From Vitrella brassicaformis CCMP3155 (taxonomy: Eukaryota; Protista; Chromerida): a stretch of DNA of 64,000 bases. Shown piece after piece: positions 1-64,000 of the stretch. Each line of letters opens with the position of its first letter. The first letter of the stretch is position 1. Both the position numbers and the translations under genes were made by a program. The notes under the pieces were generated by a model. It saw only the letters and a list, made by a program, of their open reading frames with translations. It did not search any database and had not been told where the DNA came from. The stretch is taken from the NCBI GenBank assembly GCA_001179505.1, contig CDMY01000542.1, positions 124,001 through 188,000 of the forward strand, in the 5' to 3' direction.

Positions 1-799
1 CAGCCGCTGGATCTCGCTCGTGCGGCCCTTGGGGTACAGTATCACACAGTCGGCATTCGAACGGCCGCGGAAACCTGCCGGTGATGGAGTGCATTCCAAA
101 CCGACGGCGATGAACAATCATGGCTGGGGGCTCATCGTTTGCCACTCACCAGCGATGGCGGCGCTGCCCGTATCGCCTGATGTGGCGCCGAGGATGACCG
201 TATGCCGGTTCTGTTTGCTCAAGATGTAGTCGAATAAAGTGCCTGGATGTGCACACGAACCAGCACGCACACACAGACAGGGTGGAGGTCCACTCACTCC
301 TTGCTGCCTCAGCCTACCGAGCAGCTGCAGTGCGACGTCCTTGAACGCATAAGTGGGGCCGTGGAACAGTTCGAGGAGGTAGTAGTCGCCGAGCTTGACG
401 GTGGGCGCTATCTCGGGGTGTCTGAATGACCTGTAGCTCGTCTGGATGATGTCACGCAGATCCCTGTCGTCGATCTCGCTGCTCTGGATGTACAGGCGAA
501 GCACCTCATAGCACAGCTCCTGGTATGGAAGGCTCCTGTGTGTGGTGCCACACATTCACATCACACACACACACAGAAGAGCCGAGCACAAACAGAGAGA
601 GATAGAGGGTCAATGCAAAGGCGTGTGGTCAAGTCGTCCGTTCTTTGTGATCTCCTGACCTCCATTTATTGACCGTCGTTGCCGGCACGTTCGGGATCTT
701 TTCGGGCAGCAGAAGCCCTCCGTCGTCGGCCAGCCCTGACAGCACTGCCTCAGTGAAAGTGAGGCCACTCACGCCTCCTCGTGTGCTGCGATACTTCAT
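1..799 (-). CDS. thrC: Threonine synthase, 5' part (4 exons; gene continues off the left edge)
   Basis: Spliced: MKYRSTRGG / FTEAVLSGLADDGGLLLPEKIP / LELFHGPTYAFKDVALQ (PLP lysine motif) / ILGATSGDTGSAA / VILYPKGRTSEIQ; canonical GT-AG introns, e.g. 317..243. Confidence 0.94.
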
Positions 800-840
800 C
801 AATGAATCACGCTGTTACAAAAAGTACCGCAGTCGCTTCG

Positions 841-874
841 CATCTGCGAGCTTAGGTACCATCTGCGAGCTTAG
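841..874. promoter_or_regulatory. Perfect 15-bp direct repeat (CATCTGCGAGCTTAG x2, 4-bp spacer GTAC) in a divergent promoter
   Basis: Copies at 841-855 and 860-874, in the 138-bp gap between the head-to-head starts at 799(-) and 938(+). Confidence 0.5.
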
Positions 875-937
875 CCTGGCTCGGGAGCAGCAAAAGAAGC
901 GCACGACCTTTGAAGGCGCAAGGAGAGTGCAGCGGCT

Positions 938-1935
938 GTGATGCACAAGATGCTCAGCGCAAAAGGAAGCCCATCGATTGGTCGTCCCTGTCGTCCCCTC
1001 GCGCAGCTGCCCTCGTCGCCGTCATGTGTCGGGCTTCCCCCGCCCTATCTGAATGTCAGCGTGCGCCATCTGCAGCTGATCAAGAAGGTCAATTGGCGGC
1101 GCAGTGGCGGCCAGAAGGAGATCATCAATCTCAAGGGCCCGCCGCCCATCGGCCGGCTGCCGTTCCGCAAGACCAACCACCCCAAGATCCTCTGCCCCTA
1201 CTTCCCACAGTACCACTCGCCCTACTCCATCAACCACAAAAAGTACCCCCACTACCCCGAGCAGACCCACCGACAGCGATACCCTAAGTATGAAGAGCTG
1301 ACCAGCGTCAAGTTCTTCGCCCAGTGGTGTGACCAGAGCTGGCGGGACAGGAACTTCTTCGAGACGGCCCACCGGCTGCCCTTCAGGGGTGTGGGGTATA
1401 TGTTCTGGCGGCAGGGCGGCAACAGCCCCTGGGGCGAGGGGCGGTACTTTAACCTGAAGTCCATCTTCTACAAGGTGTGTGAGATGAAACGGTCCAGCAA
1501 TCGAGGCGTCTGCCACGCGCGTGTGCATGTGTTGTTGTGTGCGATCAGTACCGCCCATTCTACGGCCAGGCAGTGGGCGACTCATACTACAACCGTATGG
1601 CAGACACTGCAGTGCACACCCCAGACGAGCCGGACGAACGGACAGACAATCGATCGGTTCCTTCTGTGTGTGTGTGCCGGTGTGTGTTTGGGTATGCATC
1701 CTGCCTGCATCAATCAGACCGCTTGGCTCGTGAGAACATGGCTCCCATGGCGTTCATCCAGGGCCGGTGGATGTGCGAGCCCCCCTCATTCGCCAAGGAC
1801 TTCCCATGGCAGTACCGTCCCCCTTTCCCGCCATCATACGCCGATGAGATGACAATGAAGGGCACTGACAAGACAGCTGCGACCGCCACTGAGACTCAGG
1901 CGGAGGCTGAGGGGGGCGAGGCGGCTGCTGAGTGA
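938..1935 (+). CDS. Conserved-looking basic protein, possibly mitochondrial small-subunit ribosomal protein (mS34-like); 3 exons
   Basis: Arg/Ser-rich, acid-poor N-terminus like a presequence; RNFFETAHRLPFRGVGYMFWRQ resembles the mS34 'LFEIL.RLPNFG.G' segment by eye; coding-like codon usage; product is inference. Confidence 0.45.
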
Positions 1936-2209
1936 TAGATCCGTCTGAGCTCTGTGTGTGTGGATGAATGAATGGATGGATAGATGGGTGGGTGTGACTG
2001 CAGTGACTTCTCCTCAGCTGGTCGTTTACGTGTATGTACCTTATGGATAGGACGGTGACTAAAGCGAAGAAGCGAGACACTAACCCATCGTGTTTGGCCC
2101 CCACCCGGCCCCCGTCTCGACGAATCTCTCGTCACCGATCTCTGTATCACCTGTATCTCTCCGTATCTCCGCCTTGGGGCGAAGAGATTTGGTTACGTGT
2201 GTCCCATCG

Positions 2210-5200
2210 ATGTTTGAGATGACACGAGCTTTCGACTCGGATGGTGAGTGGGTGAGAATTTCAATTAAGATGGGCTGGCAGTGCGTGTGTTGTGATGTAT
2301 CCGCTCTTGTGCGCGCAGACGTACTGGAGAACGTCGGCAAGCCCTTCGTCGACCGTGACCTCCAGCAGGAGTAAGAACACAAGACAGACAACCAAAAAGA
2401 TTCAACTGACAGCCTCCCTCCCTCCCTCCATCCATCCATCTTGTTTGGTGTGTAGGCGTGAGCGCGTGAGGGTGTTGCGGCAGATCACCCGCCATCTCAC
2501 CGAGGGCACCACGGGGCCCGACAACGAGCCAGCCAGGCGCCCCTCGCCGCCATCGGACGCCCAGCACCTCACCCCCACCACTATCGGTGACCGCACAGCC
2601 TCAGGGGGCCAGCAACAAGACACCCCAAATGCATGTGACGAGCTCAATGACAATAGCGCCGGGCTGCACCTCGCCAGCCCCTCATTTGGTAGTCCCAATG
2701 CCCCTGAGCCACCGAAAGTGGTCTCCTTCGCGCAGGACCAGTCGCCCGAGGCCTTCTCCTCACCCGCGACGCGTATTGGGGTCGTGTCAGCGGACAATCT
2801 GGAAGACAGCGTGTCGCGGCGAGAAGAGGACATGCGTGAGACCGGCAGCGAGGTCAACAAGAGCCAATCGCACATCGGCCGGGGCGGCTTCTTCCCCTTC
2901 CTCCAGGGTAAGACGACGTGGCTGAGGCGCCAGGACAGCGGGGCGGCAGGAGCGACGGATGCACAGACTGAGGCGACAGATGGACAGACTGTGGAGGAGG
3001 AAGACTTTGATACCGACGAGGAAGAGGGCGATTTCGAACGCAAGCGAAGGCTAAACGTGAGACGACTGACATAAAAGGAGGGAAAGGCAATGTCTGTTTG
3101 TACGTATGTCTGTCTGTCTGTCTGTCTCTCTCTGTGCGTGTCTGTGTGTTCAGCGCACGATGAATCGGGTGAAACGGCTCCTCTCTGCGTGCAAGGTCCC
3201 CAACCTCTGCAGCGGTGTGCTCTATCTGCTTGGAGTGGTGGCACTCTTTGTCATGGGGTTGGTCCTCAACACGAGCTACCGCACCGTGGAGACGCCGGAG
3301 TCCAAGTGGCTATTCCTGCTGACCGCCATCCTCGTTGCAAGGATGGCCTCGTTTCTCTCATTCGGTGCGTCAGCTGCTTGCCTGCATTGTGCGCGCCTGC
3401 ATTGTGTCCGATTGTGTGCGCCTGTGTCTCACTCAAGGTCTGCTGGTGGCCATCATGACGGTTGTGGACCCAGATGCAGATCTGCCGTCGTCACTCGTCA
3501 TAGAGACGCTCCACGAACACTGCGCACGGTGAATAGGCAACACAGACATCCAGACAGAGAAGCAGCACAAAGGCAAACTGGTGTGGGTGGGTTGGTGGCT
3601 GTGTAGTGTGTTGTGGTTCTTGCTGTCTCTGATCACCTACGCTGTCATGTTCTCGTGCAAGACGTTCGCGTCCAACTGCAAGAGACCGGACGACGGCGAG
3701 TGGGACATCATCGAAATGCAGGCAAGGAGATACCTGCGGGTCGGTCTGCTATCCTTGTTGATTATGAGCCTACTGGTCGGTCGGTCAGCAAGTGTGTTCA
3801 ATCATTGTGACACGCTGCTCATGCTGTGTGTCCTCTATCATTCACCTTTCAGAGCATCGTTCGTGAGGTGGTCATGACGTGGGTGTCGATTCACTCCAAC
3901 ACCACGCGCAACAGACAGCTCCAGCTGCTCGTGTGGAAGGAACGGGCCTTCTCGCGGCTCAACCGGGTCGTCCCTGAACTCCATTTGCACCTCAGATACG
4001 GTGCGCACACACAATCATTTTCACACACAGACACACGTGCCGATTGCTTCACCATCCACATGCATCGTGCAGATTTCCGTCAGAAGGGGGCTCCTGAAGC
4101 CGTCAAGAGCGTCCGCACGCGCCGCAACGCAGCCAAGAGGCACCGAACCGGATGGACCTCCCGTGTCCCGGTGTCGGCTGCAGTTGAGGGGCCGGTGGGC
4201 TCGTCTGCGGCCAGCAGCACCGGCGGCGACGGCCTCGGAGTTGGACTGAGTGGCCCTGCGCCCACGGCGTGGGAGAGCTGGCGTCATAGATCGTATGTCA
4301 TCCTCCACCCCATTCGCTTCCATCTGAGAGGTCCGTTTGTCCGTGGCAAACACAGCCATACAAACACATGGGTCGATGCATGTGTGTTATGATGCCGTGT
4401 GTGTGCAGGTGTGGGTCGTGTGGAGATCACTCGCAAGAGGGAGGTGCGGGAGTACGGCAACCAGCTGTTCACGCAGCTGCTGGAGATACAGGCCAAGCTG
4501 ATTGAGGAAAACCGGCTCTCCATGGAGTCGTTCGCCATTTTCCGGCCCCCTTGCGGAGACACCGCCGCTGCCGCCCACGAGCAGAGACAACGAGGCGATG
4601 ACGGAGGCGCTTCGCCGCAGACCGTCTCGTACAACATCTTCGGACGAGAACTGATTCGTCAGTACATCACATCGCCGGAGGACGCTGAGCGGCTCCTGCT
4701 GCTGCTTGACCCCTCTGGTGATTCCCCCCACCCCAAACACACACAGATGCGCATTAAAGCATGAGATATGGATGTGTGTGTGTGGTGCAGGCACTGGGCG
4801 TGTCACGCGCTCCCGATTCCTGAGCGCACTGTTGGCGGCGTACAACGAGAGGAAGCAGCTGTTGAAGTCACTGGAGGTGGATGAGTCGGTCGCCGACATC
4901 CTCAAGTCGCTCCTGTGGATGCTGCAGTGGTGCATCATCATCATAACCGTCCTGTGGTTGCTGGGCGTCAACCCCTACACGACCATCCTGGGGTTCGCCT
5001 CCATCTCCGCTGGCGTCGCATTTGCACTTGGCAACTCGATTAAGAACTTTGTGGACTCGCTGGTGTTTGTCTTCATCCAACACCCGTTCGATATCGGCGG
5101 TATGTGAGACAAACAGAGACAGATGGATGGATGAATGATTGAATGGATCGATGTGTTATATATGTTTTCCTCCGTGGGCAGATCGTGTAAGTGTGGATGG

Positions 5201-6014
5201 CGATGTGGCGATGAACGTCCGGCGAATCTCTGTCATGACCACCACATTCGAGTGAGTCAGCGAGAGAACGATCTACGGACGATGGCGCCCACCTTGCTTG
5301 TGTTGTGTGCACTTAGGACGATCCACAACAAGAAGGTTGTGCTGCCAAATTTCCAGCTGGCAATCGCCAAGATCATCAACGAGACGAAGTCGCCCGCCGC
5401 AGTTTTTGAAATCCTCTTCCAGCTGTCGATCAAGACGTCAATGGAGCAGTTCTTTGATCTGAAGCGATCTGTCATCGAGTACTGCTGCAGCCTTCCCGCC
5501 CACTGGATATCGAACCCTCCACCAGACATGCACATCTACAGCTTCCAGCCCAACCACTCCTTCCAGGTACACAATCGATCAGCCACATAGCTTAGTGGAC
5601 ACTCATGCCACGCCATGCCCCATGGCGTGTGTCTGTCTGTGTCGGCTCGGCTGTGCTCAGGTTGGCCTGTGGGTGGCTCACACGATGACCTGGGGCGAGT
5701 GGCAAAACATATACCCAGCACGAACCAGATTATTCTGGTACCGACTTCGTCACTCACCCAGCCGCATGTATGCTCTGTATGCTTGCAGGCACCTGATGCA
5801 GACATTGGACAAGCTGGGCCTGGAGTACGTCCTCCCCATCCAGCCGTACATGATCGTCAACGCCTCCAAGTCAGGGGAAAACAACGACCAGGACACCTCA
5901 CTTAGCCACGCCCCCTCGCCAGACATCAACAGCTTCCAGCCCACACCCAGGGTGCAGCAGTTCTTTCTGCCACATGTGCAGGAGAATCGCCATCCTGGTG
6001 GCCAAAAGGACTGA
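2210..6014 (+). CDS. MscS-like (MSL) mechanosensitive ion channel, multi-exon, with degenerate EF-hand
   Basis: Several TM segments; GVAFALGNSIKNFVDSLVFVFIQHPFDIG, TIHNKKVVLPNFQLAIAKIINETKS, LDKLGLEYVLPIQP are typical MSL C-terminal motifs; EF-like LDPSGTGRVTRSRF across the intron at about 4718-4790. Confidence 0.88.
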
Positions 6015-6329
6015 CTGGAGGCGGAAGTGTGTATATGTACATGTCCCGTCTATTATGTATTGTGCACCGCCTGCTCATGTCGGGGCATTCATTCATTCTT
6101 GTGTGTGCGTGCGCGTGGTGAAGAGGTGATCATTTGTGGCCTTCCCTGATCGAGCATTTTGTGGCCTACGTACACAAAGCGTACGTCAATTTTGTTGACA
6201 GGGGTTGGGTGGGCCGGTCGGGGCCCGGTGGATGACGGACGAGTGGCGGTGAAGGCAGTGACAGATAGACGGGGCGTACGCGCACCAGCTAATCATACAG
6301 CTGTCAGTGTCCCGTGTGGATGAGTGTGG

Positions 6330-8440
6330 AGAGGTCTCAGCTGTTGATAAATGAACGGAGACGCTGAGGGAGTGAGGGAGGGAGGGAGGGAGTGGGAGAT
6401 GGCTGGTTGGTTGGCTGGCATGGTGAGGGCTCAGTGACGGTTTTCTGTGTGTGTAATAATTTGATTGATTGACGATCGACTGACGTGTACGTACACACAC
6501 ACTTTCTATAACACACTCATTCAGTCGATCACTCACCTGTTCACTGGCGGCTTCATCAGGCATTGATTGATGGACTGAGTGTCACGGCGATGCAGCCCAG
6601 CCGTCCCTCCAACGCCGGCCGCGGGCGTGGTGACGCCGAGGCCTCGGCTCGGCCGCCCCGCTACATCTTGAAGCAGCTTCTCGGGTCGGGCACCTTTGGC
6701 AAGTGTTACGTTGCCACGGACACATCAACGAACGAGCTGGTGGCCATCAAGAAGAGACCCAAGTGAGCGAATGCTATGCGTGACGGCGAGACACACGCCA
6801 TCACATGTCTTTGTGCACTGGCACAGGTGGGGCGGTGGTGTGAGCCGCGAGCAGGTGATGCTTGAGCTTGTCAAGGGGCTGCCCCACTGTGTGCAGATGA
6901 AGGGAGTGGTCTACACGCACTCACCGCGGCAGATACTCACGCAGCACATCGTCATGCAATACGTGCCCCGTGCGTACTGACACGCACATGATGGAGGCAG
7001 GAGACAGACACATACCCTTCTGTCTCTTTATCTTCTTTGTATGTGGATTGTTCAGCGACGTTGGGGCAGCTGATCCGTCGGCACCGTGCCGAGAGGAGGC
7101 CTCTGCCGGCTGACCTCACCCGCTCCATCGCAAGACAGCTCGTCGCCGCACTGCACGCCCTACACCAACAGAACATCGCACACGTCAGTTCAGTGGGGGA
7201 CAGACACATCGATACATACACGACAGACATGTGGATCCATATACCGTCGGTGTCGGTCAGCGTGACATGAAGCCCGAGAACATTCTGTTTGACCCCAAGA
7301 CCCGCGACATCTTCATCTGTGACCTCGGTCAGTCACCCAAAACGCACACACACAGCGAGAGAGACACAATCGAGTGCGTCTGTCTATCTGTATTGTGTGC
7401 TGCACGAACAGGCTGTGCCAAGTCTCTGTCGGACTCGCCACACCACATGCCGTACATCTGCTCGCGGCCATACAGAGCGGTCAGCAGACAACGACTTACT
7501 TGCCGCCAACCATCGCCACCAACGTCTCACATCTATCTATCTGTGTGTCTGCGTGTGTCAGCCCGAGCTCTTGTTTGGGTCGATGAGCTACAACGAGTCT
7601 GTCGACGTGTGGTCAACGGGCTGTATCCTCGCAGAGATGCTCGTATGTCTACACACACACACAAGTCCGCACCGCCCCTCTACATGTCTCTGTGTGTTTG
7701 TGTGTGTGTCGTCCCATCAGTTGCTGTCACCGCTGTTCGTCGGCCGGAAGCCGCCCCAACCCCAACACGACAACAAGGACAACAAGGACAACCAGGACAC
7801 CAAGGAGAGAGACGACGGCCGCCACAAACTCAAACGGAACAGAATGGAGGGACCCCAAGGTGAGATCAATCGACCAGCCACACATCCATGACTCACACAC
7901 ACACACATCAGTCAGCCACTGTGTGCATGGATGTCACAGCTGGTGACGACGAGCCGTACCAGATCCTGCGCATCTGCCAAGTGCTGGGCACGCCGACAAG
8001 AGCTGAGACGGAGGAGCTGACGGCCTCGGCGGGCGAACTCATCAAATCCCTCGAGCTGCCCGCGGTGTTTGCGTCTGAGCGGCTGGCGGCCACCGACCTG
8101 CGACGCGTGCTGGCACCGCTCGTGCCGCCGGGGTACGTGTGTGCACATCCATATAATATGTGTGTGCTCTCTGTGTCACCATCATCGTCATCGAGGGCGT
8201 GTGTGTTCAGTGAGGAGGGGCTGCTCGATCTCATCCACCGATGCGTCAAGTGAGTGACCATGCCATCATAAGCCAGCATGTCTCTGTCTGTCTGTCTGTT
8301 CACGTTTCCATGCAGGTGGTCTCCGTCTGCCCGGCTGACCGCCGCAGAAATGACCCAACACTCATACGTCAACGGAGGCTGAGATGACTGCAGTGCAATG
8401 CATGGATGGACGCACAAGTGAGTGGAGTGGATGGATGGAT
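6330..8440 (+). repeat. About 2.1-kb segmental duplication, copy 1 (inverted partner at 40520-42570)
   Basis: Exons near-identical, introns and both flanks visibly alignable to the reverse complement of 40520-42570; ends approximate. Confidence 0.92.
6590..8382 (+). CDS. Divergent GSK3/shaggy-like CMGC kinase, copy 1 (about 10 exons)
   Basis: LLGSGTFGKCY, VAIKK, SREQVM, HRDMKPEN, CDLGCAK, PYICSRPYRAPELLFG, DVWSTGCILAEM, QVLGTP; DNK-repeat insert. Confidence 0.86.
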
Positions 8441-8708
8441 GACAAGAATTTTGAGGACGAATGACACGTATTAAGTGACACAGGCAATTGTATTGTTGAG
8501 ATCACATTTGGCACATGACAAATATGCGAAGGCACGCATGGCCATAGTAGGAAAAAGGGGAGTAACGCAGTATATTGTGGGAAGCACTTGGAAGCAATAT
8601 GCAGCAAAATTGGATTGAGCAAATTACGTAGCGGGCCCTCCAAGGTGTTGGTTTGAACGGTCTTTCCGACCGAGTGGAGTGCGAGGGTGTGTGGGTGTGT
8701 CTGGTGCC

Positions 8709-11700
8709 TCACACACCCTGCATCGGGGACGACGGACGGCTGCGATCCTGAAGGAATGAACACAGATGCACGGGACCCCAGGGTCTCCTACGTGCAATGA
8801 CTTTCACCGACCTCAAGAAAAGACGTGCTGCCCTTCAAAAGCACCTGTTTCCACGGCTTTAAGCGACTTGGCCCTACCACATGGTCCTTGGGGGCGAAAT
8901 GGGCCCGTCGTGGCTTCTTCAAGTAGATTGCCGCCGATATGTCAATCGCGTGAGATAAGATGCTGTTGCGGTGCTGCAGAGAATGAAGAGCCGCCTCGAA
9001 ATCACTCCTGTGTGTACAACCGAGGGAGACATGGATTAGATGAATCCCGGGTGCGTCACTGGCTGACCTGTCTGCGGTGGATGGCAGGCATTGCATGGGC
9101 GTGAGGCCGTGGCTGTCCTTGTGGTCCGGGTCGCAACTCCAGTCCAGCAAGCGACAAAACGACTGGATGGCACCCGACTGACAGGCGTGGTGCAGGGCAT
9201 TGCGTCCGGTCCTGTCCTGCCACGCAACGTTGGCAAACGACCTGCATGGATTCCATCAAACCATATACGAGGGGATCGCCACTGTCTCTGTCTCTGTCCA
9301 TCTGTGTCGCGCATTCACTTGTTGAGGAGGATTTCCAGCAGCCCTGCCATGTTGCTGGACGATGCCTTGAGAAAGATTTGTTTCAGCACGGAGCTGCATC
9401 CAACGACCCAGAGGCAGACAGGAAGGGGGAGACATTAATGTCTCTAACAGTGTGCCTGCTTCTGCTCTACATGTTGTTGTAATTCTCGAGGCTCATGGCT
9501 GCAAGTGCGGCGCCAAGCTCGTTGTTGTTCATCGTGTGGGCGAACAAGGACGCTGAATGGTCACTCTGCATGTTGGGAGGGGCGCGCTGCATCGATTGCA
9601 GACAGGCAGAAAAGACGCCTCATCAATCAGCACGCGCGCCCACATGGCCTTGTCGTGTGTTGACTCACCATGCTGGTTCTTTCCCGCTCGATGGCGATTG
9701 CCCTCTTCTCCCGCCTGTACGCCTCTTCCCGCGCAATGATGCCCTCGCGGATCTGATCGAGCGGAGACATGGTATGTACATGGAGAGGTCTGGCCTGCTT
9801 GCTTGCCTTGATCATCTCAATGAGCTGTTTGAACTTGAGCTTGGTTCTTTGTTCGCGCCACATGTTCTGGATGCGCCGCGCACACTCGTCACGCTGCAGG
9901 CATAAAAGTGAAAAGAGGCAGAGACGCAGACACAATGAAATGGATGACAAACATCCACGACAAGTATTTCTGCATGTTGCGTACTCACTCTTTGCGGTGT
10001 GATGAGTGACCTCCAGACATTCTGCGGCCCTCCAGTGAACTGCTGCCGTGTGTCCTCCGCCGCCACTTTCTTGTGCGGCTGCATGTAATGCGGCTGCTCG
10101 CCGGACGCAAGTGGCAATGTGCAGCGCTTCTTGCCCTCCATCTCGTTCTCCTTGGCTCGGAAGGCCTGCATAGCATGTGTGTGTGGCAAAAGGAAAGTGA
10201 GGATTTGTCCGTCGGTTGAGTGTTCCTCTTACTGTGTGCGTACCGTACCGCTCTGAAACGGTTGGCCATCCTCCTTTGTCCAGCTTTCCGCATCTCTTGG
10301 TTCTTCTCACGCTTTCTCTGGTCCAGCTGCTGTTGAACATGCCTTCGAATCTCCTGCGATAATGACTGGTCGATCGTACATAAAGGGCAAACAAAGAGAA
10401 CAGCAGTGGATTCACACACAGGTCCGCTCGGTACGCCTCTCTTTGTCTTTGTGCGTGCTTGCCTCAAGGTGTGAGCTCCTGGAGTGTTCGTAACTCTCCA
10501 TGTGGGCGAAGAACTTCTGCAGGATCTCGTCAGCCACCTTCAACTCCGCCTCGTGGAAGGTGCCCAGCGGAAGCCGCTTTATCCACTCCTTCAGATCCTG
10601 CCGATTCTGCTCCGTCATCGACAGCAGAGATACCACTGGATCCCCGCCCGACCTCCCATCACCACTGACCAGATACACACACAGACAGCAAGGGATCAGG
10701 CCACCCATACAGAAAAGGATCCATCCATCCATCCATCCCACCCACTGATGGCTTCCACTGGCGGCTTGCTGGCAGGCGGGGATGCCGCCTCTGCCGGCTT
10801 TGGGCTGATCTGTGTGTCTAGCAGCAGCATCGCAAGGGTCACCCGGCTCCACCGCTCGACACCACGGTGATACGAATGAAGCAGATTCCGGGCGGACTTG
10901 CGCGAGGCTGCATTGAGGAGAGAGAACCTGGTGAGAAGACGATAGATCGATGCTAGTCGCATTCCGTTCACCTCTGAAGGCTCGTTCGGCGTCTCTGTCC
11001 CACGCTGGGGCGGCGCTGCGCTCCCATGTGTGACGAGAAGCCAGATCTGACCCCACGGCTACCTGGAGACACGGCACAATAAGACACAACGAAAGGCAGT
11101 GCGGTTGTCCTACAAGTGGCGGGTCGGTCTCCTCATCCTCGGCAATGCCGAGAGACGCCATCACCGCTCGGACAGCAGCAGGCGTCGGCACGAATGCAGG
11201 CATCTCGCACGGCCTCTTGTTAGTCTCTCTCGCAGCACTTGTCGGCCGCTCGGGGGGTGGCGCTTGACGAACAAAGTCGGGACCTTCATCCTTCTCCGAT
11301 TCGACATCCTCACCTTCGCCGCGCCTCTGCAGGTCTCTCTCCTGCCTTTTGACGGCCACCTGCTGCAGGTGGTGCAGCTCCTGACAGCTCGAGTGGACTA
11401 GCAGCCGCTTGAGTTTGGAGTGCAGACCCGGGTAGGGCGACTTGGCCGACAAGTTGAGCCAGTCGAGTCTCCCCCACCGGTCCATTTCTTTCCTCGACGT
11501 GTCCCTGAGGCTCGTTGCCGACCGCTGAGACATGAACATGGACATCTCTCGTTTGTCACCACCAATGGTCATGTCGGTCATCATCCGAGTGACCCTCTTC
11601 TTGGGACTGCTGCCGGACATCACGCTCGTCTTGCGCGAGGGAGTCTCCCTGTCGTAGCTCGTCCCTAGCATGGATGACGTCAGGTGGTTGTACGTCTGAT

Positions 11701-12436
11701 GGCTGAGACCCCATCTCTTTCTCTTCTTGTCGATGCGACGAAGGAAGGTGGACAGCGACTTGGCATTGTGAAAGAAGCCCTTGATCCACCGCACGTCGTG
11801 CGGGTCGTCCCTTCCCTCAATGAAGTCCCGGTATGTCCTGTACTCCTGCAGGCCCTCGAACTCCCCGTCCTTCAAGGACCGGGTCCGCGCAAAAAGGTAT
11901 GGCTTTGTTGAAGTATCAGCGGCCGCGGTGGATGGCTGGGTCGGTGCCTCGCTGGGGATACCAAGGCTCGAGCGCCGCTGCTGATGCTGACCGGTAAGGC
12001 CGGTGATCGACGAGCGTCTTTCTGCCAGCTGCTGCATGCGGACAGAGAAGCTCTCGTCCGTGTGTGGTTTGGGCTTGGCCTTGGCGGCGGGACTCCCGGT
12101 CGAACCATCTGCATTGCTGCTGCTCCTCCTGGCGCCGCTCGCATCCGATTCGGCTGAAGCCCTGGCACTCGGCGCCTTGGCAGTCGCCTCAGCGGCCTCT
12201 GCTTTCCTTAGCGAAAAAGACTCTGCGAGGAAAGTGAGGGAAGGCCGTTCTTGCTCCTTCTTGGGGGATCTCTCGGGTGATTTCTGGGATGGACTGCCAC
12301 AGCCCGGCCCTTCCTCGTCTGTCGCCTCTGATGTCTCAGAGCCCTCCTCATCGCCCTCTTCGTCCTTGTCTTCGTCATCTGCAGGGAGATCAATGCCAGG
12401 ATATACCGAATCGTAGGAAGCGTCGGAGCTCCGCAT
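8709..12436 (-). CDS. Large protein with disordered N-terminus, IQ motif, coiled coil and C-terminal ankyrin repeats
   Basis: Long first exon (ORF 10412-12463); IQ motif ARRIQNMWREQR (about 9850-9890); ankyrin QDRTGRNALHHACQSG and DPDHKDSHGLTPMQ (9080-9240). Confidence 0.7.
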
Positions 12437-12610
12437 TTGAGGCTTTCGTAGGCAGTGCCTCACGCCACCCTTCGCTCGCGGAGACTGGGGGCGACATGGG
12501 GGCGTAGCGAGCTTGAAATCCTCTTCAAGTTCCCCGGTGCGGACTCAAGTGACGAATCGTCTGTGGGTATCCCCTCGTCATAGAGTTGGCTGATCCTGAG
12601 AGAAGTCGCC

Positions 12611-15600
12611 ATGTACTTCCCACCGGCGTCTGTCCCTCCCCCGCAGGAATACCCGCCCATTCAGAAGGGATACCCGCCCATGCAAATGATGCCACGTGAG
12701 CCCCTCACAGCACACCGGAGGGGAAAGATCAGCTGCATGAATGCACTAAGTCTTGTGTGATCGGATGTGTCATCTCTGTGTTTGTGTGGCTGGTGTGTTC
12801 AGCCTACGGGGCGGCGGCGTATCACATTCCCCAGGCAGGCATTCAGCCCAATGCTCCACACGTCGCTCCCCAGATGTATATGCCGGTCTCCGCGCAGCCC
12901 TACCGGCCGCCAACGGTAACAACCACATACGCCAACGTCCCAACCATGTACCAGGGCGCCGCGCCTTACCCAGCGCACGGTGGGTGGATCTCCCTCCAGC
13001 AAGCGTGATGCACTCCCTCGCCCGTTAATATACATTCCTCGTCGTTTGTTCAGGTGTGGTGACTCATGCGCCGCACGTTGGGGGTGTGACGTATCGCGTT
13101 GTGGGGCAGGCGGAGGCGACGGGACCGAGAATCGTCAATGTTGGGCCGGTGGTGCCACTGGGTACCACTCAGGCACCGATTTCTCCTGCGGCTGGTACCC
13201 AGTGCCTGCATGAGAACACACGGTGCCAACTCATGGTTCTGATTCTTGCATTTTGTGCAGCAGTTGAGCCCCGCGGGATGATGTTGGCGTCTCAGGCTCG
13301 CCAGCGGCTGATTGAGCTCATCCGCAAGCCTGAGCTTCTGTATGATGAAGCAGTCAAGGTGAGAGGGGACGCAAACAAGAAGCCCTCGATGAATACCTCG
13401 TGTCTCCCTCCTTCACGCAGGCCTTCTATGAGCACGCCACAGCGCCCATGGCGGAGCCCCGCCGGCGCAGGTCGTCTCGTCGCGCATCTCGCGTCAAGGG
13501 GTATCGCAAGAGCACCGTCAGTGCCACCGTCCACAAGGCAGGGTCGCTGACGCTCAAGGTTCCGGAGGTGCAGGGCGGGGAGAACGGTGAGGATGACGAT
13601 GCCGACGAGACCAGCCCCAAGAGCGCCTGCAGTGGCCCTGCGTACGGCGAGTGGACAGAGAATGGCATGAGAAGACAGAGAACCGACCCTGGTACATACA
13701 CAAAAGAGACCACACAAAAGCGCGTTGATCACTGTTTGATGTGTTTCAACAGACGCGACCGAGGCGACGCTGCCCCCGTTGGGCCGGACGGTGAAGGTGA
13801 TGCGTCTGACAAGCGTGCCTGACCTCGCCCGCAGCCTGGCGCAGGACTTCCAGATCAGCGGCATCGATGAGGCGGAGTGGGAGAACCTGTTTGAGAAGTA
13901 CGATGAAGGAGACGTGGGTCAGCTGGACCTGGAGACCTTCAAGGGCTTCTTCCGCGACCTTTTGCTGCACATCCGCGACAAACACTTCGAGCCACAGATA
14001 CGGTAGGCAAACGGGGCGGACGTGAAAGGCAGCAGAGAAGGAGCATGTTGCGTTGTGCATGTTGTGTTGTGCATTTGTATGGCCGCTGTGTGTATGCAGA
14101 TTTCGTCGCGATTTCTTTTTCCCCAATGATCCATCGAAGCAGTCGATCGAGGCCACATACGACCTCCAAGAACAGATCGGGAGCGGCCGAGTGAGACGAC
14201 CGATTACTCCGTGTGACAAGCACATCCATGCCTGCTTCTCCTTTGTCTTCAGTTCGGTGTGGTCATCAAGGCCCGGCACCGGCAGAGCGGCGTGGTCCGC
14301 TGCGTCAAGAAGGTGCCCAAGTCGCACACCGCGCTGCCGCTCGAGTCCATTGTCCAGGAGTTGACCATCCTGAGAAAGCTGGACCACCCCAACATCATAC
14401 GCATGGTCGAAGCATTCGAGGTGAGTGAGTGTGGAAGGGACAGACAGAGACATGCATGGACCCCACCTCTCTCTCCCTCACACAGATGATGTGCTCAATG
14501 GATGGATTGATGAGTGCAGGACGCCACGCATCTGTATCTGATGTTTGAGCTGTTTGAGGGCAAGGAGCTGCTGACAGAGATTCTTGAGAGAGCGCCCAAG
14601 GAGGACTCCCCCGAGGGCGGTGGCAGCTTCACCGAGACGGAGGCGGCGCAGATTCTCAAGAGCATACTCAGCGCTCTAGCACACTGCCACGAGAAGAGAA
14701 TCATGCACAAGGATCTCAAACCAGGCAGGAGACCAGATGCAGAGACACCAGATGGACACCATTAATGGTGCTGTCTATCGTCGTGTGTGGGTCTTGCAGA
14801 GAACGTGATGATACTGCACGATCCCAAGAGCGTTGAAAAGGCTGGAGGTACGGCAGTAAGTAAAGATGTGTGTGGGATGGCCACACGCATGGCAAACAGG
14901 CTCGTCTCTACGTGTGTGTGTGTGTGTGTGTGTTGTCAGGTAGTTTGAAGATCATCGACTTCGGTCTTTCAGAGCTGTTCACGCCCGAGCAGTTCTCCTC
15001 TGTCATCGCGGGCACACCTTACTACATGGCGCCTGAGGCAAGACACGAACACTCCGACACAAGACAGGCCACACGCGCATTGCATTGATTCGTTGCTTGA
15101 TGTGATGCTGTATGTGTGTGTCCCGTGCAGATGTTCATGCGTCGGTACAACTACAAGTGCGACATGTGGAGTGTGGGTGTCATCCTCTACATGCTCCTCA
15201 CCTCCTACCTGCCCTTCAACGCCTCCAGTCAGGCAGAGTACGCCGAGGTCGTCAAGACCAAACCAGTGCCCTTCCCCGCCAACCTCTTCGACCACATCTC
15301 CATCGAAGCAAAGGACCTCATCGGCAAACTACTGCAGAAAGGTCCATGCACCCGTGGCAAAGACACTTGCACGGAGCGGTGCACGCCTCCCCTCCCTCCC
15401 TCCCTCCCTGTTTGTGTGTCCTTTGTTTGTTATCAGATTTCCATCGTCGGCCGAGCCCCAAGCAGGCGCTGCAGCACCCGTGGTTCCACAAGTTTGCCGG
15501 CGACAAGGACCGCCAGGCGTCGAGAAAGGCCTCCATGAGACGGAACCGCATCGACTCGGCACTCTTCCAATCGTTCGCAAAGGTAGGTAGCTGCACACAC

Positions 15601-16368
15601 ACAAATAAACAAACAAATAAACAAACAGACAAACAGAAAAGACACGAAGGGAAGACCGACACGGATGATGCCTCCCCCGTGTCTCTCCCTCCGTCCTTTA
15701 CAGAAACCGATGTTTCACCGTTTGTGTGTGAATCTTTTGACGCCTCATTTGGACTACACGTCCATCAGCCGTGCGCCCGACGTGTTCAAGGCGCTGGACA
15801 TCGACCACGACGGCGTGCTGTCCGAGCAGGAGATATCTGAGGCGCTGAGCGAGCTGGGCATGAGCGAGGCCGAGATCCCTATGGTGGTGGACAAGCTGGA
15901 CATGGCGCAGAGCGGAACCATCACCTACTCGGAGTTCACCGCCATACTCGCATCTGCCACACTGCACAAGTTCAAAGACAGACTGCCTATGGTCTTCACA
16001 CAGGTACGTACCTTTCCGGATGGTTCGATGGATGGATGGATGTACCTTTTCCGCCTTCGATGGAGGGATTAGAGGAGACACACACGAGAGATAGCTGGTT
16101 ATTCGCGTGTCTCTTGTGTTTGCAGTTTGATCGCGGCAACAAGGGCTATCTGACAGAGGACGACCTGATCATCCTGCTGAGCAGCCGCGCCATCGAAATG
16201 GACGAGCAGCAGTCCCCCACCCACGCGGGCCACGCCCAAGCGGCGTCTAGTGCTTCAGTGCCCAAGGCCCCCGAGATAGTGCTGCGTCAGATTTTCAAGG
16301 AGGTCGACACCGACGGCGACGGCCACATCACCTACCAAGACTTCGAGCACTACCTCATCCACACATGA
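12611..16368 (+). CDS. CDPK6: Calcium-dependent protein kinase, CDPK6-like architecture (Pro-rich N-terminus, N-terminal EF-hand, kinase, four C-terminal EF-hands)
   Basis: EQIGSG, VRCVKK, KLDHPNIIRM, HKDLKPEN, IIDFGLSE, GTPYYMAPE; EF loops DIDHDGVLSEQE, DMAQSGTITYSE, DRGNKGYLTEDD, DTDGDGHITYQD; upstream EF-like YDEGDVGQLDLETF. Orthology is inferred from architecture. Confidence 0.88.
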
Positions 16369-17480
16369 CATCACATGCCACGCCACCGACCTGTTGCTCT
16401 GCTGCTCTTATCTGCTCTGATCTGATCTGACGAATGAAGCAAGGATCGCTGTCTGTGAGAGACGGGATAGGGAGGGAGGGAGACGGGGAATCAAATCATG
16501 CAGGGGGGCTTGACTTGACCTGGCCCGTGCCGTGGGTGGTCATCATTTTTGGATGAGTGCTGGACTTGCAAGGGAGAGAGGGGAGGGAGGGAGGGAGGGA
16601 GGGAGGGAGGAACACACACGTCTGCCCGCGTCGTCAGTGCACAGAGGGGAAGAGGGAGGTTTGCTGGAGCAAACAAACACCGACAGATGGACGGGGCGAG
16701 AATGTCGCCTGACTGCCTGCCTGCCTGTCTTATTTCCTTCCTGCCTGACCTTCTTTGTCATGGGATGGTCTGACGAATGGATGGATGGACTTGTTCAAGA
16801 CATGAGTTGCGTACGGTATAAGGCGCTGCGGTCGGTCGGTCGATTCACATGCATCTCGTTAGTGAGTGCAGCCAATTGGTCGCTCAAAAACATGCAGGTC
16901 TCGATGTCTGGACAGCTCGATGTCGTCACATCACCAGTTTGAGCACCAGGAAGAAGACAGACAGACAGACAGACAGACAGGCACCGTCACTCTACATGCC
17001 CCCTCCCTCCATCACTGCACAAGGGGGGCGTACACATGCGTACAGAGAGACCAGGCACACACTCCTCCCGTCCTCTGCTGGATGATCAATCACCGTCACA
17101 AGCTGCAGCGGCTCCGCCCATGACTCTGGACCGAGCCCTCAGCAGGTCACGACGGAATGTGATCACCCACCGGAGAAACGAGGACACAAACACCAGAACA
17201 CTTAATGTCTGTGTTCTATCTATCCCACTAACGTACATAATGCGTGTGGCTTTGCTGTTGCTGACTCCTGCTTTCCTGTGCCCACTCTGAGACCACCGAC
17301 CACCCAACACGAGCCGATGCTCGCCCGAGCCACCCAGACAGGGCATCCATCAAAAGCAAGGAGCATTAAACCAGCCACCACCCTTAAGTGTAGAGAGAGT
17401 AGCATCGCCAACCAGCAGCACCAGCAGCATCAGCAAGTGAAAAATCGCCACTCCGGCCTGTTGGTCCGTCCGTGCGTCGG

Positions 17481-17723
17481 TCACCGCTGCCTCAGCTGCC
17501 TCAGGGTGGTCAGCGCCCGCTGCAGTGCTGTCCTGATCCTTAGAGAATACTCGCGGATCCGCTGCATCTCGTCTTCAGACAGGTGCTGCTGGCCACGTGC
17601 GAGGGAGGGGTAAGCCAGAGGGGCATTGGGGGTGGCGACGGGCGTCGAGGGCGGACTGGTGGGAGGGCCAAACAGGGAGCTGGATGGCCGCACGCGCGAG
17701 GCCACATCGGCAGTTTGCGACAT
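17481..17723 (-). CDS. Small hypothetical ORF or exon (Pro/Ser-rich then helical)
   Basis: MSQTADVASR...LSEDEMQRIREYSLRIRTALQRALTTLRQLRQR; no recognised homology. Confidence 0.25.
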   Translation of the reverse strand: MSQTADVASRVRPSSSLFGPPTSPPSTPVATPNAPLAYPSLARGQQHLSEDEMQRIREYSLRIRTALQRALTTLRQLRQR

Positions 17724-18154
17724 CTCCACACGACACCTCTAGTTCACTTCGCTTCTCTGCGCGAATCTCAGCGATGCGTTTCACGCATGCGAGCTCTCGA
17801 GTTTGTGACAGGCTTGGGTTTGAGAAAGAGCGATGAGGGCAGCTTAACATAACTGGCTTTCTCTGCAGAATCCTTGTTGGCTGTCCTCGGCCCTGCCTCC
17901 GATCCTTTCGTCCGTCCCATCCACTTGGTGCCATCCCACGGTGCTGTTGCCTGTGTCTGCGGCCTCCGAGTGCTCCAGCGGAGCCCTGACGATGCTCTGG
18001 TGACGTCCAGCGGCTTCCTACGCGGGCCACGTCACTCGCGCGTCTCTTCAAAAGGGAGATTGACGCAGCAATCACGCCTACAGCCTCGATGTGAGCATAC
18101 CAACGATCAGCAAGACGCCGAGCATCGTGCTGCTGCACCTGCACACCGGTGACG

Positions 18155-24560
<6,406 letters not shown>

Positions 24561-25965
24561 TCCTTTTGCTGCTGGTAGTGGGCTAGTGGGCCGGGCCTTG
24601 TCGAGCAGCTTTTTGCTTTCTGAGGGAGGGAGAGAGGGATGGCGGGAGGGAGGGATATGCTTCGGGCATGGTTTATTCAAGATTGCTGCTTGCCTGTCTG
24701 TCGGTTCATCGACAACAATCGCGCCCGTGTGCTTTTTGGGCGCGGCGCCTGTGTAGCTGCTGCATACCATACTCACCATCTACTCTACTCACCACTGAGT
24801 CGTGCACTGCACGAGAGATGAGAGACCAGAGAGGAAGGGAAGCCAAGTGCTGCTGATCGGATGGCCATTATGCATGGCAATGCGTGCCGCTTTCTATGCG
24901 CTCGTAGAGAGAAATCACGCCCACTACCACTACCACCCCTCGCCGCCCACACACATAGACAGACACGCGTGTGTGTTGCACTCGCCTGCCGTGCCGTGGT
25001 AACCTAAAAAATTGTACCTCTGCCTGTTGTGCCTCTGTCTTGGTGTGTGTGGGCCGATGATAATACCGATGATCGATCAAGGTATTTTTGCGTCGTGCCT
25101 GCGGTGTGCCGTGTGCCTTCATGGGTCTGTCTGCCTGCCTGTCTGTCTGCGTGGTGTGGCGAGGGCGGACCTATTCATTCAGCTACGCACCACCAGAGTG
25201 CGTCGTGAGCCATGGATGCATGCGTGTGATTTGCCTGCGTGGAGGCCATGCAGAGACATACTGACCCATCCACGCAGAGCTTTTTTCGATGTATACAATA
25301 TCCATACACCTACCAGTGTACGTACCGGAAAATCTTCGTGTCAGTCAGCATGCTATACACCCTCGTGGGACACCTCCATTTCCGGGTGGCTGTCCGCCCC
25401 TGCCTCCCCGGCCTCCTTCAGAGCCTCCAGAGCCTCCAGAGGTGCCTGAAATTTACGGGATCGCGCGAAAAGCTCGCTTGTGTCTTTGGGGAGAGGGTGA
25501 GTCGGCATTGCATTAGTAGTGTGTCCAGTACTTGGAGTTTGTGAAGCGGCCTGCAGCGAGTTTCCTCTTCTCCTGGCGTTCTTCATCCTCGTTGCCCAAA
25601 TCCTCGAGGAGCCGTCCAGCATCTTCTTTGCCCTTTGAAGCACTTGCTGCAGCGGAATAGTGAGCAGCACCGCCATCGGCTCTCGCCAGGTACAGAGGAA
25701 AATCGGGGCACAATTAATAATGGGCCACTCCGTCAGTTAACTGACTTGGCCGCAGGGAGGTTCAAGTTGAAGAGAGGAAGATCTTTGCCTACGGTGTGCC
25801 TGGAGCTGCATCCTCAGTTTACCCCCCACACCAGCCCCTTCAGCAGCTGCACTTTTGTCCGCTGCCCGCTCTTTGTTTGACCGGCGATCTGTCTGATGGC
25901 CATCTGAGCTCGAGGCATCGACAGCCGATTCCCTTGAGTTTGGATGCACCGGCAGCCGCTTTGAC

Positions 25966-28900
25966 ATGCTGCCGTCCTGCGCTGCGCCATCCCATCCCCC
26001 AGCTCCACCTACTCCGCCTGCTGTCCTCTCTCTGGGTGGCCACACAAAGTCAGCAGCAGGCTTTAGCGCGCCACCAGCTCTCAGGGCTGCCGCAGCGGGA
26101 TCGGGAGAATGTCAGCAGATAGGGTCGGTGCAGCAGGCTCCCAGCGGCATCATGCCGCCGCTTTCTGAGGGTTTTGGAGACGAGGACGCGCTGCGGCGAT
26201 CCCTTTCTGTGCCGTCGTCGCCCAATCCCCCCAAGTGGGTGCAGAACCTTCAGCAGGTGTGTCGGCAGGTAAGGAGCCCCCAGACCGGTGCGGCCAACCC
26301 CCCTGACGACCCCAATCCCTTTCCTGTGACGACGGCTGACGGATCGGCCGGTGCGGGCAATGAGTCATATGCCTTCACAAACGGGTTCGCGCCGCGTTCG
26401 GACATGATCAGTGGGAGGCAGGCCGGGTCTGTCCAGCCTGACGTGGCCCCGGTCGTGTCCTCCCGGCCTGCAGTGAGCCACCAGCCATTCTCGTCGATCG
26501 CCCAGCTGCAGGCGTCGATCCCTCCTGCCAGTGTGCCGTTTGGGGGCCTTTGTGTGCCTGTGCCTGTGGTGGGGGGCGGTTTGTGTGCTGGACGGCCGGT
26601 GCCTGAGAGCCCTGAAGTCAAGAAGGAGGAGGATCGTGAGCCGATGGACGTGTCGGTCGTCCCGGAGCGGCCAGCGGCAGACGACGCCAGGGCTGACGAG
26701 ACCGACTCCTCCGACAACTCGGCGGCCCCCCTGTGTCCCTTCCCCCTGCCTCTGCCCATCCGTGTCCCTCCCCCAGCGCGCGGCACAGTCGTCTACTCCA
26801 GCCACATTCCCGCACTCCCTCCCTTCAGAACCATCCCCGACATCGCTGACGATCCCGTCATGACTTCTACCTCTCCCCACTCTGTGGGTGCCAGTGACCA
26901 CCTCAAGGGCGTCTCTCCCGGCCCACCCAGCCAAGAGGACCTGGACAAGATGGAGAGGCTGGAGCGGATGATGGCCCGTGCGCGGGTCAACATGCTGAGG
27001 AGGCAGGGGGTGGCGCTGCCGCCCGCTGAGGAGACCGACACGCACACCGGCAGCAAAGATGCCCGTGACAATAAGCTTCCCGGCACCGGGGAGAATAGGG
27101 GCATGCGGCCGGTGGGGCAGAAGCAACAGATGCGGCAGCAGGAGCAGCAGCCCAAGCAGAAGCCAGACATGTCCGCGAGAAGGCTCACCAAAACCGCTCC
27201 CAACACCGGCGCCATGTGCGAGCGACCCAACACACGTGGCGCCGTGAGATCATCGGGCCATCAGCTGCTGAGCGTCCCGCCCGCCGCAGCCCGATCTCGC
27301 TACCTCAGCAGCCGCAGGGGCGTCACCCTTCCCTCCCGCTTCCACCTGACGGCCTCCCGGCAGCCGAATCGGTCCATCCTGGTGCGCCGATCGCTCCCTG
27401 TGCCGGCAAGGAAGCCGATGGTGGGGTGGGAGACCGACACAACACCAGACAGACACGTCACCGACATCCTGGAAAAGGCTGCAGCTGTGAGGGAGGTGGT
27501 GGGAGAGGTCGTGGGGCAGCAGCAGGCGGGCAACGGCGAGGCCGACGCCCAAATGAGGCCAACTGCCGGCTCGCCTTTGCCGGCTGTGCCTGAGAGTGAG
27601 CCTGATGCCGGTGCCGAAGACGACGATGAGGAGGACAAGCCCCTGCTGCCCAAGAAAAAGGCCAAGAAGCGGCCGCCATCCTCACCACCAACCACCCTTC
27701 CAGCACTGCCGCTGCCCGCGGCGGTCAAAGAGGAGCCCGAGAGCCCCCCGGCGTCAGCCAAGGCGCCGGAGAGCAGCGTGGCCATGTCGTGGTCGAGTGG
27801 TGCGTACGAGAGATCGGAGCTGACGAGTGCGATCGCATCGAGGGGATGGAAGGGGTGGAGTTATGTTGAGGATGCCTACGGGGACTGGTACGGGAATGAG
27901 GAGAGCAGTGAGGAGACGGACTTCGGTGTCCCCAATCGGGTGCAGTGGGAGGTCCGGGCGCTGCTCAGGGGCACGTCAGACAGCGACAACATCGATCGGT
28001 GGGTGAGAGAGATAGTCACACACACACACGGGGGAGCACACAGAGATCTATCCCTTTCACGTGTGCGGACCGTCCGTGTGCCTCTCTCATCTCTCTCGTG
28101 CAGTGCTAGCTTCCGCTTGAGTCTGCTGCGTATCGAGGCCATCCGTGTCCAGAGGTTCTCCATCGTCGTCCCTGGCGAGGTCCCTGACCTCCCCTCTCGC
28201 CTCGCCGAGATCCCCGACGACCAGCCACCCATCGTCCCATCTACAGAGGACCCTTCCAGCGCTGCCGCCCCGGCAGCCACGGACGGGCTGGTCATGCGCG
28301 AGCCGATCGACAGAGACACGCCACCTGCAGCGATGACGGTGCAGGACGTGCTGATAGACGCCCAGCCGTGCTTGCCGCAAGTCAAGGCTGAGCCCATGGA
28401 CGCCGATGGGCCGGCTGCAGACGAAGGGCCGCCCTCGGCAAGGCCAGAGGCCCATGATGAGGGGCGCATGGAAGGTGCCGGGGAGGAGAGGGCGGGCGTG
28501 GAGGGCGTTGGGGTTGAGGGGGCGGCTGGGGATGCTCCCGTGGCCATGGAGGTATGGCCGCCCGATGCTCCTGTAGCGACAGAGCACCCCACACAAGACG
28601 CGCAAGACGACCAAACGGCTCAGAGGGCCACGCAACAGGAGGAGGCGGCACACAACCATGAGGGGGCCAAAGGCACGGAGGACGAGCCGATGCATGGCCA
28701 AGATCGACATGACGACCATCAGCACGAGCAGCAGCCCCCCACCCCCAACACCGGGCCCAAGGACGAGAGCCTTGCCGTTCGGGTGAAGTGTGAGCCTCTG
28801 GATGAGATCAAGGCCGAGCAGCCGATCGACAAGTCCCACCCGAGCGACACCAACGACAACCCTCTGAAACGGCCGCCCGACGAGACCCCCAGCCCGTCCC

Positions 28901-29236
28901 CCGACCCCAAGCGCCCCCGCAGCGACGCCGTTGGTGGTGGAGGCGAGCCGCCAGGCACGGCGGCGGGGTATACATTGTCTGGCGGCCGTGTGGCGCCGAT
29001 GGAGACCGATGAGGGAGGGAGAGGGGGAGGGGTGGGGGGTGAGGGGGTCGGTAGTGACGATGAGGAGACGCTGCAGCTGCGACTGTTGGTGGCCAAGCGG
29101 AAGAAGAGGGATGCCAGGGGCAGTGGGGGCGGCAGCCCGGTGCAGCCGCCTAGGATACCCGAGAGGAGGGAGGGGCCGCCACCGCCCAAAATGAAGGTCG
29201 GTACGGTGGGGAGCCACCCACCCATCCATCCATCCA

Positions 29237-29272
<36 letters not shown>

Positions 29273-30578
29273 TCTGTAGGTGGAGTATCCTAGCGAGCAC
29301 CACAATTTCAACTTGAAGGAGTACTACTACTTGTTGGACGGCCCGGCGGTGGAGCGTTCGCTGCGGCTGGCACTCAACCCCACCTTTCAGCGGTCAATCG
29401 GGGAGGACTACTTCGACAGGTCAGTCAGTCAGTGAGGGACTCCGCTCATGCCATCCATCCATCCAACTCGCTCCCTCTCCCTTTCACTGTGGGTGTGTGT
29501 ATGTGTCAGTGTGCCTGATTTGTCGCCCATCAGCCTGGCGCAGTGGTGCCCCACTGTCTTCTGGAACGTCATACGACTGGGCGGTCCCAAAGTAGACGAG
29601 GTACTCAGAGAGGGATGGAGGGAGGGAGGAAGGTATTGCGCACAACAGACACACGTGTGTGTGCGGGTGATATGTGTGTGTGTGGATTTAGTTTTTGGCG
29701 ACGTTGGTTCCCACGAGCAGGACGGTGCGTCGCCGGCGCAACCAGTCCGAGCGGTTCAGGCAGCACCAGCAGGAGATGAAACAACACCAGCTCGAACAAA
29801 GACGACGCAAAGACAGACAAGAGTCAGTACTTAACCGCCCCCGCCCCTCTCACCCACCCCATCAGCCAAACCACAAACAATCACCATGGTCATTTTTTTT
29901 ATCTCTTTTGTGCCCGCGTGTGTGTGTGTGTGTGTTTGTGTGTCAGGGAGTTCCGCGCGCAGTACGAGCAGCGTCGCGAGGAGCGTCATGAGCGGGAGCT
30001 GCAGAGGGCCGAGAGGCTCAACGCCCACTTCGACAAGTACCTCCAGAAGCTCGCCAAACGCGGCAACAAAGGGCGCAAGAAGCCAAAGGACACCGCCACG
30101 GCGGCAGCAGCAGCATCAGCACCAGCAGCACCAGACACGGACAAAGACAGAGAGGGACCCGCTGCCTCACCGGCCAACACACAAGGGTGGGGATAGAAAG
30201 GCCAGACATCGATGGCATGTATGTGTATGTGTGTGTGGTGGTGTGTGGCGTGTGATCCATCCAGCGGGGAAGATGATGCGGCTGGTGCTGCTGCTGAGGC
30301 GTCGCCGGCCAACGGGTCCCAGGGCTCCAACGGCTCGGGCAGATCCAGACGGTCAGCCAGTCAGGCGCAATTGACCACACACACACACATCCCCCCTGCA
30401 TGCACGTGCGTGGGTGTGTGCAGGATGGCGCCCCACTACGGCGCTCCGACGACCGACACAGAGAAAGAGCAGCTGGTGGCCTCATGCCTCGAACCGGACG
30501 GCAGGATCAAGTCGGTCACCATGGAAGGAAGCACACCCCACCCACCACACACATATTCGCCAGCATGAATGATGACGC

Positions 30579-30615
<37 letters not shown>

Positions 30616-31660
30616 TCCGTCCCTTCAGGAGGTCTCTGACTAATTTGTCGAGTTACGCGAGGAACGTCGTGTACCGCACTTGTCTGGAGAGGGGCATCCG
30701 GGCCCCTGTGGTCGTCAAGTACGACCGCGACACAGGACGGTGAGTGACTGAGCGAGTGAGCCGCCACACACAGCATCCACACACAACACACAACACAGAA
30801 CACGCATCTGCGCCGGTGTCGGTGTTGTGCCCTCCGAATGGTGCAGTGGCATATTGGCTGGCAAGGACATCCACAAGGACGACTTTGTCTTCGGTGTGTC
30901 GGCTACCCTAGCCTACCTTTGCCACACAGCCAGCCCCCAACGCACATACGCAATCTCGTGTCTGTTTGTCTGCGTCACATTCCTTCATTCATTTACAGAG
31001 TATCAGGGCGAGTTGATCCCGCAGACCGTCGCCGCCGAGCGCGAAAAGACCTACGCCACACAGAGAAAGGGGTACACACTTTCTCTCACACACACAGGGG
31101 GAGGGAGCCACTAGTTATGGTGTCTCTCTCTCTCTCTCTGTGTGTGTGCCGTGTGTGTGTGTGTGTGTGTATGTTTAGGTGTTACATGTATTACTTTGCG
31201 TTGAACGGCAACTGGTGCATCGACGCCACGAGTGAGCAGTACAGCCACACGTGGGGGCCCGGCAGGCTCGTCAACCACTCCAAACAAAGACCAAACCTAC
31301 TCAGCAAGGTCAGTCAGACTATTCATGCGACAGACAGCCAAGACAGCCGCGCTTGTGTGTCTGTGTGGGTCTGTGTGTGTGTGTGTGTGTGTGTTGTGTG
31401 GCATCCGTGCAGTCGTTGACGGACACCAACGGCACCCCTCGGGTGTTCTTTGTGGCCAAGGAGGACATACCCAAGTAGGCCTCCTACGTGTGTGCGCAAT
31501 GGATGGATGGATGGATGGATGGGAAACAACACGCGCACAGAGGGACGGGCGCGATGTTTGTGTGTGTGTGTGTGTGTGTAGGGGTGCCGAGTTGCTGATC
31601 GATTACGGCGAGACGAACCCGCGGGTGCTCGAGGCCAACCCCTGGCTCGTCAACACGTGA
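25966..31660 (+). CDS. SET8: SET8/KMT5A-type histone H4K20 methyltransferase with very long disordered N-terminus
   Basis: C-terminal exons: EYQGELI, CYMYYF, CIDATSE, GRLVNHSK, FFVAKEDIPKGAELLIDYG, NPWL; exact start uncertain. Confidence 0.87.
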
Positions 31661-32068
31661 TACATATATACCAGACACACACATCCATTGTGTGGCTGTC
31701 TGTGTGGATGGATGGGAGAACAGACGTGTGTGTGTGTGTGTGTGTGTGACTGCATTGCCTTGCCTTGTTCTCATGTCCGTGTGGTGAGTAAACACTGCAC
31801 AGACACACCCAGAAGCTCAAGCACTCTCTCCGGATCGTGTGGGTACCATTAATACACTCACTACACGCACACTGGTCGTGTCTGGTGGGTGTGCACGTGG
31901 GTGTGCATGTCTGTGTCGCACAAGGCAGCCCTGCCTTTCATCTCATCAGTGTATGCGCGTCCCATACAAAATGAGTCCCACCCATGGATAAGACAGCAAC
32001 GTCAGTCAAGCACCGACAAGCTCACGTACAAATCTTTCTTCGCCACCCCCTGTCTGTCTGTCTGCCCT

Positions 32069-33502
32069 TCAAGGCCCCCATCTGTCCCTCACAGCCACCA
32101 GGCTGTCGGGCAGCGCCACACCGGGGCACACCCCGCACGAACCATCAATGGTATCAACAACAGCCACACGCGAGGCATCATCCACCTCATCGACGTCAGC
32201 AATCGCCACCAAATGGTCGCCTGCACGCCACGCGTCAACACAATCGCACCACACCACACTCATGTGTGAGGGGTGGAGGGGTGAGCGTACACTGACTGTA
32301 CCGATCGCCGCGAGCAGCTCGTCGGTGTGTGGTCGATGCAGCGAGAGGGCGTGCAGCACCGTGGCCAGGTGCGCGGGGCGGTATTCGCCCCTACCAGACG
32401 ACAGCAGATGCCGCACCCGCACCAGCAGGCCATCAAACACCCTGAGATACTCAAGGACATACCACACCACACACACACAGAAGGATAATGAGAGGAGCCA
32501 CATGTGTGTCTGATGTGCGCACGTGTCGTCTTTGAAGTGTGTGTGGCTCATGGCCTGGATGGCCGCAGCGCAGTCGGTCAGCCTGAAGTGGTGCATTCGC
32601 CGCCTCATGCGGCCCGTGAAGGCCGTCACCAGCCAATCGTCACACCAGCCCCTCTCGGCAAAGATCCGATACAGATGGGCTGCACGTACGTGTGTGTGGC
32701 GGAGGGAGGGAACACAGGCATATGGCATGTTCGTGTCTGTCTGTCTGTTTATGTGTGTGTGTGTGGGATTGTCTGTTTGTTGGCTCTGTTGGCTGACTTC
32801 ACGTACGCAGGTGTGGTTCGAATGTCTTGGTGATGAGCTGCTGCGCCCGCCAGGCCAGCGTCACCCACACGGCCCTGTCTGTCATGCCCTCACGCACACA
32901 CCTCTCAGCAACCTGATCCATCCAGCCGCACACACCACACGCTCGTCTTTCTGTGTGACCTTCCTTCTGGCCATAAATTAACCCTTGGTCTCTTTCCCTT
33001 CCCTCACCACTGCGAGTGTGGTTGGGTCTGTAATCCTCCCGTGTGGCCCATGTGCCTCCCCACGTGTGGCTGCCCTTATGTCGTCGATGGCCATGAGCAT
33101 GTCGGGCCGCTCCTGGCTGTCGTGCCACCACTCCTTGCCACCCGACGACAGGCAAGCAGCTGCCATCGACATCGATGGTGCACTGGCGGCATTTCTGGCA
33201 CACAGACGGAACACCAGCTGTTTCATCCTGCGCTTCGCTGCAGACAGACACGCAGACATACAGCCCGACAGACAGACAGACAGGCAGGCAGTGATTCACG
33301 ACACTGGTGGGTGCATTATCTATCTCTCTGTCTATCTGCATTCATTCATTCATGTGTCTGTTCGTCCGTCTGGCTTACAAGGCGGTGTATAGGCTCTCAT
33401 CTGGCCTGAAAGGTGCCTCAGTCGTCGAGCGGATGGCGCACCTGCAGGGCCTGCGGCGAGGGAGCACACCTGAAGGCTCCGCCGTGTGTCGTTTCGCAGC
33501 AT
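32069..33502 (-). CDS. Helical-repeat (heptatricopeptide/FASTK-like) putative organellar RNA-binding protein
   Basis: Arg-rich presequence-like exon 1 (MLRNDTRRSLQ...RRLRHLS); repeat-like FRLTDCAAAIQAMSHTHFKDD and YRPAHLATVLHALSLHRPHTDELLAAI; exons join in frame; family is inference. Confidence 0.5.
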
Positions 33503-33544
33503 CACAACGTAGGGAAGGTGTTGAGATGGCGTCTGATCTGCAGG

Positions 33545-33596
33545 CCCTAACCCCTAAACCCTAAAAACCCTGAACCCGAGAAACCCCAAACCCTGG
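33545..33596. repeat. Degenerate interstitial telomere-like / telo-box array (CCCTAA, CCCTAAA, CCCTGAA variants, 7 units)
   Basis: ccctaa cccctaaa ccctaaaaa ccctgaa cccgagaaa ccccaaa ccctgg, between divergent starts at 33502(-) and 33781(+). Confidence 0.75.
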
Positions 33597-33780
33597 AAGA
33601 AACGAACGAACGGGAACCGAAAAAAGAAAGATCCCGCTCAAAGAAGCGTGCAACAGTTTGGTGTAGGCGGACAAGAGCTGGGGATAGATAGTATGTGTGG
33701 ATAGGTGCGGGCGTCGGCTGCCGCCCCGCCTGTGGCCTCCCCTGCCTCCCTAGCTGCCTGCGTGTCGAGCGCTGCGCACA

Positions 33781-34573
33781 ATGGCGCACGAGAGGGCCCA
33801 ACCATCACAGGCATCTCAGGTAGCCACCGATGTGCCACTCGACTCACCGGTAAGGACGCACGAGCGCACGGCCAGACGGCAGAAAGATGTGTTTGTCTGG
33901 TTGTATGTCGGTCGATTCGATGCAGATCCGAGAGTTGCTGCGGACCAGATCTCGTGTGGGTTTCGGTCCGTCGACGGGCACCACCATGACCTGCTCACTC
34001 TTACAGATTGCCATATGTGTGGATGGATGCAACACAACACACACATATACACACACACGCCACACCACACGGAATGCTAATGGGTATCTGTGTGCTTGTG
34101 TGTTGACCTTGCAGCCAACGGCAGCCAGGTTGAGGTAGTAGAGGCCCTGCTGGATGCGCCGGGTGTGGCGTTGAAGAACCAGACGCTCATGCACCACGTG
34201 GCGGCCTGCCCACTCTCCGGCCACCGCAAGCTGCGGCTCGTCAAGGGCCTGCTGCAGCGAGAGCCCTCACTGGCCACAGAGGTCCGTATTTGTCTGTGTA
34301 TCCATCCACACACACTCTCGGCCCCCTCTCTCCCACCCTCTGTGTGCGTGTCTGTGTGTGTGTGGTCAGGTTGACGAGTGCGGCCGCCGGCCCGTGCACA
34401 TGTTCTTCCGCTACCCACTCAACGAGGCGGCGCTGCAGAAGGAGCTGACAGATCTGCTCATAGCGACGGCCGGCCCGAGCATCCTGCGTGCCCGCGACAT
34501 GTGGGGCATGTGCCCGCGGGACCACGTGGCGGAGCCTGAGCACCGGTCCAACAAGGACAAGGAGCTCAACTGA
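33781..34573 (+). CDS. Small ankyrin-repeat protein (4 exons)
   Basis: SLLQIAISNGSQVEVVEALLDA, TLMHHVAA, VDECGRRPVHMF, ARDMWGMCPRD. Confidence 0.65.
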
Positions 34574-35052
34574 CCCACCGACCGACCAACGCACGCCACG
34601 CCGATATCCATTGCCGATATGTAGAGGCCGACAGACAAGTGCACACAAAAACAGCGGTAGAGGTAGGTGTAGAGGTCTAGAGGGAGGGAGGGAGGGAGGG
34701 AGGGCGAGCGGGTGTAGTGTACAGGAGCGGGGCGCGGCGCGGCGTTGGCTGTGTGCTGTGTGCTGTGCTGTGTTGCGTGTGTGAGGGAGCGTAAGTGTGT
34801 CCGTTCGCTCTGCACATGTACATAGATATTTGCGTGGGCGGCGCGAGGCGAGGCCAGTGTGGGTGGACAGGGAGCTTTCCAACGAATCAATATGACGGAA
34901 GGATGACTGAATGAATAATCAACGAGTGTTCCTGAAGAAATGGACATTGCTCCCATTTGTTCGTTTCTGCGGCTTTTGTTGGGGTTCAAGTTGGGTTTCA
35001 ATGGCAGGGTTTCTTGGATCGCCGGCGCGTGACGGCCGTGCATCGCCACCGC

Positions 35053-35696
35053 ATGGGGAGTTTCCTTTACAGCTTGCTCTGGGTACCTGAGCCTGAAGAC
35101 AGCGAAAAGTGGCGTTTGATTCAAAGAGTAGGTGATGCCGTTGATCAGATAAGGCACAGGCTGCCGTGCCCCTGTAACAGCACCATGCTCGGTATCGATG
35201 CGCTTCGAGTGCTTGACCGATGCCTGGATGAAGACGGGGTACGCAATGCATCTTTTGACCTGACTGACAGAAACCACCAGTGGCCGTGTCATGTCTGCAG
35301 AACATCAAGGAGAGCCATCGTGAACGGTTTGTCGCGGCGTGCAAGATAGCCGCGCTTTCGCAGGCTGAGGTGTTGGAGGTGCACGCGCGGAGGCTCGGCC
35401 GTGACCACGTCAAGTAAGAAATGACGACCAATGAGCAGATCTATCAGATGGGTGGGTACCGGGACAACGTGCTGTCACCCACCTCACTGTTCCCGTCTGT
35501 GTGTGTGTGTGTTAGGAGGGTGGAGAAGATGCTGGGCGGCCCCATCGTACCCCCCAGAGAGAGCCGGGAACGGCCAACTCCAACACAGGCCACAGGCCAG
35601 GCCGACCGCGCGGAACCACGAGCACGAGGGCAGAGTATCAGCAGTGACGATACTATCGGCTCAAGCCCGACGGACCCACTGCTGGGGCAGCAGTAA
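35053..35696 (+). CDS. Hypothetical protein (3 exons)
   Basis: In-frame GT-AG splicing of MGSFLYSLLWVPE...LDEDG / NIKESHRERF...DHVK / RVEKMLGG...LLGQQ*; no recognised homology. Confidence 0.45.
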
Positions 35697-36300
35697 TGAG
35701 TCGTGACCAACAGACAGACAGACATGCGGGAAGGGGGCGGGTGCAAATGTGGATCGATGAGGCGAATTGGTTCCTTTTTGGTGGACACGACACGCATGAT
35801 TGATGCGATGCCTGTATTTATTGGTGGTTTCTGTTGACTTACTTTTTGCGTGGCCCAGGTGGTTGCACCTTGCCCTTGTACTGTACACCATACAGACAGG
35901 CTCATGACTGACTGCGGTGTGCTTCAGCGATTCTGACTGACTTGTGGTGTTTGTTGTATGCAATTTCTTCGCACATGGGGCATGTATACTTCCCCCCGTG
36001 CCTTGGCACACACACGCTCGTGTCACACACACACACACGCCCGTGTGAAGCCCGCAGGCCACACGCACTCAGATGGGATGGATGCGTTCGTTTTGTTTGT
36101 GTGCACACAGCAGCCAGTGGAGGTGTGCATCGCACACATTCAGGCAGGCAGGCAGGCAGGGGCATGCGTAGAGAAGGGTCTTCTCTGTCTGTCTGTCTGT
36201 CTGTGCGCATAAAGGAATGACATGAAGGGACACCTTGAAGCTAGGAGGATGGCTAAATGACAGACACTGTCAGACAGACATGCATGCCTCTAGCTGTCAG

Positions 36301-38582
36301 CTATCTATCTCTAGTCCTCATGACACAGAAGAAGAATCCGTCTCTGCCCCTGCTGACCGGCAGGTGGGTCACACCCCCACTAAATGACACAATGGGGCCA
36401 TCGCCATCCACATTCCTCACCCCCTCCCCCCTCTGCTCCCCATCCCCACACTCATCGTCGTCAGGCATTGCGACGCCACCCTGGCCGTCGCACGCCACAC
36501 TCGCACCACACACATCCAGCCCCAGCTGACGCGTGAAGTACTCGATCTGCTGCTCATTCTCCTCTTCCTACACACATCCACACACACACACACACAGAGA
36601 GAGAGACAGAGAGAGAGAGCCATGTTAGCACACGTGTTGGCACACCTCAGTCATTTCGCCCACTCACTCACCGTGATGGCACACGTGGAGTAGACGAGCC
36701 TGCCCGTTGTGGGCTTGACGAACTCCACGGCCCTCTCCACGATCTCCCTCTGCGTCTTGACCAGGCCCCCCAGCTCACTCTCAGCAAACAGCCACCTGTA
36801 CTCGGGGTGCTTTCGCAGCGTCCCCGTGTTGCTGCAGGGCACGTCACATATGACCCAGTCGAAGCTGCGGCGCATCCTCTTGGCCTGCTGGGGGTGTGAG
36901 AGCCGGTCGGGCGTGATGCACTCGAAGTCCTCGACGCCTGCGCGGGAGAGGCGGGCGTGGGCCTTGTGCAGAGACTCCTCTCGGACGTCGTGCAGCACCA
37001 GGGGGCAGGGGCCGTCGAAGGTGGTTGATGGCGGGGTGGCTGTTTGGGTGGGAATGAGGACAGGCAGACAGACAGACAGACAGACAAGTGGATGGATGTG
37101 GTGTGTGTGGATGGTGTGTGTGTGTGTCACGGACTCACCGGTCCTCTTGAGTCTGTGCGCGATTGCGAGTGACTTGCCGCCGGCACCTGCATACACGCAT
37201 ACACCCATCCATCCAGTCACGGCGTCCGTCACTCACGACATACGCACCGGCGCAGTAGTCGAGAACCCGCTGATTGGGCCGGCAATCGATGCTCTCTGAA
37301 AGCACACACACCAGACACAACAAACAGGACACACACTTTCTCTGTCTGTGTGTGGAATGAGATGATGTGTGGTTGTCTGCTTGTCTGTCCGACCGGCGAC
37401 GATCTGTGTGGACTCGTCCTGCACCTCCACCACACCATCGATATACAAAGGCAACCGGTGAATCGGAAATCTGACACACAACACAACGGAACACACAACG
37501 ACAAAATCTATGCGGCGTGTGTGAGTGAGTGTGTGTGTGTGTGCCTGACTGACAGACCTGTCGTTGAGTGTGCGTATGGCGAGTGCCGGTCCAGCGGGCT
37601 GTGCGTCGAGGCCCCGCTTCTTCAGCACAGCCAACACATCCTCACGATTGGCCTTCAGCGGGTTCACTGACCCAGCCACCCACCAGCAGACATTAGCACA
37701 TTAACCATCCACGGCGAATGGTGCTTGGATGGGTGTCTACTGAGGCATACTGACCTCTCAGATACAGCGGCGCCCACTCATTGAAGATGAGTCCGAGCTC
37801 CATGGCCCTGTCATGCCCCCAGCGGCCGGCCAGCCGGTCGAACAGCGGGGCGGGGAGGGACACGCGCACATCCGGGGGGATGGAGGCGTCATCCACCAGC
37901 TCAGCCCACCCGCCTGACAATACACGCATCCGAGCGACGTGCACAGGTGGGTCTCTCAGACCGACCGTCGAGATAGGTCTGCAGCCTCGTTTGCCAGAGG
38001 GCGGGATCGGCGCTGCCCTTGCGGCCTGACAGCTCCGGCAAGGTGCTCTCATCGATGCCAGCAGCGTGGTCCAGCAACCTCCGCCACCTCACAAGATTGT
38101 ACAGGCACTGCAGGCAGACAGACACACACAGCACAGAGAGGGATGCTAATAATGCACTCGCTCCATGCACTGCATCCAGTCGGCATTGCAGTCACTGACG
38201 TACTTACATCTGTGACTTGGTTTCTGAGGTCTGGGTCAATGCGTGCAGATGACACCTCCCGGAAGAACCTGCCGTTGAAGTCCCGTGGCGATGTGGTCTC
38301 CAGGTGGTTGATCAGTCGCTTCAGACTCTCCAAGATGAATGGACTGCCCAGCAACCTACGAACCACACAAGCACAAGCCGCACACAGCCAATGAGTCATG
38401 AGCGTAGATCTGCTTCTCCATGGACGCATCTCGCACGCTGCATACCTGTCACATTGCACTCTGTGGATTCCCATCGAAAAAAAATCCTTCTTGACTCGCC
38501 AGCCAGCGGTTTCAGGGAGCACCCTAGCCGGATGGCGAGCTTTTTGTAGGAAAGCCTTCCCTCTCGTTTCCCTTTTACTCAT
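36301..38582 (-). CDS. RsmB/NOL1/NOP2/Sun family RNA m5C methyltransferase, bacterial RsmB-like
   Basis: LRVNPLK, EVQDESTQIVA, VLDYCAGAGGKS, motif IV DVPCSNTGTLRKHPE, motif VI LVYSTC; start could be 38474. Confidence 0.9.
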
Positions 38583-38633
38583 CGCCGGCTCTCTCCGCTC
38601 ACCTGACGGTGTCGGCCAACCGCAGAACTCACA

Positions 38634-39482
38634 ATGATGCGCGTGATCTGGAGCTTCTGCGCCAGTGTGACTCGTGGGACGGCTTCCTCACCGGCATTGC
38701 CAGCAGCAGCGGATGACGGACCTGTTCTGCCCACCGGCAATGCAGCTCGGCCCGCCCAGCATCATGGTCATCTCGACAAGGTGTGCTGCATCTGCCGAGA
38801 CGGGCTGCAGCCGCAGACGGAGCTTTGCCTGCGGCTGCTCAACTGCGGGTGCACGTACCACTTCGATTGCCTGGCCGGCTACCTGAAGCATCAGCTATCT
38901 GCCGGGAAGGTGCCCTTCGTGTGCCCCTCGCTCGTCCCGTCGGCTGTGGGTGGGGAGCACCAATGCCGGACACAGCTGAATGCGGCCGATTTGGTGATGG
39001 TGATGGAGGACGTCGAGCTGGCCAAGTATGACGAGATGCTCATCGGCAAGATGGCCGAGATGCGCGTGTGTGGTACGCCCAGACATATGGGATGAGTGGG
39101 GTGGGCGGGGGTGTGACTGACTGATGTGGTGTGTGTGTGCACGTGCAGGCTATCCTGACTGCGGTTACCGATTCATCCTCGGCCCTGAGCGAGGTGTACA
39201 GGCTGGCTTTCCTTGCCCGAAATGCAAGAAGCTGTAAGTACGAGAGAAACCAACACACACATCCCGCGATGCATGTGCATGTGTGTATGTGTGTGTGTGT
39301 TTGTTTGTTCGTGTGTCAGGTGTCTGCTGTGCGGCGGGAAGGTCCACAAGGACATGACGTGTGAGCAGGCCAAGCAGGATACAGCGCGCCAGGGCTGGTT
39401 TGGGCTGCTGCTGCAGCCCGACCAAGACGACAAACGGGGCGAAGAGGCATTCCTGCGATACCAGAAGGTACGCAGCCGGCAC

Positions 39483-39521
<39 letters not shown>

Positions 39522-39790
39522 ATGGGGGAGTGTGGCATTGGTGGTGCGTTGCAATCGGTCAGCGTCACCGGACCAACGTGTGTCCCGGCTGCGGTGCTGT
39601 GATTAGCAAGACCACCGGCTGCAACCACATGACCTGCACCCACTGCGGCAAGGAGTTCCGCTACAACGAGGCGGGAAGGTACGCCTGTATATGTGTGAGC
39701 GGTAAAGTAGGTGGGCGGATCCACCCACCTGTGTCTGTCTGTCTATCTGTCTGTTGTATTCACTGCCTGCACTGCAGCACGAAAAAGTGA
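38634..39790 (+). CDS. RBR (RING-IBR-RING) E3 ubiquitin ligase
   Basis: RING1 CCIC...CGCTYHFDC...CP; IBR rebuilt across introns CGYPDC..CPKC..CLLC..H..C; Rcat CPGCGAVISKTTGCNHMTCTHC. Confidence 0.88.
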
Positions 39791-39969
39791 GTGAAGGCGC
39801 TGGCTGTGACAGTGGAAGACAACATGTTTGTGTGTGAGCATCTGTCTGTCTGCGTGGAGATGTGTATATGTCTGTATGTGTGTGTGTGTAGATGGCTGCA
39901 TATATACGCCTGTACGTACGTACGTGTCATTTATATGATTGCCCATCGAGTGTAATATAGTCCAGAGAA

Positions 39970-40005
<36 letters not shown>

Positions 40006-40519
40006 GCGGTGGAGGAAAACAGTGAGTGTGACGCACGAATCGAGCGTTGCACCGGGTTTATATACGTGCGCGTCCATGTATCTGCAGTATTTGTATACAC
40101 GTGTGTGTGTGTGTGTGTGTGGATCTGTCTGTCTGTCTGTCTGTGTCGTATGTGCGCTCCTGTGTGCTGTCTGTCACGCCCGGCTGATCGGTTTCCGGAT
40201 CGGTTTTCCCCATTCGGTTCCATGCATGTAGCATAGACGCGGACATCCGTACACACATCGATCAGATCATACACACTTTTGGGTCGTTTTTCCTCTTCCC
40301 TTCGTGAAGCTTTATATATCGACGGCCGGTGCACCGTTGGCCTTTTTTCGGACGTGTTTGTGAGGTCCATACGTACATGTGTGTGGGTGAGTCTGTGTTG
40401 AGAATGGACATACAGCTGACAACGTGCGATCGATTGAGTTGGACGCGTGTCATCAAGACAACCTCGCTCCCACCACACACGCACTCGTCCATCCACGACC
40501 AGAACACTCACACTCTTCC

Positions 40520-42570
40520 CCCGTCATCCATCCACTCACTTGTGCATCCATACACTGCACTGCACTCAGCTCAGACTCTGTTGATGTATGAGTGTTGGGT
40601 CATTTCTGCAGCATTACACCGGGCAGACGGAGACCACCTGCGTTGACACGTCAACAGACAGACAGACAGAGACATGATGGCTCATGATGGCATGGTCGCT
40701 CACTTGACGCATCGGTGGATGGGGTCGAGCAGCCCCTCCTCACTGAACACACACACACCCCCTGGATGATGATGACGACACAGAGAGCACACACATATTG
40801 TATAGATGTGCACACACGTACCCCGGCGGCACGAGCGGTGCCAGCACGCGTCGCAGGTCGGTGGCCGCCAGCCGCTCAGACGCAAACACCGCGGGCAGCT
40901 CGAGGGATTTGATGAGTTCGCCAGCTGAGGCCGTCAGCTCCTCCGTCTCAGCTCTTGTCGGCGTGCCCAGCACTTGGCAGATGCGCAGGATCTGGTAGGG
41001 CTCGTCGTCGCCAGCTGTGACATCCAGGCACACACGCGGCTGACTGATGTGTGTGTGTGTCATGGATGTGTGGCTGGTCGATTGATCTCACCTTGGGGAC
41101 CCTCCATTCTGTTTCGTTTGCGTTTGTGGCGGCCGTCGTCTCTCTCCTTGTTGTCCTTGTTGTCGTTGTTGTCCTTGTTGTCGTGTTGGGGTTGGGGCGG
41201 CTTCCGGCCGACGAACAGCGGTGACAGCAACTGATGGGACGACACACACACATGCAGAGACATTTAGAGGGGCGGGGCGTACTTGTGTGTGTGTGTAGAC
41301 ATACAAGCATCTCTGCGAGGATGCAGCCCGTTGACCACACATCGACAGACTCGTTGTAAGTCATCGACCCAAACAAGAGCTCGGGCTGACACAACAAGAC
41401 AGACACACAGACAGATAGATGTGAGACGTTGGTGGCTGTGTGTGGGTTGGCGGCAAGTCTTTGTCTGCTGACCGCTCTGTATGGCCGCGAGCAGATGTAC
41501 GGCATGTGGTGTGGCGAGTCCGACAGAGACTTGGCACAGCCTGTGTGTGAAGCACACAACACATACATACAGACGCACTCGACTGATCGAGTGTGTCTCG
41601 TTGTGTGTGTGCGTCCGTGCCGGGTGACTGACTGACCGAGGTCACAGATGAAGATGTCGCGGGTCTTGGGGTCAAACAGAATGTTCTCGGGCTTGATGTC
41701 ACGCTGACCGACACCGACAATGGATGCATCCACGCATCCACATGTCTATCGTGTATGTATCGATGTGTCTGTCCCCCACTGAACTGACGTGTGCGATGTT
41801 CTGTTGGTGTAGGGCGTGCAGTGCGGCGACGAGCTGTCTTGCGATGGAGCGGATGAGGTCAGAGGGCAGAGGCCTCCTCTCGGCACGGTGCCGACGGATC
41901 AGCTGCCCCAACGTCGCTGAACAATCCACGCTCACACAGAAGATAAAGAGACAGAAGGGTATGTGAATGTCTCGTGCTTCCATCATATGTGTGCGTGTCA
42001 GGTGATGAGAGGCGCACAGGGCACGCATTGCATGACGATGTGCTGCGTGAGTATCTGTCGCGGTGAGTGCGTGTAGACCACTCCCTCCATCTGCACACAG
42101 TGGGGCAGCCCCTTGACAAGCTCAAGCATCACCTGCTCGCGGCTCACACCACCGCCCCACCTGTGCAAGTGCTCAGAGACATGACAATGACATGGCGGGA
42201 TGGACATTCGCTCACTTGGGTCTCTTCTTGATGGCCACCAGCTCGTTCGTTGATGTGCCGGTGGCAACGTAACACTTGCCAAAGGTGCCCGACCCGAGAA
42301 GCTGCTTCAAGATGTAGCGGGGCGGACGAGTGGCGCCGGTTGTCGCGGCTGAGCCCTCGGCGTCACCACGCCCGCGGCCGGAGTCGGAGGGACGGCCTGG
42401 CTGCATCGCCGTGACAGTCAGTCCATCAATGCCTGATGAAGCCAGCCAGTCAACGAGTGATCGAGTGAATGAGTGTGTTATGGAAAGTGTATACTTACAC
42501 GTCAGTTGATCGTCAATCAATCACACAGAAAATCCGTCATTGAGCATATCAACAGCTGGCATCTCGTGTA
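40520..42570 (-). repeat. About 2.1-kb segmental duplication, copy 2 (inverted relative to 6330-8440)
   Basis: See copy 1. Confidence 0.92.
40571..42406 (-). CDS. Divergent GSK3/shaggy-like kinase, copy 2 (frame appears intact)
   Basis: Same exon structure as 6590-8382; RDIKPEN, PYICSRPYRA; substitutions MQYVP>MQCVP, LDLIH>LDPIH, QMKG>QMEG. Confidence 0.82.
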
Positions 42571-42676
42571 CTGATTCCTACATTGTCCGTGTGTCAAGTA
42601 ATATATCAACCATTCACCGAGCCAGCTCGTCCCGCACATCCATACAGAACGCCCATCATGAAACGAAATCCAACGT

Positions 42677-42706
42677 CCGGATATAAAATGAAGGCAGCGA
42701 TCTCAG
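42677..42706 (-). repeat. 30-bp 'DRRLHFIFVG' motif, degenerate copy 1
   Basis: Reverse complement ctgagatcgctgccttcattttatatccgg. Confidence 0.55.
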
Positions 42707-42742
42707 GAGATCGGAAGGTGTGGTCGTGCTGGCCGCCGCCTT

Positions 42743-42821
42743 CCAGTGAGGGGTGCCACCATCTTCTCTCACTGGGTGCGTGTTGGTGGCTGGGGTGCGG
42801 CCGTCCAGTGAGGGGTGCCAC
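42743..42821 (-). pseudogene. Two tandem fragments of the kinase-like family terminal exon (VAPLTG)
   Basis: ccagtgaggggtgccac at about 42743 and 42805; the minus strand matches gtggcgcccctcattgg (about 58135) and gggccccctcactgg (about 60860). Confidence 0.45.
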
Positions 42822-43624
42822 ACCACCATTCGAGGTGGGGCCACTGGGTGTTGCTGGGGCTGCTTCCCGGGGCTCTGAGTGGGTGAGATGAAGTCGCCGG
42901 TCTCTTTGTTGGTGGCGGCAGGTCTCTTTGTTGCTGGTGGGCGTTGGGCATCTGTTGTCGGGACTCGGTAGGTGGCCTGCAGCAGCATAGAATACAACGC
43001 CATATACACTGTATCGTGTGCTAGTGCAGATGACGGACATTGATGTGTGTCAGGGTGGCATCGGCTCAGCCACATGGTGCCTGCGACACAAACAGACAAC
43101 ACCCACCCACACACGTACGTATCCAGCCACAAGAAATGCATGCATTTGTAAGTGCTATCCGGTGGTGTGGGGTGTCGCCCTCACCTGTTGGCTCTCTCTG
43201 TTGGTGCCCTTCTGTCTCTGCGGCCTTCTAGTGGGCCCTTCTCTCTTTTTTGTCTGCCTTCTGCTGGGCTGTGTTGGGTCTTTTACTTGTCCTTTCTTTC
43301 CCCACCACCCACGCACACACACATTGGATTGGGGCCATTCCAGCCCCACAGCACCCACAACGATACAAATAACTCCAGAGAGGTGAAGCAATGCAATCCT
43401 TACGACGGCCAGACACAAGGCAAGACAGATGGGCAGAAAGGCGACCACACGGACGAAATATACCTCACACAGCCACACATGGGTGGTCAGATAGCCGGTG
43501 TGCTTCCCTCTCCTCTCTCCATCCATCCATCCATCCCAACCGGAGTCAGTCAGGGGGGCCACGCTACTCTCACTGACTTGCCTGCCTGCCTGCCTGCCTG
43601 CCTGCCACCCAGCAGTCAAATGGA

Positions 43625-44030
43625 TGGATGGCTCGATGACTGGCCGCCGCTCCTCTCTCGCAGCAGGTTGACCATCTGCGGATGGGTCAGGGGTGCGTGC
43701 TGGTTGGGGCTGAGGCCAGGCCCACCACCTTCCAGTATGTGTCCAGGGCCAGGCTCTGCTGGTGGGTGCGCGGGGGGGTGGAGCCGTCCGGCAGCTTCTC
43801 GACGGTGTGGTGCGGCTTGAGCAGCCGCTTCATGGCCATACCTGCAGGGATACAGATATGTATTGCATCACATTCACCATGCATGTGCATGTGTCCGTTG
43901 GTGCTCTCTCTGTCTCGGCTGCCCGCCCAGCTGCTTCAACTCCTGCACCGGGGGCTTGTAGGGATCGATGTGGCGGTCTGCCCCCTCTATGATCGCCCGC
44001 CGGCGGTCGTCAATCTCGCCTGGCGGGGGA
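43625..44030 (-). pseudogene. Divergent kinase-like family, piece K2 (last two exons; frameshift and GC donor)
   Basis: EIDDRRRAIIEGADRHIDPYKPPVQELKQL / GMAMKRLLKP...TYWKVVG, one-base loss in a G run, then PLTHPQMVNLLRER. Confidence 0.65.
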
Positions 44031-44255
44031 GGCGGTGGTGTGTCTCCTCCCTTGTGCGGCCATTTCCAGCCTGAGATGTCGAACTTCAGGGAGAGCTCGG
44101 GCTGGAGCTGGCCGGCTTGCTGTAACAGGATGGAGGTCAGGCAGGACATATCAGCACTCCTTCTTACTTGACCGCAGAATGCTGTTGAAAGACTTCCTTC
44201 CCACCTCGAGGCAGCTCCTTTGTGTCGATGTGCACTCGTACGGCAGTAGAAAACT

Positions 44256-44290
44256 CCCGACGAATATGAAATGCAGGCGGCGATCTGAGA
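44256..44290 (-). repeat. 30-bp 'DRRLHFIFVG' motif, copy 2
   Basis: Reverse complement tctcagatcgccgcctgcatttcatattcgtcggg. Confidence 0.8.
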
Positions 44291-44392
44291 GGCACGATAC
44301 ATCAATGCGAAGATAGGAGAGGAACATTGCCTGCCCAGTTGCTGACAGCATCATACCTGGGTCCGATGCGTTGCGAACAAGACGGCGTGTGT

Positions 44393-45160
44393 CTACATGG
44401 CTCCAGGCCACCCGCCCTTTCCTCCCTGATCCTTGTCGTCCTTGCCCCCCCCTCCCCCCTTGTGGTCGTCGTGTCCCTTGCGGCCCTTCTGAGGACTCGG
44501 TTTCTTGCTTCGCTGCTGGTTTCGGTGAGGGCTCTTCGGCAAGGCCGGCGGGGGAGGAGGCTGCATGTCGGCAGGAGACAGCAACAGCAGCAAGGACATA
44601 TGCACACGTGTTGATGTTTGCGTGTGTGTGTGTGCGTGTGTGTGGCCATACCGAGTGGGGGATCTGGTGCTTGTCCAGTATTTCGTTGGCGAGGTCCTTT
44701 GGGGTCTTCTTGCGGAGAGACAGCCCCCTCTGGTCGGGCGAGAGGCTGCGTTCCCCGCCAATCCGCTTGACGACCTCGTTGTAGAGCCAGGCGCGTCCCT
44801 CAAGTCGGTGTGCCTCCACGAACCTGCCGAGCTGCTCCCTCAGGCGGTCGAGTGCTTGCTGCTCTTCGTCGATCGTGGCGTTGGCCCATCTGCCTTGGGG
44901 CGGGGACGGGGGGGAAACGAGATCAGCTGAAGGAAATGACAAAAAAAGTGTGTGGGTGTCTGTAAGCGTCTTTCTGTGAGTGAATGTGGACCGGGAGATG
45001 CGATGGTGAAGCGAGCGAATCGGGGACGCGCAGTGGCCGTGGTGGTGGTAGTGGTGGTTGGCGCTCCTGTGGTGGAGGGCAGCCCCTGCGCCTGCGTGGC
45101 CCCCACGTACGCCTCTACATGCACAAGCGACAGCAAAAACAGCCAATGCACCGAAACACA
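44393..45160 (-). CDS. Hypothetical protein with Thr-rich linker and Lys/Gly-rich tail; possible signal peptide
   Basis: WLFLLSLVHVEAYVGA, PTTTTTTTATA, exon EEQQALDRLREQLGRFVEAHRLEGRAWLYNEVVKR; start unresolved. Confidence 0.35.
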
Positions 45161-45285
45161 GAGAGAGAGCGAATGTTTTGTGGGTGACAGACCTGTAGTT
45201 TGAGAAGTTGATGCCCCACCGAGCGCTCCAGCAACCGTGGCGCCAGCCGACACGCCATCACCAACTCAACTAGTGGTACCTGAAT

Positions 45286-46208
45286 ATGATAACAAGAGCA
45301 TGCTCATGTCCCTTTCTCATACCTCTGCTCACCCGCCGGGAACTGTGCCCCTCCTATCGATGCCCCAAGACCTCCAACGGTAGCAGCCCCCATGCCCAAG
45401 GCACCAGTGGACACCGTGGACGTGCCTGCGGAAGGGCTGACGGTGGCGGGCGCCATGGCTGGGAGGGATGGGCCGCCCGAGGGAGGCAGGTGCAGACTCG
45501 CACCAAACAATCCTCCACCTAGATAAGACACGGAACGCACAAATGTGCACCTGATTTGTCACGCATGTGTGTGGTTGGGGGGGTGGGAGGAGCGCCTACC
45601 TGTCTGTGTCTCTTGGACCGACGTCAACGAGATGCCAATAGCGCCGCCCGAGTCGGACGCTGGAGCTGAAATGGCCGTTACAGTGCTGCCAGCACACCTG
45701 CGCACCAAGAACGAAGAGAAGAAAAGGCACACCCAGATCCAGCTTAAGGAAATGACCACACAGCTTGTGAGACAATGCCCCCTTTGCTGAATGCCAAACA
45801 ACAGCATTGAGACATTCAGTAATAGTGGGCTGCGTACCGGATGGCCGGCCGTCGTCCTCGAATTGCAACAAATGTTGCGCCAAATTCCTCGCCTCGTCGA
45901 AACGGCCGCCTTCGGTTTCAGGAAAGTCAGTTCCCTGTCCGAAGAACATATACAGAAGAGATGGTCAGCTGTGGTACATCGCGCATTAGTCACTTACCTT
46001 CTTAGTGCACTCGTATGCTTCGGACGTACTGACGTTGTCAGCGATATCGAATGGAAACCTCTGGTACAACATCATGTATCTGATGGATGCAAACAAGCAA
46101 GACCCATACATCGACGAAAATACATTTGATGGAGACACGTCACTGCTTCAACGCTTACGTATCACCCCAACCGCCCACATGTCGGAGGCCTTTGAGTATC
46201 TCCCTTGA
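45286..46208 (+). pseudogene. Degenerate coding-like remnant with internal stops
   Basis: Protein-like stretches (LLSMPQDLQR*, QLKEMTTQLVRQCPLC*, YASDVLTLSAI...LLQRLRITP) broken by stops; no firm homology. Confidence 0.25.
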
Positions 46209-46337
46209 AGGCACTCAGCGGCCTATTCACACATGAACAGCGACCAGAGAGCCAGCAAGCAGGAGGCAAGGTAGGATTGGGCGTGTCGTATGCGTGGCCG
46301 CTCGTTCACTCACTCACTCGCTTACTCAATCACTCAC

Positions 46338-47948
46338 TCACCATATAGGGTCATGGAGCACATCGATCCTGAGGTCGTAATCCTGCAGCGCCGACACAGC
46401 CTTCTTGACGTAATCGGTGAATGTCTCCTGGTCTTGCTGGAGTTGGAAAAAGAGCTCGCCGGAGGCGGGTGCGCGGGCGATGAGCTCATCCATCGCTTGT
46501 GCCCGGACAGAAGCCCTTTCGTCAACCACCCTCCCATCACCATCAACGGCCTCGGCGAGGTCAAAATCGCGCAGCCTCGGCCCCTCCTCTTGTCGCACAA
46601 AAACAATGTTGTCCGCTTTGAGATGATCTGAAAAGGCACATAAAGCAATCAACCCCACTGCGAGAAGGCTGTTGCGCATCTCCTGGTTCTCCGGTTGACT
46701 TATGTGGTAGAAGCCAACGATCCCAAAGAACAGCGCAAAGCCGAGCATCACCGCTTCCCAACCACCGCCACCCAGCCTTGGCAACGCCCCACGGAACGGC
46801 GTGCACGCAAGTACGTCGCTGTCCTGGATGTGCTCGAGAGCGAGGAACAGCCTGTCGATGATGACTCTGCAGTGGAATTCTGGCAGTTGGCCCTCGAAGC
46901 TGTCCAGGTAGCTGCTGAGAGTGATGCCGCTCAGCTTCTCCAGCACGATGTTGACGTAGTCGGCACCCACAATGTATGGGGGGCTGTCGTGCTGGAGAAG
47001 CTCGTAGACGGCGCGTGCAGTGGGGCAGCTGAGGGCAACGACGTGAAGCCACACAATTCCACAACACATCATCTGCAAACATTGCTTACATTGCTGATTG
47101 TCTCGATGCTCTGCGCGACCCGCACGTAGAGAGGCAGGGTTTGGGGTACGTGTCGACAACGAATCGGCACACCTGCAAAACACAGAGGCACAAAACACAC
47201 AGACACACGCACAGACGCATAGACATACACACGTACGCATCGATGCCGCATCCGCAATTGATGCGTCACCTGCGGTCGTGATGATGTTAATGTTCATGCA
47301 TAGCTCCACAGATGCTGAAAAGGGTCGCCATATTGTTTATGGGCTTCTATCACGGCCAGAACCTTGTTCCGCTCCTCTTCGATGGTGTAGATGGCTCCAA
47401 CCTTGCTAAAGATTACGGCCATCCTACGTGCCATCCTGCGGTCCTTCTTCGACTGAGCCGTCGAGAAAAGATCCCGGATGAAATTGATGAACAGCAAATC
47501 GATGGGAGTAGCCATGCTCGTGTGGAGGGGGGGACGCGCGCGTCTGTCGTGTGTCGCACGGGCCCTCACGTCGCTGGGCGCAGGAGAGGATTTGGCTATC
47601 CTCTTGACGACGCAGTGCCTCCTCGTCTCCCTGTCGATGGCCGTCCACAGCTGTGTGCCGTCCCTGAACCAATCACACATTCACACACACGGACAGATTC
47701 CCTTCTTACCCACTGACGCCCTACGTACCTCTGGCGCGGCGCCAGATCCACGTCGAGGAGAAACGCTCGGTGATGTTCTTCAAGTTCCCCATCGTGCTGT
47801 TTTGTTCAGGAGGGAACCGAAGGGAAAAACGCGTACGCACACGCCGCGAACGAGCGCTGATGGCGCTCGTCCACGCAGGGCACAGAGCGACGAAGATGGG
47901 TCTGTGCGACTAGCTGGCGCTGCTCGAGCTCACCCGTTTGAATGACAT
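46338..47948 (-). CDS. Highly divergent protein-kinase-like gene, possibly pseudokinase or pseudogene
   Basis: LWTAIDRETRRHCVVKRI (II), YVNIVLEKLSG (V), IDRLFLALEHIQ (VIa), HLKADNIVF (VIb), RDFDLA (VII); no Gly-rich loop or APE seen; splicing unresolved. Confidence 0.5.
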
Positions 47949-48175
47949 GCTGCTGGAGAGTGTGGTGGGGCGCGCGGGAGTGGACGAGGAGCGGGCCGCT
48001 GATGACAGGGATGTTGGCGACACACCACAGTGCGCCGTCGGACACCACGGATTGCAATACGATGAATTCGCAGAATCGTCTAATCTTGTTTTTTTTTCCG
48101 TCTCACGCGATTTCTCGACGAGAATTCTAATTCTCGCCAAACTTTGTGGACCTTGCATCGAACCAGCAACGTCCC

Positions 48176-49610
48176 TTATGCCCCTGCTGTCCTCTGCCCA
48201 CTATCTCGCAGATCTGGCCTCTCGCACCCAGCCGCACACGTAACAACAGCTACACCCTCCATGGCTACTCTTTCCCGATCTTCCACCCCATCACAGTCAC
48301 ACTCGTTCTGCCGTGCGTCAGCCGGCGACACATCCACCCCTACATCAATCGACTCAAGGCGGGTCGGCTGCGTGTCTGCCTTGGTCATCTTCTCCGTGCC
48401 TCTGTCCTTGTCAGCCACCATCACCTCCCCGTTTGTCTTTCTTTGTTCTCTGCGGCTCTGCCACAGCACGAGGGCAGAATGTGCAACCATGGTGAACAGC
48501 ACAATGCTCACGCCAATCAGAGCCATCGTTGAAGGCGTCTCACCCTCAGAGAGGAACACATAGAAAGGCCCCAAAACCACCTCCACATTCAAGAAGAGAG
48601 CCGCTTCTGCCGGATGGAGATATCGTGGGCCGATGGTGAGGCAGGCGAAGGCTATTGGGATGGACAAGCACCCCTGGATCACAAACCAACCGATGTCGGA
48701 CCACTTGAAGTAGCCGAGCGGCGTGAAATCGAGCTCTCCTGCTGCGGCAGAAACAATGGTTGTCAGCAGGGCGGCGTAGGCGACAATGAGCATTGGGCTG
48801 AGATGGCTGTGCTTGCGCAGCAGGGCCTTGACAACGACAAAGTAGATACCCACAGTGATGGCCACCACCAAAGCCAGCAGGTTGCCCCACAGACCACTGC
48901 CATTGATGTCATCGATGAACACAAGGGCCACACCGCTTAGAACAGCAACGATGGCCAGCCACAGAGAGAGGGGCGCGTGCTCACGGAGAAATAATGTCGA
49001 GAAGAGACCAGCGAATAGAGGATTTGACGCGATGATCCTGCGATCACACGAAAGACAGTGAGTGGATAGATGTCAGTTGGCAAGCGCTGCTTACCCGAGA
49101 GTGTTGGCGACCGTTGTCATTAGAATGGCGAATGGAAAGGAAAGCTGCGGCAGACAGACAGACACTTCAGAGCGTCAGGAACGTGCATTCAAGCATTCGG
49201 TTCGCTTAACCTGTGTGAGTGAGAGGGGAGCAATCGCGCACAGGACGCCAGGGAAGCCAGCCTTGAGTGTCCGCCATCGCTCACCAGGCGGCGTCGTGAC
49301 AAGCGTGGCGGTCAGCAGAGTGAAGAAGAGGAGGATCTGCCGCCCAAATGCAATGGTCCAGGCATTGTAGTGCTTCACCTGCCTGCAGTACGAGCAAGAA
49401 AAAGAGAACACACGAATGAACCACAAGCCGTGAATGCAATGTATCCTCCTTTCTGTGTGTATGCGTGCCGATCCCCGACCTGATCAGCAATGAATCTGGC
49501 GTGAGCACAAGAACGCCGCCGAGAACGACAAGTGTCCCCTTCAGTCTGTCTGGCAAATGCGCGCATCGAAGAATCCTCCTCAAGCCTTTCGATGATTCTC
49601 TCGTGGTCAT
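48176..49610 (-). CDS. EamA/DMT superfamily transporter
   Basis: KGTLVVLGGVLVLTPDSLLIR, IASNPLFAGLFSTLFLRE, IGPRYLHPAEAALFLNVEVVLGP, EGETPS; about 10 TM segments. Confidence 0.88.
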
Positions 49611-49993
49611 TTGTGGTGGGGCGAGCAGGACCGAGTACCACCGAGTATCACTGCCTCAGCCGCCTCAAATTCGCAAGGCGCTTGCCATTCTAAGCTCGTA
49701 GCTGATCTCGCAAAAAGGGATTTCGAGGTTCGGGCCTTGTTGGTGGTCTGTACAGTAGCAGTGAGAAGAGTGAAGACCTGTCCAGCACCGAAATCGACAG
49801 ATCCGGCGCATTCGCATCGCATGCATCATCACAGAGGTCATTGACGAGGGAGCTGGTGTGCGCATCTATTGAGGCTGTAGCTGGGCAGCAGCAAGCATCG
49901 TGTTGTGTTCCCATTCATCGCTTTGTCATTGGAAGGCAGTGAGTGAGTGAGTGGAATTCGTCGGCTGGCGGCTGTCTTTGAAGGGCAGCAGAT

Positions 49994-52108
49994 ATGGGGA
50001 CCAACTTCTCGCGCCGCATCGGCAGCCAGCCGAAAGTGGGCGTCTTCACGTAAGCCACATGATGAGATGCGCATATGTGCACGCCACACAGACATCGATT
50101 GCTCATGATTCGTGTGGCGTGTGGTGGTGTGTGTTGCACTGACTGGCGTCGTCAGGTGGGTGTCGCACCACCCGAAGAAGCTTGTGGCAGGCATCACGGC
50201 TATAGTTCTCTTCAATTCTGACTACAAGTTCGGCGAGGCCGTGCAGGTCATGGGCAACTCGGCTGGGCTCACAAACGTTCATACGGTGAGGGAAGGTCGG
50301 CACCCACCCACATCCACCACAAACACGTGAACGGGTGGTGCCATGCGTCTGTGTGGCTGTCTGTGTCAGTTATGGTTTCTTCGGATAATCTTCGGCCGGA
50401 CTCGATCGCGGTGGACGGGATTTCTCATGGCCAAACCACTCCCACACTGGACGAGGTGAGCCAACCAACACCGCGACACGAACGCTTTCTCTTCCTGACG
50501 TTAATGCCAGTGTGTGTGTGTGTGTGTGTGTGCAGGAAGCATGTGTTCGGTGCAGGTGCATATCTGCTGGGCATCAACATGGACGAGGTGCGGTATCCGA
50601 TCGACTCCTACCGCAGCATCACCGACTTCTTCTGCAGACAACTCTTGCTCGACGCTCGGCCCATCGAAGACGCACACCCATCCGCAATGGTGCCACAGCC
50701 ACACTCACACTCACACGGTGCCCTCCCAGGTTGACGCGTGTGTCATGGACTCATGTCCATCAGGTGAGCCCGTGTGACTGCAAGGTGATGACGCTCGGTG
50801 ACATCCCTCTGTCGGTGAGCCAGCGGTCGCCGACCGACATCGGTGGGGGCCTCACGGGCGAGGAGGAGGCCCTCCTTTACGACATACGGGACGACAGATA
50901 CAGACTGCCGGCCATGAAAGTCAAAGGTCTGTCGGCTGATGCTGATGCAATGCTGCTTACACAGAGAGAGAGAGGAGAATGAATGACCACATTGCATTGC
51001 ACTGCTTGTGTCGTGTCTATCTGTCCAGGCACCAGCTATCTGATGAGGCATTTTCTCGGCGAAGACCCCAGGAGGAAAGCATCGGTCAGCCACCTAAACA
51101 CGAGAGAGGAATCGCCCACACACACAAACGACTCAACATGCACTGCACCATTCTGCTTCGTGTGTGTGTGCGCAGAAGCCGCTCAAGTACTGTGTGTTGT
51201 ATCTGGGTCCTGCCGACTACCACCACTTCCACTCGCCGTGTGAGTACGACATCCGCATGGCCAAACACTTCCCCGGCGACCTCCTGCCCGTCAACAGCTT
51301 CTTCTTCAGCACATTCAACGTCAGCCAGCCAACCACATAGACAGACGCCATGACATGCAGACACCGCCCGCCCGCCCCTCCATCTGCTCATTGCAGCTGT
51401 GCTGTGCCTCTCTGTGTGGGGATGTGTTTGTGTAGGACATCTTTGCGGTCAACGAGCGTGTTGTAGTGAACGGTAATTGGCACGAGGGCAAGCTGTGGTT
51501 TGCGGCTGTCGGGGCATACAACGTGGGCAGCATAAAACTCTCATTCGACAGGGTCAGTGAGTTGGGGGGCAGCACACCAGGCAAGACACGCAGAGAGGGC
51601 CGAAAACACAGTTGCCGTGTGTGCGCCTGTCTGTGTGTCAGAAATGTTGGACCAACCGGTACCGCACCCCGCCTGTCTATCTGGGAGGGGAGGTCTTCTC
51701 CAACCAATACAAAGGTACACACACCTCACACGCATCCACCGACACAGACACCATCTCGAGACATGTCAGGCCTGATTCATCTGACTGACTGATTGCCTGT
51801 CTGTCTGTCTGTCTGTATGAGTCTCAGATGGGGTGCGGCTGGACCGATCGGAGCATTTGGGGCACTTTCGTCTCGGCTCCAGCATCATCCTCATATTCGA
51901 GGCGCCAGAGGACTGGGAGTGGACTGTGGTGAGCAGACACACACACCGGTGCTGCGTGTCCCGCCCTCACTCTTTTGTGTGTGTGTGTATGTGTGTGTGT
52001 GTTGTGCAGCAAGAGGGTCAGAAGCTGCGTGTGGGTCAGAGGTTAGGTGCTCTCAAGGGCGTTGAGCCCGTTCCCCCCGAGCAGCCGACGCCACTGCTGG
52101 CCACATGA
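49994..52108 (+). CDS. psd: Phosphatidylserine decarboxylase proenzyme
   Basis: DFFCRQL, VSPCDCKV, YLGPADYHHFHSP, NERVV, AVGAYNVGSI, autocleavage motif FRLGSSIILIFE, GQKLRVGQRL. Confidence 0.94.
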
Positions 52109-52503
52109 CGTGACGATGCGTCGAAGGGCTGCAATGCAGCCAGCGTGACGCGGGACAGACAGACAGACACTGTGGTGTGATGTGCAGCGGGTGACTGACG
52201 TGAGGGACAGACAGACGATTTGGCGGCGAAGCGTTTTGTGACATGATTGATGCGATGCCTGTAGACATATAATGGACACTTGGTGTGTATCAGACAGACA
52301 TCACTCGAACTCCTGGTCTCTCTGTGTGCCTCTGTTGCCTCTGCCCAGACACACGAAGTGAGAAGTCGAGTCTGCATGATGTGTGACACACGCCCAATGA
52401 CGGACGCAGCGTGACACACTTCAATCCACGAGTTATGAGCGTTCGTGAGTGACCCCCGAAGGAGCATTTGATGGTATATCTGTGGTTGGTGTGAGGTGTA
52501 TGG

Positions 52504-52603
52504 GTGTGTCGGCTGACCTATTCTGCCGGCCATTGGTTGGCGTAGGCCGTCAGATCAAACATAGCCGATGTGCCAGTGTGGCAGGCGATGTAGGAGGGAG
52601 AGG
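52504..52603 (+). repeat. Left about 100-bp inverted repeat
   Basis: gtgtgtcggctgacctattctgccggccatt...tgccagtgtggcaggcgatgtaggagggagagg; reverse complement of 56129-56227 with about a dozen differences. Confidence 0.88.
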
Positions 52604-53458
52604 GGCATGCGTCACACAGACAGCCCCCTCCCGCTGCAGTCAACCTGCGATCGGTCCCCGATGACATGGGCGTGTGTAGCGGCACTTGACAAATTGGCTT
52701 GAGTGCATAACATAAACTAACAGTGACAAATGCACTCACCCGTCAGTCAGCTATGTACGATACATATGACACATCGAAGAGCAGGTAGGGTACCTCAGCT
52801 GGGCTCAGTCCAGCGAAGAGTACACTTCATTGACGCCAATCAGCCACAAACGCAGGACCATGCACCATCGCCAGCCCCCTCACATATCACGTTGCTCCTG
52901 GCGATGAGACCTCATGAGGCCGTGTTGGCATCGGCTGGCACGTCCACGGCCGTCGCTTGGCCAGGGAGAACCGACACCTAGCCCCTGACAGACCAACACA
53001 CACACACACACACACACACAACACGACAGACGAGGTCTCAGATATCTGATGAGCGGCTCATCTCACTTGTCAGCTCCTCTCACGTGTCCCCGCCTGCGAC
53101 GATGCTCCGGCAAGATCAGCAAAGCTCCGCGCCTCCCATTTCCCTCCGTGTCTGCCCAGATCTCTCAATTCATCTCATCGAGCCGGACGAATCGATGGCT
53201 GGAAGCGAGAACACACACATCCTTGGGTCTGCAGGACGAGGAAACGGCTCTCGGCCACAAGGCCATCTGGTCGACCGACAACTCTGTGAAATCCGCAAGG
53301 GGAAGTCTGCTCTGCAGATCTCGCCATCAATCAATGGCATCTCCTGCCGCCCTGCAGCGGCGTTGCGCCTGTGATCCGCCATTTGAGATAGTCTCACGTC
53401 CTTTTTCCTTCTCCTCTCTGCGTTGCGAGCTTCAGCTCGCATGCAAGGGAGGAAAGGA

Positions 53459-55500
53459 ATGAAAACCGTTCATGGTGACGACAGATGCGTGCAGAGCGCT
53501 CGTGACGCCCGAGGAATCAGTCTGATTCATAACTTTGCAGGACGATGGATGGCAAAAGCGAATCAGGTGAGAGAAGAGCAGCCTGCCGGCCGGCCAAACC
53601 TCGGGCCAAACAAAGCACGTGAACGATGGGATAGATCATTGTGTGTGCTGTCTGCGTGTGAATGTGTTGTCATTCGGTCTGTCTGGTGCAGATGAGTGAA
53701 ATGGGAACCAGGGATGAGATGCTCAAACAGATTCAGGGCTATCAGACCAATCAGGCGAGGGTACCTAATCGGCACACTCACCTCACTCATTCAGTGCATC
53801 CGTCGCTCATCGGTTGCTTTGTGTTGTTTGTGTGTGCTGTGGTGTGCAGGTCAACAGTGGCATCGGCCGACTCACTCAAATGGACACCTCTGCGATCACA
53901 CCACTGGTGCGGCCAGACTGCCACACACAGCACAAAGGCCTCTGTGTCATGATGCTCTCGTGTGCTCTCATTCACTCATTCATCAGATGGTGGCCAATGT
54001 CACTCGTCAACTCGCCAATGAATCGGCCCGTCTGGCCCAGCTGGCGGACAGCATCGACTCGACCATCGCACTCACAACACACACCCGCACTCAGGTGAGA
54101 GAGAGACCACACAGTGACACACACAGACACACACAGCTGCCTGTATGTCTTTCTGTGTGTCGTCAGGCTCGGCGGTTGCACGTGACTGACATTCCCGCCG
54201 GGCCGATGAGCATCGTCCTGGCATTCTCTGACCTCACGACCGTCGGCCGCTTCAAGTCGACAGCCCGCCACTTCAGAAACGCCCTGCGGCCCATCATCCG
54301 CAATATTCGGCTGCGGAGGGCCATCGAGTGTGCGGGGGTGTGGGCTGTGGTGCGGTTCGACGATCAGCTGAGCCACGGCGATGTGATGAAGGCCATGTGG
54401 GTGATGGAGGAGGAGGGCGAGGCCGGCTGGGTTGAGGCGGCTGACACGCTCAGACTCTCCGAGCATCTCGGCTGTTGCCAGCTGCCGGTTACTGTGGGTG
54501 CTGGAGATATGCAGACACACGCCAGCAAGGCGGTAAGCACGACACACAGAAGAGGCAATGGGAAAGCTGCTGGATGTGTCATTCAGGACTTCTTGGCACT
54601 GCCCCGCTTCTGTGCGCAGTGGATGCTCGTCGGTCGCAATGTCGTCCTCCGTCGCCGCACTGGCCAACAAGACGGCACACTCCAGCTCTTCCGCCATAAC
54701 CATGAGATTCGCATCATCCACAACCAACCCGGCTTCGCCATCACCCTCAACCCGCCCCTCCCCCACCCCAACCGCCCCATCCATCCCTTCTCACAGCACC
54801 CCTTCCAGCAACACGCCAAGCCACACGACCCGCCCGTCTGTCAACGCATTGGGTGGGATGATGTTGTAGGCTTGGTGGCGGTAGGTGCCCACGACTGGCG
54901 CGCTTTCTCATCGGCGAGCTCCATGCTGAAGAGGCTGATGCTGAATTACCGGGTGATGGTTGGGGACGGCATCTCCCATTCGCCAATAGTGGCGGTAGAC
55001 CGGTGAGTGGATGGACGGCAGGTCGCCTGTACCATAGCAAATAGCCTGTGCTATGTGTCAAATGTGTGTGCATCAGGAGTGTGTGTGGTGGTTATTTGGA
55101 TCGCATCGTGACACAATCCCCTCACACGCCCCTTGACGAGTGCTCACACGTGACGGCATACGAGGCGGTCGATGGGGCCTGTGTGTAGTCGCATCGGCTG
55201 ACATCATCGTACGACCCGTTCATGGCATGGGTTGCCTTTCGCACCCCTCCAGGCACCAACCAGAACGGTACGCATGCGTGTGAGGGAACGAGAACCCCAC
55301 AACACGTGTTGTGTTGTGCCATCCTGTGGCCTCCTCTATGGCTGCGTGCAAAAGGCATCTTCATTCGTACCACCGAATCGCCAGCAGCAGGTGTGGCCCA
55401 TGACGCCCCATTCGCCCACCGATTCCCCCTGACGGCAGCCAAGGCGAGGCCCGTCCTCGGCCCCATCGCAACCATCGTCCTCGACGGCCAGGCACTCTAG
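53459..55500 (+). pseudogene. Lineage-specific multi-exon gene (F-box-like helix then unknown domain) with one in-frame TAG at 55186-55188
   Basis: HVTDIPAGPMSIVLAFSDLTTVGRFKSTARHF, CCQLPVTVGAGDMQTHASK, HDPPVCQRI, RFPLTAAKARPVLG; all introns GT-AG. Confidence 0.6.
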
Positions 55501-56128
55501 ACCATGATGTAGGCATTGTGCGGGTGTTATTGTGGGTTCTACAAGCTGACTTGCTGAACGACTAGCGTCACGGGGGACACACAAGTAGCTGACTGTCTGT
55601 CTGGTGGTAAGGTGGGTGGGCGGACTGGGTGCTGCATGATGGACAGACAGATGCGTGCGTGCGCAAGGTCTGGATGTGACGAATGCGTGTGTTGAGAAGA
55701 TTATGCGCACATCATGTCAATCGGTCCTTTGCTTTAGTCTTTTTTCTGTCCGACAAGCTATACCGTCACGTCACACAGAGAAGAGGCGCACAGATGTGCC
55801 TATTCACGTACGGATGTCCTCATGCACGGCGACAGCACACCACACGGACTGGGGCAGAAAATCGGTGCCCACGCATGGAAGATAAAGATGAAATAGAGAT
55901 GGGTGTTTCTTCTGTCAGCGGCAGCAACCGACAGACGCTCCGCAGAGCTTTGCAGATCGGATGGCTCAGCAAAGTTCTGCAGAAGAAGTGCCGCACTTTT
56001 GCAAATCGGATGGCAGCAGGGGCGATTGTGTCCGCTGACTTGCTGCCGTCCAGACGGATGTCATGAGAATCCTTCCATCAATCCGGCCACGCACCCCACA
56101 AGAGAAACAATCGCAGGTTGATGGTAGA

Positions 56129-56227
56129 CCTCTCCCTCCTACATCGCTGCCACACTGGCACATCGGCTGTGTGCAATCTGACGGCCTATGCCTAGTAATG
56201 GCCGGCAGAATAGGTCAGCTGACACAC
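56129..56227 (-). repeat. Right about 100-bp inverted repeat
   Basis: Reverse complement of 52504-52603. Confidence 0.88.
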
Positions 56228-56259
56228 TAACCACCAGGGCTGCCCTTTCCTTTCCGGCG

Positions 56260-56315
56260 AGAATTGGAGACGTTACTGGCCGGCGAGAATTTTGGACAGT
56301 AACGTCTCCAATTCT
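56260..56315. repeat. Perfect hairpin: 19-bp stem, 18-nt loop
   Basis: agaattggagacgttactg (56260-56278) / cagtaacgtctccaattct (56297-56315). Confidence 0.9.
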
Positions 56316-56604
56316 GACACAAGAAATTTCATTTCGGCGTTTGGCATCAGTTCGTCCGTGTTCTGTTCTCTGCTCTCCCGTAATCACTTCGTCGCACCAG
56401 CTCCACGCCATCGAGGCACCTCTCCGACCGACTGACGACGGTGGGTGCCCCGATGAGACCGTCCTACTCCGCCCCCCTCATGGGATGTGTGTCCACCGGC
56501 TGGGCCCAGCCACAGCAGCGAGATGGCACGGCCGCCAAGCGACCGAGGACGGAGCGGAGTCGTGGACTTCGCTTTCCCCTCGGCCCGCACGGAGACGCTT
56601 ATAC

Positions 56605-58274
56605 ATGGGCTTCCTCACTGAGGCGACAGGCACCACCGTTGACGAAGCGGTAAGTGCAGATCGATGCACTCACTCATTTGGAAGACCTGTGTGGCCCTCA
56701 GACCTGTGTGGACGCCATCAAGCCCGAACAATACGTCCACGTAGGATGGATGAATGGATGAGTCACATGACACCAGCAGATGGACAATTGGATGTGTTTC
56801 CCGTGTTGTTGTGTGTGGTCAGCTGCACAGGCTGCGGGAGTTCCTCGATGGCGACGTCGTGGTACGCACACAGACACCACACACACACACAGAGGGAGAG
56901 ATCAGATGCACAGACTTTTTGTGGTGTGATGTTGGTTCAGGGGGAGCTGTTGCGGTGCGACCTTCGGGTGCGTTGCGCGGGCCACCCCAGGATCGTCGGC
57001 CATGGCGGCAACGGCATCGTCGTCCACTCGGACTACATCGACGCCGCCGAGGTGCCTGAGGACGCCCCGCAGCTCTGCATGAAGCTCATCACGCACGACG
57101 ATGAGGGCAACTGGGTACACGCGCCAGACCGCACCACAGCACAGCACCTCGCGTCACGCCTCCATGGGTGTCTGTTCTGGACGTGTGTGGGTGTAGGTGT
57201 ATGAGGGGTTCATGTTGGTTGAGGAGGCCGCCATGGCCTGGAAGCAGCAGCAGGTCGACGGATGGGACAGCGCCACAACCGCCAGCAGCACGAGCCCACC
57301 CAGCCGCCCGGCCACCTACACATTCCCCTCCAGCCCCGACATGAACACCAAGCTGGCGGACGTGTTTGCAAAGTGGACCGGGTGGCCCAATTTCGTGCTT
57401 CCTTAACATGCAGCGGACCATGATGGTCATGCCGCTCATGGAAGGTATGCCAGTGAGCCACCAGAGAGTCACCGTCAGTCCAGGGCACTTGATGGTCTCT
57501 GGTTTGGTGTGTGCACCAGGGACGTGGGATAGCGAGGGCGTCCGTGAGGGGCTCACACTGCCGCAGGCGTGTGGGCTCTTTCACACTGCGTTGGAGGGGC
57601 TGGGAAAGTTTCATGAGCGGGGCATCTCCATTAATGACATCAAGTCGAATGTAAGCCGACACACGACATAACCGTACCACTTTTTCTCCCTCTCCGTGTG
57701 CGTATGGGTGCAGGGGGACAACACGGGCTCCTTTCGCGGGAGTGGGGTGTGGTTTGATTTCGACCAGGCTGTAAGGCACACACACAGCAGCACTTCTCAT
57801 AGTGGCGTTGATGTGTTGCGTGGATTGATGGCTGCAGCTGAGGGCAGGGGCCATAGACGACCGCCGTCGGCTGATCATGGAGGGCTCCGAGCAGGGCACT
57901 GACCCTTATCGGAGCCCAGAGGCTGAACTCAAGCAGCTGGGTGAGCTACACGCACAAACACACATTTACTGTAATCCATCCAATTTGGTGTCGTATGGAC
58001 TCTTTCGTCTGTATCTTTGTCAGGCTGGGCCATCTGCGACCTCTTGCGGCCCCTCACCGAGACCCATGAGGACGGCCAACAGGTCCGTACCGCCCAGAAG
58101 GCGGGGCGGGCTAAGATCACCTACTTCAAGGTGGTGGCGCCCCTCATTGGGCAGCAGCTCCAACTCAAGGACAAGAACGGCAACCCGGTGCCCCAGCTCA
58201 CGCACCAGCAGATGGTCAAGTACCTCAAGAAGAGCCGGGTTGCCGTCTCGTCCACCACACCCCCTGCCCAGTGA
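56605..58274 (+). CDS. Divergent kinase-like family, most complete member K1 (about 10 exons)
   Basis: IVGHGGNGIV (I), QLCMKLI (II), VMPLMEG (V), FHERGISINDIKSNGDN (VI), VWFDFDQA (VII), GTDPYRSPE (VIII); open only if 57362-57413 is spliced out. Confidence 0.65.
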
Positions 58275-58408
58275 AGTGGCAAAGGCACCCACCACTCGAG
58301 ACGGACAAGGCGGTCGAGCCGCATGGCAGCGAGGGGGGAGGAAATGTGTGATTAATACGTGATGTCTCAGCCGTTTGTTGACGTCATCCTGTTGGTTTTT
58401 CTGTGTTT

Positions 58409-58440
58409 TCAGATCGCCGCCTACATTTTATATTCGTTGA
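58409..58440 (+). repeat. 30-bp 'DRRLHFIFVG' motif, copy 3
   Basis: tcagatcgccgcctacattttatattcgttga. Confidence 0.8.
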
Positions 58441-58868
58441 GCAGGTCTTCATCAGATTCCCGCCCATGAAGCCGCTCATAGACGGTGAGCCCAGAAAACG
58501 CTCAGAGAGACATCAGCCCAGACATATCTGTCTGTCTCTTTGTGTGGCTGTCTGCGTGTACAAGAAACGCGGATGAAGTGTCACAGCTGCACGGTCTGGA
58601 ACTATACTGGCGCCTCACGACGGACACAAGACTCAACCTCGCCCTTGGTACGCGAGCAACTCAAAAGTAAAGAGAATAGACAAGCCAAATGGAACAGACA
58701 AGCCTCTGTCGCCAGGAAGCTTCACCCTCACACGTCGACACGTTGGCGAGAAGGCTTCGGCTGAGGGGGAAGGGCCCGTAACACACAGAGACATGAAGTG
58801 AGCATTAAGGAAGTGTCATGTCGGACGTGTCTGCTTATGTCACTCCTCTCGTGTCTCATCTCAGGTGA

Positions 58869-58903
58869 TCTCATATCGCCGCCTACATTTTATATTCGTC
58901 GGG
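58869..58903 (+). repeat. 30-bp 'DRRLHFIFVG' motif, copy 4
   Basis: tctcatatcgccgcctacattttatattcgtcggg. Confidence 0.8.
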
Positions 58904-59564
58904 CACTTTCATCATCGGACGTCCCCTGCCTGTCGCCGCCCGCGATGAAGCCGCCGATATCCGGGCGAAACTCTTCCAGACTTCAGTGCGTAAGCGAGTG
59001 TGAGCCGCCATCGCGATGGACACATGTGCAAATGGATTCCCTCATATCTCGCGTCCTGCACCGCAGATGAAGATGAGCATGCAACGACAAGTCGGCGATC
59101 ATCCCGAGCCACAAGGAGAAGACTCTGAAGTACGGGAAGGACATTGAGGCCACAGTAAAGCCCCTGAAGCGGCGCCTTACGGTGAGCCCAACGTCAACAA
59201 TAGGTCTACTGACAACTGTTTTGTTTTCCTGTGCAAGAGCTGCCTTTCTCGACGAATGTCGCAGCCTGTTTCTGCATGGTGTCGAAGGTAATTGGTAGGA
59301 ATCGTCAGTCTCCTGTTGATGTCTCCCCACACATCTCTGAACTGGTGAAGACAGCAGCAAGCGGCACGGTAACTTCACCAGACCCTGCCCCCGCTCCTGT
59401 TTAGGTCGATTGCAAGCTACTTGAAAGCTCTCAAGTAATAAAAAGGCTGGTACGAATCAGGCAAACAAGGAAGAAGAGAGAAAAAGAAAAAGAGAGAGTG
59501 AGAGAGAGTATACACGCCCACACAATGATCCGTCTGTGTGTATGGTGTGTATGGGTATGTGCAG

Positions 59565-59750
59565 CCTGACAACGCGGGCAGCTACCGAGGGCATGGCGTG
59601 TGGTTCGACTTCGACACAGCAGTGAGACAGACGCACACCCGCACACAGCACTCGTCATGGTGTTGTCGACATGTTGCGTAGGTGAGGGCAGGCCTCATTG
59701 ACGACCGCCGCAAGCGCATCAAGGCGGGGGCGGACCGCCACCGCCCTTAA
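59565..59750 (+). pseudogene. Kinase-like family piece K3 (subdomain VIb-VII exon plus truncated next exon)
   Basis: PDNAGSYRGHGVWFDFDTA / VRAGLIDDRRKRIKAGADRHRP*. Confidence 0.7.
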
Positions 59751-59763
59751 TACAGGCCCCCAT

Positions 59764-60938
59764 ATGGCGAGAAGGCAGCGTTGTGGCATTGACATCGCTG
59801 TCGCTGCCGCGCTGAGAGAAATTAGCCAGCGTTTGCTGTGGAGAGATAGTCAAGGAGATAGTGTTTTGCCATCGCCATGCCCATCACACTGCCAGACGGC
59901 CGCCAGGGCTACACCCGTTCCGACTACGTGGGGTTGGTTCTACGACAGGTTGCAGGTGCATCGCTGCGCCCCACTGCATGAGGTCAAAAAGGCATATCGC
60001 AAAGGCGCCCTGGTACGCACTGCAAACCGATACGAACGATTGGACGCATCTTGGCGGACGGATGTGTGTGTGTCTGCAGAAAACCCACACAGACAAGGGG
60101 GGTCGCAAGGAGGACTTCCAGGCCTTGGTTGAGGCCTACACGGCCATCAAGAAGGACCTCGAGCGACTCAGGCATGGCGACCCGTCTGACCCGGTACACC
60201 AAGAGCACAGCACCATCACGCTGCATTCATCAATCCTCGCATGTACGTGTGTGCGTTCGGCCGGTCAGATTATCAAGCGGCGCCGCGAGAGGAGGGAGAG
60301 GTACCAGCAGGTAACCGCGGCACACACACACCCACACACGCATTCACCCGCATGCTTCTCTCTCTCTCTCTCTCCCCCCTTCACCCACTCACTCAGCAAA
60401 AGCCGGCCGCCGTGGAGAGGGAGAAGGATCTCAAGCAAATCGAACAAGAGCTGCAGCGGGGGGACAACACGGGCCCGGCAAGTTCATGGGACGCAGCCGT
60501 GAGTGAGCCCACAAACGCCACAGACATCTCCAGCCACACATTTGCGTGTGGATGTTGAATGGACGCATGGATGGATGTGCGTGTAGGTCAAAGCCGCCGC
60601 CACATCATGGAGGGCTCCGCGCAGCAGACAGACCCATTCAGGAGCCAGGAGGACGAAATGATGGTGCTTGGTGGGTGGAATGAATGGTGGTGACACGCAC
60701 ACGCAGCACACGCGCACCATCAATGTGTGGTCTTCGCTCAGGGTATGCAATGATGCCAATCATCAGACGGCTCTTCCAGAAGGACAGGACCGACCCCACC
60801 GGCCGACCATACCGCAGCCCAGCAGCACTAGCGGCACTGGACATCTACTCGAGGGTCGTGGGCCCCCTCACTGGCACCGACACAGGCGCGCAGCCCTTGA
60901 CGCATCGGCAGATGCTGGCTGTGCTCCTCGGGCAGTGA
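59764..60938 (+). CDS. J-domain protein (HPD changed to HTD) spliced in frame to the last two exons of the kinase-like family (K4)
   Basis: FYDRLQV...EVKKAYRKGAL/KTHTDKGG.KEDFQALVEAY; then VKSRRHIMEGSAQQTDPFRSQE / YSRVVGPLTG...PLTHRQMLAVL*. Confidence 0.7.
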
Positions 60939-61203
60939 GGGGGAGGGGCACCCACACCCAGCGCATCACGACGACCACGTCCGGTGCTGGCCCATCATAT
61001 CATCAGGCGGCAAGGGCAGCCCAAGGAAAGGGGCGGGGGAACGTGTGAGAGTGATGGGAGAGACGGAGGGCGTGCGTGTTTGGGCACTCTCGCTGGAACC
61101 GACACAGAGGCGCAAGTGCGAGCTGAAGGAGGCATGTAAGTATCTGGTGTCTCGCCCGTCCTCTGTTGGTGCCATTCTATCGGTGTCTCTCTCCTCCTCC
61201 TCC

Positions 61204-61500
61204 GATCGCCGCCTACATTTTATATTCGTCGGGTTTATCATATCAGCGTGACGTTCTCTCCCACAGCACTGCTCGACACCGACCGCAAGACGACACGCCC
61301 GAGACACCAATGCTTCGTACTCGCAAGCGGAAGAGAGTGTGCAAGATGTTGGCATTCCTGCACACCGCAGCAGTTGCTGCCCTGCCGGGCATGCGAAAGG
61401 TGCGAGACGAGCGTCAGAGATTGTGGCCATTGATAACGCTTTCGGTTGTGCGGCGAGAGCGTCCCGACCCGTTCTGGTTTTGTGAGCGGCGTCAAGAGCC
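61204..61500 (+). pseudogene. 30-bp motif copy 5 (61204-61233) followed by frameshifted coding remnant
   Basis: SSSSDRRLHFIFVG..*, then RVCKMLAFLHTAAVAA and AIDNAFG in different frames. Confidence 0.5.
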
Positions 61501-61691
61501 GACCTCTGTCGCTGGGAGATTTCAGAGTTGGCAAGATTCTTGGCGCAGAGCACTTGAAAGCCGCCACACAACCCGCGGTCCGGTCCCTCCCCCCCTCCGC
61601 AGAATTCATCAGTGTGAAGGTCTTGCCCGCCCAGTTCAAGGCTGCTGCACTGCAAGACGGGCGTGTGGGTGTATTCCATTGATAGCTGCAG

Positions 61692-62150
61692 GTGAGGGCT
61701 GGCCCGATGAATGACCGCCGGAAGCGCATCATGGAGGGGGCGGACCGCGGCATCGACCCGTACAAGCCCCCGCAGGTGGAGATGAAGCTGCTCGGTGAGT
61801 CACACGCACACATGGCCCCTCCCACCACACACACAGACACACACACCAATTGCATCCCCTGTGGTATTGTGGGGGTGCCCTTGTCGGTCTGTATGTCTGT
61901 CAGGCACCGTCATCCGCGGCCTCTTGCGGCCCCTGCTCGACACACACGCGGGAGACCAGCAGGTCCGCACCGCCGATGAGGCCGCCTGGCCAAGGCGACA
62001 TACATCCAGTTGGTGGCGCCTCTCATTGGGCAGCAGATCGTCGTCAAGGACAAGAACGGCAACCCGGTGCCCCCGCTCAGCCATCGGCATGGTCAAGTAC
62101 CTCAGGAAGAGCCGGGTGGCTGAGGCGTCCATGCCATCGGAGGACACCAC
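61692..62150 (+). pseudogene. Kinase-like family piece K5 (last two exons, two frameshifts)
   Basis: MNDRRKRIMEGADRGIDPYKPPQVEMKLL / GLLRPL..QQVRTA, then LVAPLIGQQIVVKDKNGNPVP, then MVKYLRKSR; DNA closely matches 58022-58250. Confidence 0.8.
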
Positions 62151-62165
62151 TAAGAAGGCAGTAAG

Positions 62166-63150
62166 ATGGCAGAGCACGCCCTCAGAAAGTGATTCATCGA
62201 CGTTCCTTGCGTGCGCTATCTTCAGCAGCAGCAGCAGCAGCACAAGTTGACGCTGGAAGAGGTGGTCACTCCCGAAATCATGGTGTGTTGATGTCAACTT
62301 GTCAAGCCCAACTTAACGAGGACCACTCTTTGTTTGTTTGTTTGTTTGTGTGAGCTGTCAAAGCTCGGCCTGCGGGTCTAGACGGACAGCTCGGGCCAGC
62401 CCATGACGGTTGGGGAGGGCATGTACGTCGTGTACCTCGAGTACACCGATGTGCCACCTGGCCAACACCCAGAAGACCGCCCCCGTTTTGTGGCCAAATT
62501 CCTCAAGCGGCCCTCGTTCCCAGATTTTGTAAGTGAAGAACCTCATAGCTTGCCTGTGTTCTGATACATATGAGCGTCTGTCCTTCACCTTCAGGCCCAT
62601 GAAGGCTTTAAGACGGTGCGACGCGCGGCCAACAAGTGGAAGGGCGAGCGCGCTACAAGCGCCAAGGAGACGGCACCCATCCGCCACCCGCCCATCCCGC
62701 CAGCCTCCTGGATGGCCCCTGGGCTGAAGGAGCCGGCTGAGGAATGGAGCGGGTGGCCTCCAGCCGTCCTCCCCTTTCACAACACACACATCAACGTCCA
62801 GACGGACAGCCGGGGTGTCGAGGGGCGTACCGTTGTGATAATGCCATTGATGGAGGGTGAGACAGCAGACGACACATGCAGCACTGCTTCTATACTTTCA
62901 CCTTTCTTTGGTCAGGTACCTGGGACGGACTACAGCTGGGTGAAATCAGCGTTGCTGAGCTCAAGGGCCATTTCGCTACGGCGTTGAGAGGGCTACATTT
63001 CTATCAAGAGAGGGATGTATCCATTTTTGACGTCAAGGTAAGGAGACAAAGGCCACCAGATGAGCTTCGTTTGACCTTGTCTTAAGTGGCTCTCCGTCCC
63101 CCTTTGTGGCTGCCCAGGTTGACAATATGGGAATCTTCAAGGGCCAGTGA
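62166..63150 (+). pseudogene. Kinase-like family member K6 (N-lobe to catalytic loop; premature stops; 3' exons deleted)
   Basis: TAG at 62379-62381; TVGEGMYVVYLEY..RFVAKFL / AHEGFKTV...WSGWPPAVLP...VIMPLMEG / GTWD...LHFYQERDVSIFDVK / VDNMGIFKGQ*. Confidence 0.75.
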
Positions 63151-64000
63151 TGTGGCAGGGGCGCCCACCACAAGAGACGGACAAGGCGGTCGAGCCGCAT
63201 GGCTGCGAAGGGGGAGGGAATGAGTGTACATGGGGCCATGGATGGGTGGATGGATGGATGAATGAACGGCAGCCACACGACAGCCACACGCCGTGACACA
63301 CAGGTGGATGGTGCACCTCTCTAGCTCTAGCCACACTTGCCTACAATGCATTCCAATGACGATTGATTGGTCGCCTGGATGGATGAGTTGTAGTTGTGCT
63401 TCTTTCTAGTGAGTGACGTGTGTGCGGTGTCCGTCTGCTGTGTGTGCTGCACGTTTGGCTGACCGACCGAGTTGTCGATGCCCTTTGTCTGTGTGTAATT
63501 TATGTCGTGAAGTGAGTGGAGTACCCGACTGTCGCCTTATCTCGGTAGTAAATGCCTTTTCTGTGATGCATTTGTCCGGCTGCGCTTGATTAATTGTGTG
63601 CACGTGAGAGCGTACATGTCCATGGAGAGGGGAGAGCGGCGACACGCCATACATACCTTCATGCATCATTACCTACGTGTGTCCATCCATTTGTGTGTGA
63701 GAGAGAGAGAGAGAGCGTCCGTCCGTCCATGTGCATACGAGAGAGCGCGGCGGCTTTAGTCCCATCCATAGTTCATGAGGCCATCTGTGTACGGGGAGTG
63801 TGCTGTGGGATGGCTGTGAGACAGCAGCTTACATGGGAGAGAGCGCCTCGGCGAGTGTGTGGTCTGCCGAAGTTTTTGTTAGTGAGAGAGCGAAGCTCGT
63901 GTTTGTATGTCGCCCAACCAGCGGGGTTGTGTGTGTCTGAGGGAGGGGTGAATGGGAGGGTGGCGTGTGTGGCGGCAGAGAGGCCTTTCGTCTTTCGTTG

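What the first reader, a model, noticed from the sequence alone, without database searches (positions are those of the whole stretch)
42743..63150. Birth-and-death cluster of an undescribed-looking kinase-like family (DFD, GxDPY)
At least six related pieces (K1-K6) plus fragments share exon boundaries and signatures: GxGxxG-like loop, MPLMEG/GTWD, IxDxKxDN catalytic loop without His-Arg, GxGVWFDFD in place of DFG, DDRRxxIMEG...DPYxxP, and a short non-canonical C-lobe ending VAPLxG...LTHxQM. The catalytic Lys, Asp, Asn and Mg-binding Asp appear retained, so intact members may be active. The reduced C-lobe does not match any eukaryotic kinase group I recognise. The pattern of expansion and decay recalls lineage-specific kinase families of apicomplexans (ROPK, FIKK), though no signal peptide is visible.
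Basis: partly seen in the sequence, partly recalled or inferred. Interest (0 to 1): 0.7.

Follow-up and report, generated by a model that had tools for sequence, protein, structure and literature searches.

The report
Decaying kinase-like gene cluster in Vitrella
This stretch of the alga Vitrella brassicaformis holds one full-length gene and about six broken copies of a species-restricted gene family that is probably a very divergent protein kinase, so it shows gene duplication and decay rather than a new kind of enzyme.

Summary
Window 42.7-63.15 kb (Vitrella brassicaformis CCMP3155, contig CDMY01000542.1, about 124-188 kb) carries six clear pieces and one relic of one gene family. They share motifs and GT/AG intron positions. 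Seven more pieces lie 30-57 kb further along the same contig.

A full HMMER scan of 1.84 billion representative proteins found only seven real relatives. All are short Vitrella-type gene models. Six sit on this contig and one on a metagenome contig.

The kinase reading is plausible but weakly supported:
- The best PDB matches are NIK kinase domains (E 0.28-1), in register from hinge to APE.
- hhalign against a GSK3/CDK alignment gives P 0.026, colinear over G-loop, beta3 Lys, hinge, catalytic loop, DFD/DFG and SPE/APE.
- UniRef names the one full model (CEM21709.1) "Protein kinase domain-containing protein".
- AlphaFold models were unusable (pLDDT 34-40).

No copy is canonically intact. The 335-aa model stays open only by calling a stop-containing stretch, homologous to coding sequence in the other subtype, an intron. 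The other copies have stops, frameshifts or truncations.

Pooled dN/dS of about 0.4 indicates past selection. The C-lobe is of normal length, not reduced. The kinase at 45.6-47.7 kb is unrelated.

The parts
56485..58274 (+). K5, the only full-length copy. It is gene model CEM21709.1 (P0129, 335 aa). Exons: 56485-56649, 56823-56863, 56941-57115 (G-loop GHGGNG, beta3 LCMKL), 57198-57254, 57413-57446 (MPLMEG), 57519-57650 (ALEGLGKFHERGISINDIKSN), 57714-57770 (GDNTG..GVWFDFDQA), 57838-57943 (DDRRRLIMEG..GTDPYRSPE), 58023-58274 (VAPLIG..LTHQQM, stop).
57255..57412 (+). Lesion in K5. This 158-nt stretch is annotated as an intron; the others inspected are 63-82 nt. It continues the reading frame of the preceding exon for 50 codons and is homologous to the coding alphaC-beta4 exon of the K6 subtype (..KLADVFAKWTGWPNFVLP). 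It ends in TAA at 57404-57406, then shifts frame and lacks about 17 codons (FHNTHINVQTDSRGVEG).
   Evidence: (exB6 vs 57200-57409, E 6e-8)
62352..63147 (+). K6, the 5' two-thirds of the second subtype. Part of it is model CEM21711.1 (P0002). It carries G-loop GEGMYV, FVAKF, MPLMEG, GTWD, the canonical-spacing catalytic loop IFDVKVDN, and VDNMGIFKGQ. There is an in-frame TGA at 62379-62381 (RV*TD). It is truncated at 63147 before the DFD motif, and sequence resembling K5's 3' flank follows (63144-63226 matches 58268-58350).
59568..59795 (+). Fragment with exon D (DNAGSYRGHGVWFDFDTA) and exon E. Exon E has an in-frame stop at 59748-59750 and IMEG has become IKAG.
60583..60926 (+). Fragment of a third subtype with exons E and F (VGQSRRHIMEGSAQQTDPFRSQE.., VVGPLTG..LTHRQM). 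The upstream exons are missing. Copies with exons C and D lie at L001 16718-17137 and L003 5711-6127.
61692..62130 (+). Fragment with exon E (MNDRRKRIMEGADRGIDPYKPP) and exon F, which has a frameshift. It is included in the short model CEM21710.1 (P0007).
43625..44020 (-). Fragment with exon E (IDDRRRAIIEGADRHIDPYKPP) and a frameshifted exon F (..APLTHPQMVNLL). The acceptor is lost, the donor is GC, and no upstream exons are present.
42742..42821 (-). Weak relic: two short VAPLTG-type remnants of exon F in different frames. It matches by motif only.
59877..60351 (+). J-domain (DnaJ-like) gene piece duplicated together with the kinase-like pieces. Three copies lie in L001. The copy carries HTD where I expect the canonical HPD (the canonical motif is from memory).
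   Evidence: E 2.6e-7 to DnaJ models

Best explanation
The region is one half of a single-locus gene family restricted to Vitrella brassicaformis. Its ancestor was most likely a very divergent Ser/Thr-type eukaryotic protein kinase domain. That domain had a Gly-rich loop, a beta3 Lys, a non-RD catalytic loop D-x-K-x-x-N, DFD in place of DFG, and a GTxxYxxPE-like P+1/APE segment.

Segmental duplication copied the gene repeatedly, together with a neighbouring J-domain gene. Non-allelic recombination and deletions then shuffled and truncated the copies. At least three subtypes now exist, 35-45% identical in protein, and almost all copies are pseudogene fragments.

Shown: the copies, their lesions, shared intron positions, restriction to one contig, and dN/dS below 1. 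Inferred: the kinase fold, and the view that the one complete ORF (K5, CEM21709.1) is catalytically impaired or itself a bridged pseudogene. The reasons are its disrupted alphaC-beta4 segment, which the annotation splices out, and its displaced catalytic-loop Asn.
For: Family and lesions:
- tblastn maps of the window and of loci L001-L004.
- Splice-site contexts.
- Stops and frameshifts.
- L001 copies are rearranged, deleted versions of window 56.2-60.35 kb at 83-96% nucleotide identity.

Restriction:
- phmmer over 1.84e9 representatives gave 8 hits. Seven are short Vitrella-type models and one is a spurious bacterial repeat protein.
- All NCBI members are CEM21709-CEM21735 on the 350-kb contig.
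- Viral contigs and JGI metagenome contigs gave nothing.

Past selection:
- Pooled over paralogous exon pairs there are about 46 nonsynonymous and 33 synonymous changes. Neutrality predicts about 3.3:1. Omega is 0.12-0.63 per pair.

Kinase reading:
- The family profile and P0129 have NIK/MAP3K14 as their top kinase matches in PDB (E 0.28-1). The P0129 match covers 102 residues in register from hinge to APE.
- hhalign against 42 GSK3/CDK sequences scores 23.8 (P 0.026). Column shuffles give 7.9 +/- 2.9 with a maximum of 14.9, and the reversed alignment gives 17.7.
- The extended hhalign alignment is colinear over all motif blocks. The K6 subtype on its own aligns colinearly as well.
- UniRef names CEM21709.1 'Protein kinase domain-containing protein'.
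Against: - No kinase match is statistically significant on its own. A CMGC HMM scores the family at -2.2 bits.
- K6 alone finds nothing in PDB.
- AlphaFold2 gave pLDDT 34.5 and 39.7, and Foldseek on that model is meaningless.
- K5 is annotated as a complete ORF, so it could be functional.
- Exon versus intron conservation is mixed. K5 against L001(-) shows exons 89.8% and introns 93.2% identical.
- I could not search the rest of the Vitrella genome at the DNA level, so an unannotated intact copy is not excluded.
Confidence: 0.7

Rival explanations
1. It is an orphan, Vitrella-specific protein family that is not a kinase. On this view the kinase-like motifs are a chance resemblance, and the weak NIK and hhalign hits come from short similar strings such as ALEGL..H....D.K.
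For: - All kinase matches have E above 0.2 or P above 0.02.
- The CMGC HMM finds nothing.
- K6 alone finds nothing in PDB.
- There is no confident model.
- phmmer over 1.84e9 proteins hit not one kinase.
Against: - Six or seven motif blocks fall in the canonical order and with canonical spacing in two subtypes that are only about 35-45% identical.
- The domain length matches a kinase: G-loop to hinge is about 69 aa and DFD to the end is 112 aa.
- Six of the seven weak PDB hits to the A1 profile, six of eight to A5, and the top six hits to P0129 are one kinase, all aligned in register.
- UniRef's automatic name calls a kinase domain.
Confidence: 0.17
2. This is the first reader's view: an expanding family of active atypical kinases, with intact members functioning like the lineage-specific ROPK or FIKK families.
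For: - Lys, catalytic Asp and the Mg-binding Asp are retained in both K5 and K6; the catalytic-loop Asn keeps canonical D-x-K-x-x-N spacing only in the K6 subtype.
- dN/dS is below 1.
- K5 has a complete annotated ORF.
- The metagenome contig L002 carries well-formed K6-type 3' exons.
Against: - Every copy examined has a lesion.
- K5's ORF depends on splicing out a stop-containing former exon.
- L002 has a frameshift and a GA donor.
- The family is confined to one locus, and only seven short models exist among 1.84e9 representative proteins.
- No signal peptide is evident in MCVHRLGPATAARWHG.. (by eye).
Confidence: 0.1
3. The pieces are cargo or remnants of a mobile element or an integrated virus, which would explain the dispersal and both orientations.
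For: Copies lie in both orientations, with mosaic, shuffled blocks and recurrent junctions. One example is the join of 56625 to 57430, shared by two L001 copies.
Against: - No transposase, reverse transcriptase or integrase Pfam hit appears on any called gene in L001, L003 or L004.
- Viral contigs gave no relatives.
- GC content matches the surroundings.
- All copies lie within about 80 kb of one contig rather than being dispersed.
Confidence: 0.03

Closest known systems
Eukaryotic protein kinase (ePK) domain, Ser/Thr type. The nearest solved example by sequence is NIK/MAP3K14.
   Same: - The order and spacing of the G-loop, beta3 Lys, hinge, D-x-K-x-x-N loop, Mg-binding Asp and xPE segment match.
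- NIK's MELLEG / ALEGLEYLH / HGDVKADN aligns with MPLMEG / ALEGLGKFH / INDIKSN(GDN) and IFDVKVDN.
   Different: - There is no His-Arg before the catalytic Asp.
- DFG is DFD.
- The alphaF Asp and the alphaH-alphaI Arg are not recognisable.
- The APE-to-alphaF linker is about 5 residues short.
- Similarity is below significance (E 0.28 or higher), so no group assignment is possible.
Lineage-specific expanded kinase families of apicomplexans (FIKK, ROPK)
   Same: It is a divergent kinase-like family restricted to a lineage and amplified locally. Its neighbours include J-domain genes, much as FIKK expansions in Plasmodium sit beside DnaJ-type expansions. That comparison is from my own knowledge and was not tested.
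   Different: - There is no FIKK motif, and a G-loop is present where, from memory, FIKKs lack one.
- No signal peptide or export motif is seen.
- The family occupies one locus and has one complete ORF.
- Most copies are dead.
- The host is a free-living, coral-associated alga.
Pseudokinases and unitary pseudogene clusters formed by segmental duplication
   Same: Motifs are degraded, the catalytic loop of the K5 type carries an insertion, and the copies show truncations, stops and frameshifts.
   Different: The key Lys and Asp residues are still present, and dN/dS of about 0.4 shows that constraint acted until recently.

Membership tests
ePK superfamily | Gly-rich loop GxGxxG between beta1 and beta2 | tested here: met
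   K5 has GHGGNG at 56997-57014. K6 has GEGMYV, with the third Gly replaced. hhalign aligns both to GSGSFG.
ePK superfamily | beta3 Lys (VAIK) | tested here: met
   K5 has LCMKL and K6 has FVAKF. Both align to VAIKK in the extended hhalign alignment, at low confidence.
ePK superfamily | alphaC Glu | tested here: inconclusive
   Candidate Glu residues exist (VEEAAMAW in K5, PAEEWSGW in K6), but this region did not align. In K5 the K6-like alphaC-beta4 segment is disrupted.
ePK superfamily | Catalytic loop HRDxKxxN | tested here: inconclusive
   Asp and Lys are present in all copies. His-Arg is absent (IND in K5, IFD in K6). The Asn spacing is canonical in K6 (DVKVDN), but K5-type copies have two extra residues (DIKSNGDN).
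ePK superfamily | DFG motif | tested here: not met
   All copies that include this exon read DFD or DYD. The Mg-binding Asp is kept and the Gly is replaced by Asp.
ePK superfamily | APE / P+1 segment 20-35 residues after DFG | tested here: met
   K5 has GTDPYRSPE, with its Glu 31 residues after the first Asp of DFD. The K6 type has GTGRFAYVE on L002.
ePK superfamily | Statistically significant match to a kinase-domain profile | tested here: inconclusive
   - PDB gives NIK at E 0.28-1.
- hhalign gives P 0.026-0.047.
- The CMGC HMM scores -2.2 bits.
- UniRef's name implies an external profile hit, which I did not verify.
- Pfam and PROSITE were not available here.
ePK superfamily | Bilobal kinase fold | tested here: inconclusive
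   AlphaFold2 gave pLDDT 34.5 for the single sequence and 39.7 with the family alignment. Foldseek found no match at E 0.001 or better.
FIKK kinases | F-I-K-K motif with no Gly-rich loop (as I recall the family; not checked here), plus an export signal | tested here: not met
   No FIKK string appears in any copy and a G-loop is present. No hydrophobic N-terminus is seen in P0129 (by eye).
APH / choline-kinase-like ELKs (these also carry an acidic residue after 'DF') | Brenner motif HxDxxxxN, with no Lys at position +2 of the catalytic Asp | tested here: not met
   The loop is D-x-K-x-x-N, which is the Ser/Thr ePK type. An APE-like segment is also present.

The most novel reading that the evidence does not exclude
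An orphan kinase lineage unique to Vitrella. It would have a non-RD catalytic loop and a DFD Mg-site. At least one product (K5, or an unassembled K6-type gene like the one on metagenome contig L002) would be expressed and bind ATP, possibly acting together with the co-amplified J-domain proteins. That would be a free-living counterpart of the kinase-plus-DnaJ expansions of apicomplexan parasites.
Probability: 0.1. Interest if true: 0.6.

Novelty: new member of a known kind. Interest (0 to 1): 0.3.

Why it matters
If the kinase reading holds, this is a small, species-restricted and very divergent branch of the protein kinase superfamily, caught while it decays. It illustrates how lineage-specific kinase families arise and die in the closest photosynthetic relatives of apicomplexans. 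It also bears on annotation quality: seven short 'unnamed protein product' models here are pseudogene fragments, and the one full model bridges a lesion with an intron. It does not currently open a long-standing question or show a new mechanism.

Tried and rejected
- Sequence searches of the spliced K5 found nothing. These were phmmer against PDB, NCBIfam, and the word-indexed 5.8e9-protein search, which returned only P0001.
- P0008, a 3500-aa bacterial repeat adhesin, matched through repeated 'DADGNWVYNV..' units. I rejected it as spurious.
- AlphaFold2 was run twice, on the single sequence and with the family alignment. Both models had low confidence. Foldseek on the poor model returned only noise.
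- A search with the 46-47.7 kb kinase gene in the large protein database found nothing. The PDB search showed it is an ordinary ePK, and hhalign showed it is not a family member.
- A CMGC HMM against the family gave no match.
- The K6 composite against PDB gave no match.
With a single protein it found nothing in viral or JGI metagenome contigs.
- Two literature searches found no paper describing this family.
- I considered a mobile-element origin and rejected it. No element-type protein domains are called on the neighbouring genes, and all copies lie in one 80-kb region.
Full report
**Source of the window**

The window is eukaryotic: GC is about 58%, introns are short, and CA-rich microsatellites are frequent. 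Gene model P0002 is encoded at window 62.4-63.15 kb. It lies at 186,403 on contig CDMY01000542.1 (350,186 bp) of Vitrella brassicaformis CCMP3155, assembly GCA_001179505.1. The window therefore corresponds to about 124,001-188,000 of that contig.

Exon-sized tblastn queries map six solid copies or fragments and one weak relic:

| Position | Strand | Content | Lesion |
|---|---|---|---|
| 42742-42821 | - | exon F remnants (VAPLTG) | motif-level relic only |
| 43625-44020 | - | exons E, F | frameshift in F |
| 56413-58274 | + | K5, all exons | disrupted alphaC-beta4 stretch |
| 59568-59795 | + | exons D, E | stop at 59748 |
| 60583-60926 | + | exons E, F of a third subtype | upstream exons missing |
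| 61692-62130 | + | exons E, F | frameshift in F |
| 62352-63147 | + | K6, exons A-D | stop at 62379, truncated at 63147 |

Intron positions and phases are shared among copies, including degenerate ones.

The family continues on the same contig at about 216-244 kb (loci L003 and L001), with seven more fragments in both orientations. The L001 copies are 83-96% identical in DNA to window 56-64 kb. They are mosaic, with recurrent deletion junctions such as 56625 joined to 57430.

J-domain gene pieces alternate with the kinase-like pieces in both sub-clusters. Between the sub-clusters lie ordinary genes: arginase, an Arm/HEAT RING protein and the trifunctional GART enzyme.

**Not everything in the span belongs to the family**

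- The gene at 45.6-47.7 kb (-) is a separate, ordinary though divergent ePK. It hits CaMK1 and PKA structures at about 1e-5, with 500 PDB sequences matched at E below 1. It shows no profile similarity to the family (P 0.49).
- The span 48-55 kb holds a transporter-like gene, a gene resembling phosphatidylserine decarboxylase, and an unknown gene.

**Distribution**

An exhaustive phmmer scan of 1.84 billion representative proteins returned eight hits:
- Seven are short models of 70-443 aa. Six are Vitrella 'unnamed protein product' entries, CEM21710-CEM21735, all on this contig.
- The seventh (P0004) comes from a 2.2-kb metagenome contig, ERZ893784 (L002). It is 91% identical in DNA to K6.
- The eighth is a bacterial repeat adhesin and is spurious.

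Viral contigs and JGI metagenome contigs gave nothing. The family is therefore, as far as can be seen, confined to one locus of one species or a close relative.

**State of the copies**

K5 is annotated as a complete 335-aa ORF (CEM21709.1 = P0129). The model treats 57255-57412 as a 158-nt intron, whereas the other introns inspected are 63-82 nt. That stretch continues the upstream reading frame for 50 codons. It is homologous to the coding alphaC-beta4 exon of K6 (E 6e-8) and ends in TAA at 57404. A frame shift and a loss of about 17 codons follow. K5 is therefore either a gene with a truncated N-lobe or a pseudogene that the annotation bridges.

K6 has an in-frame TGA in exon A and is cut off before the DFD motif. 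It is joined to sequence like K5's 3' flank.

L002 carries well-formed K6-type exons E and F that the assembly lacks. It also has a frameshift in exon B, a GA in place of the GT donor after exon C, and a GC donor after exon E.

No canonically intact copy was seen.

**Was it ever a real gene?**

Yes. Pooled over paralogous exon pairs there are about 46 nonsynonymous and 33 synonymous differences, where neutrality predicts about 3.3:1. Omega per pair is 0.12-0.63. Exon versus intron identity is mixed. K6 against L002 shows exons at 93% and introns at 85%, while K5 against L001(-) shows exons at 90% and introns at 93%. This fits constraint in the past and neutral decay in some copies.

**Is it a kinase?**

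Evidence in favour:
- The motif series falls in canonical order and spacing in two subtypes only about 35-45% identical. The series is GHGGNG/GEGMYV, LCMKL/FVAKF, MPLMEG, ALEGLGKFH/ALRGLHFYQ, INDIKSN(GDN)/IFDVKVDN, DFD, and GTDPYRSPE/GTGRFAYVE.
- The family profile and P0129 have NIK/MAP3K14 kinase domains as their top kinase matches in PDB, at E 0.28-1. For P0129 the match covers 102 residues in register from hinge to APE.
- hhalign against an alignment of 42 GSK3/CDK proteins gives score 23.8 and P 0.026. Column shuffles give 7.9 +/- 2.9 with a maximum of 14.9 in 150 trials, and the reversed alignment gives 17.7. The extended alignment is colinear over all blocks.
- UniRef names CEM21709.1 'Protein kinase domain-containing protein'. 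I infer that this reflects a PROSITE or InterPro profile hit, but I could not check it.

Evidence against:
- Nothing reaches significance on its own.
- A CMGC HMM gives no match.
- K6 alone finds nothing in PDB.
- Both AlphaFold2 models are unusable, at pLDDT 34.5 and 39.7. Foldseek on the model is therefore noise.

I put the kinase fold at roughly 75%.

- The C-lobe is not short. DFD to the C-terminus is 112 aa, and SPE to the C-terminus about 86 aa. From memory, the corresponding PKA spans are about 113 and 89 aa. Only the APE-to-alphaF linker is about 5 residues short.
- The catalytic Asn has canonical spacing only in the K6 subtype. K5-type copies carry a two-residue insertion (DIKSNGDN).
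- 'Intact members may be active' has no support in the available sequence.

**Verdict**

This is a Vitrella-restricted, single-locus, very divergent family of protein-kinase-like genes. It was amplified together with J-domain genes by segmental duplication and is now mostly pseudogene debris. One complete but structurally compromised ORF remains. It is a new member of a known kind, of modest interest.

Noticed in passing
window 6462-8433 (+) and 40525-42523 (-): A 2-kb inverted duplication at 89.4% identity. It carries a GSK3/CMGC-type protein kinase gene (YILKQLLGSGTFGKCY.., RDIKPENILF, SRPYRAPE). The best database relatives are GSK3-beta-like proteins, at about 1e-33.
   Followed up: partly
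window 45600-47700 (-): A separate divergent ePK gene with catalytic loop SDHLKADN and DFD in place of DFG (RLRDFDLAEAV), so it may be a pseudokinase. It hits CaMK1/PKA structures at about 1e-5 but found nothing in the word-indexed 5.8e9-protein search. It is not related to the K family.
   Followed up: partly
window 59877-60351; L001 144-617, 14880-15242, 17743-18210; L003 6763-8138: J-domain (DnaJ-like) gene copies are co-duplicated and alternate with the kinase-like fragments. The window copy reads HTD where I expect the canonical HPD (the canonical motif is from memory).
   Followed up: partly
window 52504-52603 and 56129-56227 (inverted); L001 9529-9627: A 100-bp repeat at 90-94% identity lies upstream of K5, with one copy inside the neighbouring locus. 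It could be a small dispersed repeat.
   Followed up: no
L002 (ENA ERZ893784 contig k147_2480521, 2165 bp): A metagenome contig 91% identical to window K6 carries K6-type exons E and F (IEKGSPRIEKLAGTGRFAYVEKNVEWWKLG; GKTFFNTYRG...ILEQGSP) that are missing from the reference assembly. This suggests a related strain or an unassembled paralogue.
   Followed up: partly
window 48176-48931 (-) and 50327-52100 (+): These are a drug/metabolite-transporter-like membrane protein ORF and exons of a gene resembling phosphatidylserine decarboxylase. The NCBIfam hits are weak (E 3e-4 to 6e-4). They are ordinary genes sitting between the family pieces.
   Followed up: partly
window 53549-55188 (+): An annotated 381-aa gene overlaps a 436-aa ORF. 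It has no family hit and its function is unknown.
   Followed up: no
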